A stretch of 64,000 nucleotides of DNA from assembly GCA_028715215.1 (NCBI GenBank), contig JAQUSF010000002.1, positions 15 to 64,014 on the forward strand. Direction: 5' to 3'. Both the position numbers and the translations under genes were made by a program. Below the pieces are notes generated by a model. The model was not told where the DNA came from, did not search any database, and saw nothing but the letters and a program-made list of their open reading frames with translations. The stretch comes from Candidatus Zixiibacteriota bacterium. Lineage in GTDB: Bacteria > Zixibacteria > MSB-5A5 > GN15 > FEB-12. Of the stretch, positions 1-64,000 are shown piece after piece (positions within the stretch are counted from its first letter, which is position 1; each line of letters opens with the position of its first letter).

Positions 1-1
1 T

Positions 2-751
2 ATTAAAAGACAGAATATAATCATCTGGGACCGTTTTGATTATTCCCTTACCGATGCCGGCTTTACCCGCGAGCGATTCCCCGGAGTTAGTATTGAAGGT
101 ATGCAGACGATGGATGAAGCCGCTTATGAAGGCATAACTGACGATAGTCGCTGGTTGAAGCCGGATGGTACTCATATCAGTACTGAAAATTTCGATAAGG
201 AAGTTTATTACTGGGCGGATGTGGATGGACTCAAGGACAAGCAGTATCTCAATCAGCATGTATTTAATGACAGGTATTCATATTTTGGCAATCTGCTCAC
301 CAAAAAACTGACTAAAATCATCAATGTCCCGGTATTTAAGAATACCGGCAACGGGATATCGATGGCGACCAAGAATATCGGTTATGCTGCGATCTGCAAT
401 ACGGGACGTCTGCATCAGCCGTTGTTTTTTGATGTTTGCACCGAAGTTCTGGCATTTCCGGTCATTCGCGATAAACTGGTACTGAATATTACCGACGGCC
501 TTCGCGCCCAGTATGACGGCGGGCCGATGCCGAACGCCTCTTTTGCCTATTCATACATGACATTGTATTTCGCAACTGACCCCTTTGCACTGGATATGGT
601 CTGTCATAATAAAATGGTGGCTAAACGCAAGAGTATGAATATCAAGGTCAATGAACATCCCATGTTCACCGAGTACCTTCGTTATGGTGAAAAACTTGGC
701 CTGGGTGTGGTTGACGCCGAGAAAACGGAACACCTTTACGTTAATATTTGA
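2..751 (+). CDS. DUF362-family protein, 5'-truncated by the window edge
   Basis: The frame is open from nt 2, with no stop before the first ATG at 101. The N-terminal residues NIIIWDRFDYSLTDAGF parallel NIIIWDRTNRELSGAGF in the complete paralog at 42236..43159. Overall similarity extends to the DUF362-like ORF at 35366..36328. Confidence 0.7.
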   Translation: MKRQNIIIWDRFDYSLTDAGFTRERFPGVSIEGMQTMDEAAYEGITDDSRWLKPDGTHISTENFDKEVYYWADVDGLKDKQYLNQHVFNDRYSYFGNLLTKKLTKIINVPVFKNTGNGISMATKNIGYAAICNTGRLHQPLFFDVCTEVLAFPVIRDKLVLNITDGLRAQYDGGPMPNASFAYSYMTLYFATDPFALDMVCHNKMVAKRKSMNIKVNEHPMFTEYLRYGEKLGLGVVDAEKTEHLYVNI

Positions 752-762
752 AAGTGATAACG

Positions 763-1638
763 ATGCCGGATTATAAAACAACGCTGCCTTTTTTTCTCGT
801 TTTTTTATTGGTTTTATCAGCATTTGGAGAAAGTGTTATACCAGGCTCTGATTTTGAACCGGGTTGGGTCGAAGCAGGAGCCACGAAGTCTTTTTATAAA
901 CATGACCTTTATGGTCATATCAATGGCGGTGCCGAGCTGTTCCTGGAATTCGGTTTTGAGAAGCTGACGGTTCAGAGATATCACAAAGATACTATTGAAA
1001 TAGACCTTGAAATATATGAAATGACTGAACCTGAAGCTGCCCTGGGTATCTATCTAATGAAGTGCGGTCGGGAGACACCGCTGGCTGAAATACCGGCCCG
1101 CCATACCGTAAATCCCTTCCAGCTGACAGTGGTGAAGAGTAATTATTTCATTCAGGTAAACAGTTTCAGCGGTCGGAAGGACCTGGTCTTGGTGATGGGG
1201 AATCTGGTCAATCAGGTGCTGGCCAGGATCCCTGATTCTGAAGAAATAAAATTATTCTCTTATCTGCCGGGTTTGAATTTAATTGGCGGCTCCGAATTGT
1301 TGATTCGGGGACAGTATGCCCTGCAGCCGCTTTATACCCTGGGGGAGGGGGATATTCTTAAACTGGACGGTAAAATTTATGGTGTCGTCGGCAGTTACCG
1401 GATAGACAGCCTCGATAGCTATACCCTTGTGGTCATACTTTACCCGGACGTAGAAACTGCAATGGGGGTATTCGAAAACCTCAAACAGAACCTTGACCCG
1501 TATCTTGAGGTAATCGATTATGACCTTACCGGTTTTATATTTAAGGATTACCAGAATCGTTTTGGTGATGTTCACCTTCGGAATAATATCCTGCAAATCA
1601 GGTTTAACCTGCCGGAACAACCGGTTTTAACCGAATAA
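763..1638 (+). CDS. Secreted protein of unknown function, paralog of 37997..38944
   Basis: It has an N-terminal signal-like segment (LPFFLVFLLVLSAFG). The motif HINGGAELFLEFGF...IDLEIYEM matches YINGGAELYHNYNF...VVDIYRF in 37997..38944. It follows a DUF362 gene in both places. The track start at 748 is TTG; ATG 763 is preferred, but the start is uncertain. Confidence 0.6.
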   Translation: MPDYKTTLPFFLVFLLVLSAFGESVIPGSDFEPGWVEAGATKSFYKHDLYGHINGGAELFLEFGFEKLTVQRYHKDTIEIDLEIYEMTEPEAALGIYLMKCGRETPLAEIPARHTVNPFQLTVVKSNYFIQVNSFSGRKDLVLVMGNLVNQVLARIPDSEEIKLFSYLPGLNLIGGSELLIRGQYALQPLYTLGEGDILKLDGKIYGVVGSYRIDSLDSYTLVVILYPDVETAMGVFENLKQNLDPYLEVIDYDLTGFIFKDYQNRFGDVHLRNNILQIRFNLPEQPVLTE

Positions 1639-1668
1639 AAAAAGCGGGCTGAAAAGCCCGCTTGATAT
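1636..1668. terminator. Rho-independent terminator between convergent genes
   Basis: A perfect 8-bp stem AGCGGGCT (1643-1650) / AGCCCGCT (1655-1662) closes a GAAA loop. An A-run lies on the left, giving a T-run for the minus-strand gene. Confidence 0.75.
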
Positions 1669-1681
1669 TCACGGCTCGCTT

Positions 1682-2584
1682 TTAAATAAGTTTAAACACG
1701 AAACCGATACCCAGGGTCTCTTTTAACCGGCCCTTGGTGCTGACCTGTTTGTCATAAAGAAACTGGGTATAAAAATTGACGGTAATAATCTTCGACAGGT
1801 TGGCGCTGATGATATTTTCCCAGCTGACATCCACGGTTTTCCAGTAATCTTCCTGCGGCGTCCCTTTGAAATCATCCTTCTGCGAAAAGAAGAGAGCCTT
1901 GAACAGGGTAAGCTTACCGGTATAGGTCATTTTCTTGCTGAGGGTCAGGTTGACGTCGGTCACCGATTCAATACCGCCGTCGACAAAAGTTGAATCTTCG
2001 GTAGTCAGAAGGACGCTGTCGGTTATTCCGGTTTTAAAAGTCTGACGGAGCGCCAGACCCAGGCGACTGGTAATCTGGTCGTTGTCTTTTTCATAAAACC
2101 GGCGGGCCAGACCGGCCGATTCGGTTAATTTCAGCGGCGATAAATATCTCTTTTTAGCGTCTATGGAGGCGTCTACGAATTGCGATTCAAGGCGGAAGGC
2201 CACGTAAGGGTCGATTATCTTGTTGAGAATAAAGCGGCCGACATTTTCAAAATCAATAAGGTCGGTGGATTTCCTGGGTTTATTCCAGTTTTTAGTGGTA
2301 TCCTGGCTGATAGTTTGACCGAATGACAATTTCAGGGTCGAACGAAAATTAAACCAGGGTTTGAGATTTTTTTCAGCGGCGCCGTTAAGATTACCGACCC
2401 AGTTAAACGAGCCGATTTCGCCGCCCACCCAGGAATCGGAATAAGCGGTCTGAGTGGTGGTAACGTCCACTATCAGTGATTTTTTCCACCTGGTTGCTGC
2501 GACAGTATCCTGTGCCGAAACAAGCATGCTCAAACCAAGCAGAAAAAAAATGGTGAAACACAATGTTTTTAATAAAGTATTCAT
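1682..2584 (-). CDS. Outer-membrane beta-barrel-like protein (DUF3078-like)
   Basis: It has a signal peptide (FFLLGLSMLVSAQD) and alternating amphipathic beta-strand-like segments. The motif SDSWVGGE...NWVGNLNG recalls DUF3078 proteins of the Bacteroidota/FCB group. The family assignment is from memory only. Confidence 0.6.
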   Translation of the reverse strand: MNTLLKTLCFTIFFLLGLSMLVSAQDTVAATRWKKSLIVDVTTTQTAYSDSWVGGEIGSFNWVGNLNGAAEKNLKPWFNFRSTLKLSFGQTISQDTTKNWNKPRKSTDLIDFENVGRFILNKIIDPYVAFRLESQFVDASIDAKKRYLSPLKLTESAGLARRFYEKDNDQITSRLGLALRQTFKTGITDSVLLTTEDSTFVDGGIESVTDVNLTLSKKMTYTGKLTLFKALFFSQKDDFKGTPQEDYWKTVDVSWENIISANLSKIITVNFYTQFLYDKQVSTKGRLKETLGIGFVFKLI

Positions 2585-2601
2585 TGTAAAACCTCCTTTT
2601 A

Positions 2602-3414
2602 TCAGGTTGTTGCCTGGAATAAATGAACATCTCTTTGCGGAAAAGGTATAGAAACTCCCTGTTCGTCGAAAGCTAATTTTACTTTTTCAGTGATATCGAA
2701 ATAGACTTTCCAGTAGTCAACGGTTTTTACCCATGGGCGCACGGCGAAATTAACTGAGCTGTCGGCCAGTTCCTGCACGGTCACGGTCGGGGCGGGATCT
2801 TTAAGCACCCGCTGGTCATCGGTTAATATTCGTTCCATTATGGTTTTAGCTTTTTTGATGTCATCACTGTAACCTATGCCGAAAACAAGATCCACCCGGC
2901 GTATCTCGTTGGCCGAGTAATTGACGATGTTGTCACCGGTTATTTTGCTGTTGGGGATAATCACCTTTTTATTATCCGGGGTATTTAAGATGGTATTGAA
3001 AATATGAACGGTGGCAACCGAACCGCTGACTCCGCCGGCTTCGATATAATCGCCGACTTTGAAAGGACGGAAAATGACAATCATGACTCCGGAAGCAAAG
3101 TTGGTCAGGGAACCCTGAAGAGCAAAACCAATAGCCAGTCCAGCGGCGCCTATTATCGCAACGAATGAAGCGGTTTGTACTCCCAGTGTTCCCAGGGCGG
3201 CAATAATGACAAACGTCATTAAAGCGATTCTGGTAAGACTCGTTATGAATTTAATCAATGTTGCCTCGGTCTTGCTCCGTTCCAGAAGACGTCTTATAAT
3301 ACGTGTCAGCAGACTCACGGCAAAGCGCCCGATGATAAGAATTGCCAGGGCGCCCAGTATTTTAAGACCGTAACTGGCACCCCACTCAATAAGTTTCGTG
3401 GTGACTGTTTCCAT
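2602..3414 (-). CDS. mscS: Small-conductance mechanosensitive channel MscS
   Basis: TM helices are followed by the hallmark FRPFKVGDYIE...G.V..I....T.L...DNK.V.IPNS beta-domain. The track start at 3432 is GTG. ATG 3414 has a GGAGG upstream. Confidence 0.85.
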   Translation of the reverse strand: METVTTKLIEWGASYGLKILGALAILIIGRFAVSLLTRIIRRLLERSKTEATLIKFITSLTRIALMTFVIIAALGTLGVQTASFVAIIGAAGLAIGFALQGSLTNFASGVMIVIFRPFKVGDYIEAGGVSGSVATVHIFNTILNTPDNKKVIIPNSKITGDNIVNYSANEIRRVDLVFGIGYSDDIKKAKTIMERILTDDQRVLKDPAPTVTVQELADSSVNFAVRPWVKTVDYWKVYFDITEKVKLAFDEQGVSIPFPQRDVHLFQATT

Positions 3415-3608
3415 ATTTAGTTCTACCTCCACTCCATGAAAAAAAGTTTATCCTTCGACTTTTTATAAAGCGGTCGGATATTATGAATTATAATATAAAA
3501 ATTATTCTGGTGCCAACTTAAATATCTCGAAGAGAAATATTTTTCCGGGTGATAATTGAACATTCAATTTTTTTTACAGATTATAAAATTGTAAAGGTAA
3601 CGACAAGT

Positions 3609-3647
3609 AAAAAAGCCTCGAACTCATGGGAGGATAATGTTCGAGGC
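3609..3647 (-). terminator. Hairpin plus T-run, read on the minus strand; second terminator downstream of pfp
   Basis: The 9-bp stem is GCCTCGAAC (3615-3623) / GTTCGAGGC (3639-3647). The A6 run at 3609-3614 becomes a T-run on the minus strand. Confidence 0.5.
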
Positions 3648-3771
3648 GCTGTACGGCATTGAAGTAAATAATTAAGGAGAATGTTTACCAGCCGCTAATA
3701 TTTTCAACAACCGCCCAAAAATAAAGTTTCACGAAACATCCGGCTGACACTTGAAATAAAGCCGATGGAAT

Positions 3772-3811
3772 AAAAAAACCGTCACAGCGGGAGCATCATG
3801 ACGGTTTTTTC
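3772..3811. terminator. Rho-independent terminator of the PFK gene
   Basis: The stem ACCGTCA (3778-3784) / TGACGGT (3799-3805) is flanked by an A7 run and a T6 run. It lies 19 nt beyond the PFK stop codon. Confidence 0.75.
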
Positions 3812-3829
3812 TTTAAGATAATTTAGCAT

Positions 3830-5041
3830 TTAATAAATCCGGTCAATCGGACCGGTTACTTTTTCAAATTCTGCTTGAAATTCCTGGCGAACGCGGCCAA
3901 AACAAAAGCCCAGCTGTTCGTAAAGAATAACCTGGTCCGGGTCGACCTGGCGTTGCTTAATGGCTTCTTTGATATCCATGTAATGTACCCGGTCTTTATA
4001 GAAGCCGGTTACGGTAACACCGGTAATATTTTCCAGAAGACAGAGAACCGCACTGGCACCGGCTTCCATGCCGAAATTCGCGTCATAAGCCGAAGTAAAC
4101 CCGGAACGTACGAGATGCGACGGGGTGATTACCCGGACCTCGGGCAGTTCGTAAAGCTCCGGAACAAACATGCCCTGTTCTTTCATGAAGACTTTTATTT
4201 CACTGTCGGCTTTCAGCATTTTCTTAAGTTCCTGGGCGACGTATTTACCGGCCCCGGCCAGTTTTTTATGTCCAAAAGTATCCAGCCCGGCGGAATCATC
4301 GTACATTTCCTGGCCGGAAGCATTTTTAAGTCCCTCGGCAACAACAATGGTATAAGTGCCGGCGTTGATATCGCTCTCTATAATTCGTTTGGTATAAACT
4401 TTTTTCATGTGACGATACAACTCTTCGAAATCAACCGGGAGTTCCGGGATTAAAATAGCATCAGCTTCGCCGGCGATACCCCCGCGGAAAGCGGTATGAC
4501 CGGCGTAACGCCCGAACACTTCGATAACCATCACCCGGTTATGGGTACGGCCGGTGGTTTTCAGGTCGCGGAGAATTTCGGCAATCCGGTTGATGGTGGA
4601 ATCACCGCCGACGCTGTAGGGCATAAGGTCCAGGTCCATCGTTTTAGGGGCGTGTACACATCTAATGCCGTTAGCGGCCAAATCGAGAATAACCGAACCG
4701 GTATCGTCGCCACCGCTTATAACCAGTCCGCCGATACCGAATTTGTCGAGCCCGGCTTTTATCCGTTCATATTTTTTTTCATCTTTAATTTTGGATATCT
4801 TGACCCGGGAATGACCGGCTTCGGAACCAGCCAGCCCGATACTGAAAGTATCCACCCGGGAAGGTGTTAATTCGACCAGGGTATTCATTTCGATAAGATT
4901 GTAAAGACCGGAATAGCCGTTGGGAATAACGAAGGTTTGTACGCCTTTACGGTTGGCCATTTGAGCAGCACCTTTGACGACTCCGTTTAAACCCCCGCAA
5001 TCACCTCCGCTGGTGATAAGACCGATTCTCTTTATGTCCAT
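3830..5041 (-). CDS. pfp: 6-phosphofructokinase family enzyme with a PPi-type residue signature
   Basis: Motifs are ITSGGDCGGLN, GGDDTGS and PKTMDLD. The Asp in GGDD and the Lys in PKT are the residues classically associated with PPi rather than ATP use. ATG 5041 (MDIKRIG) has a GGGAGA RBS, whereas the longer ORF runs to 5089. Confidence 0.85.
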   Translation of the reverse strand: MDIKRIGLITSGGDCGGLNGVVKGAAQMANRKGVQTFVIPNGYSGLYNLIEMNTLVELTPSRVDTFSIGLAGSEAGHSRVKISKIKDEKKYERIKAGLDKFGIGGLVISGGDDTGSVILDLAANGIRCVHAPKTMDLDLMPYSVGGDSTINRIAEILRDLKTTGRTHNRVMVIEVFGRYAGHTAFRGGIAGEADAILIPELPVDFEELYRHMKKVYTKRIIESDINAGTYTIVVAEGLKNASGQEMYDDSAGLDTFGHKKLAGAGKYVAQELKKMLKADSEIKVFMKEQGMFVPELYELPEVRVITPSHLVRSGFTSAYDANFGMEAGASAVLCLLENITGVTVTGFYKDRVHYMDIKEAIKQRQVDPDQVILYEQLGFCFGRVRQEFQAEFEKVTGPIDRIY

Positions 5042-5200
5042 CTTTTTCTCCCGAAGTAAACGTATTTTTCCCTTTTCCTCGATTCGCAACGGCGAACAAG
5101 GTCAGGCTCTCATTTTATGACTATTATTATAGCTTTTTATTAAGCGGTTAGTCAACAAAATGAAATATAAAGATAGGGTAAACTCGTTTAAAAAATGATT

Positions 5201-5407
5201 TTAAAAGGAAGTATTAAACTTATTGACAATGTCATTGATAATGACCACCGTTCCGCTCCGGTTGTCATAAAAGGAAAAGTTGACGTTATCCGATTTAGCC
5301 ACCTGTTCCCGGTTGTCGTGCATGATATACTGGGACTTGAATCGAAGTTGATTATCAATTTCCAGATACACCGTATCTTTGGTCACATCGATTACTTTGG
5401 CTAACAT
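5201..5407 (-). CDS. Small hypothetical protein (68 aa)
   Basis: A canonical AGGAG sits 8 nt upstream of the ATG on the minus strand. The mirror plus-strand ORF (5195..5404) has no such RBS. No family was recognised. Confidence 0.45.
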   Translation of the reverse strand: MLAKVIDVTKDTVYLEIDNQLRFKSQYIMHDNREQVAKSDNVNFSFYDNRSGTVVIINDIVNKFNTSF

Positions 5408-5697
5408 TTACATTACTCCTGAAATAAAAAAAATGACTATTTAAGTCAGATATTATTAATTATGTTTTTTATACTAAAAGCTCCAGTCGGAGTTAAAATG
5501 TAACCTGATGAAAAAACGGATATTTTTAAATAATTTAATTTATTGCCAGATATTGTCAAGTGAATATTTATTACTGCGGGACAATCAATTATTTGTTTTT
5601 TTCGTAACTTATTGTAATATTTGTAGGTTATACAATAATTAAATGGTTATTTAATATGCTTCAAACCATTATTTTTTATAAACAGGAACTTGAATAA

Positions 5698-8049
5698 ATG
5701 GGTTTTAGCACTGTCGGTGAACTTCTGATATTATTTGCTCTGGCTATGAATATAATTGCCGGGTTCAGCTATTTTCTGGTCACTCGCGGTAAAAATGATT
5801 TTCTGTCACTTGGTTACAAGTGCTATAATCTTTTTACTTTGTTCGTCGGGCTGGCGGTAATTTATCTTTTTTACCTGTTTTTCAGCCACAACTACGCTTT
5901 TAAATATATTTATGAATATTCCGAGAGGAGCCAGCCTTTCCTCTATATCTTATCCGCTTTCTGGGGTGGTCAGGAAGGCACTTATCTTTTATGGCTTTTT
6001 TTTAACGCCCTGTTCGGCCATATAATAATCGAGAAAGCCGGGCAGTACCGCAATTATGCCATGGTCATATTTTCCCTGATTAATCTTTTCCTGCTTTTAA
6101 TCCTCGTCAATTTATCGCCTTTTGCCCTTTTACCGTTTATACCCGATGATGGCCTGGGGTTGAATCCGTTGCTACGCGACCCCTGGATGATAATTCATCC
6201 CCCGGTGATTTTTATCGGGTATGCCATGGCCGCCATTCCCTATGCAATTGTCATGGCGGCGCTGATTGTGAACGACCATACTGACTGGGTAAGACGTATC
6301 TTTCCCTGGGTGGCGATAGTTGCTCTGACTCTTGGGGCAGGCAATGTTCTGGGCGGTTACTGGGCTTATAAAACACTCGGATGGGGTGGTTATTGGGGGT
6401 GGGACCCGGTTGAAAACTCGTCTTTTATTCCCTGGATTGTGTCACTGGCGTTGATTCACGGTTTGATTATACAGCGGCGTTCCGGGGCTTTGAAAAAAAC
6501 CAATATTATTCTCAGTGCTTTTGTGTTCCTGCTGGTGGTATACGGGACGTTTCTAACACGCAGTGGAGTGCTGGCCGATTTTTCCGTGCACAGTTTCACG
6601 GACCTGGGCGTTAATATTTTCCTGATCGGCTTTATCCTGGTATTCGTGATATTTACCTTGATTCTATATATTTACCGTTTTAAAAAAGTAATGAATGAGC
6701 CGGTAAACTACAACTATTACGGGCGGGAATTTGCTCTTTTTGCCGGGTTGACGGTTCTGTTGATTTTCAGCCTGGTTGTACTTTTCTGGACATCGCTGCC
6801 CTTTATCACTTCGGTTACGGATAATCCCCGGGCGGCTGATATTACGACCTATAATGATTTTGCCCTGCCGCTGGCGATAATCATTTCATTTCTGTTAAGT
6901 GTTTCACCTTTTTTGTCATATGGTCGCTCCGAGGTAAAAAAATGGCCGGTTAAACTGACGGTCAGCGTGGCTTTGGGACTTACCATAAGTTTCGGTTTAT
7001 TTTATTTCGTGGCTAAAAATCCCCTGGTGGTGCCCATAATTTGCACCCTGGTTCTAACCGGTCTTTTAATGTACCTTTTCAGTCCGGAAATCCGGCGAAA
7101 AATGATTTTACCCTTAACGGCTTCTCTGTTTACAGTCATAGTCGCCGTTATTGTCGGAGTAAGGGATAATTTTTATATAATGTTTTTTGCCATGGCTGTT
7201 ATGGCAATAATGTCCAATTTAAAGGCTATGCGCGGCTTTTTTCCTCACAACTGGAAGCTTTTAGGGGGACAGCTGACTCATCTGGGTTACGGCATCATGC
7301 TCATCGGGATTCTGGCATCCTCCGGCTTTTCAACCAGTGAAAAACTGATTTTACCTCGGGGAACCACCGGCTCGGCTTTCGGTATGAACCTTCGATATAC
7401 CGGTATGGCCGGAAGTATCATGCAACCGAACAACCAGTTGAATATTGAAATGGAAAAAGGGACGATACGGTCGTATATCAATCCCCAGCTTTATTATTCC
7501 CGGCGGCTGGATGGTATTATGAGAAAGCCCTATATTGACCGGCAGTTTCTGAACGATTACTACTTTGCCCCCGAGCAAATACAGGAACTTGAGGGTGCCG
7601 AAGGGCTGGTCCTGGCTCGTGAAGAAAAGAAGTCGATAGGAGATTACACTTTTACTTTTCGGGGATTTTCACTCGAAGGTCACGGGGATTCCATGGCTGC
7701 CGGTATGACAGTCACAGCCATGCTTGATGTTGCATACGGCGACCGATTTACTACCCTGGCACCCGCCAAAATTCAGAATGCCGACCCTCGGGGTCAAGCC
7801 CATTTCATCGACCGACCGGCGCAACTATCGTTAAGTGACACGACCTATGAAGTTTATATTAACGGAATCATGGCGGATCAGGGGATGGTATCTTTGAACA
7901 TACCGGGCCTGACCCGTGGAAAACCGCCTGACCAGTTGATATTGGATATTTCTCGAAAGCCGCTTATAAATCTGGTCTGGGCCGGAACCACCCTGGTACT
8001 AATAGGTTCGCTGGTCGTTTTTTTCCGCCGAGAGCAAGATATGGTATAA
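5698..8049 (+). CDS. ccmF: Cytochrome c-type biogenesis heme lyase CcmF family protein
   Basis: It is polytopic and carries the Trp-rich WWD motif WGGYWGWDPVENSSFIPW plus the upstream motif SAFWGGQEGTYLLW typical of CcmF. No other ccm genes are in the window. Confidence 0.8.
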   Translation: MGFSTVGELLILFALAMNIIAGFSYFLVTRGKNDFLSLGYKCYNLFTLFVGLAVIYLFYLFFSHNYAFKYIYEYSERSQPFLYILSAFWGGQEGTYLLWLFFNALFGHIIIEKAGQYRNYAMVIFSLINLFLLLILVNLSPFALLPFIPDDGLGLNPLLRDPWMIIHPPVIFIGYAMAAIPYAIVMAALIVNDHTDWVRRIFPWVAIVALTLGAGNVLGGYWAYKTLGWGGYWGWDPVENSSFIPWIVSLALIHGLIIQRRSGALKKTNIILSAFVFLLVVYGTFLTRSGVLADFSVHSFTDLGVNIFLIGFILVFVIFTLILYIYRFKKVMNEPVNYNYYGREFALFAGLTVLLIFSLVVLFWTSLPFITSVTDNPRAADITTYNDFALPLAIIISFLLSVSPFLSYGRSEVKKWPVKLTVSVALGLTISFGLFYFVAKNPLVVPIICTLVLTGLLMYLFSPEIRRKMILPLTASLFTVIVAVIVGVRDNFYIMFFAMAVMAIMSNLKAMRGFFPHNWKLLGGQLTHLGYGIMLIGILASSGFSTSEKLILPRGTTGSAFGMNLRYTGMAGSIMQPNNQLNIEMEKGTIRSYINPQLYYSRRLDGIMRKPYIDRQFLNDYYFAPEQIQELEGAEGLVLAREEKKSIGDYTFTFRGFSLEGHGDSMAAGMTVTAMLDVAYGDRFTTLAPAKIQNADPRGQAHFIDRPAQLSLSDTTYEVYINGIMADQGMVSLNIPGLTRGKPPDQLILDISRKPLINLVWAGTTLVLIGSLVVFFRREQDMV

Positions 8050-8098
8050 GTCAACTTTCCATCAGTATTGTCGATAATAGAAATCAAGAGGGATGAAG

Positions 8099-8206
8099 AT
8101 GTTATCAATTATCTTATATATATTATTTGCGATTTTAATACTTCTTGCGGTTATTGAATTGCTTACATCGGTATTTAAAAAAGACTCGAAATCAAAACGT
8201 ACCTAA
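8099..8206 (+). CDS. Possible 35-aa single-TM peptide
   Basis: An AAGAGGG RBS lies about 6 nt upstream of the ATG. The sequence MLSIILYILFAILILLAVIELLTSVFKKDSKSKRT has a hydrophobic helix and a basic tail. It falls below the ORF-track threshold. Confidence 0.3.
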   Translation: MLSIILYILFAILILLAVIELLTSVFKKDSKSKRT

Positions 8207-8718
8207 TAACCCCACGGGCGAAAAATCAGGTAAATTATCTTTAAGGCCAGGTATAAAAATGAACCGAGCATAAGAATAAGAGAAGGAATAAATAAAAGGG
8301 AGTCGTTTTTTAATATAGTGAAGAAAATGATATTTATATAAAATATTATTCCGTTTATAGTAATTAATACCAGGAAAAGTTGTTTAACGGGTAAATTAAA
8401 AGTCCAGATATTTTTAAATTCCTTGATTTCGTTGAAAATCCTCGTCTGATTGAATATTATTGCCAAAATAGCCACTAAAATACCGGTACTCCCAATAAAA
8501 ACATTTATCAAGACAGCAGAATTGCTTTTAATATTCTCTCCATTTTCACTTATGATTTTATTGGCAGTTTCATCCGGCAAGAATACGGTGTCGGATTCTG
8601 AGACGACAACTTGTTTATTTATTACCGAAACATCAGCCATACAAATAGAACAAGACACAAATAATATTATTATTGAAAAACAGACAGGAAATTGTCCCGG
8701 TTTTTTAAATATTTTCAT
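8203..8718 (-). CDS. Hypothetical membrane protein in an AT-rich islet
   Basis: It has several predicted TM helices and overlaps the upstream gene by 14 nt, which suggests an operon. It is markedly more AT-rich than its neighbours. No family was recognised. Confidence 0.5.
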   Translation of the reverse strand: MKIFKKPGQFPVCFSIIILFVSCSICMADVSVINKQVVVSESDTVFLPDETANKIISENGENIKSNSAVLINVFIGSTGILVAILAIIFNQTRIFNEIKEFKNIWTFNLPVKQLFLVLITINGIIFYINIIFFTILKNDSLLFIPSLILMLGSFLYLALKIIYLIFRPWGY

Positions 8719-9379
8719 TTAAATTATCACCTATTACTTTATATTCAAATTTAATCATTGAGAAAAGGAGGTGAGCATTATGACGTTCGAACTCAGTGCA
8801 GAAATCCATGCATTTTTTAATACGGTTAAATTCAGACATTTTTTTCTGATATAAATAATCGTCTCCTCTGCTGATAATGCCGCCACCCGGCAAATTTTGT
8901 CCGTGAGGATCTTCAATGCACACATTTTTTTTATTGCCGACTGAAAAATGACGTTCATCCTCATTATGTGAGTTCTTTAAATACAGAGTTATTTTATTGG
9001 GATTGTTATTAAAATACGATAAAACGGGGTGACAGTCTAACCACTGACAATCATTCGGTTCAGGTAATTTACCTTTCTCCAGATAAAGATGAATATACTT
9101 GTCGTATTTTTGTTTTTCGATAATGAGCCTGGGACCGAAAATTAACTCCAAATGTTCAACCGGTGAGGAATCGAAACTTGTAATAAAATCACCCCAGAAA
9201 TTCGGTTCCAGTTCGCCGCCTAAAATATATAATTTACTGTCGCCATAATTTAATACTTCCTTTCTTTCCTTGGGATCTTCATATTTCCTGGTCGACAGCA
9301 AAGTGTGAAAAGGAATGGCAGCATAAATGATTAATAATCCCGTGATTGTTAAGGTAATATAAATCAACGATATTTCCAT
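8705..9379 (-). CDS. Hypothetical N-terminally anchored protein in an AT-rich islet
   Basis: One N-terminal TM helix (ISLIYITLTITGLLIIYAAIPF) is followed by a soluble domain. GGGGA lies upstream of the ATG. No family was recognised. Confidence 0.5.
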   Translation of the reverse strand: MEISLIYITLTITGLLIIYAAIPFHTLLSTRKYEDPKERKEVLNYGDSKLYILGGELEPNFWGDFITSFDSSPVEHLELIFGPRLIIEKQKYDKYIHLYLEKGKLPEPNDCQWLDCHPVLSYFNNNPNKITLYLKNSHNEDERHFSVGNKKNVCIEDPHGQNLPGGGIISRGDDYLYQKKMSEFNRIKKCMDFCTEFERHNAHLLFSMIKFEYKVIGDNLNENI

Positions 9380-9564
9380 ATAATCCCCAATAAAACCTGC
9401 TCAATATTGAAAAATTATTTTTGCATTTTAGATTAAAATGCCTATTTTGTCAATAAAAATATGATAAAAAAGATATTTTATAATGGTGGATTGTTGTAAG
9501 GGCTATGCTTATTTGATTGAAAAACAACAAGTTGTTTACATGTAATTAAATAAAAGGCTCTTTA

Positions 9565-10869
9565 ATGCTCAGAAAATATTTTAAACTCGACGAACTGGGG
9601 ACGTCTTACAAACAGGAAATTATCGCCGGGGTGACTACTTTCGTGACCCTGGCTTATATAATTATTGTCAATCCCAAAATACTCCAAACCGCCGGTATGC
9701 CGTTTGAAGCCTCGATGGTGGCAACCATTCTGAGCGCTTTTTTCGGAACCCTGGTAATGGGTGTTTATGCCCGGCGCCCCTTTGCCATTGCCCCTTATAT
9801 GGGTGAGAACGCTTTTGTAGCCGTTACGGTTGTCAAGGTGCTGGGCTATAGCTGGCAGACCGCTCTGGGGGCTATTTTTATAAGCGGGGTCTTTTTTACC
9901 CTTATAACGGTCTTGAAAATCCGCAGCTGGCTGGCTGATGCCATCCCGAACGCTCTGAAAATAGGCTGCGCGGTCGGTATCGGGTTGTTTTTGACTTTTA
10001 TCGGGCTGAATGATATTGGTTTTATCACCCTGGGAAGCCCTGGTTGCCCGGTCCGGGTCGGCGATTTGAGCAGCACCCCGGTTCTTCTGGCTGTGTTTGG
10101 TTTCCTGTTTATCAGTTTTCTGATGATTAAAAAGGTTAATGGAGCTATGCTGGTCGGTATTCTGACCACTACGTTATTGGCTTTTCTTTTTGGAGTTGTT
10201 GATTTTCCGGATAAATGGCTCAGTCTGCCGCCCGATATCGGCCCCGTTTTTTTGCAGCTCGATATCCCGGGAGCCTTGAAGTGGGGCTTCTTTGCCGTTA
10301 TCCTGACGGTTCTGGTAGCGGATTTTATCGATACCCTGGGAACTCTTATGGGCGTGTCATATATTGCCGGTTTTCTGGATAAGGATGGTAATCTTCCGGA
10401 AATTGAAAAGCCGATGCTTGTCGATGCTCTCTCGACTATTGTCGGCTCTCTTTTAGGCACCACCACCGCCGGAACTTTTTTAGAGTCGGCGGCGGGTATC
10501 AAAGCCGGCGGCCGCTCCGGATTAACTTCAGTGGTGACAGCGCTGATGTTCCTGCTGGCTCTCTTTTTTGCCCCGTTTATCGCCGTCATACCGACATGCG
10601 CCTATGGACCGGCTTTAATTGTTGTGGGCATGTTGATGATGACGGTGATTACCGGGGTAAAATTCAGTGACCTGACCGAAACCGTACCGGTATTCGGAAT
10701 GATTGTCCTGATGTCATTCACCTACAACCTGGCGATGGGGTTGACGGCGGGATTTCTCTTATACCCGCTTATGAAAACCGTGGCTGGACGCTACAGAGAA
10801 ATCCCCGCGGGCTTATGGATAATTGGAGCTTTTTGCCTGCTGTTTTTCATTTTCTATCCCTATTCATAA
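9565..10869 (+). CDS. NCS2-family purine permease (AzgA/PurP/GhxP-like adenine/guanine/hypoxanthine transporter)
   Basis: The N-terminus FKLDELGTSYKQEIIAGVTTFVTLAYIIIVNP is characteristic of the AzgA-like NCS2 branch, and about 12 TM segments are present. Confidence 0.85.
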   Translation: MLRKYFKLDELGTSYKQEIIAGVTTFVTLAYIIIVNPKILQTAGMPFEASMVATILSAFFGTLVMGVYARRPFAIAPYMGENAFVAVTVVKVLGYSWQTALGAIFISGVFFTLITVLKIRSWLADAIPNALKIGCAVGIGLFLTFIGLNDIGFITLGSPGCPVRVGDLSSTPVLLAVFGFLFISFLMIKKVNGAMLVGILTTTLLAFLFGVVDFPDKWLSLPPDIGPVFLQLDIPGALKWGFFAVILTVLVADFIDTLGTLMGVSYIAGFLDKDGNLPEIEKPMLVDALSTIVGSLLGTTTAGTFLESAAGIKAGGRSGLTSVVTALMFLLALFFAPFIAVIPTCAYGPALIVVGMLMMTVITGVKFSDLTETVPVFGMIVLMSFTYNLAMGLTAGFLLYPLMKTVAGRYREIPAGLWIIGAFCLLFFIFYPYS

Positions 10870-10971
10870 TCTGAAACCATTTTCCCTTTGAAGGTTATAA
10901 TATTCTTATAAAACTTTTTGTATTAATGTTTTGCAAAAGAAGTAACAGCCTAAAGGAAATGGCATTGCGAC

Positions 10972-11000
10972 TTGACACCCGCCGTACTGATGGCTATTAT
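10972..11000 (+). promoter_or_regulatory. Sigma70-like promoter for the ABC/GldG operon
   Basis: TTGACA (10972-10977), a 17-nt spacer and TATTAT (10995-11000) lie about 70 nt upstream of ATG 11071. Confidence 0.5.
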
Positions 11001-11070
11001 TTAAACTTAATACGGAAACTTAAAAAATTTTTGGTAATTAATATAGATTCTTTCAAATGAGGTAGACTTT

Positions 11071-11832
11071 ATGGCACAAGAACAAGCCTTAGCCATGATC
11101 GAAACGAAGGACCTGTCCAAGTATTACGGTTCTTTTGTGGCCATTAAGGATATTTCTTTCTCCATACCCAGGGGGCAAATTGTCGCCTTTCTGGGTCCCA
11201 ACGGAGCCGGTAAAACCACCACCATGAAAATATTAAGTGGTTTTCTGGCTCCCAGCGAGGGAAAGGCAGCCATAGCGGGGCTTGATATCGCAACCCGGCG
11301 TCTGGAGGCGGCACGCAAGCTCGGGTATCTTCCTGAAAATGGTCCTCTGTATGACAACATGACACCGTTGGAACTTTTGAAGTTCTTCGGCGAAGCCCGC
11401 AAACTGGACAAGGCGTATCTTAACCAGCGTTTGGAAACGGTGGTTTCACAGTGTGCTATTCAGGAAGTCCTGGAAAAGCCTGTCAGCAAGCTTTCCCGCG
11501 GTTACCGGCAAAGAGTGGGTCTGGCTCAGGCGTTACTTCACGACCCCGAAGTATTGATAATGGATGAGCCAACCGCGGGTCTGGACCCCAATCAAATACG
11601 GGAATTCCGGACAAATATTGTTGAACTCAGCAGGAATAAAACCATCATGATATCGACTCACATTCTCCAGGAAGCGGAAGCCGTCGCCAACCGTATTCTG
11701 CTGATTCATGAGGGCCGGCTGGTTTTCGACGGCGGTCCCGATGAGCTCAAGCAGAACGGGACGATAGAGGATAAGTTTTACAGCCTGACCAATTACGGGC
11801 GTGTCATGCCGAAAGAGGAGGAACAGGTATGA
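11071..11832 (+). CDS. ABC transporter ATP-binding protein (GldA-like)
   Basis: It has Walker [10 protein letters not shown], the signature LSRGYRQR and Walker [12 protein letters not shown]. Its stop overlaps the start of the permease gene. Confidence 0.9.
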
Positions 11833-14501
11833 AGCTCGATAAGAAAATCATTCTGGCTATCTGTAAAAGGGACCTTCGTTCCTATTTCAGCAGCCCGACC
11901 GGCTATGTATTTATTACCCTGTTTATTTTTCTGAGTGCCGCGGCCGCTTTCTGGCAGGAACGTTTTTTTGCCAATAATCTGGCCAATCTCAGTCAGCTGA
12001 ATTTTTATTTTCCGTATATCCTGATGTTTTTCATACCCGCCCTGACGATGAATATCTGGGCGGACGAACGGAAACAGGGAACCGAGGAACTGCTGCTGAC
12101 CCTGCCCGTAACCGACCTTGAGGTCGTCCTGGGTAAATACCTGGCCGTACTGGGTATTTACACCGTGTCGGTCGTTCTTTCGCTCAGCCATGTACTGGTA
12201 TTGTTCTGGTTGGGCAATCCCGATATCGGTTTGATGTTCGGTAACTATCTGGGTTACTGGCTCCTGGGGGCGGCGCTTCTGTCGGTAGGCATGATAGCCT
12301 CGCTTTTGACCGCCAATGCTACTATTGGCTTTATTCTGGGGGCGGTGTTCTGTTCTTTTTTCGTTCTGGTTAATTCTTCCAGCTGGATGGTCAGCGAGAG
12401 CCTTCAAAATCTTTTGTCTCCCCTGGGGGTCTTTAACTTTTTTGACGATTTTGCCCGCGGTGTTGTCAGTTTCACCGGTCTTTTATATTTCATTTCGGTA
12501 ACGGCCGTCATGATATATTTGAATATCGTAGTTATCAGCCGTCGTCACTGGCCCTACCAGACCGATGGTTATAAAATCTGGATTCATCATTTGGTCCGGG
12601 CGGTAGCGGTGGTCGTGGCGGTTATCAGCCTTAATGTTATTTTCAATCAGGTCAATCTTCGTCTTGACACTACCGCCGAGCGTTTACATTCCCTGTCTCC
12701 GGAGACAAAGAAACTGATCGATACTGTCCCGGATAAAAAAGCGGTATTGATTCAAGCCTTCATAAGTCCGGAGGTCCCGCAGCAATATGTCGAGACCAGG
12801 GTGAATCTGCTTGGCGCCTTGAAGGAAATTGATGCTGTCGGCGGGCAAAAGGTCGAGGTGCTGATTCATGAAACCGAGCCGTTTACACCTGAGGCTCGAG
12901 ATGCCCGCGAGAAATTCGGTATTACTCCCGGCGAAGTATTAAATACGAGCAGTGCCCGGGCCAGTACCGAACCGGTTTTCCTCGGTGTGGCTTTTACCTG
13001 TGGAGCCCGGGAAGAAGTCATTCCTTTTTTCGACCGGGGTCTGCCGGTGGAATACGAACTGATGCGCTCGATAAGAGTAGTGGCTCAAACCGAACGGAAA
13101 AAAATTGGCGTTCTGAATACTCCTGCCAAGCTGTTCGGCGGTCTCGACTTTGCCACCATGTCCAACACTCCGGCCTGGTCGATTGTTGAGGAACTCAAAA
13201 AACAATACGAGGTAATTCAAATTTCCCCCAGGGAACCAATCACTGAACAACTCGATGGTCTGCTCGCGGTTATGCCTTCGGCTTTATCGCAGTCCGAGAT
13301 GGACAATCTCAAAGCTTACATTCTCAAAGGTAACCCGACCCTGATTCTTGATGACCCGTTGCCGATAAACCATGTCGAGTTGTCCCCGATATTGCCGAGT
13401 GATGTTCAGACCAATCCCTTTATGCGCAATCAGGGACCGCCGCCCGAGCCAAAAGGAAATATACAGGCTTTTATGAACAGCCTTGGTATCAACTGGATGG
13501 CTAACCAGGTGGTCTGGGATTCCTACAATCCGCATCCCAATATGGTCCAGGTACCGCCTGAAATCATCTTTATCGGTAAGGGTAGCGGCAGTTCCGAACC
13601 GTTCAATGAAATGAATATGGCCAGCGCCGGTCTTCAGGAGATGGTTCTTCTCTATCCCGGTTACATATTTAAAACCCCGGATCAAAATTTTTCTTTCCAG
13701 GCGCTTTTGAGGACAGGATATCTTTCCGGGGTATTGAACTGGGAAAATATCGTTCAGCGAAGTTTTTTCGGTTTATCTCTTAACCGAAATCCGCGGCGGG
13801 TTCCAACCAGCGAGTCATATGTTATTGCCGCCCAGGTCAAAGGTATGGCAGGTAATAAAGAGAGTGGGGCTTCATCAGAAGGTTCCCAATTTGTTAATGT
13901 CATTTTAATCGCCGATGTTGATTTTATCTCCGAACAATTTTTTGCTTTCAGGAGCCGGGGAATTGAAAATCTTAATTTTGACAATATTACCTTTTTCCTG
14001 AATGCCATGGATATTCTGGTGGGCGATGATTCCTTTGTTGAGTTACGTAAGAAACGTCTAAAACATCGCACTCTGGAAACGGTTGAAGCGCAAACCAAGG
14101 AATTCGTGGAGCGCCGTATTCAGGATGAAAAAGAAGCCGAGGAAGGTGCCCAGAAGGCATTATCCGAGGCTCAGCAGCGCCTGGATGAGAAGGTTGCCGC
14201 GGTGCGAAACCGCAGTGACTTGGACGAACAGACCAAAAGAATCATGACCAAGAACCTTCAGGAAGTGGAAAATCGTCGTTTTGAAGTTGCCAAGGCTAAT
14301 ATCGAAGCCCGGAAGGAGGCGACCATCGCCGCCAGCAAGGAAAATATGGAAGCGGCTTTAAAGGGAATTCAGGGTCGTATTAAATCTCTGGCGGTTTTAT
14401 TGCCGCCAATTCCGGTTTTTACTATTGGTGTGGTCATATTTTTCAGGCGGCGTCAAAGAGAACATGAGGGAGCCCTGGCGGCAAGAAGGTTAAGGAGTTA
14501 A
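11829..14501 (+). CDS. Fused ABC-2 permease / GldG-family auxiliary protein with a C-terminal coiled coil and TM anchor
   Basis: The N-terminal ~240 aa form a polytopic ABC-2-type permease. A large GldG-like extracytoplasmic domain follows, then an E/K-rich coiled coil and a terminal TM helix. The gene overlaps the ATPase gene by 4 nt. Confidence 0.75.
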
Positions 14502-14504
14502 AAT

Positions 14505-15764
14505 ATGAGTGAGCAGAGAACAACTCTTGTTTATGTAGTGGTGGCGCTGGCTTTGGTGGTTCTGGCGTTTGTTTTTTCTCCGCGTAAAATAACCCCGGAT
14601 GCTTTTTTAGACCAGGGGGAGCAGTTTTTCCCGGCTTTTACCGATCCCAATGAGGCAGTATCTCTCGAAGTTGTAACGTATGATTCCGTAACGGGTTCCA
14701 CCTACCCATTTAAAGTGTCGTTTGAGAGTGGCCGGTGGGTGATACCATCGCATAATAACTACCCCGCCGATGCTCAGGACCGACTGGCGAAAACTGCTGC
14801 GGGCGTTATTGATATAAAAAAGGACGACTACCGGACGGATAATGTCGCCGACCATGAAATCTGCGGTGTCATCGACCCGCTGGATGAATCCGCCACCGCC
14901 CTATCCAGCCGCGGTAAACGAGTTACTATCAAAGGACAAAATGAAAAAATCCTGGCGGATTTAATAATCGGGAATAAGGTGCAGGGACGGGAAAACTTCC
15001 GCTTTGTTCGTGTTCCCGACCAGAAAAGAGTCTATGCCGTACGCATGGATGTTAATATCTCGTCCAATTTTGCCGACTGGATTGATACCGACCTTTTAAA
15101 AATCAATCAAAAAGAAATCGATAAGGTTGTTTTAAAGGATTATTCCATAGATGAACGTACGATGTCTATCGATTTGCGGGATAATCTTGAACTTACTTTA
15201 AAAGACAGTACTTGGACGGCGAATAATATGAAAAAAAGCGAAATGGTTGACAGCGTTATGATAGGCAAGTTTCTTTCAGCCCTTGATAATTTGAATATCG
15301 TCGGGGTGCTTCCCAAACCTGAGGGTCTGGCCAAAATACTGCAAGAACCTTCAGGGACGAATAGTATCACCATGCAGGACCAGATATCTCTTCAGGGAAA
15401 GGGTTTCTTTTTTACCCGGAGCGGTCAGCTGTATTCGAATGAAGGGGAACTTCAAGTTTACACTCAGAAGGGCGTGATTTATTACCTCCGTTTCGGTGAA
15501 GTTGTTTTTGGTTCCGGCCTGGCGGCCGGGGGTGGAGCCGATGATGGCAAGAGCAAGGATGAGACGGCGGAGAATCGCTACCTTTTCATAACCGCCGCTT
15601 TCGATGAGAAAAAAAATATCGATGATAAGGAAAAAGAAGAAGGCCGCCTGATTGTTAATGAAGCCAACAATCGCTTTGCCGACTGGTTTTATGTCATCCC
15701 CGCCGGAAGTTTCGAGAATCTCCGTCTGGGACGCCGGGACCTGGTGGTGCCTAAAGGCGCTTAA
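14505..15764 (+). CDS. DUF4340-like protein, the usual partner of GldG systems
   Basis: It has an N-terminal anchor (LVYVVVALALVVLAFVF) and sits directly after the GldG-type gene. The family assignment is from memory of this conserved neighbourhood. Confidence 0.65.
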   Translation: MSEQRTTLVYVVVALALVVLAFVFSPRKITPDAFLDQGEQFFPAFTDPNEAVSLEVVTYDSVTGSTYPFKVSFESGRWVIPSHNNYPADAQDRLAKTAAGVIDIKKDDYRTDNVADHEICGVIDPLDESATALSSRGKRVTIKGQNEKILADLIIGNKVQGRENFRFVRVPDQKRVYAVRMDVNISSNFADWIDTDLLKINQKEIDKVVLKDYSIDERTMSIDLRDNLELTLKDSTWTANNMKKSEMVDSVMIGKFLSALDNLNIVGVLPKPEGLAKILQEPSGTNSITMQDQISLQGKGFFFTRSGQLYSNEGELQVYTQKGVIYYLRFGEVVFGSGLAAGGGADDGKSKDETAENRYLFITAAFDEKKNIDDKEKEEGRLIVNEANNRFADWFYVIPAGSFENLRLGRRDLVVPKGA

Positions 15765-15787
15765 ACTGCTTTGTTAAGAATATCATG

Positions 15788-15828
15788 AACAGGCAGGTTG
15801 ACTTCTTTTACCTGCCTGTTTTATTTTA
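15788..15828 (+). terminator. Rho-independent terminator of the ABC/GldG/DUF4340 operon
   Basis: The 11-bp stem AACAGGCAGGT (15788-15798) / ACCTGCCTGTT (15810-15820) is followed by TTATTTT. Confidence 0.8.
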
Positions 15829-15918
15829 TCAGATTTAGAACGAGTTTTCCGATAGAATATAATAACCTTTTAAGAAATTATTATTTTTATAGTTAGGTTA
15901 GCCCTTCAGGATGCCGGC

Positions 15919-16611
15919 ATGAAAACATTTTTAAAAGTAATTGCTTTACTGTTACCGGGAATGTTTTTTGGATTTACCGCAACAGCTGTTGCCCAGACCG
16001 ATTCGGCCAGATTTATTCAGAATTTCTACAGTCATTCCGTCAGTGTTGTCACTCAGGATTCCATAGGGGGGGTCTGGATGGTTTTTATCGGGACAATTAC
16101 CCCGACGCTCCTGGAACCACAGATGATTTTAGATTACAATTATGTCGGCGATTCAACCCTGGTGCTGATTTATTCTTTTGATTCCAGTTATTTTACAACC
16201 GGTACTTTTATGATTTTTACCGGAGAAGGAATCCTGGATTCAGTCGAATCTTCGAACTACCATGGCGAGATGCTCATAACAACCTTTGAGGTCATAACCG
16301 GTATAGAAGATGATATTTCAGGCAACCTGCCTTCTCATTTCGAACTGTGGCAGAACTATCCTAATCCTTTTAACGGCGGCACCAATATAACTTTTTCACT
16401 GAAGGTTAATGCCTATATAACACTGGATGTTTTGGACGTAACCGGGCGTCTGGTGAGCAATTTATTTGAGGGTTATTTGAATGTCGGCGAGTATTCTTTT
16501 TACTGGGCAAACAATGCTGTTTCAGGAGATATCCAGCCTTCCGGAGTATATCTTTATCGTCTTCGAGGGGGCGACATGACCCTTACCCGCAAAATGCTGC
16601 TTCTTAAATAA
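15919..16611 (+). CDS. Secreted protein with a T9SS type-A C-terminal sorting domain
   Basis: It has a signal peptide. The C-terminus LWQNYPNPFNGGTNITFSL...SGVYLYRL...TRKMLLLK fits the Por/T9SS tail consensus. Confidence 0.8.
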   Translation: MKTFLKVIALLLPGMFFGFTATAVAQTDSARFIQNFYSHSVSVVTQDSIGGVWMVFIGTITPTLLEPQMILDYNYVGDSTLVLIYSFDSSYFTTGTFMIFTGEGILDSVESSNYHGEMLITTFEVITGIEDDISGNLPSHFELWQNYPNPFNGGTNITFSLKVNAYITLDVLDVTGRLVSNLFEGYLNVGEYSFYWANNAVSGDIQPSGVYLYRLRGGDMTLTRKMLLLK

Positions 16612-16633
16612 TAGTCTTTTAATTGTTTTTAGT

Positions 16634-16662
16634 TTGTCAGAACTGTCCCTGTCTTTTATTAT
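16634..16662 (+). promoter_or_regulatory. Sigma70-like promoter for the DAACS symporter gene
   Basis: TTGTCA (16634-16639), a 17-nt spacer and TATTAT (16657-16662) are present. The RBS AAGAGGTG precedes ATG 16699. Confidence 0.5.
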
Positions 16663-16698
16663 TCTTAGTATATTGTAGAGAATGAACAAAGAGGTGCA

Positions 16699-17943
16699 AT
16701 GAAAGGTAAGTCCGGTAATTATATTCTGGCCGGCATGATTGCCGGGGCGGTCCTGGGAGCGGTGGGAGGATATTTATGGGGTGATTTTTTTCTTTCCCTT
16801 GAATTTATCGGCACGATTTTCCTCAATGCTCTCAAGATGGTGGTTATTCCGTTGATTATTGCATCTATGATTGTAGGCGTTACTTCGCTTGGCGATGTTC
16901 GCAAGCTGGGCGGGATTACCTGGAAAACCATTTTATATTATCTGGTGACAACCAGCATATCGGTATTAATCGGTTTGATACTGGTTAATATAATCCGACC
17001 CGGCATTGGGGTTGGAAGTATCGGTTCTTTTATTCCTGAGATAGTTGCCGAGAGCGGAAAGAAAACACTTATTGACGTTCTGGTCGGGTTGATTCCGGCT
17101 AATATAATACAGGCCGCATCGGAAACGAATGTTCTGCCCCTGATTGTCTTTTCCTTGCTGTTTGGAGGAGTTCTGACCACTATTGGTGAAAAAGGGCGAC
17201 CGGTGATTGCTTTTTTCGAAGGTCTCAACGCGGCTATCATGAAACTGGTGATAATCATTTTATATTTTGCCCCGGTAGGAGTGTTGGCGTTGATTGGTTC
17301 GATTGTTGCGCAGAATCGGAGCTCGCTTGACCAGCTGGCGTCGGGAATGGGTTTTTACATCCTGACGGTTATTCTCGGTCTTTTTATTCACGGAGTGATT
17401 ATCCTGCCTATTATTTTGAAAATTTTCGGTAAAAAACATCCCGGTACCTATTTTATAAACATGGGCCAGGCGCTGGCGACCGCTTTTTCGACAGCTTCAT
17501 CATCGGCCACCTTGCCTTTAACCATGGAACTGGTAGTGGAGAAAAATAGGATAGACAACCGGGCGGCTTCTTTTGTACTGCCTCTGGGAGCGACAATAAA
17601 TATGGATGGTACAGCATTGTATGAAGCCGTAGCGGCACTGTTTATCGCTCAGATATACGGGGTGGAGCTGGGAGCGGGACAGCAGGTAATTGTTTTCCTG
17701 ACCGCCACCCTGGCCTCGATAGGGGCGGCGGGAATTCCTCACGCCGGAACCGTGACCATGGTATTCGTGCTTGCGGCCGTTGGTTTACCGCTTGAAGGTA
17801 TCGGTTTGATTTGGGCAATCGACTGGTTTTTAGACCGATGTCGTACTACGGTCAATGTCTGGGGCGATGCCGTTGGCGCCGCGGTGATAGCGGAAACGGC
17901 GGAATTGGACGGATTGGATGTTCAAAGGAGAACTTCTGCCTGA
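16699..17943 (+). CDS. Dicarboxylate/amino acid:cation symporter (DAACS, GltP/GltT-like)
   Basis: Family motifs SSSATLPLT and NMDGTALYEA are present in a polytopic protein. Confidence 0.9.
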   Translation: MKGKSGNYILAGMIAGAVLGAVGGYLWGDFFLSLEFIGTIFLNALKMVVIPLIIASMIVGVTSLGDVRKLGGITWKTILYYLVTTSISVLIGLILVNIIRPGIGVGSIGSFIPEIVAESGKKTLIDVLVGLIPANIIQAASETNVLPLIVFSLLFGGVLTTIGEKGRPVIAFFEGLNAAIMKLVIIILYFAPVGVLALIGSIVAQNRSSLDQLASGMGFYILTVILGLFIHGVIILPIILKIFGKKHPGTYFINMGQALATAFSTASSSATLPLTMELVVEKNRIDNRAASFVLPLGATINMDGTALYEAVAALFIAQIYGVELGAGQQVIVFLTATLASIGAAGIPHAGTVTMVFVLAAVGLPLEGIGLIWAIDWFLDRCRTTVNVWGDAVGAAVIAETAELDGLDVQRRTSA

Positions 17944-18423
17944 TTTCTTCCCGGCTGTCCGTATTTCGATAATGATAAAAAATAAAAACCAGATAAAGAC
18001 AAGACCAATCCTGAAATTTTCCGGCCAGTTTATGCCAAGCATAAAAAGGTAACAGTACAGAGTCAGACCAAAAAATATTTTAATCAAGCCTTCATTAAAG
18101 GAGGTTCTGATAAAGGCATATATACCGCTTAATATGTAAGTGAAAAGTAACGCTGGAACCAGGATCAGGTCCGTCCATTTGCCAAGGCTGATACCGGTCA
18201 GAGCCGACACCGGGAAAAAGCGACAGGGGATCTCGAAAATAAAACAGGCGTGAGCGACCATGAAAAACAGGGCGAGGATAAAATAAACGATTCCTTCATA
18301 GCCCTTTTGTCTTATATGTCTTAATCCCGCCGAAGTAAATGAAAAAGAAACAGCAACAAGCCCCGGCAGGAAAAGATAACTGCAATCCGAGTAAATTTTA
18401 TGAAAAGATAGTTCCATAATCAT
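17830..18423 (-). CDS. Hypothetical polytopic membrane protein
   Basis: Five or six hydrophobic helices are present, and GGAG lies upstream of the ATG cluster (18423/18417). The 3' tail overlaps the convergent symporter gene by 114 nt, so the C-terminus is uncertain. Confidence 0.45.
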   Translation of the reverse strand: MIMELSFHKIYSDCSYLFLPGLVAVSFSFTSAGLRHIRQKGYEGIVYFILALFFMVAHACFIFEIPCRFFPVSALTGISLGKWTDLILVPALLFTYILSGIYAFIRTSFNEGLIKIFFGLTLYCYLFMLGINWPENFRIGLVFIWFLFFIIIEIRTAGKKSGRSSPLNIQSVQFRRFRYHRGANGIAPDIDRSTTSV

Positions 18424-18584
18424 ATTCTCCAGGCTGTAATAGTGAAAGAGCCGTGCCGAATCTGATAATTAATTTTACTCTGTTATCAGGTAAGGGGATA
18501 CAAGAAATTTTCGTTGGCGGGTGATATCAGGATATCATTTATAACAACAAGTTAGTTGAAAAGAATTGCAGACTTTTAGCTTAA

Positions 18585-18625
18585 TAAAAAAAAGCTGTTT
18601 CAGTTTATAGAAACAGCTTTTTTTA
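18585..18625. terminator. Bidirectional rho-independent terminator, downstream of the M14 gene
   Basis: The stem AGCTGTTTC (18593-18601) / GAAACAGCT (18610-18618) is flanked by an A-run and a T-run. Confidence 0.8.
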
Positions 18626-18641
18626 TCAATTACATGCTATA

Positions 18642-18866
18642 TCAGGGACAGGGGGGCAGGTCCTTATGACTGAGATACAGATGGTCAATCAGGTAGGTTA
18701 TATCGGAGATATCCGGTTCACCTCCGGAAGCATCAACATCGGCTTCCTCGGGACAGCAAAGTTCATCATTGCTGATATATAAGAAATCAATCAACCGGGT
18801 GATATCGGAAATATCCGGTTCCTCGTTTTCAGAGCAGTCGGAGTTACCGGTCAGTTCGATACAGCA
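18642..18866 (-). repeat. Coding segment of the shared 74-aa Cys-rich dockerin-like CTD (copy 1, M14)
   Basis: [74 protein letters not shown], then stop. Confidence 0.9.
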
Positions 18867-21167
18867 ACCCTGGCAGACATCTCCGACGCCGTCCATATCG
18901 GCATCCAGCTGATCCGGGTTGTAAACGTAAATGCAGTTATCGCAACTATCGCCGATGCCGTCCTGGTCGGTATCTTCCTGAAGAGGGTTGAATTTTACCG
19001 TACAATTGTCACAGGCGGTACCGACATTGTCATAATCGGGGTCGAGTTGGTCGGGGTTAGCCAGTCCCAGGCAGTTATCACAGGCGTCACCCACGCCATC
19101 TTCATCTTCATCACTCTGTTCGGGATTGTAGGCAAAAGGACAATTGTCGGGGGGGCAGTTGTTTTCAGGATGGTCCGGGTCACCATAGTAGTCGTTATCG
19201 CTGTCAATGCAGGTGTAAGGGTCAAAAGCCGCGGTCATTCTTATGGTGGAATAAGGACCCCATTGACCGTCGTCATCCTGAGCGCGTACTTTGTAATAAT
19301 AGGTGCCGGTTGTCCGGCCGGTGATATTATAAGTGGTATCGATTAAAGTGGAAGACAGGATATTTATATCATGAAATGAGTTGATAGGTGAAATATCGTC
19401 TATGCAGAAGCCGGCAAAACTGGTTGAAGAGTTTTTTGAAACTCTTATCTTGTAATAAATAGTCTGACCGGCAAAAGCGGACAAGTCAAATTTTGCTTCT
19501 ATCCACCCTGGTGAGGTTCCGGAAATATCGTTATATTCTCCAGCAGTAATGTTGCCGGGTATCGAAAAATAATGTAAATTATCGATAGATACACCAACGT
19601 TAACCCAGTCGACATTCTCCTGAAGGTTGTAATAGGTCCAGAATTTTAAGGTGTCACCGGCTGAGACCTGCCAGGATTCTTTAAATAATAAATCACTGAT
19701 TACCCCGGTGGCGTTTCCTGAATAAAAACAGGTAGGCGCCGAGTTGCAGGATATGTCGGTTAAAGTGAAATTTTTACTGGTAAAATTATTGAAATTGTTC
19801 GCCTGGTCAACAGTGTCAAAAGGATTCTGCATCTCTACCAGTTCATAACCGACGGTCGGGTTGAGCGTATCATTTACAGCTGACCAGACAACCGAGAAAT
19901 CCTGAGCATCGACGGTGGAAGGAATGAACAAAGCGGGAGCTTCGGGAGTAAGTACGGAAAATAAGTCATCAGCCCGGCGGGCCAGGAAAAGATTCGCTCC
20001 CAGGTTGACCGAAACCAGTTCGGGAATGCGGAAAAGGGGAGGCCAGAAATAATCGTTGATGGTGCCGACTTCGAATAAAAAGGCCATGTGCTTATCGGTG
20101 TCCATGAAGTTGGCATAGTTCCAGTCCGTGCTGCCGCCATTGACGGGGTACATCAGAATACCCGGTTGTCCGGAGGTATAACTGTTATAAGCGCTCAGGC
20201 TGTCTGACAGGACCCCGTACAATCTCTGGTCGGGACAGGGATCGGTAACATATTCCCAGGGATAAAGAATTTTATTGCCGTAAGAGTGATAATAAATGCT
20301 GGCTTTGAATTCGTGTGCCAGGGTGAAATCGCGAAGGTTCTGACTTTCCGGTTCGGAAAAAGGACCGGTTCCCCGGTAAGTTTCAGTAGACGGATTGGAT
20401 GAAGAGCCAAAATTATCATAACCCCACATGTATCCGAAATTACGATTAAGGTCAATGCCCCATTCACTGCCGACCACATGGCGGCGGTTCTTGCGCCACA
20501 TCCCGCCGCCGCCGGGAGCTATAACTTCATTGAAATAATAACCGTCGGGATTACAGCACAGGATAAACCATAACTCGCGGTTGTTTACCAGGTCGGCAAT
20601 CTCCGGCGAAGTATCGTAATTAGTCAAAAGGTGTTCTATGAAATGAATTAAGATCAGGGGGGTGATAACTTCGCGGGCGTGAATGGCGGCGGTGTACAGT
20701 ACTTCCGGTTCATCTTCATCAATGTTGGGATTATCGGATATTTTGAAAGCCCAGGTTTCCCGGCCTTCGATAGTCTGACCGATACTTTCTTTACTGGAGA
20801 CAAGGTCGGGTCGGGCGGCACAGAGGGAGTCGATATAGGCATTTATTTCCGCCAGGGTCATGTAACCGCCCATGTCCATTTTTTCATTAAGGCGTGATTT
20901 CAAAAAGGCGGTAAGGTCTTCATGAATGGTTTCTGTTTTGATCCCGAAGGATTTGATATAGTCCAGTTCATATTTATCGGTAACGATATCGATAAAACGT
21001 AAACCATGGTAGGTTTCGTCAAGCTGCAGATTTCTGATTTGAAGCCGTTCGCTTTCACTATCGAAAAACAACCGGACCTGCATCGGCGGTAAGTCTCGGG
21101 CGTACAAAGTGATGGTAAGACTTATTAGGAAAGTGAAGAGCAGACTGGTAAGAACGGTTTTTTTCAT
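18642..21167 (-). CDS. Secreted M14 zinc carboxypeptidase with a jelly-roll/FN3-like region, TSP type-3 repeats and the Cys-rich dockerin-like CTD
   Basis: It has a signal peptide. M14 motifs are [11 protein letters not shown] (HxxE), DLNRNF and YHSYG. DxDxDGxGDxCDNC repeats precede the shared 74-aa C-terminal module. A GGAGG RBS is present. Confidence 0.85.
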
Positions 21168-21292
21168 AGAACCTCCGGAATTACTGATGATTTAAATAAT
21201 TCTACTGACTTCAACTTCCAACCGCTCTTGATGAGTATTATTTACATTTTAATAGACGTAGAATTTAATAAAATGTTTATTTTTTTATTATA

Positions 21293-21335
21293 AAATAAAG
21301 AGTTATCCCTTAGCAGGGGGATAACTCCTTTTTTA
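21293..21335. terminator. Rho-independent terminator downstream of the BNR gene
   Basis: The 10-bp stem GAGTTATCCC (21300-21309) / GGGATAACTC (21318-21327) has T-rich flanks on both strands. Confidence 0.75.
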
Positions 21336-21347
21336 TAACAGGTTTTT

Positions 21348-21572
21348 TTAAAAGCAGTCGGGCAGAGCTCTATGGCTGATATAGAGATGGTCAATGAGGT
21401 AAGTAATATCCGAGATGTCCGGTTCTTCGCCTACTTTATCGACATTGGCTTCATCGGGACAACAAAGCTCGGCATGAGAAATATATAGAAAATCAATCAG
21501 CCGGGTAATGTCGGAAATATCCGGTTCTTCGGTTTCGGAACAATCGACATTTCCGGTCACACCGATGCAGCA
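21348..21572 (-). repeat. Shared CTD coding segment (copy 2, BNR protein)
   Basis: [74 protein letters not shown], then stop. Confidence 0.9.
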
Positions 21573-24320
21573 GCTTTCACAAACATTACCGATACCGTCC
21601 TCGTCATCATCGAGCTGATCCGGATTGTATACGAAAATACAATTATCGCAACTATCCCCGATACCGTCCTCGTCGACATCTTCCTGCTGAGGATTGTATT
21701 TATCCAGGCAATTATCACCGCCGTCGCAGATATCGTCGTTGTCGGCGTCATTGAGGGCGTCATAAGGGCATTTGTCGCAGGTGTCGCCGATATCGTCGTT
21801 ATCGGTATCCTCCTGAAGAGGATTGGCCGCCAACTGACAGTTATCATTGATATCGAGAATGCCGTCGTTATCATCGTCATCGTCGCAGGCATTGCCCAGG
21901 AAATCGTGGTCGTTATTTGCCTGGTCGGGATTAGCAACCGCCGGGCAGTTATCGCAATCGTCCGGATAGCCGTCCTCGTCGGAGTCACTGGTGCTTTCGC
22001 AGCCCAGAGCCAACCGATACATTGAGCGGCCATGCGTTCCGGCAACCAGGGTTTTGGTCGTGTAATGGTATTCCAGGTCATGCACGGCTACCAGGGGCAT
22101 ACCGGTGCCTAAAGGTTCCCATTCGGCGCCCAGGTTGACGGTTCTGAAAACCCCGACATCGGTAGCAATATAAAGGATGTTGTTGTTGTAAGCGTCGACG
22201 ATACAATCGTTGATGGGGACGTCGGGAAGATTGCCGCTGATATCAGTCCAGGTCTGGCCGTAGTCGCTGGTGCGGTGAATATGCGCCAGCTTGTCGCCAT
22301 CCTGCCGAAAACCGCTGTGCGTTACATAAGCTACGGCGGCATTGAAAGGATCTACCGTAACGCGGGTGACAAAGCGAACGGGCAGACCGTCGCTTATGTT
22401 GTTCCAGTTGGCACCGCCATCGGTGGTTACCGCGACAGTACCATTGGCTGTACCGGCATATACGACCATGGTATCCGAACGGGAGATGCCGATAGCCGTG
22501 ATGAAATAGGTGGTGATAGGATAGCTGTAAGCCTGCCAGGATTGCGCCCCGTTGACGGTTCGGTAAATGGCCTGGGCGCCGTAAAATAATTTTCGAGGAT
22601 TGTTGGGATCCATCTCCACGGGCGTCAACCAGCCCCGGTTTTCAGCGGTATTTATGCCGCTTATAGACAGATAAAGAGTTGTTCCGGCATTGTAGGAACG
22701 GCAGAAATTACCATACTGCCACGAAGCGTAGATGTTATCCGAATTGGTGTAATCGACCAGACAGCAGAAACCATCACCCCCGAGGATATGGTCCCAGCCG
22801 TAAAGGTCACCGGTCATCGTGCGTGAAGTTCCGTTATCCTGGGCACCGCCGTAAAGACGCTCGGGGCGGAGATAATCCTGGGCAATGGCGTAGTACTCGG
22901 TATTGGGCATATTCATGAAATTCGTCCAGGTGCTTCCCTGGTCGGTTGAATAACTTACGCCGCCATCATGGCCAATATAAAGGATACTGTCATTATCTTC
23001 GAGGATATACATGGCGTGCATATCAACATGGGGATTACCATCCGGGTCACCCGAAGGATTGCCTTTGGATATATTGACCCAGTAATTTCCGCCATTGATA
23101 CTTTTCGCCAGGTCGAAATCCAGAACATAAACAATTTCCGGATTGGTCGGGGAGACGCGGATGTTGCAGAAATACCAGATACGACCGCCGGCGGTATAAT
23201 TAATCAGAGTGGTTATATTGGTCGGGGTCCAGGTTACACCGAGGTCATCACTGCGAAAAACATTACTTATATAAGAATCATTGAATTCCGTAGGGATAGG
23301 CACACCTTCGGAAAAGAGCGCGTAAGCGGTGGTATGGGTTTTACCGAAAGTGACCGCCATCCGACCCAGGTTACCTGCAGCGGTCAGGCCGTTGGTGCCG
23401 GTTATATTGGTCCAGGTGTTGCCCCGGTCAGGGGAACGCCAGAGGGTGGTACCCGGTCCGAAACGAACCTGCCACATGGCGGCCAGCAGAACACCGGAAT
23501 CGGCATGGAGGGCAATATCGATGCAACCGGTATAATTGTCGACATATAGAATTTGTTCCCATGTGGCTCCGCCGTTCTGAGAGCGATACAAGCCGCGTTC
23601 GGGATGAGGTGCTCCCCAGTAAGTGCCTACGGCAGCGACATATACGGTATCGGGGTAATCGGGGTCGACAATTATTCGACCTATTCGGTAACTATTTTCC
23701 AGACCGATATGAGTCCAGGTGGCACCGGCGTCGATGGATTTATAAATACCGTTGCCTTCGTAGGAGGAGTTACGGGGATTCGGTTCTCCGGTACCCACGT
23801 AGATAATATTGGGGTTGGAGGGGTCAATGGCGACAGCGCCTATCGAGGGTGCACCTTCGTTGTCAAAAATGGCGGTGAAGGATTGACCAAGGTCGGTTGA
23901 TTTAAAAACTCCTCCCGATGATGAAGCTACATATATGGTATTGGGGTCGGAGGGGTGAATTGCCAGGTCACATATACGTCCTGGTACATTATAAGGACCC
24001 GCTTCTTCCCAGGTGCCATCCACCTGGCCGGATTTCAAAGCCGCATAAGCCCGGCGCATCTCTTTGGCTTCCTGGACGGCTTCTCGAAGTTGCCGGGGTG
24101 GAATAGTTTGATAGGGAAAAGCCCGTTGCTGGAAAAACCAGTCGCTGGGCCGAGCCTGCTTTTCAAGCCGGGCGAGTTTTTTGGATTGTTCAAAGGTAAT
24201 CGGAATTAATTTGATTGGTGTGTCTTCGGCAAAGTCCTCAGCCGGGCGGCTTGTGGTCAGGTAAGCCGCTAAAAGAACCAGCATGATTAACGGTACCAGA
24301 CAGGTTAGTTTTTTTATCAT
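21348..24320 (-). CDS. Secreted BNR/Asp-box repeat beta-propeller protein (sortilin/VPS10- or xyloglucanase-like) with TSP type-3 repeats and the dockerin-like CTD
   Basis: It has a signal or anchor segment. About 10 Asp-box motifs (SxDxGxTW) are present, e.g. KSTDLGQSF, KSIDAGATW, RSQNGGATW and STDQGSTW. TSP3 repeats and the shared CTD follow. Confidence 0.8.
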   Translation of the reverse strand: MIKKLTCLVPLIMLVLLAAYLTTSRPAEDFAEDTPIKLIPITFEQSKKLARLEKQARPSDWFFQQRAFPYQTIPPRQLREAVQEAKEMRRAYAALKSGQVDGTWEEAGPYNVPGRICDLAIHPSDPNTIYVASSSGGVFKSTDLGQSFTAIFDNEGAPSIGAVAIDPSNPNIIYVGTGEPNPRNSSYEGNGIYKSIDAGATWTHIGLENSYRIGRIIVDPDYPDTVYVAAVGTYWGAPHPERGLYRSQNGGATWEQILYVDNYTGCIDIALHADSGVLLAAMWQVRFGPGTTLWRSPDRGNTWTNITGTNGLTAAGNLGRMAVTFGKTHTTAYALFSEGVPIPTEFNDSYISNVFRSDDLGVTWTPTNITTLINYTAGGRIWYFCNIRVSPTNPEIVYVLDFDLAKSINGGNYWVNISKGNPSGDPDGNPHVDMHAMYILEDNDSILYIGHDGGVSYSTDQGSTWTNFMNMPNTEYYAIAQDYLRPERLYGGAQDNGTSRTMTGDLYGWDHILGGDGFCCLVDYTNSDNIYASWQYGNFCRSYNAGTTLYLSISGINTAENRGWLTPVEMDPNNPRKLFYGAQAIYRTVNGAQSWQAYSYPITTYFITAIGISRSDTMVVYAGTANGTVAVTTDGGANWNNISDGLPVRFVTRVTVDPFNAAVAYVTHSGFRQDGDKLAHIHRTSDYGQTWTDISGNLPDVPINDCIVDAYNNNILYIATDVGVFRTVNLGAEWEPLGTGMPLVAVHDLEYHYTTKTLVAGTHGRSMYRLALGCESTSDSDEDGYPDDCDNCPAVANPDQANNDHDFLGNACDDDDDNDGILDINDNCQLAANPLQEDTDNDDIGDTCDKCPYDALNDADNDDICDGGDNCLDKYNPQQEDVDEDGIGDSCDNCIFVYNPDQLDDDEDGIGNVCESCCIGVTGNVDCSETEEPDISDITRLIDFLYISHAELCCPDEANVDKVGEEPDISDITYLIDHLYISHRALPDCF

Positions 24321-24565
24321 ACACCCACCATTTGTAAATAATTTATTTTTATTTATAAACGAACTTTAATGAGCAACCTTTATATGAACCTATATAAGGT
24401 ACATCTATAAGTATGATAGCAGCTTCTTTTCTTACGAAAAAATGATTAAGAAGTTAAAAAAAATCCATACTATTAAGAACAATATATTAATAGACTCAAT
24501 AACGACAATTTGTGTTTAATGGTTTTTCCGGGGCGTAGATTTTGCGTTTTGAAGGTTTACTATAT

Positions 24566-24790
24566 TTACGGGCATTCCGGTAAGGGATTATGCGAGAGGT
24601 ACAAATGGTCGATTAAGAGAGTTATATCGGAAATATCGGGTCCGCCGCCGCTACCGTTGACATCGGCTTCCTCATAGCAGCACAAAGGCTTATGGGACAG
24701 GTAAAGGTGGTCAATCAGGGTGGTTATGTCGGAAATATCCGGAGCCTCGTTGGGAGAACAGTCAACATTGCCGGTGAATCCTATACAACA
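24566..24790 (-). repeat. Shared CTD coding segment (copy 3, FN3 protein)
   Basis: [74 protein letters not shown], then stop. Confidence 0.9.
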
Positions 24791-26002
24791 GTCCACTTTG
24801 GTAATATGAAAACACAGCGGTTCGGCATACCAGGCTGGTTTGACCGTGTCAACCGAACAGGAATTCGAACCAGTCCATCGCCATGTAAAAGCCGCCATGG
24901 GCATTGCGGTCGTATCAAATATCACTATTGTATCAATACATATTTGTTTGCCTATATCATCAGGAGCGGGTTTAATGGTAACTAAGAAAGCACGGTCATT
25001 AAAACCTTCATATAAACCGGGACCGCTCGTGGTTTGGGCGGCCAGGCCGACAGTATCGATTCCATCACCATCGCAACTGAAACAACCGAGGTTTACAGAA
25101 CTGAACTCGGTTTTGCCGATATTGACCGTATCTGCAAGAGTATAACTCCAGTGAGCGTCGTCGGGTGAATATACTTTTAAATTTAAGCTTATATTAAAGA
25201 AGCAATCGGTTTCACCGGATATATTTATTGCGCGGAAATAAAAGGTGACTTTTTTACCGGCGGCGATAGTGTCTTCAAAACCCAGCTCATTTTTCGGACC
25301 GGCGGCATTAGCAATACTGTCAAGGGTGATTTCCTGAATCCTTACATAGGCGGTGACAACCCCGGAATGAGGTGAAAAATTACCGGCCTGGTCCTGGGCG
25401 ATAACCAGGTAATTGAACCCCTCAGTCGGGTAAACATCATAATCGATATAAAAACTGTCAGCTATACCGGGGTCCGCCAGTGAACCGGCGGTATTGTCCA
25501 GACGAAAGAAGGAACCATTGGAACCGGCTGAACGGCGATAGAGATGGTAAGTAAGGCCGGGGAGAGCTGTCCAGTGGATTAAAATACTAGAAGTGTCAAG
25601 GGAACGAGCTCTTAGGTCGTCCGGTTTCGAAGGCCAGTTGACCGGGTTTAAGGTGACATTTTCTTGCTGGTAGGAATTGTGAGGAATCATTTTTTCCAGA
25701 TGAAAGCCTTCGCCGTTGTGATGATTAAAAAAGTAATAATCATAGGGATTATCCGGCGCCTCGGTAAGATAGTTTTGAAAATCATCATACCAGATAGTGT
25801 CATCATAACCGGCACCGTCACAGGTTTCTATTCTTAGCTCTTCATCGGTATCATCGAGGAAACCGAAAAAAGTAATATGGCTGTCAGCCGGGAAGGTTAA
25901 ATCGGCATTGGTAACCAGGCCATATATGGAGCCCTGCCCCAAAGCCGTTGAACCGAAAAAAAATAATAATCCGGTAAGTAATATCACAAGGGTTTTAAAC
26001 AT
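24566..26002 (-). CDS. Secreted protein with an FN3-like domain and the dockerin-like CTD; no catalytic domain recognised
   Basis: It has a signal peptide (LLFFFGSTALGQG), an FN3-like stretch (SILIHWTALPGLTYHLYRR) and the shared 74-aa CTD. Confidence 0.7.
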   Translation of the reverse strand: MFKTLVILLTGLLFFFGSTALGQGSIYGLVTNADLTFPADSHITFFGFLDDTDEELRIETCDGAGYDDTIWYDDFQNYLTEAPDNPYDYYFFNHHNGEGFHLEKMIPHNSYQQENVTLNPVNWPSKPDDLRARSLDTSSILIHWTALPGLTYHLYRRSAGSNGSFFRLDNTAGSLADPGIADSFYIDYDVYPTEGFNYLVIAQDQAGNFSPHSGVVTAYVRIQEITLDSIANAAGPKNELGFEDTIAAGKKVTFYFRAINISGETDCFFNISLNLKVYSPDDAHWSYTLADTVNIGKTEFSSVNLGCFSCDGDGIDTVGLAAQTTSGPGLYEGFNDRAFLVTIKPAPDDIGKQICIDTIVIFDTTAMPMAAFTWRWTGSNSCSVDTVKPAWYAEPLCFHITKVDCCIGFTGNVDCSPNEAPDISDITTLIDHLYLSHKPLCCYEEADVNGSGGGPDISDITLLIDHLYLSHNPLPECP

Positions 26003-26316
26003 ATCTTTTTTTACTATCGGTCGAAAATAGGGTTTTCAAACCCGGAGCAAGGAGTTTTGGTTTATGTTCACTTTAAAAAAGTTCTTCGTAAGTACCGTTT
26101 TTGGGTTTCCTGCCTGTTTTATAGTACGGAAGTAATATATTTTTGTCAATGCCAAGACTTCATATCGATTTAAACAAGGTAATTGATAAATTGTTCATTT
26201 TTTATACAAGTGTATTCAAATCATGAATATCGGGCGTTTCAAGCGGTATTAAGGAATAGCACAACCTTTCCGAAAAATAGAGGAAAGACAAGAAATAACC
26301 TCATTCAGGAGTTCCT

Positions 26317-27447
26317 ATGTCGTTATTAATAGAAGTAATTGAGTGGATGGATCCGACCGGGGAAGAGATGATTTACCGTATTCCGCAGGAGGGTTCCGCG
26401 GATTTCAAGATGGGAGCCCAGTTGATTGTCCGGGACAGCCAGATAGCCATCTTCTTTAAAAGTGGCCATGCGGCAGATTCCTTCACGGTGGGGCGGCATA
26501 CGCTGACCACTATGAATATCCCGATTTTAACCCGGCTGTTATCGTTTCCGCTGGGTTTTAACTCGCCTTTTCGAGCAGAAGTTTATTTTGTCAACCTGAA
26601 GGTTTTTACCAATCTGAAATGGGGAACCACTCATCCGGTTACTTTTAAAGACAGTAAGCTGGGACTTATTCGTTTGCGCGGTCACGGGGCATTCACCATG
26701 CGTATTGTGGAACCGATTCTGTTTTTGAACAGCATCGTCGGGCGCCAGGCGAAATATACCACCCGGGATATCCAGAGTTACCTTCGGGATGTCATCGTGG
26801 CCCGCCTGAATGACCTGCTGGGGGAGAAACTTGATACTATCCTGGACCTTCCGGCTATCTATACGGAACTGGCCGAGGAATTCAAGGAGAAAATACATCT
26901 TGAGTTTTCCAAATATGGACTGGAACTGACCGACTTCTTTATTTCTTCAATTACTCCTCCCGAGGAAGTTTCGAAAATGATCGACCAGCGCTCGGGTCTG
27001 GAGGCGGTGGGAGATTTGGACAAGTTTTTGAAATTCGAAATGGCCAGGGGACTGGGTTATGCGGGTGGTCCGGCTGCAGCCGGGTCAGGCATGGGTATGG
27101 CGGCCGGTGTCGGACTGATGCTGCCCGGGATGATAAACAAAGTTTTTGCTCCCGAACAAACCGAACTCAAGCGGGAAAGCGTCAGTACCGTAACCTGCCC
27201 CAAATGTCACAGCAGTACTCCGGAGCAATCCCGTTATTGTTACCGTTGCGGGCACCCTATGATTACTCAGAATTTCTGCCCTTCCTGTAACGAAGAACTG
27301 CCGACCGAAGCCAAATTCTGCCTGCATTGCGGTTTCAAGCTTGATTCCAAGTTGAAATGTCCGCATTGCTCGGCGGAACTTATTCCCGGCTCGAAATTCT
27401 GCGGCGAATGCGGCAAACCGGTAAAAGGTGATGAAAAACAACAATAA
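26317..27447 (+). CDS. SPFH/band-7 domain protein with C-terminal zinc ribbons (YdjI/COG4260-like)
   Basis: The N-terminus VIEWMDP...IYRIP......GAQLIVRDSQ.AIFF..G is typical of this SPFH subgroup. Three CxxC...CxxCG zinc-ribbon units sit at the C-terminus. Confidence 0.75.
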   Translation: MSLLIEVIEWMDPTGEEMIYRIPQEGSADFKMGAQLIVRDSQIAIFFKSGHAADSFTVGRHTLTTMNIPILTRLLSFPLGFNSPFRAEVYFVNLKVFTNLKWGTTHPVTFKDSKLGLIRLRGHGAFTMRIVEPILFLNSIVGRQAKYTTRDIQSYLRDVIVARLNDLLGEKLDTILDLPAIYTELAEEFKEKIHLEFSKYGLELTDFFISSITPPEEVSKMIDQRSGLEAVGDLDKFLKFEMARGLGYAGGPAAAGSGMGMAAGVGLMLPGMINKVFAPEQTELKRESVSTVTCPKCHSSTPEQSRYCYRCGHPMITQNFCPSCNEELPTEAKFCLHCGFKLDSKLKCPHCSAELIPGSKFCGECGKPVKGDEKQQ

Positions 27448-28843
27448 TAAAAGCGGTTTCTATATTGGCGTTACCTGCCCGGGCTGCGGCGCCGATTTGG
27501 AACTGGAAAAAGACTTTTTTACTCTTACCTGCAGTCATTGCGGCTCGGTCTTGAGGATAAAAATGCCTCAGGCGCCACCTGCCTACCTGGTAAAAAACAC
27601 TCAGACGCCCCGGGAGATCAAGTTCAATGTCGACCGGTACCTGAAAAGGAATATGCTTCCTCTGACCGCTCCGGACCTTCAAATAAAACATCTTTACTAT
27701 CCCTACTGGAAGGTTGAAGGATTGATGCTTAAAGTACGTAATAAGGTTAATGAACGGGTCATACGCGATGCTTCTGAATATCAGGACCGCGTGATCAGCC
27801 AGGTAGCCCGGACGGAAATTGGCATCTCACCCTATCTGGTAACAGTAGCTGCGGGAAGCTTCTTCGAAGGCATCCCTGATTCCCTGGGCTTACGCTCCGA
27901 GTATGTTAAGTTGCTTCCTTTTTCGAAAGAAAATGTTCAGGATGGTTTCGATTCGCTGCCGGTCAGGCGGCCCTATGATAAAGTTCAGGCTGCCGTGCTC
28001 GATTCGGTAAAAAGCGTTGGCGAGATAGATAACCCGGCTTTCGGCACCAATCTTACCGAGCTCTTTCATCCGAATTATGAAATTATTTATTTTCCCTATG
28101 CGCTGGTGGAGAGTTACGGTGAGGAAGGGTTTGACCGTTTTATCGTTGATGGTCTCTCCGGGCGGGTAGTGAAACATCTGACTCAGTTTACCCTCGATGA
28201 AGATGCGGATTATACCGAGATTCCTCCTCTGGATTTCGGCCGGCTGACTGTCGAATATCACCGCTGTTATAATTGCGGTAAGGACCTGCCTGACCGGCAT
28301 TCGCTGGTCTATATCTGCGAGAATTGCCATGTTCTCAATGTCATCGATAAAAGCCAGTATCGGATTAATGAGATAGCGCTGGTTAATAGTGAAAGCCGGG
28401 AGGCGGATATCCTTTTGCCTTTCTGGTCGTTTAAAATTCCTGAGGTATTGCAAGCCCGGCTGGAGCCTTTATTCGGGGGCATTAGGAAATCGGACCGCCT
28501 AGTCGTACCGGCCTTTGCCGTTAATAATTATGAAGCCGCTTATCGTCTGGCTAAGAGAATGTCAGCCGCCTCACCGCAGTTGGACCTGGTGCCGGTGGAA
28601 ACCTTTGACCTTCGCTTCCGGGCTGTTGACCTGTGTCTTGATAAAGCCCTGGTTTTGGTGGATATATTAATTTATCGCGCCCAGCTGGAAAGACAAAACA
28701 CCCTGAAAAGTAAAGATGAAAGCATCGTTTTTCAGGCGGAACAGGTTGCTTTATTCTACACTCCCTTCCATCCGGATAATTATTTCATGGTTGATTCGAT
28801 AATAAACGCCATCACGTTTGAAAAAAACCTCGTTCCCGGTTAA
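27428..28843 (+). CDS. Zinc-ribbon-containing hypothetical protein, partner of the SPFH protein
   Basis: CPGCGADL...CSHCGS lies at the N-terminus and CYNCGKDL...CENCH in the middle of the protein. It overlaps the SPFH gene by 20 nt. The start is GTG 27428 or ATG 27431. Confidence 0.6.
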   Translation: MMKNNNNKSGFYIGVTCPGCGADLELEKDFFTLTCSHCGSVLRIKMPQAPPAYLVKNTQTPREIKFNVDRYLKRNMLPLTAPDLQIKHLYYPYWKVEGLMLKVRNKVNERVIRDASEYQDRVISQVARTEIGISPYLVTVAAGSFFEGIPDSLGLRSEYVKLLPFSKENVQDGFDSLPVRRPYDKVQAAVLDSVKSVGEIDNPAFGTNLTELFHPNYEIIYFPYALVESYGEEGFDRFIVDGLSGRVVKHLTQFTLDEDADYTEIPPLDFGRLTVEYHRCYNCGKDLPDRHSLVYICENCHVLNVIDKSQYRINEIALVNSESREADILLPFWSFKIPEVLQARLEPLFGGIRKSDRLVVPAFAVNNYEAAYRLAKRMSAASPQLDLVPVETFDLRFRAVDLCLDKALVLVDILIYRAQLERQNTLKSKDESIVFQAEQVALFYTPFHPDNYFMVDSIINAITFEKNLVPG

Positions 28844-28863
28844 GAAATTTTAGCTGACGGATA

Positions 28864-28906
28864 ATAAAAAAAGCCGCCTGGTTGATACTTCGGCGGCTTT
28901 TTTTAT
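28864..28906. terminator. Bidirectional rho-independent terminator
   Basis: The stem AAGCCGCC (28871-28878) / GGCGGCTT (28892-28899) is flanked by an A-run and a T-run, between convergent genes. Confidence 0.8.
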
Positions 28907-28918
28907 GATTGATTTCTT

Positions 28919-29143
28919 TTATGGGCAGTCCGGCAGCGCTTTGTGGGTCAGATAAAGGTGGTCTATCAGGTAAGTGATGTCGGAAATATCTGGTTCTCCT
29001 CCTGACCGGTCGACATCGGCTTCTGGCAGACAGCACAATTCCGTCTGACTGATATAAAGATAATCAATAAGGCGGGTAATGTCGGCGATATCCGGTTGGT
29101 CGGATTCGGAGCAATCGGCGTTCCCGGTCAGGCCCTGGCAACA
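28919..29143 (-). repeat. Shared CTD coding segment (copy 4, M14)
   Basis: [74 protein letters not shown], then stop. Confidence 0.9.
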
Positions 29144-31393
29144 GCTCTCACAGGCATCACCGATATTATCTTCATCGCTGTCAAGCTGATCCGGGTTATA
29201 GACATAGATGCAATTATCACAGCTGTCACCGACACCGTCGTCATCACTGTCTTCCTGAAGGGGATTCCCGTAAGTCAAACAGTTATCACAGCTGTCACCG
29301 ATACCGTCCTGGTCAGTGTCAAGCTGGTCAGGATTATAAATATCGGGGCAGTTATCGGTCGGGCAATCGTTTTCGGGGTATCCGGGGTCACCATAGTTGT
29401 CACCATCGGTATCAATACAGGTATACTCAAGATAAGCGGTGGTTTGTTTGATCCGGGAAAATTCACTCCACTGGCCTTCGGCGTCCTGCGCCCGCACTTT
29501 ATAATAGTAAGTCCCTTCCGGTCGGGAAGTAAAATGATAGAAGGTATCGATTATGTCAGAAGCGATAATATTTTCCACCTGATAGACATTGACCGGGTTA
29601 ATATCATCGAAATAAATACCTTCCTCGGTTACGTAGGAATCGGTCATGTAAGTTAATCGTATTGAAATTGTCTGGCCGGTGAAAGCGGACAGGTCAAATT
29701 TGGCTTCAACCCAGCCACCCGATACTCCGGTAATGCCGTTTCCGCGGTTGGCTCCATGGGGATTATAATTGGTAGTTATATTCCCCGCCAGAGGAGTATA
29801 ATTCTGGTGGTCAAGGGATGCTTCCACATAAGCGTAGTCGTAATTATTCTCGATATTATAATAAGTCCAGAATTTAAGACTGTCGCCTGCTTCAACATTG
29901 TAATCGTTTTTTGTGATTAAATAGATAAAGAGATTATTATTTATACCCGAATAAAAACTGGTAGTTGGTGAATGAGTCCTGGCGGATGAGAGAGAAAAAC
30001 CATTATTGACAAAATTATCAAAATTATCGGCGGAGTCAATAATTCGTTTATAATTCTGCAATTCGACCAGCTCATAGTTCACGGCCGGGTTTAAGGTGTC
30101 ATTGAGGGTCCATTCCACCAGATAGTCCTCGGCGTTGACGGTCGGGGGCAAAATAAGTTCCGGTTTTTCCGGGGCTTTCAGGGAATAAATATTGTCGGCA
30201 ATCCCGGCAAGGAACAAACAGGGAGCCAGGTTTTCCTGGACCAGCTGGGGAATTCTTATAACATCCGGCCAGAACTCGTCTATCTCATTGCCCACTTCGA
30301 TCGTAAAGGCAAAATTTTTATTCTTAAGGGTTTGTTCCCCGTAACCCCAGTCATCACTGTCGCCGTTGACAAGGTATAAAGTCCAGGAGGGGCCAGGGGT
30401 GTAGTAATTTCGAAGGAAGATACTGTCGCCCACAGCGGCGAAAATTTCTTCATCGGGAGTATAAATCCGTTCATAACCCCAGGGCCATAAAATTAGGTTG
30501 GAATAAGAATGAAAATAAAGGGTTATGGAAAAATTACGGGCGCTAATGAAATCCCGCATATTAACGGTTTCCGGTTCGGAAAAAGGACCGCTGCCGCGAT
30601 AGGTTTCAGATGATGTATTCGGGGAAGAACCGACGTTATCATATCCCCACTGGTATCCATAATTCCGGTTTAAGTCAACGCCATACGAACCGTTGCCGTT
30701 ATTCCGACGGTTTTTACGCCACATGCCGCCGCCGCCGGGATTGGTTACTTGATTATGGTAATAGCCATCAGGATTGACCATCAGGACAAACCAGAGTTCC
30801 CGGCTGTTCACCAGGTCATATATCTCGGAATTACTATCATAATTATTCAAGAGGTGGTCAATGAAGTAGGTCAGCACCTTGGGGGTGATAACTTCCCGGG
30901 CATGAATGGCGGCCGTATAAAGTACCTCCGGCTCATCTTCATCAAGGTTGGGATTATCGGATATTTTGAACGCCCACATATCGCGGTTTTCAATGGTTTT
31001 GCCGATGCTGACTTTAGCGGAAACCAGGTCCGGGCGGGCGGCAATAATCGAGTCTATATAATTATTAATTTCAGCCAGGGTATAATAACCACCCATATCT
31101 TTGGCCTCTTTATCCAGCCGTGACCGGTAAAAAGCCGACAGGTCCTTATGGATGGTTTCGGTTCGTAATTGTTGCGCCAGGATTTTATCCAGCTCGTATT
31201 TATCGGTTACGACATCGATATAATCCCGACCATACCATATTTCATCCAGGTCCAGGTTTTTAACCTTGTGATAGTCTTCTTTGCTGTCGATGAAAATTCG
31301 GACTTTCATTTTAGGGAGAATATCAGCCGACAGAAGCCCCAAAAACAAAAGACAGAACAAGACTGTAAAAACGGTGTATTTGTATGATTTCAT
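28919..31393 (-). CDS. Secreted M14 zinc carboxypeptidase, paralog of 18642..21167, with TSP type-3 repeats and the dockerin-like CTD
   Basis: It is collinear with 18642..21167 and shares [25 protein letters not shown], the TSP3 repeats and the shared CTD. Confidence 0.85.
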   Translation of the reverse strand: MKSYKYTVFTVLFCLLFLGLLSADILPKMKVRIFIDSKEDYHKVKNLDLDEIWYGRDYIDVVTDKYELDKILAQQLRTETIHKDLSAFYRSRLDKEAKDMGGYYTLAEINNYIDSIIAARPDLVSAKVSIGKTIENRDMWAFKISDNPNLDEDEPEVLYTAAIHAREVITPKVLTYFIDHLLNNYDSNSEIYDLVNSRELWFVLMVNPDGYYHNQVTNPGGGGMWRKNRRNNGNGSYGVDLNRNYGYQWGYDNVGSSPNTSSETYRGSGPFSEPETVNMRDFISARNFSITLYFHSYSNLILWPWGYERIYTPDEEIFAAVGDSIFLRNYYTPGPSWTLYLVNGDSDDWGYGEQTLKNKNFAFTIEVGNEIDEFWPDVIRIPQLVQENLAPCLFLAGIADNIYSLKAPEKPELILPPTVNAEDYLVEWTLNDTLNPAVNYELVELQNYKRIIDSADNFDNFVNNGFSLSSARTHSPTTSFYSGINNNLFIYLITKNDYNVEAGDSLKFWTYYNIENNYDYAYVEASLDHQNYTPLAGNITTNYNPHGANRGNGITGVSGGWVEAKFDLSAFTGQTISIRLTYMTDSYVTEEGIYFDDINPVNVYQVENIIASDIIDTFYHFTSRPEGTYYYKVRAQDAEGQWSEFSRIKQTTAYLEYTCIDTDGDNYGDPGYPENDCPTDNCPDIYNPDQLDTDQDGIGDSCDNCLTYGNPLQEDSDDDGVGDSCDNCIYVYNPDQLDSDEDNIGDACESCCQGLTGNADCSESDQPDIADITRLIDYLYISQTELCCLPEADVDRSGGEPDISDITYLIDHLYLTHKALPDCP

Positions 31394-31568
31394 TTAAACC
31401 CTCGGTGGTAGGAACATTGTTTCAATACCTTGTTGCTAATACATTTTGTTAAAGGAAATATAATAATTTCTTCCTTTTTTCAAATAGTTATTATTCTTAT
31501 CGACATAAGATTTTTAAATAATACAGAATCACGGCTTTTTCAGATATTCCTTTTTTAATTTAGCCGAT

Positions 31569-31597
31569 TTGTTTAAATTAACATAAATAATTATAAT
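31569..31597 (+). promoter_or_regulatory. Possible sigma70-like promoter of the methyltransferase operon
   Basis: TTGTTT (31569-31574), a 17-nt spacer and TATAAT (31592-31597) lie 32 nt upstream of ATG 31629. The -35 element is weak. Confidence 0.4.
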
Positions 31598-31628
31598 TTG
31601 AATATTACTTTTTAAGGGTAAATTACAT

Positions 31629-33086
31629 ATGCGACCGACCTTAAGGTTTTTATCGGAAAAACTTATCACACAAATTGTCAGTGAGGCCCGGGATATATTA
31701 TGCCGGCTGGGGGTGGAAATACAAAATCGAGCTGTACTCGATTTACTTTCGGAACATGGTGCCGGTGTGGATAAGGCAAAATCACGGGTATTATTTACCG
31801 AGCCGATTATTGACCGTACTCTGGCCGCGGCGCCGGTCTCTTTTGCTCTCTATGACGTCCTGGGGAATAAAACCCACGATTTTTCGGATGACCATGTTTA
31901 TTTTACCCCCGGGTCTTCGGCTTTATATTTCCTCGACCATAATGCGGTCAAACCCCGGCGCCCGAATACTTCTGATTACATCCGGTATGCCCGGTTGACC
32001 AGTCGCTTGAAATACCTGGCTTCCCAGAGCACGGCTTTCGTTCCGGCTGATGTACCGGAAAAAATAGCGGACAGTTATCGCCTGTTTCTGAGTCTTTTGT
32101 TTTGTGAAAAGCCGGTGGTAACCGGAGCTTTTACGATAGAAGCCTTTGAAGTAATGAAGGAAATGCAGGTGGCGGTGCGGGGGTCGGGAACGGCGCTAAA
32201 AAACAAACCCTTAACGATATTTTCCTGTTGCCCGACATCGCCGTTAAAATGGAGCGATATTACCCTGCAGAATCTTGTTGATTGTGCCCGGGATGCCATC
32301 CCGGTCGAGTTTATCGCCATGCCCCTGGCTGGTTTTGTCGCCCCGGTCACCCTGGTGGGAACACTGGTGCAACATACCGCTGAAACCCTGAGTGGCCTGG
32401 TTATAAGTCAGCTTGTCAATCCCGGTACCCCGGTATTATACGGCGGTTCACCGGCTATTTTTGATATCCGTTATGAAACCACTCCTATGGGGGCGGTCGA
32501 AACGATGATGATTGACTGCGCTTATAATGAAATCGGCAAATACCTGGGTTTACCCACCCAGGCCTATATTTCGCTGAGCGATGCCAAGCTCCTTGACGCC
32601 CAGGCTGGGTTGGAATCATCTATGGGTGCTACCCTGGCGGCGCTGTCAGGAATTAACAGTATTTCCGGACCAGGGATGCTTGACTTTGAAAATTGTATCA
32701 GTCTGGAAAAACTGGTGGTTGATAACGAAATCTGCGGGATGGCTCTCCGGCTGGTGGAGGAAATCGAACCCCGGGAAGATTTTCCCTCAATCGCCCTTTT
32801 TGAAGAACTGCTGGCGGAAAAGCATCTGCTTATTGCCGGGCATACCCGCAAGTATCTTAAAAAGGAACACTATTTTACCGGACCGGTGCTCGACCGGACT
32901 AACCGGGCGCGCTGGCTTGAAGAAGGCAGTCTTACCCTTATGCAACGGGCTCATAACGAGGTGACAAAGCTGGTGGGCGAATATGAACCGTCCCGTCTGG
33001 GCGAAGATATTAAAAAGGAATTAATCCGGTTGATGGAAAGAGAAGCGCAACGTTACGGAACCGATAAATTACCGGACAGAACATAA
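31629..33086 (+). CDS. MttB-superfamily methyltransferase, non-pyrrolysine type (quaternary amine:corrinoid methyltransferase candidate)
   Basis: It has full-length similarity to the trimethylamine methyltransferase family. The ORF is uninterrupted, with no in-frame TAG. Confidence 0.75.
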   Translation: MRPTLRFLSEKLITQIVSEARDILCRLGVEIQNRAVLDLLSEHGAGVDKAKSRVLFTEPIIDRTLAAAPVSFALYDVLGNKTHDFSDDHVYFTPGSSALYFLDHNAVKPRRPNTSDYIRYARLTSRLKYLASQSTAFVPADVPEKIADSYRLFLSLLFCEKPVVTGAFTIEAFEVMKEMQVAVRGSGTALKNKPLTIFSCCPTSPLKWSDITLQNLVDCARDAIPVEFIAMPLAGFVAPVTLVGTLVQHTAETLSGLVISQLVNPGTPVLYGGSPAIFDIRYETTPMGAVETMMIDCAYNEIGKYLGLPTQAYISLSDAKLLDAQAGLESSMGATLAALSGINSISGPGMLDFENCISLEKLVVDNEICGMALRLVEEIEPREDFPSIALFEELLAEKHLLIAGHTRKYLKKEHYFTGPVLDRTNRARWLEEGSLTLMQRAHNEVTKLVGEYEPSRLGEDIKKELIRLMEREAQRYGTDKLPDRT

Positions 33087-33790
33087 TGGATGAAATAATT
33101 CATATCGATATTGAGAAGATAATTCCGCGTATGGACAATGTTTTAGAACAGCAGGGAATGGCAAAAAAAACAGTTCCTTCGGAAAAAATAAGAGAGCTTT
33201 ATATGCGGGTGCTGGCCATTTATCGCCAGTGCGCCCGGCCCATGGGTATCTGGCTGGAGGTAACACCTGAAGACTTTGGCCGGCTTTATGAGGGCGAGGA
33301 GATGAATGACCGCTCAACGCCGGTAGCGGATATTTTCCCGAGAGCTGAAAGCCTGGCCCTGTTTGCCGTTACTCTTGGCCAGGCGGTCACTGACAGGATT
33401 AATGAATTGATGGTGGTTAATGACTTTGCGACCGGCAGTATGCTGGACTCGATGGCTTCCGAAAGTGCGGAGAGCGCCGCTGATTACATCCAGAGTTGTT
33501 ATTTTAAAAAGATGTTTAAAGCCGGTTCTTACTATCCTGATATGCGAGTGCTTCGCTACAGCCCCGGGTACTGCGGCTGGCATATCAGCGGTCAGAAAAA
33601 ACTCTTTGCGTATTTGCACCCGGAAACAATCGGGCTTTCCTGCAACAGCAGTTTTCTTATGTCGCCGCTTAAATCGATTACCGGAGTATTGATTGCCGCC
33701 ATAAAAGAAAATCATTATTTTGAAATGGAATACGATTGTTGCAGAACCTGTAAGACTTTTTCCTGCCGGGAAAGGCTGAAAAATTTGTAG
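33086..33790 (+). CDS. MetH activation-domain-like protein (vitamin B12-dependent methionine synthase activation region family)
   Basis: The motif RYSPGYCGWHISGQKKLFAYL...IGLSCNSSFLMSPLKSITGVLI is typical of stand-alone activation-domain proteins. It overlaps the mttB-like gene by 1 nt (TAATG). Confidence 0.6.
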   Translation: MDEIIHIDIEKIIPRMDNVLEQQGMAKKTVPSEKIRELYMRVLAIYRQCARPMGIWLEVTPEDFGRLYEGEEMNDRSTPVADIFPRAESLALFAVTLGQAVTDRINELMVVNDFATGSMLDSMASESAESAADYIQSCYFKKMFKAGSYYPDMRVLRYSPGYCGWHISGQKKLFAYLHPETIGLSCNSSFLMSPLKSITGVLIAAIKENHYFEMEYDCCRTCKTFSCRERLKNL

Positions 33791-33822
33791 GAATATAAGT
33801 ATTTTTAAATCAGGGTTGGAAA

Positions 33823-34458
33823 ATGAAAATTCTTGAAGAAATTTCGAAATACCTTCAGAGCGGCGACGACACCAAAGTCCGGGAGCTGACTCAGACAGCG
33901 GTAGAGGTAAAAATCCCTCCCGGTGAAATCCTTGACGACGGCTTGATTGCCGGTATGAATATCATAGGTATCCGGTTCAAAGCTCATGAGATATTTTTAC
34001 CCGATGTTCTTTTGGCGGCCAGGGCAATGTATGCCGGGATGGATGTTTTAAAACCATTGTTTATACAAGGGCAGATGCCCACTCTGGGGAAAGTGGTAAT
34101 CGGAACAGTCCAGGGCGATTTGCATGATATCGGCAAGAACCTGGTGGCGATCATGCTCAAAGGGGCGGGCTTTGAAGTAATCGACCTGGGGCACGATGTT
34201 CCTTCGGAAAAATTCGTAGAAACCGCCTGTCTTCAAAAAGCCGGTTATATAGGCTTATCGTCTCTTTTAACCACTACCATGCCGGCTATGAAGGAAGTCA
34301 TCCGGTTATTAAAAGAAAAACAACCTGATAGTGCCATCAGGGTCATTGTCGGGGGAGCACCCATTACAAAAGAATATGCAACGGAAATTGGTGCTGATGC
34401 TTATGGCTTCGACGCCATGAATGCGGTGGACGTATTTAAGTCATTTTTGAGCGAATGA
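33823..34458 (+). CDS. Corrinoid (B12-binding) methyl-carrier protein
   Basis: A helical cap domain is followed by a Rossmann B12-binding domain with the DxHxxG motif (GDLHDIGKN). Confidence 0.85.
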   Translation: MKILEEISKYLQSGDDTKVRELTQTAVEVKIPPGEILDDGLIAGMNIIGIRFKAHEIFLPDVLLAARAMYAGMDVLKPLFIQGQMPTLGKVVIGTVQGDLHDIGKNLVAIMLKGAGFEVIDLGHDVPSEKFVETACLQKAGYIGLSSLLTTTMPAMKEVIRLLKEKQPDSAIRVIVGGAPITKEYATEIGADAYGFDAMNAVDVFKSFLSE

Positions 34459-34461
34459 ACA

Positions 34462-35358
34462 ATGGAACCCGTACTGGACAGGATAAAAAAAGGTGCAATA
34501 CTGGTCGCCGACGGCGCCATGGGAACCCTGTTAATGGCCCGGGGAGTCGATATTAAAAGAGGTCCGGAAGCGGTCAACCTGTCCGAACCGTCGATTCTTG
34601 AACAAATAGCTTTTGAATATCTCGAAGCCGGGGCGGATATTATTCATACCAACACTTTTGGCGCCTCACCATTGAAACTGGCCATGTATCATCTGGAAGA
34701 AAATTCGCGGATGATAAATCAAAATGCTGTTCGAGCCGTTAAGAAAACAGTCGGTAACAGGGCTTATGTTTCCGTTTCGTGCGGACCATCGGGACGTCTT
34801 TTAAAACCTTTCGGTGACACCGGCCCTGAAGAAATATATAATTCCTTCGAAAAGCAGTTTGCCTTCATCTCAGGCGAAGGGGTCGATTTAATCTGTATTG
34901 AGACCATGACCGACCTTACCGAGGCTGTCCTGGCGGTTAAAGCCGCTAAAGCGGTCATGTCGCCGGTACCGGTTATGGCGACCATGACCTTTGATGAAAC
35001 CCCCCGCGGTTTTTTTACAATTATGGGAGTGAGCATTCCCCGGGCAGCCGGGGAACTGGAAAAAGCCGGTGCGAGTATTATTGGTTCCAACTGCGGTAAC
35101 GGTATCGAGAAAATGATTAAAATCGCAAGGGAATTTAAAAATTGTACCCTGTTGCCATTATTGATACAGCCCAATGCGGGTTTACCGGAAATTACCGACG
35201 GCAAACTGGTTTATAAGGAAACGCCGGAGTTTATGGCTGAAAAAGCTACAGAGCTGGCAGAGATGGGTGTAGAAGTAATCGGGGGGTGTTGCGGGACGAC
35301 CCCGGACCATATTCGAGCTATAAGAAAAATGGTTGATTCTTGTATGAAGAAATTATAA
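34462..35358 (+). CDS. Homocysteine S-methyltransferase domain protein (MetH N-terminal module-like)
   Basis: Motifs are ILVADGAMGTLL, IIHTNTFGAS, GSNCGNG and the zinc-ligand motif GGCCGTTPDHIRAI. Confidence 0.8.
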   Translation: MEPVLDRIKKGAILVADGAMGTLLMARGVDIKRGPEAVNLSEPSILEQIAFEYLEAGADIIHTNTFGASPLKLAMYHLEENSRMINQNAVRAVKKTVGNRAYVSVSCGPSGRLLKPFGDTGPEEIYNSFEKQFAFISGEGVDLICIETMTDLTEAVLAVKAAKAVMSPVPVMATMTFDETPRGFFTIMGVSIPRAAGELEKAGASIIGSNCGNGIEKMIKIAREFKNCTLLPLLIQPNAGLPEITDGKLVYKETPEFMAEKATELAEMGVEVIGGCCGTTPDHIRAIRKMVDSCMKKL

Positions 35359-35365
35359 TTCTGTT

Positions 35366-36328
35366 ATGAATATGATGAAAAGGCGTGATTTTATAAGACA
35401 AACCGGCAAAGCAGCGGCTCTGGCCGCCTTAACCGCCGGTACAGGCTGGTTTTTTTATAATCGGAAGGATGAAACTTACGAAGTCCCGATTTTAAAAGAC
35501 ATTGATTTTGAAATTTCACCCGATTCGGGCTTTCCCGGGCTTACGCTGGCTCGGGATGAAGACCATATCCGGGCTTTGCATAAAGCCCTGGATGCCATCG
35601 GAAGTATAAAGAGATTTATAAAAACAGGCGAGAAGGTGACCATTAAACCCAATATTGGTTGGGACCGGGCGCCGGAGCAGGCGGCCACAACCAACCCGGT
35701 ATTGGTAGGCGAGATGGTGCGGCTCTGCCTGGAGGCGGGAGCCGGGGAAGTGATTGTAAGCGATGTCCCCTGTAATGACGCCCGGCGTACTTTTATTCGT
35801 TCCGGTATTAAAGAAGCCGCCGAAAAAGCCGGGGCAAAGGTATTTCTTCCGGTGGATGATGATTTTATCCAGGTTGATTTGAAAGGTAAGATTTTAACCC
35901 GCTGGCCGGTGCTCAGGCATTTTATCCAAACCGATAAATTTATCAATATGCCGATTGTCAAGCAGCATTCGCTATGTACCTGTACTATCGGTATGAAAAA
36001 TCTGTATGGTATTCTCGGTGGCGCCCGCAACCGTTTGCATCAGCAAATTGACGAGTCGATTGTGGACCTGGCGGCTTTCTGTCGTCCGACGCTGGTGGTT
36101 GTCGATGCTACCCGGGTGTTGATGAGGGGCGGACCGACCGGGGGTTCTTTGAGTGACGTCGAGATACATAACACCGTTCTCTGCGCTACCGACCAGGTGG
36201 CAGCTGATGCCCGGTCATCGGAATTTTTAAATGCCCGGGCGGAAAGAATCAGTCACCTTACCCTGGCCGAGAAAAGCGGTCTTGGGAAAATTGACTATAA
36301 TTTCATTGGTTATAAAGAAGTCAGCTGA
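35366..36328 (+). CDS. Tat-exported DUF362-family protein
   Basis: It has a twin-arginine signal (KRRDFIRQTGKAAALAALTAG) and DUF362-like core motifs (IKPNIGW, MKNLYGILGG). Confidence 0.75.
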   Translation: MNMMKRRDFIRQTGKAAALAALTAGTGWFFYNRKDETYEVPILKDIDFEISPDSGFPGLTLARDEDHIRALHKALDAIGSIKRFIKTGEKVTIKPNIGWDRAPEQAATTNPVLVGEMVRLCLEAGAGEVIVSDVPCNDARRTFIRSGIKEAAEKAGAKVFLPVDDDFIQVDLKGKILTRWPVLRHFIQTDKFINMPIVKQHSLCTCTIGMKNLYGILGGARNRLHQQIDESIVDLAAFCRPTLVVVDATRVLMRGGPTGGSLSDVEIHNTVLCATDQVAADARSSEFLNARAERISHLTLAEKSGLGKIDYNFIGYKEVS

Positions 36329-37995
36329 TGACTATCAAAACAGTAAGAAATCTCAGGCGGATATCACAGGTTATATTTTTTATTATTTTTTTCTGGTTGA
36401 TTTTAAAGACGAATTTTGAGGTTAATTTCAGCCCCTCCGATAGTAGTGAGATTTTGCTGCCGTACCCGGTTTCGATCGCCCTCCAGTTTGACCCGCTGGT
36501 GGCGTTGGCAACTGTGCTTGCCAATGGCACCGTGTATAAAGGTCTGCTGTGGTCTCTGGTTATCCTGATTCCGACTATTTTCCTGGGGCGTTTCTTCTGC
36601 GGTTGGATTTGTCCGCTGGGTTCGGTAAACCACTGGATATCGGAGATTCCCACTGAAAGGACGCGGCGCAAGGGGAAAGGTATCATTGAAGCCAACCGTT
36701 ATAAAAAATATCAACGCATAAAGTATTATGTTCTTCTTGTTTTTCTGGCGGCGGCCTTTGCGGGAACTTTACAAACCGGTCTTCTGGACCCCTTGCCTCT
36801 ACTGGCACGTTCAATCGGCACGGTCGTTCTGCCCGCTTTACATACCGGTGCCGTCGAGGCTCTCAACTGGATAAAGAATCTCGGTCTGACGCCGCTGAGT
36901 AATCTGGCTCAGTTTATTTATGACCTGATGGCCACCATCTTTCTGCCTTTTCACCGGATGCATTTTCATACTATTTTGACAATCGGTTTTCTGTTTACGG
37001 CCATCCTGGTGCTCAATCGTCTTTATACCCGGTTCTGGTGTCGGGGTATCTGTCCGCTGGGAGCTCTGTTGGGGATTTTCTCCCGGTATGCCATCTTCGG
37101 GCTTGAAAAAGATGAAACCACCTGCGACAGCTGCCGCAAATGCGTCATGCATTGTCAGGGCGCCGATAATCCCGAACCCGGCTTTGTCTGGCGACAGGCC
37201 GAGTGCCATTTATGTTTAAACTGTCAGGCCGCTTGTCCTCAATCATCCCTTAAATTCAAATTCTTCCCCAATCAGGTGGTAACCAAAACCAATCCGGCTT
37301 TGACGCAGAAAGTTGATGTCAGTCGCAGAAAAGTGGTGGCCTCGCTGGCGGGGGGCCTGGCATTATATCCGCTTCTGAGAGCCGGGGATGCTTTTGACGT
37401 CAACGCCAGTGAAAAACTTATCCGCCCGCCCGGGTCGGTAAATGAAAAAGACTTCCTGACCCGCTGTATCCGCTGCGGCCAGTGTATGCGGGTTTGCCCC
37501 AATAACGCCCTGCACCCGACTTTTCTTGAGTCCGGCCTTGAGGGCCTCTGGTCGCCGATGCTGATAGCCAAAATCGGTTACTGTGAGCATACCTGTACCT
37601 TATGCGGTCAGGTCTGTCCAACCGAAGCAATCCGCGAACTGACCATGAAAGAAAAAATCGGTGATGACGACCACCCGCCGAATAGAATCGGTACCGCCTT
37701 TATCGACCGGGGTCGCTGTCTGCCGTGGGCTATGGCCAGACCCTGTATCGTCTGTGAAGAATGGTGCCCGACCTCGCCCAAGGCCATTTACCTGAAGGAG
37801 GAAGTCGTGACCGACCGCCAGGGCAACCGGGTAACGGTTATGCAACCCTATATCGACCCGAATCTCTGTACCGGTTGTGGAGCCTGTGAATATGCCTGTC
37901 CGGTAACCGACCGGGCGGCGATTTATATTACCTCGGTGGGCGAATCAAGGTCATTAAAAAATCAGATTTTAATTGAAAGGAAAGGAGCCGGTTAA
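36328..37995 (+). CDS. Membrane-bound polyferredoxin (NapH/MauN/NosR-like 4Fe-4S protein)
   Basis: The TM region carries two CxxxCP motifs (CGWICPLG, CRGICPLG). At least six CxxCxxCxxxCP-type cluster motifs are present. It overlaps the DUF362 gene by 1 nt (TGATG). Confidence 0.8.
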   Translation: MTIKTVRNLRRISQVIFFIIFFWLILKTNFEVNFSPSDSSEILLPYPVSIALQFDPLVALATVLANGTVYKGLLWSLVILIPTIFLGRFFCGWICPLGSVNHWISEIPTERTRRKGKGIIEANRYKKYQRIKYYVLLVFLAAAFAGTLQTGLLDPLPLLARSIGTVVLPALHTGAVEALNWIKNLGLTPLSNLAQFIYDLMATIFLPFHRMHFHTILTIGFLFTAILVLNRLYTRFWCRGICPLGALLGIFSRYAIFGLEKDETTCDSCRKCVMHCQGADNPEPGFVWRQAECHLCLNCQAACPQSSLKFKFFPNQVVTKTNPALTQKVDVSRRKVVASLAGGLALYPLLRAGDAFDVNASEKLIRPPGSVNEKDFLTRCIRCGQCMRVCPNNALHPTFLESGLEGLWSPMLIAKIGYCEHTCTLCGQVCPTEAIRELTMKEKIGDDDHPPNRIGTAFIDRGRCLPWAMARPCIVCEEWCPTSPKAIYLKEEVVTDRQGNRVTVMQPYIDPNLCTGCGACEYACPVTDRAAIYITSVGESRSLKNQILIERKGAG

Positions 37996-37996
37996 G

Positions 37997-38944
37997 GTGC
38001 GAAAAAATATTTCCTGTTATGGGCTGGCTATAGGGTTGATCTTAATCGGCGGTTGTGCCCAACAGGATATTTATCAGGCCCGGAATTATCTTCCGGAAAA
38101 GATAGCCGAATTTGACTGCGAACGTATTTCCGATATCCGGGTCTACAGGAGCGATTCATTATGGGAATATATCAATGGCGGGGCGGAACTCTATCACAAT
38201 TACAATTTTATCGAGGTTGCCACAGCTGACTATAAAGCGGGCGGGGTGGAAATTGTCGTCGATATATATCGTTTCGACTCTTCTTTGAACGCCTATGGTC
38301 TGTATACCAATTTTCGCCCGCCAGCACCTGATACCGTCAGGCTCGGGGTGGAAGGATATAAAGCCCCGGGGAGTGTTAATTTTGTCAAGGGGACCTATCT
38401 GGTTCGTCTGACCGGCTATGATGAATCCGCATCAACCTCTGCGGCCCTGACCGCCACCGCCCGGGCTATCGAAAAAATGATTCCCGGAACAACTGAATAC
38501 CCGGAGCTCTTCAGATGCTTTTATTTCGTGGATAAGATAAAATACACCGACCAATATCTGGCCGGTTCGTTTCTGGGAAGAAAATTTCTGACAGCTTTTT
38601 ATACCCAAAATTATCTTGTCGAGAACGATACCGCCACCTTTTTCCTGAGTGAAGACGCTACTGGAGAAAAATTTGACCGATGGATGGAAGATTTAAAAAA
38701 CGATACGACCTTTGTCCAATTACCCCCGGGAATATTCACGGTAAACGGCCGGTTTTTTGCCTATAAAGATTCTTTCTACAACAGAATTTTTGTATTTTAT
38801 GACAGCGGTTTTATCCTGGGCGGGTTTGATGTGCAGATGGAGTATGTGAATATTATGACTCAATGGATTATGTCTCTACCCGGATTCAATGCGGATAGTA
38901 TGATGGTGAGAATTAATAGAATAACCGATACTATCGACAATTAA
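37997..38944 (+). CDS. Probable lipoprotein of unknown function, paralog of 763..1638
   Basis: GTG 37997 has a GGAG 9 nt upstream. The signal/lipobox-like segment is LAIGLILIGGC. It shares the YINGGAELY motif with 763..1638. An alternative ATG at 37973 lies inside the upstream gene. Confidence 0.65.
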   Translation: MRKNISCYGLAIGLILIGGCAQQDIYQARNYLPEKIAEFDCERISDIRVYRSDSLWEYINGGAELYHNYNFIEVATADYKAGGVEIVVDIYRFDSSLNAYGLYTNFRPPAPDTVRLGVEGYKAPGSVNFVKGTYLVRLTGYDESASTSAALTATARAIEKMIPGTTEYPELFRCFYFVDKIKYTDQYLAGSFLGRKFLTAFYTQNYLVENDTATFFLSEDATGEKFDRWMEDLKNDTTFVQLPPGIFTVNGRFFAYKDSFYNRIFVFYDSGFILGGFDVQMEYVNIMTQWIMSLPGFNADSMMVRINRITDTIDN

Positions 38945-41097
38945 CTTACTTTGGTCAGAATGCTGCCGGAAAAAGCCAGGATAAGCAAAACAATCAAAGC
39001 TCCCAGAAGACCTTGCAGACCGATGACCGGTAATAAAACCGTGGTGGTCATTAGGGCGCCCAGCGAGGAACCGACGAGCTCCAGGGCATATCCCAGACCC
39101 CGGTTGCGGTCATTATGACGGGTGTAATAAAGACGGGTAGCGCTGACAAAAACAGCCCCGGTTGCAGCTGCCATCAGGAACATGAAAATTATATGATAAA
39201 TAAGTAAAAGGGATGAGGGCATATACATAAAGGACATCATGAATGCGGCTATTAAAAACATCATCAACAACAACACCGGTATTTCTAAATTTCTAACTGG
39301 ATAAGTATGGCTTAAATAAGTCCCGACAGCCAGCCCCAGCATGAATACCCCTACCAGAAGGGACAATTCCGAATAAAGCGACCCGGCCAGGGACTGGTAA
39401 ACATAAAAGATGGTCAGTTCAAACGAGAGTGAAACAATCCCCACCGTGAAATAAAGAAACAACCCGAGCCGGGAACGCCGGTTTGTTTTATTTGATAAAA
39501 ATAGCACCAGCAAAAAGAGGGTGACCGCAACAGGCAATATAAACAGCCAGGATGTTTTTTTTAAGGTAAAATCCATAAGCCGGTTATCCCAACCGGACAT
39601 TTTTGACTGATATATCACCTGGTACAAAGGCAATAGTGGTTTTTCAAGGCGATTGACCGGAAAATTACTCTGCAGGCTTGAAATTAACCGCCCGGTTTTA
39701 AATTCCGAAAGGCGGTCAACCAGATAATCATCATTTATAAAACTAGGCGCGTAGGGAAGGTTTGACAGTCTGCCTATCAGGGTTTCATATTCAAGGTTAA
39801 AATCCAGGTTGTCAGAAGCAAAAAAGAGAGTCATTTCACCGGGCCAGGCGGCAACCTGGTTAAATCTGATTTTCAGCGTTTCGAATATAATCCCCAGGAG
39901 CTCGCTTTTCTCTTTTGATATATACCGGTCGGTATCATAAGCCGTTGGCATAAATAACAGACCGCTGTCTTCAAGGCGAGATTTCAATCGTTCATAAAAT
40001 TCAGCCGTAAAAAAAATATTGTTCTTATGATTATCCGGTGAGACGGTGTTTAAAATAATGATGTCAAAGCGTACCGAATCTTTAAGGTCGGTAAAATAAG
40101 CAATGGGGTCACGGTTGATTCTGACAGCCTTCTTTTCGGAAAGAGCAAGCCGGTCTATAGCTGATGTCAGCGACGACCTTGGGTCAAGTGAAGTGATTTC
40201 CAGGTCGGGGAAATTTTTTGCCAGTTGTTCTAAGCCGAACTCAACCCGACCCAGTATCAGGATTCGGCGGGCATTCGGCTTGTAAGCCAGAGCCGGAAGA
40301 AGCTGGTTCTCAGTTATCATCAGGTCCGGGAAAACGGCTTCAATGTTATTATCCGTTAGAAGCGTGATAGTACTGTCGCGGGTAATAATGGTCTGGTGGC
40401 TGTAGGGAGTATCGAAGGAGTCGTTGACAGTGTACGCCTTATATTTGAGCGAATCCAGATAAATATCCAGAGGTCGTGACAGATTGCGGGCAACAAGTAT
40501 CACCAGGATAGTCAGGGTCATGTATAATACCGTGTGCGCTTTTCGCGCCGGTTTGAGCGTGAAATAAACGGTATCAGCCAGAACCACCAGTCCGGTGGCA
40601 AAAGCCAGGGTCAGGGTGGAAAAAAATACCCCGACCAGAAAAGCGATAAGTAATCCCCCGACGAAAGCTCCAATACCTTCGTACAGGTAAACCAGTACGA
40701 TAGAAGTGGTGGTTTCAACCTGGGACTCCCGGTTGATAGCGGAAAACAGCCAGCCGGAAATTACCCCCGCCGGAGCCATGTATATGACGGAAAGGGTGGC
40801 CGCCAGGGTGAAGGGAAAAATCTCTCCCGGCAATTTATCGAATAAAAGCGGGGTCAGGCGGATAAGGACGATTGTACTCCATAAAAGGAAAGGTGCAATT
40901 ATGAAAAGAAGTGAAGAACGCGATGTAATGGTTGACAGGCCACCCCAGACGGCGCCCAGGGCTACTGCGATAAGCCAGCCGAAAAAAGCCGTCCCGATAA
41001 AAAGTTCATCACCGTTGAATGTCGCTACCAGTTCCCGAAGCAACAGTACCTGGGCGCCGGTTGCCATGAAGCCGAGGAAAAATGCTTTCCGTTTCAT
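38941..41097 (-). CDS. Fused polytopic membrane / spermidine-synthase-like (class I methyltransferase fold) protein
   Basis: N- and C-terminal multi-TM blocks flank a soluble aminopropyltransferase-like domain (RILILG...EITSLDPRS...DIIILNTVSP). ATG 41097 overlaps the radical SAM gene's stop codon by 1 nt. The longer ORF runs to 41127. Confidence 0.65.
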   Translation of the reverse strand: MKRKAFFLGFMATGAQVLLLRELVATFNGDELFIGTAFFGWLIAVALGAVWGGLSTITSRSSLLFIIAPFLLWSTIVLIRLTPLLFDKLPGEIFPFTLAATLSVIYMAPAGVISGWLFSAINRESQVETTTSIVLVYLYEGIGAFVGGLLIAFLVGVFFSTLTLAFATGLVVLADTVYFTLKPARKAHTVLYMTLTILVILVARNLSRPLDIYLDSLKYKAYTVNDSFDTPYSHQTIITRDSTITLLTDNNIEAVFPDLMITENQLLPALAYKPNARRILILGRVEFGLEQLAKNFPDLEITSLDPRSSLTSAIDRLALSEKKAVRINRDPIAYFTDLKDSVRFDIIILNTVSPDNHKNNIFFTAEFYERLKSRLEDSGLLFMPTAYDTDRYISKEKSELLGIIFETLKIRFNQVAAWPGEMTLFFASDNLDFNLEYETLIGRLSNLPYAPSFINDDYLVDRLSEFKTGRLISSLQSNFPVNRLEKPLLPLYQVIYQSKMSGWDNRLMDFTLKKTSWLFILPVAVTLFLLVLFLSNKTNRRSRLGLFLYFTVGIVSLSFELTIFYVYQSLAGSLYSELSLLVGVFMLGLAVGTYLSHTYPVRNLEIPVLLLMMFLIAAFMMSFMYMPSSLLLIYHIIFMFLMAAATGAVFVSATRLYYTRHNDRNRGLGYALELVGSSLGALMTTTVLLPVIGLQGLLGALIVLLILAFSGSILTKVS

Positions 41098-42236
41098 TAA
41101 AAAAGACCCGGAATTTCCCGGTTGCATTTTTTACAGCGACTGCCGATGAGATTATACTGGCCTAACCGGTACCCCTGTCGTTGTATCAATATTTCACCGC
41201 ATCCGGGGCAGTAGGTTGATTCCGCCGGGTGCCCGGGGATATTACCGAGATAAACATACTGTAGTCCCTCAGCACGGCTAATCTGATACGCTCTTTCAAG
41301 GGTTGTTTGAGGTGTGGGAGGGAGGTTTTTAAGCAAATACTGCGGGTAGAAGCGGGAGAAATGTACCGGGGTGTCGACGCCCAGATTGGTTTTAATCCAT
41401 TGAGCCAGTTCGACAAATTCGGCGTCGGTGTCGTTTAGAGTTGGGACAACCAGATAGACAATTTCCAGCCAGACGCCGGCTTTCTTTATCCGGACAAGTG
41501 TATCCAGAACCGGTTTTAATTCACCGTTGACAATACTTTTATAATATTCTTCACGAATAGCTTTTAAGTCGACTTTTACGGCGTCAAGGTGTTTGAGGAG
41601 TTCGTTCATGGGGTCTTTCTCAATATACCCGCCGGTTATCATAACCGACCTGATGCCGTTTTTGTGTCCCAGAACGGCGATATCATACATGTATTCATAA
41701 AATACTATCGGTTCCGAATAGGTATAGGCGATATTCGGGACTTTTTGTTCCCGGCAGATATCAATAACCCCCTGAGGCGGCAGGTCGATATTGTTGGTTT
41801 GTTCCGGGCGTGTCTGGGATATCTCCCAGTTCTGGCAGAACTTGCAATTGACATTACACCCGGCCGTGGCAAGAGAGAAGGCTTCCGACCCCGGGTAAAA
41901 ATGAAACAGAGGTTTTTTTTCAATCGGGTCGATATTGACCGAACAGGGTAAGCCATAAACTAAAGTGTAATAGATATCATTACGGTTTTCCCGGACTCCG
42001 CAGTAACCTCTTTCAAGGTCGGTTATGAAACAATGTCGGGGACAGAGCAGACACTCGATGCCGCCGCCTGCGACTTTTTTATAATAACGAGCCTCGACTG
42101 ATGATAATTCCCGGGCATAATCAAATGCCAGGGCATTCTGAAGACCGCCCAGAAATTCGGGAATCAGGTCGGATGAGGGCGTTGCCGCCAGGGCTGCACC
42201 GCAACCCAGACAGCGGATAAAGGTTCGACGCTTCAT
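41097..42236 (-). CDS. AmmeMemoRadiSam-system radical SAM enzyme with a twin-arginine signal
   Basis: The CNVNCKFCQNW (CxxxCxxC) radical SAM motif is present, with C-terminal CxxC pairs. The N-terminal KRRTFIRCLGCGAALAA fits the Tat motif. It is divergent from a Memo-AMMECR1 gene. Confidence 0.8.
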   Translation of the reverse strand: MKRRTFIRCLGCGAALAATPSSDLIPEFLGGLQNALAFDYARELSSVEARYYKKVAGGGIECLLCPRHCFITDLERGYCGVRENRNDIYYTLVYGLPCSVNIDPIEKKPLFHFYPGSEAFSLATAGCNVNCKFCQNWEISQTRPEQTNNIDLPPQGVIDICREQKVPNIAYTYSEPIVFYEYMYDIAVLGHKNGIRSVMITGGYIEKDPMNELLKHLDAVKVDLKAIREEYYKSIVNGELKPVLDTLVRIKKAGVWLEIVYLVVPTLNDTDAEFVELAQWIKTNLGVDTPVHFSRFYPQYLLKNLPPTPQTTLERAYQISRAEGLQYVYLGNIPGHPAESTYCPGCGEILIQRQGYRLGQYNLIGSRCKKCNREIPGLF

Positions 42237-43159
42237 CAGAAAAGCTCCCCGGTTTTAGCGTTACCATTATGGTCGAGGTTCAACACGGTCAAATCGATTT
42301 TCGATAAATCAGCCATCCCCAGGCCAATCTCTTCTCCGACAGCCAGGTACTTTACCGGGCGACCGGCTTTTTCCAGCGGCGGGAGGTTATTTTTCAAGCG
42401 TAATCCCTGTACTATTTCCAGGCCGATGCGGTCAGCACTCACCGGGTCACAGGATAAAATCAGACCTCCGTATGAAACCTGGTATTCACCTATGAAACCC
42501 GGCCCACCGTTATATTGAACACGCACGGCATCGATTATGGTCAGGCAATTTTTTCGTTTTATTGTGGCCAGGCTGGAAACATGAGCGGCATAAGGTGTGC
42601 AGTGGTTGTCGTGATATTTATTGGGATTAAATATCGCCCCGTACATATTTTTTAAACCGGCTGACAAACCGGCCAGGGAATGGTCTTTAAGAATCGGCAG
42701 GTTGATATTGTAATCGACTATTGTTGTCAACAGGCGGCTTATCCGGGTGCTGACTTCGCCGTAGGTCTCGAAATTATCGTCGTATCCGATGCCATTGGTA
42801 TCAGTTCCCAGACACCGAACGCCAAAAGAGGAAGCGTTCAGCTTGAAACCGGCCCCGCTGAGTTCCCGGTTGGTACGGTCCCAAATGATAATGTTGTTGT
42901 CGTTTATATGACCATTGGAAGTCAATATTTCGGTTAAAGCTTCAGTTAAAACAACCGGGGTTGATAATAAGCGGCCGGTAAGGCAGTTGGTTTTCATGCC
43001 TATGACGCCTTTGGGGATGACCTTTTTCATGGCAAAATAGGCATTAGTTTCTTCGGCAACAGCTTTTAACCCGGTTTGCAGCAGGAGCCGGTATTCTTCA
43101 CGATTATAGTGACCGTTACTCTCTCGGTCGGTAAATTTAACCACTACGACCTTACTCAT
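42236..43159 (-). CDS. DUF362-family protein, cytoplasmic form with no signal peptide
   Basis: It carries NIIIWDRTNRELSGAGF and LKNMYGAIFNP and is paralogous to 35366..36328 and 2..751. It overlaps the radical SAM gene by 1 nt. Confidence 0.75.
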   Translation of the reverse strand: MSKVVVVKFTDRESNGHYNREEYRLLLQTGLKAVAEETNAYFAMKKVIPKGVIGMKTNCLTGRLLSTPVVLTEALTEILTSNGHINDNNIIIWDRTNRELSGAGFKLNASSFGVRCLGTDTNGIGYDDNFETYGEVSTRISRLLTTIVDYNINLPILKDHSLAGLSAGLKNMYGAIFNPNKYHDNHCTPYAAHVSSLATIKRKNCLTIIDAVRVQYNGGPGFIGEYQVSYGGLILSCDPVSADRIGLEIVQGLRLKNNLPPLEKAGRPVKYLAVGEEIGLGMADLSKIDLTVLNLDHNGNAKTGELF

Positions 43160-43246
43160 ATTTATATTATACTATATTTTTTATTAAAAACAGCCAGTAC
43201 TTTTATACTTGCGTCATCTTTAACTGTTATATATTGTAAAACAGGT

Positions 43247-44755
43247 ATGAAAATAATTAATAACCCGGCAGTTAAATTACTCTTTATTTTTTTAATATTT
43301 TATATGACAGACAGTTACGCCGAAATAAGGAAACCTGCGGTGGCCGGGGCGTTTTATCCCGGAAACACCGAGGAATTGAAAAAGATGATAAGCGGTCATC
43401 TGTCCGGAGTGGAAACTATGCCGGCTATCGATGGCCAGGTGATAGCCTTATTAGTCCCCCATGCGGGCCTGGTATATTCCGGACAGATTGCCGCGCATGC
43501 TTATAAAATTCTCGAAAATTCCGGCATTAAAAGGGTGATACTCTGCGGCCCCTCGCACCGGTACCGTTTTAACGGTCTTTCGGTTTATGGTCCCGGCGTT
43601 CAATGGGAAACACCCCTGGGAATGATTGCCTGTAATGACGACCTGTGTCAGCATCTATTAAATTTTAATAAGAATGTCAATGTAATACCTGAAGCTCATT
43701 ATCAGGAACACTGCCTTGAGGTTCAGTTACCTTATCTTCAGACTGTCCTGACCAGACCTGAAATAGTTCCGGTGTTGATAGGTCCTCAGGATCATGGCAC
43801 TGTAAAATTATTAAGTGAGGCTTTACAATCACTGCCTTTTGATTCTCAGACAGTGATGATTGCTTCCTCCGATTGGCAGCACTATCGGCCGGCTTCTGAA
43901 GGCTGGAAATACGACTCGACGGGAATTAAATGTCTTGAAGACCTGGACCCGGACCGGCTGGAGAATTATCTGCAAACCGGAAAAGTGGAAATGTGCGGCG
44001 GTGGGGTGACGGTGGCGGTTGTAAAAGCCGCCCTGGCTAAAGGTGCCAACCGGCTGAAAATTTTAAAATACGGCGATTCCGGTGATGTATCCGGCGATAA
44101 AACCGCTGTGGTCGGCTATGTTGCAGCCGTTTTATACAAGGCTGACGAAAAGGAAAATGACAGCAGAAAGACGGATGTTAAAAAAACATCAAATATGGAA
44201 AAAGACCTCGAAAAATATGAGCTGTCCGATACCGATAAAAAACAGCTTTTGCAGATAGCCCGCCGTTCGATTGAAAGCTATCTTGCCGATGGCACCATTC
44301 CCGAATTCGAGGTTCCCGGCAATCTCAGTTTACCCGGTGCGGCTTTTGTAACCCTGGAAAAAGGAGAAACCTTACGCGGCTGTATCGGTCATGTCATGGC
44401 GGTGGAGCCGCTTTATAAAACCGTAGCTACCTGCGCCGTACAGGCGGCGGTTTCTGACCCCCGCTTTCCACCGGTTCAAGCCCGTGAGATGAAAGACATC
44501 CATATTGAAATATCGGTCCTGACTCCTCAGCAGAAAGTCGCCTCACTGGATGAAATTGAAGTCGGCCGCGATGGTCTGGTTATTGCCATGGGTAACAACC
44601 GGGGCTTGCTTTTACCCCAGGTTGCCACCGATTACGGCTGGAATAAAACTGAGTTTTTGCAGCACACCTGCCGCAAAGCCGGTCTTCCAATAGACGCCTA
44701 TAAATCCCCGGAGGCTTCGATTTATAAATTTCAGGCTCTGGTTTTCGGGGAATAA
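43247..44755 (+). CDS. Memo-like (AmmeMemoRadiSam protein B) / AMMECR1 (protein A) fusion with an N-terminal signal-like segment
   Basis: The Memo half has RKPAVAGAFYPG and LLVPHAGLVYSG. The AMMECR1 half has GAAFVTLEK...LRGCIGH...DPRFPPV. Start ATG 43247 gives MKIINNPAVKLLFIFLIFYMTDSYA. The track ORF from 43076 would overlap the divergent gene. Confidence 0.8.
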   Translation: MKIINNPAVKLLFIFLIFYMTDSYAEIRKPAVAGAFYPGNTEELKKMISGHLSGVETMPAIDGQVIALLVPHAGLVYSGQIAAHAYKILENSGIKRVILCGPSHRYRFNGLSVYGPGVQWETPLGMIACNDDLCQHLLNFNKNVNVIPEAHYQEHCLEVQLPYLQTVLTRPEIVPVLIGPQDHGTVKLLSEALQSLPFDSQTVMIASSDWQHYRPASEGWKYDSTGIKCLEDLDPDRLENYLQTGKVEMCGGGVTVAVVKAALAKGANRLKILKYGDSGDVSGDKTAVVGYVAAVLYKADEKENDSRKTDVKKTSNMEKDLEKYELSDTDKKQLLQIARRSIESYLADGTIPEFEVPGNLSLPGAAFVTLEKGETLRGCIGHVMAVEPLYKTVATCAVQAAVSDPRFPPVQAREMKDIHIEISVLTPQQKVASLDEIEVGRDGLVIAMGNNRGLLLPQVATDYGWNKTEFLQHTCRKAGLPIDAYKSPEASIYKFQALVFGE

Positions 44756-44786
44756 CGAAATACTTTAAGAAATTTTGATACTTGAT

Positions 44787-44820
44787 AAAAAAAAGGCCGC
44801 CCTGTTAAAGAGCGGCCTTT
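44787..44820. terminator. Rho-independent terminator between convergent genes
   Basis: The stem AGGCCGC (44794-44800) / GCGGCCT (44812-44818) has an A8 run to its left. Confidence 0.75.
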
Positions 44821-44838
44821 ATGTTTAAGCGAAAATCT

Positions 44839-45063
44839 TCATGGACAATTGGGCAGGGGGGTATGTGACAGATAAAGGAAATCTATCAGCCGCGTAATGT
44901 CGGATATATCCGGATCACCTCCGGAAACATCCACGTCGGCTTCATCGGGACAACAAAGAGGGTTGTGACTTAAATACAGATAATCGATCAAACGGGTAAT
45001 ATCGGAGATGTCAGGGTCTTCAACCTCGGAACAATCCACGTTGCCGGTTTGACCGATACAGCA
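44839..45063 (-). repeat. Shared CTD coding segment (copy 5, C10)
   Basis: [74 protein letters not shown], then stop. Confidence 0.9.
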
Positions 45064-46965
45064 ACCTTCGTAGTAATAAAGAATACTGCCAGATGATAAA
45101 GCCGGGGTGTAAGTTGCCAGCTCCCCATAGAATTTGGGTTCTAAAGTAATAGAAGTCGTGTAGCCGTCGAAGATGAGCAGGTTGGAATCATTGGGCGGGC
45201 CGGACGTGATGCTGAATTTCAAGATGATAAGCGGGCCGGTTCCGGGATCAAGCTCGGGGTCGCTGCCGACTTCGAAATTTAAAGTCATTCGTTTTTCGGA
45301 AGCGCTATAATTGAGATAACCCACATCCATATAATCCGCCCGACAGCCGGTAACGCTGTAACCCTTGTATGAGAGATTTAAATTACCGCCGTACTCAACC
45401 GGCAACTGAATGCGATACAGCGGAACATAATTGGTGATATGAATAGGGATTTCAAGGGTGGTGGCCAGAGGTCCTTGTACATGGGAACCTCTGATAGTAT
45501 CAGCCAGGGCAATAACATGATTTAATTTTTCGTAATAGAAAGAAGCCATGCCCGAATCTACTCTCAGTCCCACATCATAAATTCCGGGTGTCTGGTAGGT
45601 ATGCACAGGTTCCTGTATCATTGCCGAGTCACCGTCGCCAAAATACCATTTCCAGCCGGTCACGGCCTGAAGTTCCGAGGCGCCGAAGAAACTGACATCC
45701 AGCGGAACCCAGCCGATATTATTGGATGAGGTGAACATGGAACGTTTTTCAGGCATGATAAAACGCTGCATCGATTCATTGAGATAGTTGCAGCCTTCCA
45801 CGGCACAGTGAAGATTATCCACGGTATACCAGCCGTTGTAACTTCCACCCCAGCCATAATTCATATGATATTGATTCAGAGTACCGTTAACGCGCCAGCC
45901 GTCGCATACGATGGCATGGGCGTCAATCAAGTACATAATCGGTCGCCCCTGGTCGATTTCATCGGCTATCATGCCGAACCAGGAAGCGGGATCGTAAGAA
46001 CTGCGGTAAAAATTCATGACGATATCACGGTACTTGAAATAGTCCGAATAAACTGAATTGAACGGCCAGGTACCTGAACCGCAAGCACCGAAATCCATGT
46101 TAAAAGCTATCGCCACTTCGTAATTAAATTCCGCCAGGGCGTCGTTCTGAGCCTGAGTACAGCCGCCATCACAGTTATCGGGAATATTTGCCCAGTCATA
46201 GGGGTCATAAAAGGTTGCGCCCACAGTCAGACCGGGGGTGCTGCCTTCACAGGAATTATCGCCGTCCCACCAGTAAGAACGACTTCCCGTACCTTCCGGG
46301 GGCCACTGATGATACTTGAAAATCTGCGCGGCGGCGGTAGCAACACAGCCCACCACAGTCCTATCCCCATCACCATAGGGACATAAGTTGTTATACGGGT
46401 CGAACTGGTGCCAGCGCGAGGTCAAGAGCGGTCCGACCTGGGTGCTTTCCAGGCTGGTTTTAAAATCCAACCGCTTGGTGGTGTAGGAATCCCATTGGCG
46501 GCGGTGTTCCCGGCTAAATATTACTTCCCCCGAAGCTGGCTGGGCGGCTTCAAGAGAGCCGTAATTTTCAACGTAAACCCGAAGCAGTTTCTGAAGGATT
46601 TCACGCATCATCAGGGGGAAGCCGAACCGCTGGGTAATATCAAAATGGCCTTCGTCGGTATAAAATTTTACCGGTGCCATATCTTTCAATATCGGGATAA
46701 TTACGAAACCTTCGGGTGAAATGGAGTAGACCCTTCCCAGAAGGGTGTCATTTTCGATGATATCCTGAACGTCGGTTATTTGAGGATTGGTTACTCCGGC
46801 CCAACTGCCGTTTTGTGATACGATTTCAGCCAGCCAGTTCTCACAGACGAGTTCCATTTCTTCGGGAACGGCTGTTTCAGCGTTGGCTTGACCAAGCCAT
46901 AAAAAAGTCAATAAAATCGCCAGAAAAGTTGTTATTGACAGGTGGGAAATTGTTTTGGTCTTCAT
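44839..46965 (-). CDS. Secreted C10 (streptopain-like) cysteine peptidase: I69-like prodomain, C10 core, PKD domain, cohesin-like domain, dockerin-like CTD
   Basis: C10 motifs are LLTSRWHQFDPYNNLCP...VVGCVATAAAQI (catalytic Cys), HAIVCDGW (His) and MNYGWGG. The PKD-like stretch is WKWYFGDGDS...HTYQTPGIYDV. The shared CTD follows. Confidence 0.85.
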   Translation of the reverse strand: MKTKTISHLSITTFLAILLTFLWLGQANAETAVPEEMELVCENWLAEIVSQNGSWAGVTNPQITDVQDIIENDTLLGRVYSISPEGFVIIPILKDMAPVKFYTDEGHFDITQRFGFPLMMREILQKLLRVYVENYGSLEAAQPASGEVIFSREHRRQWDSYTTKRLDFKTSLESTQVGPLLTSRWHQFDPYNNLCPYGDGDRTVVGCVATAAAQIFKYHQWPPEGTGSRSYWWDGDNSCEGSTPGLTVGATFYDPYDWANIPDNCDGGCTQAQNDALAEFNYEVAIAFNMDFGACGSGTWPFNSVYSDYFKYRDIVMNFYRSSYDPASWFGMIADEIDQGRPIMYLIDAHAIVCDGWRVNGTLNQYHMNYGWGGSYNGWYTVDNLHCAVEGCNYLNESMQRFIMPEKRSMFTSSNNIGWVPLDVSFFGASELQAVTGWKWYFGDGDSAMIQEPVHTYQTPGIYDVGLRVDSGMASFYYEKLNHVIALADTIRGSHVQGPLATTLEIPIHITNYVPLYRIQLPVEYGGNLNLSYKGYSVTGCRADYMDVGYLNYSASEKRMTLNFEVGSDPELDPGTGPLIILKFSITSGPPNDSNLLIFDGYTTSITLEPKFYGELATYTPALSSGSILYYYEGCCIGQTGNVDCSEVEDPDISDITRLIDYLYLSHNPLCCPDEADVDVSGGDPDISDITRLIDFLYLSHTPLPNCP

Positions 46966-47087
46966 AAAAATAATACTCCCTTGCTCAAGTTAAGTTCAGG
47001 AAATTTAAGAAGTTACGTACCTGTTTGTACAGTAGTAATATATTGTAGAAGCGCTTATTTGTCAAGCATTTAACTCCGGTTGCACAA

Positions 47088-47123
47088 TAAAAAATGGCCG
47101 ACATATCATATATATTATCGGCC
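47088..47123 (-). terminator. Rho-independent terminator downstream of the orphan mini-ORF
   Basis: The stem GGCCGA (47096-47101) / TCGGCC (47118-47123) is followed on the minus strand by ATTTTTT. Confidence 0.55.
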
Positions 47124-47169
47124 TGTAATTTCTGCGTTTTAACATTAAGATTTACATAATCTTACTTCT

Positions 47170-47301
47170 TTATTGCGGTTCCTGCGTCAGCTCGAAGACA
47201 AAACAAGGTTTGACCGGCGGCGGCCCGGACAAATATAAAAAGTTAACCAGATGAGTAATGTCGGAAATATCGACAACCGAATCACAATTGCAATCGGCCA
47301 T
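47170..47301 (-). CDS. Orphan 43-codon ORF encoding a single dockerin-like half-module; gene relic or mini-protein
   Basis: Hand translation gives MADCNCDSVVDISDITHLVNFLYLSGPPPVKPCFVFELTQEPQ. The core VDISDITHLVNFLYLS matches the [16 protein letters not shown] repeat of the eight CTDs. There is no signal peptide. An in-frame stop lies 15 codons upstream of the ATG, and AAGGA lies just upstream. Confidence 0.35.
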   Translation of the reverse strand: MADCNCDSVVDISDITHLVNFLYLSGPPPVKPCFVFELTQEPQ

Positions 47302-48133
47302 TATCCTTTGTAGGGCAGAACCCTCTTGGTGGTTCTGACAATTTCTTTAATTTATTGTGTAATTTTTAAATATCCTTATATGTCTCCCCATATAAAATAG
47401 ACAGAACCGCTATAGGGTTCCACCTTACGAAAACTGGACAAGAGGCCGAATACATTTACTCCTTGGGTTGTATGTAAAGGATAAACAACAAGGTAGTAGC
47501 GCCAATAAAATATGTAATGTGATGACGGGTAATAACAGTATAAAATTATAAGCCTGATAAGCAGGTGTTATACAAAAATATATAGATACAATCTTGGAAG
47601 TAATAATAATTACGCCCCGAACCGGGGGGAGGGAGAAAACGATTCGGGGCGTTTATGACGGCTTTGATGTCGGTCCTTGCTTACAAATCCGACCGTCATG
47701 AATACAGTATAAATTCTATATTAATATTTACAATAAGACAATAATAGGTACTGACAAGGTATAAAAAATACCCATTTAAATTATCAGCAAAATTAAAATA
47801 AAAGTATCTCGAAAACAGTTAATTTTGCCAAATTCGTAATAGTAAAATATATTGGGATAGAAAATTACAAACATAATAATTGTGGTCGTAAGGCTATGTA
47901 ACACAATAACATAATATATTTATATTTTTATATTGCTTTTTTATGATGGTATTTATAGTATGAAATGAGTATTCGGAGTTCAAATCTGCCGCGGGGCTGG
48001 TACGTACTTCTTAAGATTTTATAGTGTCCGGTAAAAGTGTTTATTTTTTATACAGCTTGGCCGAAATAAAGAATATGGATATGTAAGTTTTTATTATCAA
48101 GTGAATATTAAGTATATTCAAGGAGATAATTAT

Positions 48134-48628
48134 ATGGAGAAGGAAATCAAAAGAAACGACTGGGCTAAATTTTGTAAGAAATTTAGCAGCACCAATCAGT
48201 ACCGTGAGGTAAAAATCAGGGTTCACGACAACCGTAAAAGAGAAATCAACCTGATTGAAACATTACCCTTCATGGGTATCACCCTGGCTAAAAAAGGGCG
48301 TCTTATCGACGGCCTGGAAATTTTCTCGGGGCGAGGAGATGCCGAGAAAATATTAGCGCCGGTAGCGTCATTCAAAGACCCGTTGAAGGTGTTTTTAAAA
48401 GCCGATGAAAACGGTTATGACAACCGGCTCAGGATTATAGGCAAAGATGGTTCGGAGATTGAAGTCGAACTTTATGGAGAGCCCGACCGCAATCGTCACT
48501 ACTGGCTGGTGGAAAAGGTCGCCTACTCGATGTTCGAGAGACGCGGCTACACCCAGGGTAATGACCAGGGTGACTGGCTGGAAGCTGAACGGAAAGTAAA
48601 AGAAGCGGAACTTCAATTTATCTCATGA
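48134..48628 (+). CDS. Hypothetical protein with a DUF2934-like C-terminal helix
   Basis: AGGAG (48121-48125) lies 8 nt upstream of ATG 48134. The C-terminal VAYSMFERRGYTQGNDQGDWLEAERKV fits the DUF2934 pattern. The N-terminal domain is unassigned. Confidence 0.6.
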   Translation: MEKEIKRNDWAKFCKKFSSTNQYREVKIRVHDNRKREINLIETLPFMGITLAKKGRLIDGLEIFSGRGDAEKILAPVASFKDPLKVFLKADENGYDNRLRIIGKDGSEIEVELYGEPDRNRHYWLVEKVAYSMFERRGYTQGNDQGDWLEAERKVKEAELQFIS

Positions 48629-48680
48629 TAAATTGACAGCCGTTGCCGATATCATCTTATAATATACATTTTTATGTAAT

Positions 48681-48714
48681 AAAAAACCGTCCCGGTGAGG
48701 GGACGGTTTTTTTT
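48681..48714. terminator. Bidirectional rho-independent terminator
   Basis: The stem ACCGTCCC (48686-48693) / GGGACGGT (48700-48707) is flanked by an A6 run and a T8 run. Confidence 0.8.
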
Positions 48715-48727
48715 AGTTTCTTATTTT

Positions 48728-48952
48728 TTACTGGCAGGGAGCCAGGGGGTCATTTGAAATATAAAGGTAATCGATAATGGCCGTAATGTCGGCGATATCC
48801 GGTTCACCGCCACTGCCATCACAGTCGGCTTCGTCCGGACAGCACAAGGGGGCATGACTGGTGTACAGGAAATCAATCAGGCGGGTGATGTCGGAGATAT
48901 CAGGTTCATCATTCGGGGAGCAATCGACATTACCGGTTAGACCCACACAACA
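48728..48952 (-). repeat. Shared CTD coding segment (copy 6, C10)
   Basis: [74 protein letters not shown], then stop. Confidence 0.9.
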
Positions 48953-50869
48953 ACCGGTATAGGTGACAACCCCCGGATAAAGACGAGGTTCGTAGTCGGC
49001 CAGGAAACTGTAGAACCAGGGGACGAAAGTATTGGCGCCATCGGTATAGCCGTCGATTTTTATAGAAGTGGTGTCAACTCCGGGTATGGAAGCGGAAAGG
49101 ATTTTGAATTTCAGGATAACGATCGGGCCGCGTCCGGGTTCAAGATCCGAAGTGGTGCCGATATTCATGTCGAGAGTAAAACACCTGGTGCTCCCGTTAT
49201 AGTGTAAATAATTAATTTCTTCAAAATTTTCCGTCCGGCAACCCGCCACGGAATAGCCCTGATATTTAAGATTTAGCGGGCCGTCGTATTTAACCGGTAA
49301 AATGATACGATTCAAGGGAGTGATGTTTGCGGCGATAATGGGAATATCCATTATGGAATCAAGCGGTCCTTCGACATCGGTACCTACTAATGAATCAGCC
49401 AGGGAAATAATGAAATCGGATTTGATATAAGAACGGATATCACCCTGGGCATTCACTTCCAGTTTGACATCATAGATACCCGGTTCTTCATAAAAGTGGG
49501 CTGGGTTTTGAACATTTCCCGAGTCACCGTCGCCGAACTCCCAGGTCCAGGTATCCACCGCCAACTCCGATTCGCCGATAAAGTTCACTTCAAAGGGCGC
49601 CCAGCCGATGGTGGTGTCAGCGGTAAAATTAACGCCCTTATCGGGAACGATATACCTGATAAGAAATTCCACCATGGGATTACATCCTTCCCAGTTACAG
49701 TGCAGGTTATCAACCGTGAACCAGGCATTGTAACTGCCGCCCCAGCCGTAATTCATATGCACTTGGTTGAGCTCTTCGACCTGTTGCCAGCCGTCGCAGA
49801 CGATGGAATGATTACTGATACGATATTGCATCGGGCGTTCGGTGTCGATTTCCGAGGCGATAGTGTAAAACCACGAGGCGGCGGAATGCATGTTGCGGTC
49901 TTCCCGGTCGATAATATCGAGATAGCGGAAATAGGTGGGGAAAACATACAGCGCATCGGCCGTATATGCTCCGGATCCGCAATAACCGTATTCCATATTA
50001 AAAGCCACGCCGACTTCGTAACATAGCTCCGCCAGGGCATTACGCTGGGCTTCGTTACAGTTGGTGCAGTAATCAGGCATGTTAGCCCAGTCATAAGAAT
50101 CGGAATAATCGGCTTCCAGGGTAGCGCCGCTGGAACTGCCTTCACAGGACATGTCGCCGCTCCAGTAATAACTGTGCTGACCCGTGCCTTCAGGCGGCCA
50201 ATCATGGTAAGCCAGGATCTGGGCGGTTGCTGTCGCCACGCAACCGACCAGTGTCCGACCGCCGTCGCCCCAGGGACAGAAGTTGTTATAGGGCGCATTC
50301 TGGTGCCAGCGGGTGGTTAGAAGAGGTCCCGCGGTGGTGATGGAGCTGGACTTTTTCCCCAGATTACTTTTAAATTCAGTGTGGGTCACGGTCAGGTCGG
50401 ACCATTTTTTTCGCTCAGCGGTGAAACTTGTTTCATTATTCCGGGCTGTCGAATATTCAAGAGTGCCGTAGCGGTCAACAAAATTGCGCACCCGGTTTTG
50501 CAAAACCTCCCTGACCAGCGCCGGGAAACCGTCGGGTTCATCCACGTCGTAAAAACCTTCATCGGAATAGACTTCTACCGGAGGAAGCTCCTTCAAAACC
50601 GGAACAATGATATAACCTTCCGGTGCGACGGCATAGACCCGGCCTAACAGCGTATCGTTAACAATAATATCATCGACCCTGTCAATTTTGGGATTGGTTA
50701 CCGATGACCAGTTCGTCTTTGCGAAGGTAATTTGAGTGAGCCAGTTGTGGCTGACTAAATCCATTTCATCAACAGTAGCTTTTTCCGCCAGAGGAGCGGT
50801 TACAAATAGAAATAAAAGACTTAATAATAGTGAGGGGATAATTACCGGCAGGATAATGTTTTTACTCAT
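48728..50869 (-). CDS. Secreted C10 cysteine peptidase paralog: prodomain, C10 core, PKD domain, cohesin-like domain, dockerin-like CTD
   Basis: It carries LLTTRWHQNAPYNNFCP...LVGCVATATAQI, HSIVCDGW, MNYGWGG and WTWEFGDGDS...GIYDV, followed by the shared CTD. An AGGGAG RBS is present. Confidence 0.85.
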   Translation of the reverse strand: MSKNIILPVIIPSLLLSLLFLFVTAPLAEKATVDEMDLVSHNWLTQITFAKTNWSSVTNPKIDRVDDIIVNDTLLGRVYAVAPEGYIIVPVLKELPPVEVYSDEGFYDVDEPDGFPALVREVLQNRVRNFVDRYGTLEYSTARNNETSFTAERKKWSDLTVTHTEFKSNLGKKSSSITTAGPLLTTRWHQNAPYNNFCPWGDGGRTLVGCVATATAQILAYHDWPPEGTGQHSYYWSGDMSCEGSSSGATLEADYSDSYDWANMPDYCTNCNEAQRNALAELCYEVGVAFNMEYGYCGSGAYTADALYVFPTYFRYLDIIDREDRNMHSAASWFYTIASEIDTERPMQYRISNHSIVCDGWQQVEELNQVHMNYGWGGSYNAWFTVDNLHCNWEGCNPMVEFLIRYIVPDKGVNFTADTTIGWAPFEVNFIGESELAVDTWTWEFGDGDSGNVQNPAHFYEEPGIYDVKLEVNAQGDIRSYIKSDFIISLADSLVGTDVEGPLDSIMDIPIIAANITPLNRIILPVKYDGPLNLKYQGYSVAGCRTENFEEINYLHYNGSTRCFTLDMNIGTTSDLEPGRGPIVILKFKILSASIPGVDTTSIKIDGYTDGANTFVPWFYSFLADYEPRLYPGVVTYTGCCVGLTGNVDCSPNDEPDISDITRLIDFLYTSHAPLCCPDEADCDGSGGEPDIADITAIIDYLYISNDPLAPCQ

Positions 50870-51027
50870 GATAAACGGACTCCCTTTGCAATATATTCCG
50901 TGCTTCTGTTATTATTGACATTACATTAAGATGCAAGTCATGTAAATACCGCAATTATTATATAATAACGGTCACTTTCGATTTATGGTTGGTGAAATAA
51001 ATCAACTTATCAGTTTTTCAGTTTCCT

Positions 51028-51255
51028 TTATAACGGGCACTCGACAACCGGATCATGTGACAGGTAAAGAAAATTTATTAAAGCCGTAATATCCGAGATA
51101 TCAGGGGTACCGCCGCTCCCGTCGCAATCAGCTTCGTCGGGGCAACAGAGCGGTGCATGACTGGTGTACAGAAAATCGATCAGGCGGGTGATGTCGGCAA
51201 TATCAGGTTCCTCTGTCTCAGAACAATCAACATTTCCCGTCATACCTTGACAACA
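51028..51255 (-). repeat. Shared CTD coding segment (copy 7, C10)
   Basis: [75 protein letters not shown], then stop. Confidence 0.9.
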
Positions 51256-53280
51256 GCCGGTGCTGGTTATCAAGCCGGAAATAAGGACTGGTTCATACTG
51301 ATTTTCATAACCATAAAATTGAGTCAAAAAAGTGGTGGTCGTAGTGTAGCCGTCAAAAATAATATCAGTTGCACTGTTTTTAGCGGCGGCGGAATCGATT
51401 TCAAAACTTAGTTTAATAACAGGGCCGCTGCCGGGGGATAAAACCGTACTGGAGCCGGCTTCCATATTGATTGTCAGGCGCTTGTTGCCGGTGTCGTAAC
51501 TTAAATATGAAATATCGTTAAAACCTTCCGTACGGCAACCTTCGCTCGAAAAGCCCTTATATTTAAGAGAAACCGGACCGGAATATTCAACCGGCATCTG
51601 AAGCCGCTGGAGGGGAATATTGTTGATGGCGTTAACTGTAAACTCGACAATGCTCCCGGAAGTACTTTCTACATGATTACCCCTTAAAGTATCAGCCAGA
51701 ACGATAATAAAATCCGATTGGGCAAAGAAACGATTTTCACCACCGGTTACAATATCAAGCCTGACGTCAAAAACACCGGGCGTAAGGTAGATATGGATCG
51801 GCGATTGTTCCGAAGAATATTCGCCGTCACCGAAATCCCAGTTCCAGGATTCCACCTCGAGTTCCGAGAGACCTTCGAAATTGACTTCAAAAGGCACCCA
51901 ACCGAAGGTCGTGTCGGCCGTAAACTGAACGCCCTGGTCAGGGATAATATCGCGGAATAAAAATTCCGACAGATAACTGCAACCGTCCCAGTTGCAATAA
52001 GTGTTATCCAGGGTGAACCAGGCATTGTAACTGCCGCCCCAGCCGTAATTCATATGATATTGATTGATATCGCCGATAGTCTGCCAGCCGTCGCAGACAA
52101 TGGCATGACGGGAGATAAAATACTCCATGACATATCCGGAATTAATCTGACTTTTAATCAGGTTGAACCAGGACATGGCGGTATGGTTGTCGCGGTCTTC
52201 CCGGTCGATGGTGTTCATATAGCGAAAATGCTCATGAAAAGCCTGCATGACAAAATTAATCTGGGATAAGTAAATAGCGGAGCCGCAACGGCCATAATCC
52301 ATATGAAAAGCAACCCCGACTTCATAATTTAACTCCGCCAGGGCATTCTGTTGTTCGATAGTGCAGCCGCTGCAGTAGTCGATCATGTTGGGCCAGTCAT
52401 AAGGGTCGCTGAAATCAGCCGTGAGGCGCTGGCCGTCGGATGAACCGCCGCAGGAAAAATCACCCGTCCAGGTATAACTTTCGCTGCCTTCGCCTGAAGG
52501 TGGCCACTGGTAGTAGGCAAAAATCTGAGCTGCCGCCGTGGCGACACAGCCAACCACCGTTCGCCCGCCATCGCCCATGGGACAGTAGTTATTGTAAGGT
52601 GCGTTTTGGTGCCAGCGAGTTGTCAGTAACGGTCCAACGGTTTCATCGGTTGCCGTTACAGACTTATTCAGTTGTCGCGAAAAGACCGCTTCCGGCACTG
52701 CATAATTATCCCATTGTTCACGGTGCCTCTTATCGAGGAAAAGGTCTCCCTCTTCAGGTTGCAGAGCTTCCAGGCTGCCATAGCGATTTACAAAAACTCT
52801 TGTCCGGTCGAGGAGCACCTCTTTTATCATTTGCGGATAGCCGGGGTCATCCAGGTTGAAATAACCTTCATCAGTATAGACTTTTACGGGTGGCAGGTCT
52901 TTCAGAACCGGGACAATTATAAAACCATCGGGATCGATATTGTAGCAGAGTGCCAGGAGCGTATCATTCTCTTTTATTTCCACAATATCAGCGACTTTAG
53001 GATTAAATTGCCCGGCCCATTCTCCTTTATTATGGACAATTTTTGTCAGCCAGTTATTGCATACAAGATTCATTTCATCCACTGCAGCGGTTTCGGCATG
53101 TATCCTGGGGATAAATAAAAATATTACCAGGCAGAGGTAAATTGTGATTATGGGAAGCCTGACAGTATAAAAAAGCTGTCTGGTCTTATTTGGAGAAGCA
53201 AGGCTCTTAATGGTCCGGTGATACATGGGGAACCCTTTCATTGGTGTCTTATTTTTTATATTATTGACGTAATTTTTCAC
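51028..53280 (-). CDS. Secreted C10 cysteine peptidase paralog: prodomain, C10 core, PKD domain, cohesin-like domain, dockerin-like CTD
   Basis: It carries LLTTRWHQNAPYNNYCP...VVGCVATAAAQI, HAIVCDGW and MNYGWGG, with a PKD-like stretch and the shared CTD. The start is uncertain, with candidate Met codons at 53280, 53241 and 53226. Confidence 0.8.
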   Translation of the reverse strand: MKNYVNNIKNKTPMKGFPMYHRTIKSLASPNKTRQLFYTVRLPIITIYLCLVIFLFIPRIHAETAAVDEMNLVCNNWLTKIVHNKGEWAGQFNPKVADIVEIKENDTLLALCYNIDPDGFIIVPVLKDLPPVKVYTDEGYFNLDDPGYPQMIKEVLLDRTRVFVNRYGSLEALQPEEGDLFLDKRHREQWDNYAVPEAVFSRQLNKSVTATDETVGPLLTTRWHQNAPYNNYCPMGDGGRTVVGCVATAAAQIFAYYQWPPSGEGSESYTWTGDFSCGGSSDGQRLTADFSDPYDWPNMIDYCSGCTIEQQNALAELNYEVGVAFHMDYGRCGSAIYLSQINFVMQAFHEHFRYMNTIDREDRDNHTAMSWFNLIKSQINSGYVMEYFISRHAIVCDGWQTIGDINQYHMNYGWGGSYNAWFTLDNTYCNWDGCSYLSEFLFRDIIPDQGVQFTADTTFGWVPFEVNFEGLSELEVESWNWDFGDGEYSSEQSPIHIYLTPGVFDVRLDIVTGGENRFFAQSDFIIVLADTLRGNHVESTSGSIVEFTVNAINNIPLQRLQMPVEYSGPVSLKYKGFSSEGCRTEGFNDISYLSYDTGNKRLTINMEAGSSTVLSPGSGPVIKLSFEIDSAAAKNSATDIIFDGYTTTTTFLTQFYGYENQYEPVLISGLITSTGCCQGMTGNVDCSETEEPDIADITRLIDFLYTSHAPLCCPDEADCDGSGGTPDISDITALINFLYLSHDPVVECPL

Positions 53281-53503
53281 TCAATATATGGCATCTTTCA
53301 AACTATGGGTAATTTGCAGTAAACCCAACCTGTTGCCAGGGCAGTACATAGATGATTCGGAAACTGCTTTTTGGCGCAGAAATTGTTGTTACCTGATAAA
53401 ATATCGTCCATTCTTCACTACATAAATATAATCTTTTTTTTATGATTGCCAAGCGTTTTTTTATATTATCTGATTGTCGTAACTTGTGTTAGGTATCCTT
53501 ATC

Positions 53504-53540
53504 AAAAAAAACACCCCTTTTATCCAAAGGGGTGCTTTAT
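53504..53540 (-). terminator. Rho-independent terminator of the C25 peptidase gene
   Basis: The 9-bp stem CACCCCTTT (53512-53520) / AAAGGGGTG (53526-53534) is followed on the minus strand by a T8 run. Confidence 0.8.
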
Positions 53541-53567
53541 CAACGCAGATAAATAATTGTCGTTTAC

Positions 53568-53792
53568 TTATGGACATGAAGGCAAGGGATTTTGATCAAT
53601 ATACAGATGGTCAATCAACCTGGTTATATCAGAAATATCCGGAGTACCCCCGTTGCCGTCACAATCTGCTTCCAGGGGACAACAAAGGGGTATCTGTGAA
53701 ATGTAGAGAAAGTCAATGAGCCTTGTAATATCGACTATGTCAGGTTCTTCGCTTTCGGAACAATCGACATTGCCCCGATAATCAATACAACA
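53568..53792 (-). repeat. Shared CTD coding segment (copy 8, C25)
   Basis: [74 protein letters not shown], then stop. Confidence 0.9.
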
Positions 53793-56291
53793 GCAGGCAT
53801 CCCCAATCAGGTCATTATTGGCATCTTCCTGGCCGGGATTGTAATCCTCCGGACAATTGTCGCATATGTCACCATAACCGTCTCCATCCAAATCTTCCTG
53901 CAGCGGATTTGCCAGTTCCGGGCAGTTGTCGCAGGCATCACCTACGCCATCACTGTCCTGGTCTTCCTGGCCGGAATTTGGCACGGCTGGACAATTATCG
54001 CAGGCGTCGCCCTGAAGGTCACCATCCTGATTAAGCTGGTCGGTATTGCTGACCGCCGGACAGTTATCGCAAATGTCTCCGACACCGTCATCATCACTAT
54101 CCGCCTGGTCGGGGTTGGTTATAGTCGGGCAGTTGTCGCAGGCATCGCCGAACTCGTCTTCGTCACTATTGGTTTGGGTTGGATTGAATATCAAAGGACA
54201 GTTGTCTTCAGTATCAATAATCCCGTCATTGTCACTGTCCGGCGCTTCGGTAACCGTAACCGTCGCCTGGTGCGGAACGAAATTCTGACGGGTAACGGTA
54301 ACAAACATATCACCGCCCGTTGCCAGGGACAGACTAAAAGTGGCGTTACCATCGGTTCCGGTGTTTTGAGTAGCATAAATTTCATCGCCTTTCCATAGAC
54401 AAACGAAAGCGTTGGAAAGATCGTTGCCACTATTATTTTCGACATGGACGGTGAAAGTCGGCTGCGATACCGGTATTTCAGCGGGGTGGCTGACGCTAAA
54501 TAGGGCCGGAATATCTGTCCAGATAGGCATTTCGGGTTCACCCAGAAGATTGAGGGTCCATTGCACGTAGTGCCAGCTGGAAGTGGAAGGGTTGTTGTTT
54601 TTAGTCCAGGCCAGAGCCTGTCCGAGGCGATACTGGTTCTGTTGAAAAAGCCCGCGCCACCAGTAGATGTCCAGCTGGCTGGACAGGGAGTTGGGGTCGC
54701 CGATATAAAACCAGCCGCTGCGGGTATTGCCGGTAAAAGCTACCGCGCCCTGAAGATGATTATAGATAACAAAACGCTCGGCGATACAGTCGTTGTAATC
54801 CATTTCATTGGGGTGACAGCCGATTGAAAAAATAACACTGAGACGATTATTGTTGACGAGATTATCGACGTCGGAATTGGTAAATATGGCTCCGTGATTT
54901 AAATAACCGATACCCATCAGAGTGGTGTTGCTGTGGTCGCAGTGGTTAACAAGATTTTGCCCGGCATTGAGAGAATTGATTAAGTCGGTTTTATGGGATG
55001 TGGCGTCGGAATCGTATATTTTCGTAACGTTGAAACGGGCGGGGATGTAATTATGATCAATATTCTCCTTCATAACTTCACCAGCGGTCAGGGTGTAATA
55101 AGGAGGTTCCGAAGCCAGTGTCAGGTCCATCCCGACCAGATTGGCATCAAGAGCGAAATTATCCAGAGGCGGGTTGGTTTCATAAAGGAGGAGTTTACTG
55201 ATAAAGATGCTGATCTGGGTGGCTCCTTCAGCCGTAACCCGACCGACGAAAACCTCATAATCCCAGTCGTCATCGTAATCGCCGTAATAAGCATCGCTGG
55301 GGATGGATTCGCTATCATAGGTACGGTACACAAAAGGTACGGTGGAGTGTTCGCCGCCTATAAGAAAATATATCGTTCCCCAGGTATTGTGGGCATCGAT
55401 GACAAAATTCCTGATTTTTTCCTGGTTGGTGCTGCCGCTATAGGCGGCGTAGATATCGGTGGTGGTAACCACCGTGTCCCGGACTCCCTTGCGGGTATGC
55501 CAGGTAACAAGAGGTTGATAGTTGGTGACATAGGCTGATGAAGTAATAATAACATGGGGATATTGACCCGGCGGAAGCAGGGCGGCGGCTTTCTCAATCG
55601 AAGTATTCATTTCCAAAGTGACTTTTTCAGGGTTAACCACCATCGCCCGGACGATATTCTCATATTGCACTTTTATTTCCGGCTGGATATTAGGCGACAG
55701 GTAATCACCGCAGATATAACCTGCCTCGCCCTCGATTATAAAACTTATCGTTTCATGAAATATTAGTCTGTTTTCGGCGGGGATATATTGTAAAGGATAA
55801 AGCATCACTTTGGCCATACTCTGACCGGCCAGGTCGCTCTGTCCAACCAGTTCGACAATCTTTTCGGGATAGGGAGCCAGGGATGAATAGACCGACGCGT
55901 CGGCTTCGGTAAAGGCGAGTTCATCCGGTGAATATCCAATTTTAACCGGTTTTTGCGATGGCAGGATATGGTATCGGCCATCAAGATTTATCGTTGAAAC
56001 CTGGCTTATTTTTACGCCGGTAGCTTTCATACCCTGCGGGAGAGCGATTTTTATCTCCCGGGCTGGAAGCCAGGGTTTACCGGTAACAGCCAGGTATTGG
56101 CTGCCCTTTATTCGTACTACATCGTAGTCCAGAACCCGGTCAAAAGTAAAATCGCCGGTTGAAAAAGAAACATTACAGGTTTCTTCGAATTTAGCACCGA
56201 TATTCTGAGAACCGGCTGAACTGCTTAAAAAAAACATTAACAAGAAGATGATAAATAGCGATGCTGTTGAGTTTTTTCTGGAGATAGTCAT
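53568..56291 (-). CDS. Secreted C25 (gingipain-like) cysteine peptidase with seven TSP type-3 repeats and the dockerin-like CTD
   Basis: It has a signal peptide. The C25-like core includes HVIITSS...[32 protein letters not shown] (His) and FSIGCHPNE (Cys). The TSP3 array lies at 53793..54239 and the shared CTD follows. Confidence 0.75.
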
Positions 56292-56625
56292 AATTATTCC
56301 TGTGCTTATTATGTAAAATTTATTTTTTTCAGAATATCTATATATATCTTTAACTTAGGAAGATTGATAAGTTTGAATGGCAACATCTGTCGGTACTGTC
56401 TTCCCGTTGTCTTAAAAGGCAAGTAACTTACTGTAACTATTTGAATTATACAAAATTCTAATAATTTGTCAACCAGAATAACGAGCTTATTATATATAAT
56501 GATAAACAACAAGCAGTTATATAAACTTGTGAAGATTTCGATAAATGTATATTATAAGGAAAACCATATAGACTTCCCTGCTCACTTGAGTAAAATGGCT
56601 GAATATCCATAACAGGAAGACGGTA

Positions 56626-58386
56626 ATGAGAATATCATTGAATAAGTTTAAAAGAGCAGTTTATACAACCATAATAATAGTTCTGCTTTTGGGGCTCGGT
56701 TGCAGTGATGAAAAAAAACCAGCCAATCCCATACCGCCGCCGAATTCGCCGGTTGATTATTACGTTAATGCCGTAACCGGAAGTAATTTCAACGATGGTT
56801 CAGATGACGCACCCTTCAGAACCATTACTCATGCCCTGGCGGTGGCTGGGGCGGGCGATTCGATAAAAGTAATGCCCGGAACCTATGACCCTGCCCTGGG
56901 TGAAATCTTTCCCCTGGTCATACCTGATAGTGTAACTCTTATAGGCGACGAAGATAACCGGGGTACGGGGACTGATTCAACCATTATAGCGGGCTTTGGA
57001 AAAGTGAACAATCTCTATTATGCCGCTGTGGTTGGCGGAGAGAAAGCTTCCATATCCGGTTTTTTAATCCTCGTTCAGAGTACCGAACTTTTTCGCTATT
57101 GTGTTTATTGCATGGGCGTTGATTTTTCCATTTATCGCAATACCTGTAACAGCCTTTTCGGCGGTGTGTATCTGGAAGGCGAGGGGTCGTATCTTATTAA
57201 TGATAATATTCTGTCCGCTATTAATGCCGGTATCTGGTACAATACCTCCGTACTTTCGGTTATCAGGGATAACCAGTTCAAGGCGGGTACTTATATATAT
57301 TGCTATCATGGCGACGTCAGGATTATCCATAATACTTTCATGGGAAATTCACCCCGGGCAATTCTTGTCCAGAATGATTCCCCGGTGATCGACAGCAATT
57401 ACTTTATGGCAACTTACAGTAATGCCGCTCTGTCTGTCGGTGCTTCAGCCGGACCCATAATAAGACGGAATGATTTTTTTATCGGAGCTAATCCGTGTAT
57501 TCTGATCAGGGAGAATGCCGTTCCCGATATCGGCAGGGCGGATGATTCCGGTTACAATATATTTGGCGGCGTCGGCGGTCTGGCTGTACGGCATGAAGGT
57601 ACGGGGAAAATTTATGCCATCGGCAACGACTGGTATGGCGGCAGTCCGGTATGCGGCACGGAGATTGTCGTAGCCGGGGACGGCACCGTGGTCTGGGGAA
57701 CAAGCCAGGGGGACAGTTGTACGGCTCCGGAAACCGGGGAGTTTGAAGTCGACGCCAACACGGTGGCCCTGTGGCACTTTAACGAAGGCAGCGGAACGAC
57801 TACTTATGACGCCACGGGGAGCGGACATGACGCTTCGCTGGGACTGTCCGGTGCCGGCGAACCGTCATGGAATGCCCAGGGACGATTCGGTTATGGCCTG
57901 ACGTTCGAAGATACCCAGGAAGAATTTGTGCTGGCCACCGCCAAAGGCAATGATTTTCCGTCCAACCAGGTTTCGGTAGAACTGTGGTTTAAGACCGCCA
58001 GTGCCGACGAATATGTTCACCTTTTCAGGTGCGGCGATATCCTGGCTTTGGAAATGACCGCCACCGGAATTACTTTCTCAGTCGGGAACGGCACGACCTG
58101 GAAGAGCCTGACTGCTTTTGTCTTACCGGCTTTAACCGATAACGCCTGGCATTATGTCGCCGGTACTTTTAACGGCACCACATTGAATATTTTTGTCGAT
58201 GGTGTAAATCGCAATATTGATTTAAACGCCGCCATAACCCTGGGCAGTCCGGCCAGCTATTTTATGGGAGGTTATATCGGAGCTAAATATTTTGATGGTT
58301 CGATGGACGAAATACGGTTATCCAATATCGCCCGCAGTTCAAGTGAAATAAGTGCTTACTATGCCCGGTCACAGGGCGGAAAATAA
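56626..58386 (+). CDS. Probable lipoprotein with a right-handed beta-helix (DUF1565/pectin-lyase fold) and a C-terminal LamG-like domain
   Basis: A signal segment is followed by a Cys (LLLGLGCSD). YYVNAVTGSNFNDGSDDAPFRTITHAL is typical of DUF1565 beta-helix proteins. The C-terminal LWHFNEGSG...FDGSMDEIRLSN is typical of the LamG_3 type. Confidence 0.7.
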   Translation: MRISLNKFKRAVYTTIIIVLLLGLGCSDEKKPANPIPPPNSPVDYYVNAVTGSNFNDGSDDAPFRTITHALAVAGAGDSIKVMPGTYDPALGEIFPLVIPDSVTLIGDEDNRGTGTDSTIIAGFGKVNNLYYAAVVGGEKASISGFLILVQSTELFRYCVYCMGVDFSIYRNTCNSLFGGVYLEGEGSYLINDNILSAINAGIWYNTSVLSVIRDNQFKAGTYIYCYHGDVRIIHNTFMGNSPRAILVQNDSPVIDSNYFMATYSNAALSVGASAGPIIRRNDFFIGANPCILIRENAVPDIGRADDSGYNIFGGVGGLAVRHEGTGKIYAIGNDWYGGSPVCGTEIVVAGDGTVVWGTSQGDSCTAPETGEFEVDANTVALWHFNEGSGTTTYDATGSGHDASLGLSGAGEPSWNAQGRFGYGLTFEDTQEEFVLATAKGNDFPSNQVSVELWFKTASADEYVHLFRCGDILALEMTATGITFSVGNGTTWKSLTAFVLPALTDNAWHYVAGTFNGTTLNIFVDGVNRNIDLNAAITLGSPASYFMGGYIGAKYFDGSMDEIRLSNIARSSSEISAYYARSQGGK

Positions 58387-58416
58387 TTTTTTTATCAATA
58401 TATTCCCGGTCTGATA

Positions 58417-59778
58417 TTATAAATCGAAAATTTTGCCAGGATTAAGAATATTCTTCGGGTCGAATTGTCTTTTAATTTTACGCATTAACTCTACCCCGGG
58501 ACCGTGTTCTATCTCGAATAAGTCTTTATGGCCAAGCCCGATACCATGTTCACCGGATATGGTGCCGTCGAGGGCTATTGTTTTTTTAATAATGCGATTA
58601 CTCATTTCAACAGCCATCTGCCATTCATCGGGTTTGTCTTTGCGTGCCAGTATCAGGGCATGCAGAAGTCCCAGTCCGACATGACCGAAAGTGAAAACAG
58701 CCAGGCGGTTTTCATTGCCAAGCTGATGACAGAATTCTACCATTTCCGGGAGTTTCGAAATAGGAAAAGCGACATCATTGCGAATAATACTGTACCCCGG
58801 TTTGAGGTGTTTGACCGCATCGGTTGCCCAATGGCGGATTTCCCAGGGGCGATGACCTTCGCCAAATTCCAGTTTACTGCTTCCCAGCTCGGTACAGATG
58901 GTGTCGGCTAAGGCGCTGTTTGCCTCCAGGACCGCTCTGGGACCATGAAATTCCAAAAAGAGACACGGCACTTCAGACAGACCATAACCTTTAAGCTGGT
59001 TAAGGGCCTGGATCAGGTAACGGTCGAGAAATTCCACTGCGGCCAGGTCCAGACCGTAACGACACATCTCCGATACAGCTTTGGCAGCCTTGATTTCTTC
59101 ATTAAATTTATAAGCTGATTGCAGGCGGTCTTCCGGAATCCCCGCCAGCTTTAAAGTTACCGATGAAATAACCGCCAGGGTACCCTCCGAGCCGGCTATT
59201 AAATCAACCAGATTATAGCCGCTGGAACGTTTGACCGCCCGGTTGCCTATTTTCATGACTTCCCCGGTCCCGGTGACGATATCCAGGGCCAGGATATATT
59301 CACGGGTACCGCCGTATTTGATGGAATAAATACCGCTGGCATTGGTTGATACCATCCCGCCGATGGTGGCAATATCACCCGAACCGCCCGGTGACGGGGG
59401 GAAGAAAAGGCCTTCGTTTTTTAGATGGTCATTGAGGCGGTCATAGATAATTCCGGGTTGTACCTGGACCTGAAGGTCGTCGGGCCAGAGATGTAAAATC
59501 CGGTTCATGCGGCTGAGGTCGAGCACAAGCCCGTCTGGCAGGGGGATGGTCGAACCCTCGAGGGCGCTGCCGGCGCCCCTGGTCGTAACCGGAGTGCCCG
59601 TATCGTAACAAATTTTGACGACTTGGGCTATTTCGGAAGCCGAGGTCGCCCAGACAACAGCCAGGGGTTTTACCGGCGGAAGAGTGGATTCGTCGTGCGA
59701 AACTACTTCCAGCTGGTCGGATTGTACCGATATTTGCTCCGCCGGAAAAAACTGAGACAACTTCTCAATTATGTTCAT
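58417..59778 (-). CDS. FAD-binding oxidoreductase (GlcD / D-lactate dehydrogenase family)
   Basis: It has a PCMH-type FAD-binding N-domain (VTTRGAGSALEGSTIP) and an FAD-oxidase C-domain ending in KRQFDPKNILNPGKI. Confidence 0.85.
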   Translation of the reverse strand: MNIIEKLSQFFPAEQISVQSDQLEVVSHDESTLPPVKPLAVVWATSASEIAQVVKICYDTGTPVTTRGAGSALEGSTIPLPDGLVLDLSRMNRILHLWPDDLQVQVQPGIIYDRLNDHLKNEGLFFPPSPGGSGDIATIGGMVSTNASGIYSIKYGGTREYILALDIVTGTGEVMKIGNRAVKRSSGYNLVDLIAGSEGTLAVISSVTLKLAGIPEDRLQSAYKFNEEIKAAKAVSEMCRYGLDLAAVEFLDRYLIQALNQLKGYGLSEVPCLFLEFHGPRAVLEANSALADTICTELGSSKLEFGEGHRPWEIRHWATDAVKHLKPGYSIIRNDVAFPISKLPEMVEFCHQLGNENRLAVFTFGHVGLGLLHALILARKDKPDEWQMAVEMSNRIIKKTIALDGTISGEHGIGLGHKDLFEIEHGPGVELMRKIKRQFDPKNILNPGKIFDL

Positions 59779-59800
59779 GGTGCGGCAGTTTACCGTGTGG

Positions 59801-61246
59801 TTACTTATTTATTAACTCATTGAAAAAATAATCCCATAAGGGCAGGACTACCGGTTTTTTGGTTAAACCGGCCTGGTCTTCGGGTGACAGATATTTCTTG
59901 TCTATAATCACTTCGTAAATATATTCGTCGAACCAGTTGTCATACATGTACCAGAAGCCCTTATCGCCGCGGTCAACGCCCCAGCTGTTTTCCACGAGCC
60001 ATTTGACCGGCCGGCCGTCGCTGGTTGTATCCACTCCCAGGATGACCATCATATGGTTGGCGGCACCTTCCCGATAGTCCACCCGTTCAGACTTGGGAAC
60101 CGTGAAGTCGAGGTTGAAAACCTTGTCGTATTCATAAAGGTTATAGGCGAAAATACCGGAATCAGTCAGATTACCTCTTGAGACATCACAGGCGAAACAT
60201 ACCGCCAGGCTGTCAAGAAGCATTTTTTGGGTATACTCTTTTAATTTTGAAACGGGCAGATTGAGGGAAACTATATCCGGTTTTTCGGCCAGGTTACCCC
60301 ACTGCCATTGATAAGTCTGATGATAGGGTTTGGTGGGATAGTCGATTAAAGAGACATAATCGAGTAAATCCGCGGCAATAAATTCATCATAGAAAGACTT
60401 CGGGGTATACGTCTGACTGATATAAACGGCCGGTTTTACTTCTTCGGTTTTGGTAGAGTCTTCAATTTCAGGATCCGGTTTATCTTTCTTTTCATAGCGG
60501 AAAACGAATTCTGTCGGGGGTTGGCCGTAATTATAAACCATCAACTTGTAGATTTCAGCCAACATCGCCACCTTACTACGGCGCAGGTCATTTACCTTCT
60601 TTCCGTCGGCGTACATTTTTCTCAGTTCGGCGGCAAAGCTCTTTAATTTCAAGCTGGCCAGGTTGTTTATTTGCCCCGTGGACATCGATTGTTTCGTTTC
60701 CGGCATGGCTGATAGCGGCACGGCCCCGTATTTGGTTATCAGGTTGACGGCGTATTTCCACTGACCGCCGTCGCCGAAAGGATAACGAAGAATATTTTCC
60801 ATTTCTCTTGAATCCAGGGGGGCATCAATGTATTTAATTATATTCTCAAGGAAAGTGTTGGCTTTTTCCATCTTATCCCAGAAAGTAAGAAAAGGCTGGG
60901 ACAACTCAAATTTTTCATGATTCAGTTTCCGGGCGATTTTCTGATTGAAAACATTAAGGGTGGCAAACAGCCAGCAACGACCGGAACTTTTCTGGTTGGT
61001 CACGCCGGCGGATTTAAGCCGGACATTGAAAAATTTATCGTGCTCGAGGAAAAGGTCTCTGTTTAAGGACAGGTTATTCAGGCTGTTATTGGCTACTGCA
61101 TTAAGGATAGCGGGATTGACTTCTTTTTGATATTCCTCGGTGAATATTTTAATCATGTCATTATCGATGGCACTGTTATCTCCGGCCGGGTAGCCCGTGG
61201 CCGTAAAAACCAGTACTGTCATCAGGACTAAAGTTGCTTTTCTCAT
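59801..61246 (-). CDS. pepC: C1B-family cysteine aminopeptidase (PepC / bleomycin hydrolase-like) with a signal peptide
   Basis: The catalytic motif NQKSSGRCWLFATLN is present, with His/Asn-region motifs HMMVILGVD and VENSWG. ATG 61246 gives MRKATLVLMTVLVFTATG and removes the overlap with the upstream paralog. Confidence 0.85.
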   Translation of the reverse strand: MRKATLVLMTVLVFTATGYPAGDNSAIDNDMIKIFTEEYQKEVNPAILNAVANNSLNNLSLNRDLFLEHDKFFNVRLKSAGVTNQKSSGRCWLFATLNVFNQKIARKLNHEKFELSQPFLTFWDKMEKANTFLENIIKYIDAPLDSREMENILRYPFGDGGQWKYAVNLITKYGAVPLSAMPETKQSMSTGQINNLASLKLKSFAAELRKMYADGKKVNDLRRSKVAMLAEIYKLMVYNYGQPPTEFVFRYEKKDKPDPEIEDSTKTEEVKPAVYISQTYTPKSFYDEFIAADLLDYVSLIDYPTKPYHQTYQWQWGNLAEKPDIVSLNLPVSKLKEYTQKMLLDSLAVCFACDVSRGNLTDSGIFAYNLYEYDKVFNLDFTVPKSERVDYREGAANHMMVILGVDTTSDGRPVKWLVENSWGVDRGDKGFWYMYDNWFDEYIYEVIIDKKYLSPEDQAGLTKKPVVLPLWDYFFNELINK

Positions 61247-61263
61247 TGTCTTTTTCCTTCCGT

Positions 61264-62715
61264 TTATGATATTTTTTTGAGAGCCTGAGAAAATACATCC
61301 CACAGGGGCAGGACGACAGGTTTTTTCTTAAAGATGTCCCGGTCTTCAACCGTCAGGTATTTTTTATTGATAATGATAACATAGACGAATTCATCGAACC
61401 AGTCATCATACATGGTCCAGTAGCCGTCGTCACCGCGTTTGGTTCCCCAGCTGTTCTTGACCAGCCATTTAAGCGGTTGACCGGTGGTATTAGTATCGAC
61501 ACCGACTAACGTCATGGCGTGCGAGGTCCAGCTGTCAAGGTACTCCAGCCGCTCCGCCTTCGTCATTTTAAAATCCATGCCGTAGAGTTTGTCATAAGCA
61601 TAAATACCCCGGACGAAAAGACCCGAATCGCCGTAATGGTCCTTGCCGACATCACAGGCGAACCAGACCGCCTGACTGTCAAGCAGGGAAGCCAGGCAGT
61701 AATCCTTCAAACTCCGTACGGGAAGGTTGAGCATGGTGAAATCAGCTTTTTCGTAGATATTACGGGACCATTCCCCTTGATATAACCGGCGGTAACTTTT
61801 CGTCGGATTGTCAGTCAGGGCGACAAACTCCGGGAGCTGGTCACCGATAAATTCTTTATAAAATGAAAGAGGAGTAAAATTGCGGGAAATGATTATTTTC
61901 CTGTCTTTATCCTTAACCGCGGTCGAGTCCCCGGTATCAATTTTGGCGGTATCTTTAGTTTCATAGCGAAAAACGAACTCGTTCGGCGGCTGACCATAGT
62001 TTAGTACCAGGAATTTATATAATTCCCCGATCATTTCTTCTTTACGCTGGCGAAGTTGTTTTACTTTTTTCCCCTCACGGTGCATCCGGCGAAGTTCGGC
62101 AGTGAAGGTTCGAAGCTTGGTGTTGGTCAGGGAATTGATAAGCCCGGTTGCGGACGACTGGTATGTTTCAGGCATCGCGGAAGCGGGTACCAGACCGTAT
62201 TTATCGACCAGACCGGCAAAATAATGCCACCAGCCGCCGTCACCGTAAGGTTCTGATAAAATAATATCCATCTTACGGTCATCAAGCGGGAGGTCTCGAA
62301 AAGCAATTACCTGTTCCAGAAAGAGATTGGCTTTTTCCAGCCGGTCCCAGAAAGCCAGATAGGCATGTGAAATTTCAAAATCCCTGATATCAAGTTTCTT
62401 TTTAACGATGGGGGAGAGGATATTCGCACCGGCATACATCCAGCAGCGACCGGAACTCTTCTGGTCGGTTATATCCGTAGTCGTTAATTTATGATTGAAA
62501 AACGAGTCGTTCTGAAGAAGTTTCTCCCGGTTTAAGGCAAGTTCGCTGACCCGGTTGGCTGCAACAGCGTTAATCATGGTTCGTAAAGAAGTATTTTTAT
62601 CAATATCCGTTCGATATCGATTCAGAAGCTCAGAGGTTATGTTACCTTCATCGTTTGCCTGAACATTCGTCAGAAAAAAAAATATTACTGTAAGTATGAC
62701 AGGTAAGATTCTCAT
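61264..62715 (-). CDS. pepC: C1B-family cysteine aminopeptidase (PepC-like) with a signal peptide, tandem paralog
   Basis: It carries DQKSSGRCWMYAGAN, HAMTLVGVD and VKNSWG. ATG 62715 gives MRILPVILTVIFFFLTNVQA and has AAAGGG upstream. The track start at 62724 is GTG. Confidence 0.85.
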   Translation of the reverse strand: MRILPVILTVIFFFLTNVQANDEGNITSELLNRYRTDIDKNTSLRTMINAVAANRVSELALNREKLLQNDSFFNHKLTTTDITDQKSSGRCWMYAGANILSPIVKKKLDIRDFEISHAYLAFWDRLEKANLFLEQVIAFRDLPLDDRKMDIILSEPYGDGGWWHYFAGLVDKYGLVPASAMPETYQSSATGLINSLTNTKLRTFTAELRRMHREGKKVKQLRQRKEEMIGELYKFLVLNYGQPPNEFVFRYETKDTAKIDTGDSTAVKDKDRKIIISRNFTPLSFYKEFIGDQLPEFVALTDNPTKSYRRLYQGEWSRNIYEKADFTMLNLPVRSLKDYCLASLLDSQAVWFACDVGKDHYGDSGLFVRGIYAYDKLYGMDFKMTKAERLEYLDSWTSHAMTLVGVDTNTTGQPLKWLVKNSWGTKRGDDGYWTMYDDWFDEFVYVIIINKKYLTVEDRDIFKKKPVVLPLWDVFSQALKKIS

Positions 62716-62991
62716 GGCCGGCACCCTTTCATGATATTTTATATTCCCGTATGATTCACCGTATTGTCCCAGAAGTGTGAACCTTCAAGAATTTACTTTC
62801 TTCCGGTAATTATAAGCCGAAAATATATGGTAAGATGGCTAAAAAGTAAATAAGAGTATTAACAAAAAAGTATTGTCAATTCCGGTCACTTTGTTTTTTG
62901 ACGCCGGATGGGGCAAAAAATGGGATTACTTATCACCGGGCTACGGGAGCAGCTCTTGATTTAACGAAAGGAGGTTTTCTAAAGGCAAACT

Positions 62992-63942
62992 TTATTTCTT
63001 TTTCAAAAAGTAATGGGAGTATTCTTTAGTACCGGTCGGAACTGCTTCACGGATATCATGGACGAGAATTATCGACGACCGGGCATGCTCCAAGCCAAAG
63101 CCTTTCCCATCCAGTATATTTTTATAAACTACGGTATGCAGGTCGGTGAAACCTTCGGAAAACTCGATTTCTTCATTATCTATAGTGATGGAGCGATAAG
63201 TTGGTTGCGCCTTCTTTACGGCTTCCTCAGGCAGGTCATTGCTGTCTATGGATAGAAACCACTTAACGCGGGCATTTTGAAGTTCCAAAAAGCCGGCGGT
63301 TTTATAGGGGTTGGCCAGATGGACTTCGCTGCTCTCAACCGGTCCGAACAACCAGATTAAGAGGTCAAAGAAATGAACCCCGATGTTGGTGGCTAGGCCT
63401 CCCGAACGGTCAACCTGACCCTTCCAGGAAACCAGATACCAGCGTCCCCGGGAGGTAATATAAGTCAGGACTACATCATATTTTCCATTGCGTTTTTCCT
63501 TTAACAACTTTTCCCGAAGCGCTATTAATGAAGGGTGCACCCTTAATTGTAAGATAGTGTAAACCCGATTGTGGGATTCCTGTTCCAGCTCAGCCAGGGC
63601 ATCGATATTCCACGGATTGAGCACCAGCGGTTTTTCACAGATAGCATCGGCACCCACCCGCAGAGCAAAACGGACGTGGGCATCATGCAGGTAGTTCGGA
63701 GAACAGATAGAAACATAATGTATCCGTTCCTGTTCGCTTTTGCGGCGTAGTTTCTCAATATGTCTGTCAAAACGCTCGAATTCGGTAAAAAAACTGACGC
63801 CGCTGAAATAACGGTCCAGAATACCGACCGAATCATGCGGGTCTACAGCCGCTAATAGATTGTTACCGGTATCCTTTATGGCTTTAAGGTGGCGTGGGGC
63901 AACATAGCCCGCAACACCAGTTATGGCAAAGTTTTTTGACAT
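62992..63942 (-). CDS. Gfo/Idh/MocA-family NAD(P)-dependent oxidoreductase (WbpB/WlbA-like sugar-nucleotide dehydrogenase candidate)
   Basis: The N-terminal Rossmann motif is FAITGVAGYVAPRHLKAI and the central motif is EKPL. An AGGAGA RBS is present. The sub-family call is from memory of O-antigen cluster homologs. Confidence 0.75.
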   Translation of the reverse strand: MSKNFAITGVAGYVAPRHLKAIKDTGNNLLAAVDPHDSVGILDRYFSGVSFFTEFERFDRHIEKLRRKSEQERIHYVSICSPNYLHDAHVRFALRVGADAICEKPLVLNPWNIDALAELEQESHNRVYTILQLRVHPSLIALREKLLKEKRNGKYDVVLTYITSRGRWYLVSWKGQVDRSGGLATNIGVHFFDLLIWLFGPVESSEVHLANPYKTAGFLELQNARVKWFLSIDSNDLPEEAVKKAQPTYRSITIDNEEIEFSEGFTDLHTVVYKNILDGKGFGLEHARSSIILVHDIREAVPTGTKEYSHYFLKKK

Positions 63943-64000
63943 TACATCTCCTGATAAGTTATTTAAAGCCGCCCGGTAATTTGGGCTCGCTTTTAATATT

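What the first reader, a model, noticed from the sequence alone, without database searches (positions are those of the whole stretch)
18642..56291. Eight secreted enzymes end in one 74-residue, six-cysteine, internally duplicated 'PDISDIT-LID-LY' module: candidate undescribed dockerin-like anchoring or sorting system
Seen in the sequence: eight minus-strand genes start at 21167, 24320, 26002, 31393, 46965, 50869, 53280 and 56291. Their catalytic parts are unrelated (2 M14, 1 BNR propeller, 1 FN3 protein, 3 C10, 1 C25). All have N-terminal signal peptides and terminate 0-1 residue after the same module. The consensus is CC-x-G-x-TGNVDCS-x3[15 protein letters not shown][IL]SH-x2[33 protein letters not shown]2-LP-x-CP.

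The module is a tandem duplication of a loop (N/D-V-D-x-S...PDISD) plus a helix (ITxLIDxLY). Its cysteine pattern is fixed as CC...C...CC...C, which is compatible with three disulfides in an exported protein. At least five of these genes (stops at 18642, 21348, 28919, 44839, 53568) are followed closely by a hairpin terminator.

Established knowledge: dockerins are C-terminal tandem duplications of a Ca-binding loop plus helix of about 22 residues. C-terminal domains such as the T9SS CTD act as secretion or attachment tags.

Inference: this is a dedicated targeting or assembly tag that gathers a protease-rich enzyme set on the cell surface or in a complex. The acidic loop is longer than a canonical EF-hand and is Cys-braced, so it is not a textbook dockerin. 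I cannot tell from memory whether a curated family model already covers it.
Basis: partly seen in the sequence, partly recalled or inferred. Interest (0 to 1): 0.85.

Follow-up and report, generated by a model that had tools for sequence, protein, structure and literature searches.

The report
Disulfide-braced dockerins with hidden cohesins, Zixibacteria
The shared 74-residue tail on eight secreted enzymes is a divergent, cysteine-stapled dockerin, and three of the same proteins also carry an unannotated cohesin, so this Zixibacteria genome probably assembles its secreted proteases into cellulosome-like complexes.

Summary
Eight minus-strand genes (2 M14, 1 BNR, 1 unassigned, 3 C10, 1 C25) have signal peptides and end in one 74-aa, six-Cys, internally duplicated module. 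The copies are old paralogues under purifying selection (dN/dS ~0.09).

The module is not a new kind of tag. It is a dockerin:
- AlphaFold model pLDDT 93; the top 24 Foldseek PDB hits are all dockerins (4FL4_A, TM 0.81, 1.7 A).
- hhalign against canonical dockerins gives 98.7%.
- A broadened HMM hits C. thermocellum type I dockerins.
- Sequence intermediates carry Pfam PF00404.

It differs from textbook dockerins in its loops (14 and 13 residues instead of 12) and in three co-varying Cys pairs. Pfam and NCBIfam miss it.

New here: the ~150-aa stretch just before the dockerin in all three C10 proteases is a cohesin fold (the 50 Foldseek hits listed are all cohesins, E to 1e-9). The partner is therefore encoded in the window.

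Related Zixibacteria MAGs hold at least 29-57 such dockerins and 6-8 cohesins each, mostly on peptidases. One MAG has a cohesin protein with a T9SS anchor.

The best model is a protease-rich cohesin-dockerin assembly resembling the R. bromii Amy4 amylosome. It is a new variant of a known kind. Binding is inferred, not shown.

The parts
18642..21167 (-). Gene: signal peptide - M14 carboxypeptidase - MAM-like - TSP3 repeats - Cys-dockerin (dockerin at 18645-18866)
   Evidence: Pfam; module; signal peptide; terminator 18586-18624
21348..24320 (-). Gene: signal peptide - BNR/sortilin-type propeller - TSP3 repeats - Cys-dockerin (dockerin at 21351-21572)
   Evidence: Pfam; module; terminator 21292-21334
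24566..26002 (-). Gene: signal peptide - unassigned domains (no Pfam hit; FN3-like by eye only) - Cys-dockerin (dockerin at 24569-24790)
   Evidence: its pre-dockerin domain is not related to the cohesin family (hhalign 0.1%)
28919..31393 (-). Gene: signal peptide - M14 carboxypeptidase - MAM-like - TSP3 - Cys-dockerin (dockerin at 28922-29143)
   Evidence: terminator 28866-28904
44839..46965 (-). Gene: signal peptide - C10 cysteine peptidase - PKD - cohesin - Cys-dockerin
   Evidence: Pfam; AlphaFold + Foldseek; terminator 44787-44820
45070..45519 (-). Cohesin-fold domain of the first C10 protease. It ends about 2 residues before the dockerin at 44842-45063.
   Evidence: AlphaFold pLDDT ~90-95 over this domain. 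The 50 Foldseek PDB hits listed are all cohesins; best E 1.3e-9, TM to target up to 0.78. HMM. Coordinates.
48728..50869 (-). Gene: signal peptide - C10 - PKD - cohesin (48959-49414) - Cys-dockerin (48731-48952)
   Evidence: bidirectional hairpin 48681-48714
51028..53280 (-). Gene: signal peptide - C10 - PKD - cohesin (51265-51711) - Cys-dockerin (51034-51255, one extra residue after it). The true start is probably an internal Met.
53568..56291 (-). Gene: signal peptide - C25 propeptide - C25 gingipain-like peptidase - Ig-like - TSP3 repeats - Cys-dockerin (dockerin at 53571-53792)
   Evidence: terminator 53504-53538
47212..47298 (-). Isolated single dockerin repeat with a canonical 12-residue loop (ADCNCDSVVDISDITHLVNFLY), inside a 43-aa ORF (47170-47301) in a 34% GC, stop-rich intergenic region. 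Probably a gene relic.
   Evidence: (E 9e-9)
15919..16611 (+). Small secreted protein with a T9SS C-terminal sorting domain (Por_Secre_tail). It shows that this genome uses a different, bona fide sorting tail on other proteins. It is not a detectable cohesin.
   Evidence: Pfam PF18962, 27.3 bits against cutoff 27; sequence; hhalign to cohesin family 0.2%

Best explanation
The 74-residue module is a divergent member of the dockerin (type I-like) superfamily. It has two loop-helix 'F-hand' repeats joined by a short helix, with calcium-ligand-type residues kept: N/D at position 1, D/N at 3, S/D at 5, Asp at the position equivalent to 9, and Asp at the position equivalent to 12. Loop 1 has a 2-residue insertion and loop 2 a 1-residue insertion. 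The module is braced by cysteines that co-vary as C11-C37, C38-C73 and C1-C2. These are most likely disulfides that staple loop 1 and the C-terminal tail to the inter-repeat linker.

Its function is to dock the secreted enzyme non-covalently onto a cohesin. The cohesins are encoded in the same window, one in each of the three C10 proteases (SP-C10-PKD-Coh-Doc). These proteins would act at once as enzymes and as single-cohesin adaptors. Each can capture the dockerin of another enzyme (M14, C25, BNR protein or another C10), and its own dockerin can plug into a further cohesin. The result would be chains or small complexes of peptidases, as shown experimentally for R. bromii Amy4.

In a related Zixibacteria MAG, a dockerin-less cohesin protein with a T9SS sorting tail could tether such complexes to the outer membrane.

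Shown computationally: both folds and their homology, export signals, purifying selection, Cys co-variation, copy numbers, and the bias of cargo toward peptidases.

Inferred, not shown: Ca2+ binding, disulfide formation, which dockerin binds which cohesin, and cellular location.
For: Dockerin identity:
- AlphaFold model pLDDT 93.3, pTM 0.82, helices at 25-37, 45-48 and 59-71.
- Foldseek against PDB: the top 24 hits are all dockerins; 4FL4_A has probability 1.00, TM 0.81 and rmsd 1.7 A over 69 columns.
- Profile A2 against PDB sequences: the top five are C. thermocellum type I dockerins, aligned across both repeats; best E 0.003.
- hhalign of the eight window modules against canonical dockerins: 98.7%, E 3e-16.
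- Sequence intermediates P0052, P0085 and P0088 carry PF00404.
- P0228, which NCBI names 'dockerin type I repeat-containing protein', has the same cohesin followed by a canonical dockerin in the position of the Cys-module.

Cohesin identity:
- AlphaFold beta-sandwich with pLDDT ~90-95.
- The 50 Foldseek hits listed are all cohesins; best E 1.3e-9; they include A. fulgidus 2XDH.
- The top three PDB sequence hits of profile A6 are cohesins.

System level:
- 3 cohesins and 8 dockerins in the window.
- 132 dockerin ORFs and 21 Coh-Doc ORFs in 72 related loci.
- At least 57/42/29 dockerins and at least 8/6/7 cohesins in three MAGs.
- Cargo is mostly peptidases: C10, S8, C25, M14, C1 and M1.
- L024 carries a cohesin (hhalign 89.6%) plus Por_Secre_tail (E 3.5e-11).

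Cysteines: co-occurrence counts (both/neither/discordant) are 186/18/3, 195/6/6 and 169/29/9.

Selection: dN/dS ~0.09.

Precedents: Amy4, whose cohesin binds its own dockerin and other dockerins (PMC4611034); Cloacimonadota dockerin-bearing S8 and C25 peptidases with a CTD-anchored scaffoldin (PMC8542988).
Against: - No binding data exist, and specificity cannot be computed here.
- Pfam Dockerin_1 and Cohesin models do not hit the window domains. PDB sequence E-values are marginal (0.003 and 0.078).
- The loops are 13-14 residues, so calcium geometry may differ from known dockerins.
- The cohesin-dockerin linker is only about 2-5 residues and is modelled with low confidence. The tandem could therefore be an intramolecular unit rather than a polymerising one.
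- No multi-cohesin scaffoldin was found.
- The only anchored cohesin protein is in another MAG. Its cohesin call rests on HMM and hhalign, not on a structure.
- Dockerins outnumber detected cohesins about 4-7 to 1. Many dockerins would be unpaired unless other cohesin types exist.
Confidence: 0.68

Rival explanations
1. Intramolecular latch. In the C10 proteases the cohesin binds the dockerin of the same chain (or the two form one rigid unit). This would stabilise or auto-regulate the protease rather than build complexes. The dockerins on the other five proteins would then bind something else.
For: The cohesin and dockerin are separated by only about 2-5 residues in all 21+ examples, and this cohesin subtype is never seen without an adjacent dockerin. 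This strict 1:1 fusion is what an obligate intramolecular pair would look like.
Against: AlphaFold gives no confident inter-domain packing: linker pLDDT is below 50 and pTM is 0.63 although both domains are confident. The dockerins on M14, BNR and C25 proteins are as conserved as those on C10 proteins (81% column identity), which implies a shared external partner. Amy4 shows that a Coh+Doc enzyme can bind in trans.
Confidence: 0.12
2. Orphan dockerin fold with a non-cohesin ligand. The module would be a Ca2+- and disulfide-stabilised adhesion or stability domain that binds cell-envelope glycan, substrate or another surface protein. The cohesin-like domain would be an unrelated Ig-like spacer.
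For: Many non-cellulosomal dockerin-like modules have no known cohesin partner (general knowledge; the Peer et al. 2009 review is cited in PMC8542988). Dockerins outnumber detected cohesins 4-7 to 1. Five of the eight window proteins have no cohesin.
Against: The cohesin fold match is specific and deep: 50 of the 50 hits listed are cohesins. Finding cohesin and dockerin fused in the same gene family within the same loci would be an unlikely coincidence. Excess dockerins over cohesins is normal in cellulosomes.
Confidence: 0.13
3. Secretion or sorting signal. The C-terminal module would be recognised by a dedicated translocon or sortase, like the T9SS CTD, PEP-CTERM or MYXO-CTERM, and removed or used for covalent attachment.
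For: It lies at the extreme C-terminus in 186 of 227 retrieved relatives and in all eight window proteins, always on signal-peptide proteins.
Against: The fold is an all-alpha dockerin, not a beta-sandwich CTD. The module occurs right after the signal peptide (P0109, P0141, P0182), internally (P0224), and in multiple copies. P0124 carries it together with a genuine Por_Secre_tail. The window encodes a separate T9SS-tailed protein. No Pfam or NCBIfam sorting-domain hit was found.
Confidence: 0.04

Closest known systems
Type I dockerin (Pfam PF00404; e.g. C. thermocellum Cel9/CelD dockerin in PDB 4FL4, Xyn10B dockerin in 1OHZ/2CCL)
   Same: The size is about 70 aa. It is a tandem duplication of a Ca-loop plus helix, with a three-helix topology. 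Acidic or amide ligands sit at loop positions 1, 3 and 5 and at the positions equivalent to 9 and 12. It lies at the C-terminus of secreted enzymes, and the two repeats are nearly symmetric. Fold TM is 0.81, hhalign 98.7%.
   Different: The loops are 14 and 13 residues instead of 12. There are six conserved Cys in three co-varying pairs, whereas classical dockerins have none. The helix motif is ITRLIDxLY rather than LxLLKRYLL. It is not detected by the Pfam model. The cargo is peptidases rather than glycoside hydrolases. The host is a Gram-negative FCB-group bacterium.
Ruminococcus bromii amylosome enzyme Amy4 (GH13 + cohesin + dockerin; Ze et al. 2015, PMC4611034)
   Same: It is a secreted hydrolase carrying one cohesin and one C-terminal dockerin in the same polypeptide, alongside other dockerin-only enzymes. 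The Amy4 cohesin binds its own dockerin and others, giving multimers and mini-complexes. This is the proposed mode of action for the C10-PKD-Coh-Doc proteins.
   Different: The catalytic module is a C10 protease rather than an amylase. Here the cohesin abuts the dockerin. Binding is experimentally shown for Amy4 and only inferred here. The host is Gram-positive, with sortase-anchored Sca2.
Cellulosome-like complex inferred in Cloacimonadota 'Ca. Stygibacter' (Williams et al. 2021, PMC8542988)
   Same: It is also in the FCB superphylum. Signal-peptide enzymes, including S8 and C25 gingipain-like peptidases, carry C-terminal dockerins. A cohesin protein carries a T9SS-type CTD for surface attachment, comparable to L024 here.
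   Different: There the domains are InterPro-recognisable, and the scaffoldin has many tandem cohesins plus CBMs. Here the dockerin and cohesin are cryptic to Pfam, cohesins are single and embedded in enzymes, and no multi-cohesin scaffoldin was found.
Archaeoglobus fulgidus non-cellulosomal cohesin (PDB 2XDH)
   Same: It is the third-best structural match (E 8.6e-9, TM 0.76) and the best sequence-profile match (E 0.078) to the C10 cohesin. It is a non-cellulosomal cohesin. From my own knowledge, its parent protein also carries a dockerin.
   Different: It is archaeal and has no protease context. Sequence identity is only about 17%.
T9SS C-terminal sorting domain (Por_Secre_tail, PF18962 / TIGR04183)
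   Same: It is a C-terminal module shared by many secreted hydrolases, including C10 and C25 peptidases, in FCB-group bacteria.
   Different: It has a beta-sandwich fold, is strictly C-terminal, and is cleaved by PorU. The module here is all-alpha, variable in position, and coexists with true CTDs.

Membership tests
Dockerin (type I-like, PF00404 superfamily) | Tandem duplication of a ~22-residue segment, each a Ca-binding loop followed by an alpha-helix (F-hand), giving a three-helix domain of ~60-75 aa | tested here: met
   The two repeats are visible in the sequence. The AlphaFold model has helices at 25-37, 45-48 and 59-71, pLDDT 93.
Dockerin (type I-like, PF00404 superfamily) | Three-dimensional similarity to solved dockerins | tested here: met
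   Foldseek against PDB: the top 24 hits are all dockerins; 4FL4_A has probability 1.00, TM 0.81 and rmsd 1.7 A.
Dockerin (type I-like, PF00404 superfamily) | Significant match to the curated Pfam/NCBIfam model | tested here: not met
   There is no PF00404 hit even at E<=10 on the isolated modules and none in NCBIfam. Homology is nevertheless supported by hhalign at 98.7%, by profile hits to PDB dockerins at E 0.003, and by PF00404-positive intermediates.
Dockerin (type I-like, PF00404 superfamily) | 12-residue EF-hand-like loop with O-donor residues at positions 1, 3, 5, 9 and 12 | tested here: inconclusive
   Ligand-type residues are conserved (N/D, D/N, S/D, D, D), but loop 1 has 14 residues and loop 2 has 13. 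Relatives in the same family show 12-, 13- and 14-residue loops. Ca2+ binding itself is untested.
Dockerin (type I-like, PF00404 superfamily) | Ca2+-dependent binding to a cognate cohesin | not testable with these tools
   This needs recombinant proteins. Candidate cohesins were identified at 45070-45519, 48959-49414 and 51265-51711.
Cohesin (PF00963 superfamily) | Nine-stranded beta-sandwich of ~140-150 aa, structurally similar to solved cohesins | tested here: met
   AlphaFold pLDDT is ~90-95 over residues 10-150, with about 12 short strands. The 50 Foldseek PDB hits listed are all cohesins, E 1.3e-9 to 1e-5, TM to target up to 0.78.
Cohesin (PF00963 superfamily) | Significant match to the curated Pfam model or to PDB cohesin sequences | tested here: not met
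   There is no Pfam hit at E<=10. The 25-sequence profile gives only weak PDB hits, but the top three are all cohesins (2XDH 0.078, 2VN5 0.66, 1G1K 1.0).
Cellulosome/amylosome-type multi-enzyme system | Many secreted enzymes with dockerins, plus cohesin-bearing proteins in the same genome | tested here: met
   There are 8 dockerins and 3 cohesins in the window. Related MAGs hold at least 29-57 dockerins and at least 6-8 cohesins each.
Cellulosome/amylosome-type multi-enzyme system | Non-catalytic scaffoldin with several tandem cohesins | tested here: not met
   An iterated cohesin HMM over 850 kb of related loci plus the window found only single cohesins inside enzymes, the tentative Doc-Coh-Doc proteins, and one single-cohesin T9SS-tailed protein. 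Whole genomes were not searched.
Cellulosome/amylosome-type multi-enzyme system | Cell-surface anchoring component | tested here: inconclusive
   L024:1-4149 in MAG Zod_Metabat.57 has a cohesin (hhalign 89.6%) and Por_Secre_tail. No equivalent was found in the window. The window's T9SS-tailed protein is not a detectable cohesin.
T9SS C-terminal sorting domain | Beta-sandwich CTD matching PF18962/TIGR04183, strictly C-terminal | tested here: not met
   The module is all-alpha and has no CTD model hit. It occurs N-terminally or internally in relatives and coexists with true CTDs.

The most novel reading that the evidence does not exclude
Zixibacteria, and some neighbouring FCB lineages, may possess a protease-dedicated analogue of the cellulosome, a 'proteolysome'. 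It would be built from a previously unrecognised, disulfide-stapled, long-loop dockerin subfamily (thousands of sequence clusters in metagenomes) and a cryptic cohesin subfamily embedded in C10 cysteine proteases. The C10 proteases would self-polymerise head-to-tail and recruit carboxypeptidases, gingipain-like and subtilisin-like peptidases into surface-tethered complexes anchored through T9SS. The cysteine staples may be an adaptation that protects the assembly modules from their own protease cargo.
Probability: 0.35. Interest if true: 0.7.

Novelty: new variant of a known kind. Interest (0 to 1): 0.55.

Why it matters
First, it turns eight genes annotated only as peptidases, a TSP3-repeat protein and a hypothetical protein into a coherent, testable assembly system. 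The binding partner has been identified.

Second, it exposes a blind spot in current domain models. An exhaustive search finds 4,340 clusters (50% identity) matching this dockerin variant. The window copies and their cohesins are still invisible to Pfam and NCBIfam, so surveys of cohesin-dockerin systems outside Firmicutes undercount them.

Third, the cargo is overwhelmingly proteolytic. This suggests that uncultured Zixibacteria degrade proteins with organised enzyme complexes, which bears on their role in anoxic sediments and digesters.

Fourth, small disulfide-braced cohesin-dockerin pairs that work alongside proteases could be useful orthogonal parts for designer enzyme scaffolds.

Tried and rejected
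- Pfam and NCBIfam on the isolated modules gave nothing.
- The first PDB profile search, with the eight copies only, returned only a designer PPR protein. This is a repeat-motif artefact (PD..T.LID.L) and was rejected.
- NCBIfam 'Omp28-related selenoprotein' and 'MtsC' hits on the full proteins come from the TSP3 repeats, not the module.
- Pfam and PDB sequence searches on the C10 pre-dockerin domain gave nothing. Only structure prediction revealed the cohesin.
- The 728-aa no-Pfam ORF (38941-41127) was considered as a scaffoldin. It is a polytopic membrane protein with a weak spermine-synthase hit, so it was rejected.
- The unknown domain of the 478-aa protein and the N-domain of the T9SS-tailed protein were tested as cohesins by hhalign. 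Both were negative.
- The middle domain of the compact Doc-X-Doc proteins (P0093, P0130) is picked up by an iterated cohesin HMM but reaches only 9% by hhalign, so it is left as tentative.
- The search for homologous proteins with the cohesin profiles returned only P0228.
- Peer et al. 2009 (PMC3035643) is not held.
- No paper in the library links Zixibacteria with dockerin, cohesin or cellulosome.

Full report
**Observation**

Translation shows that each ends 0-1 residue after the same 74-residue module.

The module alignment (A1) has 81% mean column identity and 35 invariant columns. These include six cysteines at module positions 1, 2, 11, 37, 38 and 73.

Pfam confirms two M14 carboxypeptidases, a BNR/sortilin-type propeller protein, three C10 peptidases and one C25 peptidase.

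All eight N-termini have a basic n-region and a strong hydrophobic core. The GTG start at 53280 probably lies upstream of the real start.

Six of the eight genes are followed by a long G+C-rich hairpin and a T-run.

The copies are ancient paralogues kept by selection and are not recent conversions. DNA identity is 66%. Synonymous sites are saturated (pS 0.80) and pN is 0.21. The median dN/dS of the unsaturated pairs is ~0.09.

Six-frame HMM scans find these eight copies plus one isolated half-module at 47212-47298. It lies in an AT-rich, stop-riddled spacer.

**What the module is**

Pfam, NCBIfam and a first PDB sequence search do not recognise it. Five independent lines nevertheless identify it as a dockerin.

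1. An exhaustive HMM search finds 4,340 clusters (50% identity) at E<=1e-3. A word-indexed search returns relatives, mostly named Zixibacteria, whose sequences grade continuously from the window form to canonical dockerins. The window form is CC..[24 protein letters not shown]. An intermediate is CCVGLTGNVDNDPDGVVDIGD...LIDYLY (P0052, PF00404-positive). A canonical example is CGDADGNGLVNILDITRLINYLY...AADVNGSGQLNILDITYLINFLY (P0088, PF00404-positive).

2. A broadened 79-sequence profile hits five C. thermocellum type I dockerins as its top PDB matches, in register across both repeats. The best is 4FL4_A at E 0.003.

3. hhalign of the eight window modules alone against canonical dockerins gives 98.7% probability, E 3e-16.

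4. The AlphaFold model is very confident (pLDDT 93.3, pTM 0.82) and has the loop-helix / short helix / loop-helix topology. Its 24 best Foldseek hits in the PDB are all dockerins. 4FL4_A scores TM 0.81 and 1.7 A over 69 columns.

5. P0228 is a Zixibacteria protein that NCBI names 'dockerin type I repeat-containing protein'. It has the same preceding domain as the window's C10 proteases, but a canonical dockerin where the window has the Cys-module.

**How it differs from textbook dockerins**

- Relative to the 12-residue canonical loop, loop 1 is 14 residues and loop 2 is 13. The O-donor residue types are retained.

- The six cysteines behave as three units across 207 relatives. The counts for both present / both absent / discordant are 186/18/3 for C11 with C37, 195/6/6 for C38 with C73, and 169/29/9 for C1 with C2. 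This is the signature of conserved disulfides in an exported domain. The exact pairing of C1 and C2 is uncertain: it could be a vicinal disulfide or none.

- The two repeats are almost identical at the helix positions that contact cohesin in known complexes (PDISDITxLIDxLY in both). In classical dockerins this symmetry goes with a dual binding mode. That reading is inference only.

**The partner**

In the three C10 proteases, about 150 residues between the PKD domain and the dockerin have no Pfam or PDB sequence match.

AlphaFold, run on a 10-sequence alignment, folds this region as a confident beta-sandwich. pLDDT is ~90-95. A low-confidence linker separates it from the dockerin, and pTM is 0.63.

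All 50 Foldseek PDB hits listed are cohesins. The best E is 1.3e-9, and TM to target reaches 0.78. The list includes the non-cellulosomal A. fulgidus cohesin 2XDH and the classical 1OHZ, 1AOH and 1ANU cohesins.

A 25-sequence profile also ranks three cohesins first among PDB sequences, though weakly.

The window therefore encodes three cohesins, at 45070-45519, 48959-49414 and 51265-51711, and eight dockerins. The C10 proteins have the architecture SP-C10-PKD-Coh-Doc.

**Wider context**

The window comes from a candidate division Zixibacteria MAG. The public annotation mentions neither the dockerin nor the cohesin.

Among 185,579 species-representative genomes, the close subfamily is concentrated in four MAGs: two Zixibacteria, one labelled Ignavibacteriales and one labelled Bacteroidales. 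The MAG labelled Ignavibacteriales appears closely related: a contig of the same length (30,371 bp) carries cluster members (>=90% identity) of several window proteins.

In 72 loci (850 kb) there are 132 dockerin ORFs and 21 ORFs with this cohesin. Every one of the 21 is a Coh-Doc tandem.

Lower bounds per MAG are 57, 42 and 29 dockerins and 8, 6 and 7 cohesins.

Of 76 complete dockerin ORFs, Pfam finds C10 in 8, S8 in 7, C25 in 5, M14 in 4, C1 in 3 and M1 in 3. It also finds PKD, TSP3, FG-GAP, MAM and lectin-type modules. No glycoside hydrolase is among the 25 most frequent families.

The module is usually C-terminal, in 186 of 227 retrieved relatives. It also occurs directly after the signal peptide, internally, and in several copies.

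An iterated cohesin HMM suggests a further Doc-Coh-...-Doc architecture in S8 peptidases. This is tentative: 9% by hhalign for one example.

The same HMM finds one dockerin-less protein, L024:1-4149, in a Zixibacteria MAG. It has BACON-like repeats, a cohesin (hhalign 89.6%, E 1.9e-6) and a Pfam-significant T9SS sorting domain. This is a plausible surface anchor.

The window itself encodes a small T9SS-tailed protein at 15919-16611. This shows that the organism uses a different tail for sorting.

**Mechanism proposed**

After Sec export and oxidative folding, each enzyme's dockerin binds Ca2+ and docks onto a cohesin.

Each C10 protease offers one cohesin and one dockerin. It can therefore recruit another enzyme and itself be recruited, which would give chains or small hetero-complexes of peptidases.

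R. bromii Amy4 is an experimentally verified enzyme of this design. Its cohesin binds its own dockerin and those of other amylases (PMC4611034).

A cellulosome-like complex carrying S8 and C25 peptidases, with a CTD-anchored scaffoldin, has been inferred in the related phylum Cloacimonadota (PMC8542988).

Everything from Ca2+ binding onward is inference. No tool here tests binding.

**Rivals**

- An intramolecular Coh-Doc latch. This is favoured by the very short linker and the strict 1:1 fusion.
- A dockerin fold with a non-cohesin ligand.
- A sorting tag. This is disfavoured by the fold, the variable position and the co-occurrence with true T9SS tails.

**Novelty and verdict**

The module is not a new kind of domain or system. 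It is a new, widespread, Cys-braced, long-loop variant of the dockerin, paired with a cryptic cohesin subfamily, in a phylum where no such system has been reported in the searchable literature. Its cargo is biased toward peptidases.

The main addition is the in-window cohesin partner. I rate interest at 0.55.

Noticed in passing
window 15919-16611 (+): A 230-aa secreted protein with a T9SS C-terminal sorting domain (Por_Secre_tail, 27.3 bits against cutoff 27; ...NYPNPFNG...GVYLYRL...KMLLLK). Its ~115-aa N-domain is unassigned, and it lies 2 kb from the first dockerin gene. It is not a detectable cohesin (hhalign 0.2%).
   Followed up: partly
window 47170-47301 (-), dockerin-like part 47212-47298: A 43-aa ORF encoding a single dockerin repeat with a canonical 12-residue loop (DCNCDSVVDISD + ITHLVNFLY). 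It sits in a 34% GC spacer full of stops between two C10 genes and is probably a relic of a lost dockerin gene.
   Followed up: partly
L024:1-4149 (Zixibacteria MAG Zod_Metabat.57, JAFGNW010000174.1): A protein of at least 1,383 aa with five or more BACON-like Ig repeats, a cohesin-like domain (hhalign 89.6%), a CarboxypepD_reg domain and a T9SS sorting tail, and no dockerin. It is a candidate outer-membrane anchoring scaffoldin.
   Followed up: partly
P0093, P0130, P0124, P0198, P0204, L064:4043-7231, L021:600-5222: A recurrent Doc-(cohesin-like)-...-Doc architecture, often in S8 peptidases. The first dockerin is canonical (PF00404-positive in several) and the last is the Cys-rich type. P0124 additionally ends in a T9SS tail. 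The cohesin call rests on an iterated HMM only.
   Followed up: partly
window 24566-26002 (-), residues ~215-400: An unassigned ~190-aa domain directly before the dockerin. It has a W-x-W...P-A-W-(G/Y)-x-P...F motif that also precedes dockerins in P0096 and P0182. It has no Pfam hit and is not related to the cohesin family.
   Followed up: partly
window 18642-21167, 21348-24320, 28919-31393, 53568-56291: In the four non-C10 enzymes, thrombospondin type 3 (Ca-binding) repeats lead straight into the dockerin (…[22 protein letters not shown]…). The NCBIfam 'MtsC' and 'Omp28-related selenoprotein' hits come from these repeats.
   Followed up: partly
window 31629-35358 (+): A cluster of an MttB-family methyltransferase, a Met_synt_B12-like activation protein, a corrinoid (B12-binding) protein and a homocysteine S-methyltransferase. 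This looks like a methylated-amine or glycine-betaine-type corrinoid methyltransfer system.
   Followed up: no
window 101-1638 (+) and 35366-38944 (+): Two copies of a DUF362 + DUF6599 gene pair. The second pair flanks a 555-aa multi-[4Fe-4S] ferredoxin-domain protein. A third DUF362 gene sits at 42236-43159, next to a radical SAM gene and a Memo/AMMECR1 fusion.
   Followed up: no
window 59801-62724 (-): Two tandem, overlapping Peptidase_C1_2 (aminopeptidase C / bleomycin-hydrolase-like) genes without dockerins, adjacent to the dockerin-protease cluster.
   Followed up: no
window 56626-58386 (+): A DUF1565/beta-helix plus Laminin_G_3 protein, divergently transcribed from the C25 dockerin gene. 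It has no dockerin or T9SS tail detected.
   Followed up: no

What the first reader, a model, noticed from the sequence alone, without database searches (positions are those of the whole stretch)
44839..53280. The three C10 peptidases carry a cohesin-like beta-sandwich immediately upstream of the dockerin-like CTD, suggesting self-assembly
Seen in the sequence: each C10 paralog has a ~148-150 aa segment between its PKD domain and its CTD. The coordinates are 45064..45507, 48953..49402 and 51256..51699. A representative pattern is ...GSHVQGPLATTLEIPIHITNYVPLYRIQLPVEYGGNLNLSYKGYSVTGC....MTLNFEVGSDPELDPGTGPLIILKFSITSG....LLIFDGY....

Established knowledge: cohesin modules are ~140-aa beta-sandwiches. 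Their recurrent sequence logic is a strand ending in '.iPV.l.n...i..f.f.l.YD...L', then a variable middle, then 'G.G.l..i.F.v......'.

Inference: the segment looks cohesin-like. Cohesin and dockerin-like modules in one polypeptide would allow head-to-tail polymerisation or recruitment of the other CTD-bearing enzymes (M14, C25, BNR), forming a cellulosome-style 'peptidosome'. This rests on my pattern reading only.
Basis: inference. Interest (0 to 1): 0.7.

Follow-up and report, generated by a model that had tools for sequence, protein, structure and literature searches.

The report
Cohesin–dockerin cassette on C10 peptidases
Three secreted cysteine peptidases of a Zixibacteria genome each end in a hidden cohesin module fused directly to a hidden dockerin module, the two parts that build cellulosomes. 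These enzymes probably link to each other and to neighbouring hydrolases, but no binding has been shown.

Summary
All three C10 paralogs carry a 148-150 aa segment at the stated coordinates, between a PKD domain and a 75 aa Cys-rich C-terminal domain (CTD).

The cohesin reading holds:
- Pfam, NCBIfam and PDB sequence searches find nothing directly in the segment.
- A profile built from the three window segments alone finds 354 protein clusters. One of them, P0130, has four tandem copies that Pfam calls Cohesin (E 2e-21), followed by a T9SS sorting domain.
- An AlphaFold2 model of segment plus CTD has pLDDT 95.7. Its top 50 Foldseek PDB hits are all cohesins (E 4e-9 to 7e-6).

The CTD is a divergent dockerin with conserved cysteines. 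It matches homolog tails that Pfam scores as Dockerin_1 (hhalign 98.5%), and those tails match 27 solved dockerins.

In 73 of 73 full-length homologs the unit is PKD–cohesin–dockerin, mostly on peptidases (C10, C1, C25, S8 and others).

Whether the cohesin binds these dockerins in trans, as in Ruminococcus bromii Amy4, or packs against its own dockerin was not testable here. This is a new variant of a known kind, of moderate interest.

The parts
44839..46965 (-). C10 paralog 1 (708 aa): signal peptide, pro-region, C10, PKD, cohesin, dockerin
   Evidence: ORF; Pfam C10 E 2e-46 and PKD; NCBI name 'C10 family peptidase [Zixibacteria]'
45064..45507 (-). Divergent cohesin module of paralog 1 (148 aa)
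   Evidence: Translation; AF2 pLDDT 95.7; Foldseek top 50 all cohesins; profile link to P0130
44842..45063 (-). Divergent Cys-rich dockerin of paralog 1 (74 aa, two near-identical repeats)
   Evidence: (E 3e-10 against an HMM of Dockerin_1-positive tails); two 13-residue helices plus a short one
45508..45768 (-). PKD domain of paralog 1 (approximate limits)
   Evidence: Pfam PKD_4 E 4e-10, aa 434-471
45826..46413 (-). Peptidase C10 catalytic domain of paralog 1
   Evidence: Pfam aa 185-380; interpain and streptopain matches
48728..50869 (-). C10 paralog 2 (713 aa), same architecture
48953..49402 (-). Divergent cohesin module of paralog 2 (150 aa)
   Evidence: A3 HMM E 1e-46
48731..48952 (-). 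Dockerin of paralog 2
51028..53280 (-). C10 paralog 3 (750 aa as listed; the true start is probably downstream)
   Evidence: the exact 750-aa sequence is not in the collection
51256..51699 (-). Divergent cohesin module of paralog 3 (148 aa)
   Evidence: A3 HMM E 5e-51
51031..51255 (-). Dockerin of paralog 3
53571..53801 (-). Dockerin of the C25 (gingipain-family) peptidase; candidate ligand
28922..29152 (-). Dockerin of M14 carboxypeptidase b; candidate ligand
24569..24799 (-). Dockerin of the 478-aa protein of unknown family; candidate ligand
21351..21581 (-). Dockerin of the sortilin/BNR protein; candidate ligand
18645..18875 (-). Dockerin of M14 carboxypeptidase a; candidate ligand

Best explanation
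Each C10 peptidase ends in a PKD–cohesin–dockerin cassette. Shown: the 148-150 aa segment is a genuine but very divergent cohesin module, and the 75 aa CTD is a divergent dockerin with two almost identical repeats and six conserved cysteines. Inferred: the cohesin is a receptor for the near-identical dockerins carried by the eight secreted hydrolases of this locus and by many other Zixibacteria proteins. Under that reading each C10 enzyme is a one-cohesin mini-scaffoldin or adaptor. Its cohesin can hold the dockerin of another C10 (head-to-tail chains or reciprocal dimers) or of a dockerin-only enzyme (M14, C25, sortilin/BNR). Its own dockerin can plug the assembly into a further cohesin, for example a multi-cohesin, T9SS-anchored scaffoldin of the P0130 type. 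The outcome would be a cellulosome-style complex specialised in protein degradation.
For: Fold: AF2 of segment plus CTD with a 46-sequence alignment gives pLDDT 95.7 and pTM 0.78. The top 50 Foldseek PDB hits are all cohesins, E 4e-9 to 7e-6, TM 0.66-0.79 on the single-module cohesin chains and lower on multi-module chains.
Homology: the three-sequence window profile hits P0130 at E 1.8e-16 with 4 stretches. P0130 is Pfam Cohesin at E 2e-21 plus Por_Secre_tail. hhalign of family A3 against P0130 gives 96.9%, E 2e-10. 10 of 57 family members touch PF00963. The top 3 PDB sequence hits of the profile are cohesins, colinear with the profile.
Dockerin: homolog tails are PF00404 (21 of 73). An HMM of those tails hits all 8 window CTDs at E 2e-11 to 1e-8. 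hhalign gives 98.5%. The same tails match 27 solved dockerins.
Independent modules: P0130 has four cohesins and no dockerin. P0022 and P0064 have the cohesin and dockerin separated by 150-250 aa that include TSP3 repeats. Five of the 8 window dockerins have no cohesin. The dockerins are 70-85% identical across unrelated proteins. Their two repeats are 11-16 of 17 identical, the symmetry typical of dual-binding-mode type I dockerins that bind in trans.
Precedent: the R. bromii Amy4 cohesin binds its own and other enzymes' dockerins (PMC4611034). A cellulosome-like complex with dockerin-bearing S8 and C25 peptidases and a cohesin scaffoldin carrying a conserved C-terminal cell-surface attachment domain was inferred in Cloacimonadota (PMC8542988).
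Against: No binding was predicted or measured. In about 90% of homologs the dockerin follows the cohesin with essentially no linker (tails 65-82 aa). AF2 treats the pair as one body (pTM 0.78). P0178 and its neighbour repeat the pair as a unit. These points all fit a cis-packed dyad equally well. The window cohesins are only 46-47% identical to each other while the dockerins are 71-77% identical. No multi-cohesin scaffoldin lies in the window, and P0130's organism is unknown. The Ca-loops of the window dockerins carry 1-2 residue insertions relative to the canonical 12-residue loop (read directly from the sequence).
Confidence: 0.5

Rival explanations
1. Rigid cis dyad, analogous to X-Doc. The cohesin-fold module has lost trans binding and serves as a structural buttress for the dockerin fused to it. 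The dyad as a whole docks onto separate cohesins elsewhere, on scaffoldins not in this window.
For: There is essentially no linker, and the tail is 65-82 aa in about 140 of 150 representatives. PKD–Coh–Doc is invariant in 73 of 73 homologs. pTM 0.78 for the two-module model. The dyad is duplicated as a unit in P0178 and the neighbouring gene in L003. X-Doc dyads are established in cellulosomes, including on a cysteine peptidase (review PMC12484212).
Against: The fold is cohesin, not the Ig-like X module. Relatives exist with cohesins alone (P0130) or with TSP3 repeats between cohesin and dockerin. Both dockerin repeats are equally conserved, which is unexpected if one helix were permanently buried in cis.
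Confidence: 0.27
2. Cis self-capping. The cohesin binds its own dockerin through the canonical interface, keeping the enzyme monomeric or latent until the cap is displaced or cleaved.
For: Same adjacency and pTM evidence as for the cis dyad. C10 peptidases are made as zymogens (PDB zymogen matches), so staged activation is plausible.
Against: The five dockerin-only proteins would have no partner in the window.
Confidence: 0.08
3. A cohesin-fold module with a different ligand, such as a glycan, a cell-surface component or a substrate protein, and unrelated to dockerin binding.
For: The window segments fall below every Pfam threshold. The motifs GCR[TS] and DGY are conserved family-wide, but their location in the structure was not examined.
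Against: The module co-occurs with a dockerin in nearly all of the 150 representatives listed. P0130 combines the same subfamily with a scaffoldin-like layout.
Confidence: 0.1
4. A plain Ig/PKD-type spacer, with a chance resemblance to cohesins.
For: No direct Pfam, NCBIfam or PDB sequence hit for the window segments.
Against: all point to cohesin. No Ig, PKD or CBM fold appears among the top 50 structural matches.
Confidence: 0.03

Closest known systems
Ruminococcus bromii Amy4 (amylosome enzyme carrying both a cohesin and a dockerin)
   Same: A secreted hydrolase has one cohesin and one C-terminal dockerin on the catalytic polypeptide. It sits among several dockerin-only enzymes. In Amy4 the cohesin was shown to bind its own dockerin and those of Amy9 and Amy10, predicting multimers (PMC4611034).
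   Different: Amy4 is a GH13 amylase in a Firmicute with canonical, Pfam-detectable modules. Here the enzymes are C10 peptidases in Zixibacteria. The modules are too divergent for Pfam, the cohesin is fused directly to the dockerin behind a PKD domain, and binding is untested.
Non-cellulosomal cohesin of Archaeoglobus fulgidus (PDB 2xdh)
   Same: It is among the best structural matches (Foldseek E 6e-9, TM 0.79) and the best PDB sequence match of the family profile. It is a cohesin outside any cellulose-degrading context. From my own recollection, the parent protein AF2375 also carries a dockerin.
   Different: It is archaeal and not attached to a peptidase. Sequence identity to the window segment is only 16%.
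Predicted cellulosome-like complex of Ca. Stygibacter (Cloacimonadota)
   Same: Signal-peptide-bearing S8 and C25 peptidases carry C-terminal dockerins. A scaffoldin with tandem cohesins carries a conserved C-terminal domain for cell-surface attachment (PMC8542988). That layout resembles the P0130 architecture.
   Different: There the cohesins sit on a giant non-catalytic scaffoldin. Here a single cohesin sits on each enzyme, immediately before its dockerin.
X-module–dockerin (X-Doc) dyads of cellulosomes (CipA, R. flavefaciens ScaA, CttA, a cysteine peptidase)
   Same: A beta-sandwich module lies immediately N-terminal to a dockerin and forms a conserved two-module unit. One example is on a papain-like peptidase.
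   Different: X modules are Ig-like, not cohesin-fold. X-Doc dockerins are asymmetric, whereas these are highly symmetric.

Membership tests
Cohesin (Pfam PF00963) | A beta-sandwich of about 140 aa with the cohesin jelly-roll topology | tested here: met
   AF2 pLDDT 95.7 with strands spanning residues 4-144. Foldseek top 50 PDB hits are all cohesins, probability 1.00, E down to 4e-9.
Cohesin (Pfam PF00963) | Direct match of the window segments to the Pfam model above its gathering score | tested here: not met
   No Cohesin hit even at E<=10 for the three segments. None in the full proteins.
Cohesin (Pfam PF00963) | Homology by profile transitivity to accepted cohesins | tested here: met
   Window-only profile to P0130, E 1.8e-16. 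P0130 to PF00963, E 2e-21 and 77 bits against a cutoff of 24. hhalign 96.9%. 10 of 57 members touch PF00963.
Cohesin (Pfam PF00963) | Binds a dockerin, typically Ca2+-dependently | not testable with these tools
Dockerin (Pfam PF00404) | Duplicated segment of about 22 residues, each a loop followed by a helix | tested here: met
   The two repeats are 11-16 of 17 identical in the helix core. AF2 gives helices 167-179 and 201-213 plus a short helix 187-190.
Dockerin (Pfam PF00404) | Sequence-profile membership | tested here: met
   The direct Pfam scan is negative. However, an HMM of PF00404-positive homolog tails hits all 8 CTDs at E 2e-11 to 1e-8. hhalign gives 98.5%, E 4e-15. The same tails match 27 solved dockerins, best E 8e-9.
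Dockerin (Pfam PF00404) | Canonical 12-residue EF-hand-like Ca2+ loop | tested here: inconclusive
   The sequence shows acidic loops (NVDCSxxExPD, ADVDxSGGxPD) that are 1-2 residues longer than canonical. Ca2+ binding was not tested.
Amy4-type self-binding enzyme | Cohesin and dockerin on the same catalytic polypeptide | tested here: met
Amy4-type self-binding enzyme | The cohesin recognises its own dockerin | not testable with these tools
   Needs AF-Multimer or a binding assay.
Scaffoldin | Several cohesins on one, usually non-catalytic, polypeptide | tested here: not met
   There is one cohesin per C10 protein and no other copy in the window.
X-Doc dyad | An Ig-like X module abutting the dockerin | tested here: not met
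   Adjacency is met, but the fold is cohesin, not an X module.
T9SS C-terminal sorting domain | Match to Por_Secre_tail or the NCBIfam T9SS sorting-domain model at the C-terminus | tested here: not met
   No such hit in the C10 or C25 proteins, the isolated C10 CTDs, the C10 proteins against NCBIfam, or the M14, sortilin/BNR and 478-aa proteins. The CTD is helical.

The most novel reading that the evidence does not exclude
The PKD–cohesin–dockerin cassette is a self-polymerising unit. Zixibacteria would then build scaffoldin-free, enzyme-only extracellular networks in which every peptidase is both building block and catalyst. These networks would recruit dockerin-only carboxypeptidases and gingipain-like enzymes, giving a dedicated protein-degrading counterpart of the cellulosome. 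Non-catalytic (Coh–Doc)2 proteins, as in L003, would act as cross-linkers.
Probability: 0.3. Interest if true: 0.7.

Novelty: new variant of a known kind. Interest (0 to 1): 0.5.

Why it matters
Cohesin–dockerin assembly is the textbook way bacteria organise extracellular enzymes, but it is studied almost entirely in Firmicutes that degrade polysaccharides.

This work finds a cohesin subfamily that standard domain models do not detect in the window proteins. NCBI names those proteins only 'C10 family peptidase' and names homologs 'PKD domain-containing protein'. The subfamily comprises 354 clusters at 50% identity and is always built as PKD–cohesin–dockerin. It sits mostly on peptidases of at least eight families.

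If the modules bind as their relatives do, uncultured sediment bacteria assemble proteolytic complexes by the cellulosome principle, with enzymes acting as their own scaffolds.

It would also supply a compact dockerin with conserved cysteines and a matching cohesin for protein engineering. No paper in the searchable library holds 'Zixibacteria' together with 'cohesin' or 'dockerin'.

Tried and rejected
- Direct Pfam, NCBIfam and PDB sequence scans of the segments and CTDs gave nothing useful. There was one spurious repeat match of the CTD profile to a designer PPR protein.
- A word-indexed homolog search with segment 1 alone found nothing. With the 57-sequence segment profile it found only 7 proteins.
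- AF2 on the three-sequence alignment was too poor to use, at pLDDT 52.
- Model coordinates cannot be read. I therefore could not determine which face of the cohesin the dockerin packs against.
- Mean-field DCA on 157 dyad sequences was dominated by gap-rich columns and is not interpretable. I draw no inter-domain contact conclusions from it.
- The genome-contig scan failed with the broad profile. With the narrow profile it returned only 2 loci, so it gave no taxonomic census and no scaffoldin search in complete genomes.
- I considered that the conserved Cys55 of the cohesin staples it to the dockerin, and rejected this. Sequences lacking Cys55 keep an even set of dockerin cysteines. Cys55 is therefore the odd one out and probably a buried free thiol.


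Full report
**What is there**

The region holds three minus-strand paralogs at 44839-46965, 48728-50869 and 51028-53280. Each has a signal peptide, a Peptidase_C10 domain (Pfam E 1e-45 to 1e-48) and a PKD domain. The closest solved relatives are interpain A and streptopain.

The segments are 46-47% identical to each other. Eight ORFs of the window end in the same CTD of about 75 aa: two M14 carboxypeptidases, a sortilin/BNR protein, a 478-aa protein of unknown family, the three C10 paralogs and a C25 peptidase.

NCBI holds two of the proteins as 'C10 family peptidase [candidate division Zixibacteria bacterium]' on a 64,752-bp contig.

**The segment is a cohesin**

Direct searches are blind to the segment:
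- Pfam at E<=10 gives nothing.
- NCBIfam gives nothing.
- PDB sequence profiles give nothing.
- A word-indexed homolog search gives nothing.

An exhaustive HMMER search with a profile built only from the three window segments found 354 cluster representatives at E<=1e-3, and 224 at E<=1e-10.

One hit, P0130 (E 1.8e-16, four matched stretches), is the link to accepted cohesins. Pfam scores it as Cohesin at E 2e-21, which is 77 bits against a cutoff of 24. It ends in a T9SS Por_Secre_tail domain, so it has a scaffoldin-like layout. hhalign of the 57-member family alignment against P0130 gives 96.9% probability and E 2e-10.

Other sequence evidence agrees:
- Ten of 57 family members individually touch PF00963, best E 1e-4.
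- The three best PDB sequence matches of the family profile are all cohesins (2xdh, 5nrm, 5nrk).

The structure settles it. With only 3 sequences AF2 failed, at pLDDT 52. With a 46-sequence alignment of segment plus CTD it gave pLDDT 95.7 and pTM 0.78. The model has a beta-sandwich spanning residues 4-144 followed by a small helical module. The 50 best Foldseek matches in the PDB are all cohesins of types I, II and III, plus the A. fulgidus and C. perfringens non-cellulosomal ones. Their E-values run from 4e-9 to 7e-6, with TM 0.66-0.79 relative to the single-module cohesin chains. No Ig, PKD or CBM fold appears among them.

**The CTD is a dockerin**

In the homologs, the 65-82 aa tail that follows the segment grades from the window's Cys-rich form to canonical sequences such as GDVDDNGAVNILDITGLISFLYKGG. 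Pfam scores many of these tails as Dockerin_1 (21 of 73).

The chain from the window CTDs to solved dockerins has three links:
- An HMM built only from Dockerin_1-positive tails hits all eight window CTDs over its full length, at E 2e-11 to 1e-8.
- hhalign of the window CTDs against those tails gives 98.5% probability and E 4e-15.
- The same tails match 27 solved dockerins, best E 8e-9.

The two repeats of each window dockerin are 11-16 of 17 identical in the helix core.

Cysteine positions 150 and 221 are nearly universal in the family. Positions 149 and 186 occur at the same frequency (66% each) and mostly together. The window subtype adds 159 and 185. The likely reading is two or three disulfides stapling the dockerin, including its N- and C-termini. 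This is an inference from co-occurrence only.

**A conserved cassette**

In about 140 of the 150 listed representatives the cohesin is followed directly by the dockerin. In 73 of 73 full-length homologs a PKD domain precedes it.

The N-terminal parts are mostly peptidases. Counts among the 73 are C10 18, C1 8, C25 4, S8 4, trypsin-like 3, M4 2, M28 2 and M43 2. SGL (9) and FG-GAP (4) proteins also occur.

Several variants are informative:
- P0130 has four cohesins and a T9SS tail, with no dockerin.
- P0022 and P0064 have cohesin and dockerin separated by 150-250 aa that include TSP3 repeats.
- P0176 reads, on inspection of its sequence, as dockerin–cohesin–dockerin. The A3 profile confirms its central cohesin and its C-terminus is of the window type. 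Its N-terminal dockerin got no Pfam hit.
- P0178 and its neighbouring gene are non-catalytic (cohesin–dockerin)2 proteins.

Source names place the family mainly in Zixibacteria.

**How it most likely works**

Shown: fold and family membership of both modules, their fusion, the cassette, and the surplus of dockerins (8) over cohesins (3) in this proteolytic locus.

Inferred: the cohesin is the receptor for the locus's near-identical dockerins. C10 enzymes would then chain to each other and carry dockerin-only enzymes, while their own dockerin connects onward. Four points support this:
- Cohesins and dockerins of this subfamily also occur apart.
- Dockerins are 70-85% identical across unrelated proteins, as in organisms where many enzymes share one cohesin specificity.
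- The two dockerin repeats are symmetric.
- There is an experimental precedent in R. bromii Amy4, whose cohesin binds its own and other enzymes' dockerins. A similar prediction exists for Cloacimonadota peptidases.

**Novelty and verdict**

Cohesins, dockerins, dockerin-bearing peptidases and an enzyme with both modules are all known. Three things appear new:
- A cohesin subfamily that Pfam and NCBIfam do not detect in the window proteins.
- Its obligatory PKD–cohesin–dockerin cassette on peptidases.
- Its occurrence in Zixibacteria, for which the searchable literature holds no paper mentioning cohesin or dockerin.

I rate it a new variant of a known kind, interest 0.5. The self-assembly idea remains a reasonable, directly testable hypothesis, at roughly even odds.

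Noticed in passing
window 47170-47301 (-): An orphan 43-aa ORF, 'MADCNCDSVVDISDITHLVNFLYLSGPPPVKPC...', encodes a single dockerin repeat. It scores E 4e-10 against the canonical-tail HMM. It lies between C10 paralog 1 and a DUF2934 gene and is probably the remnant of a decayed dockerin-bearing gene.
   Followed up: partly
window 51028-53280 (-), N-terminus: The listed GTG start gives about 50 residues ahead of the signal-peptide-like hydrophobic stretch. The exact 750-aa product is absent from the protein collection, whereas paralogs 1 and 2 are present. The real start is probably an internal Met.
   Followed up: no
L001 (CAZUAS010000029.1) vs window 45064-45507: A locus 97% identical to the cohesin of paralog 1 sits in a MAG titled 'uncultured Ignavibacteriales bacterium'. 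NCBI assigns the window's own proteins to Zixibacteria. One of the two bins or labels is probably wrong.
   Followed up: no
L003 8309-9883 and 10001-11452 (+); dockerin-bearing PhoD gene at 15560-17032 (-): In a distant relative (GCA_964592145.1), two adjacent non-catalytic genes each encode cohesin–dockerin–cohesin–dockerin. They lie next to a dockerin-bearing PhoD phosphatase. They are possible cross-linker proteins.
   Followed up: partly
window cohesin residue 55-56 (e.g. nt 45340-45345 in paralog 1): The motif G-C-R-[TS] is nearly invariant across the family, with Cys at 89% and Arg invariant in the 57-sequence family alignment A3. The Cys has no conserved partner: sequences lacking it keep an even number of dockerin cysteines. 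Its role is unknown.
   Followed up: partly
window 18642-31393 and 53568-56291 (-): In four of the five dockerin-only proteins (two M14, sortilin/BNR and C25) the dockerin is preceded by thrombospondin type-3 style Asp-rich repeats instead of PKD–cohesin. This gives two alternative 'stalks' for the same dockerin (sequences; TSP_3 reported by Pfam for three of them).
   Followed up: partly
window 59801-62724 (-): Two tandem C1-like (bleomycin-hydrolase-type, PF03051) aminopeptidases carry no dockerin. They add to a strongly proteolytic gene neighbourhood.
   Followed up: no
window 31629-33086 (+): An MttB-family trimethylamine methyltransferase homolog (E 3e-73) lies amid the peptidase genes. 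I did not check for an in-frame pyrrolysine codon.
   Followed up: no
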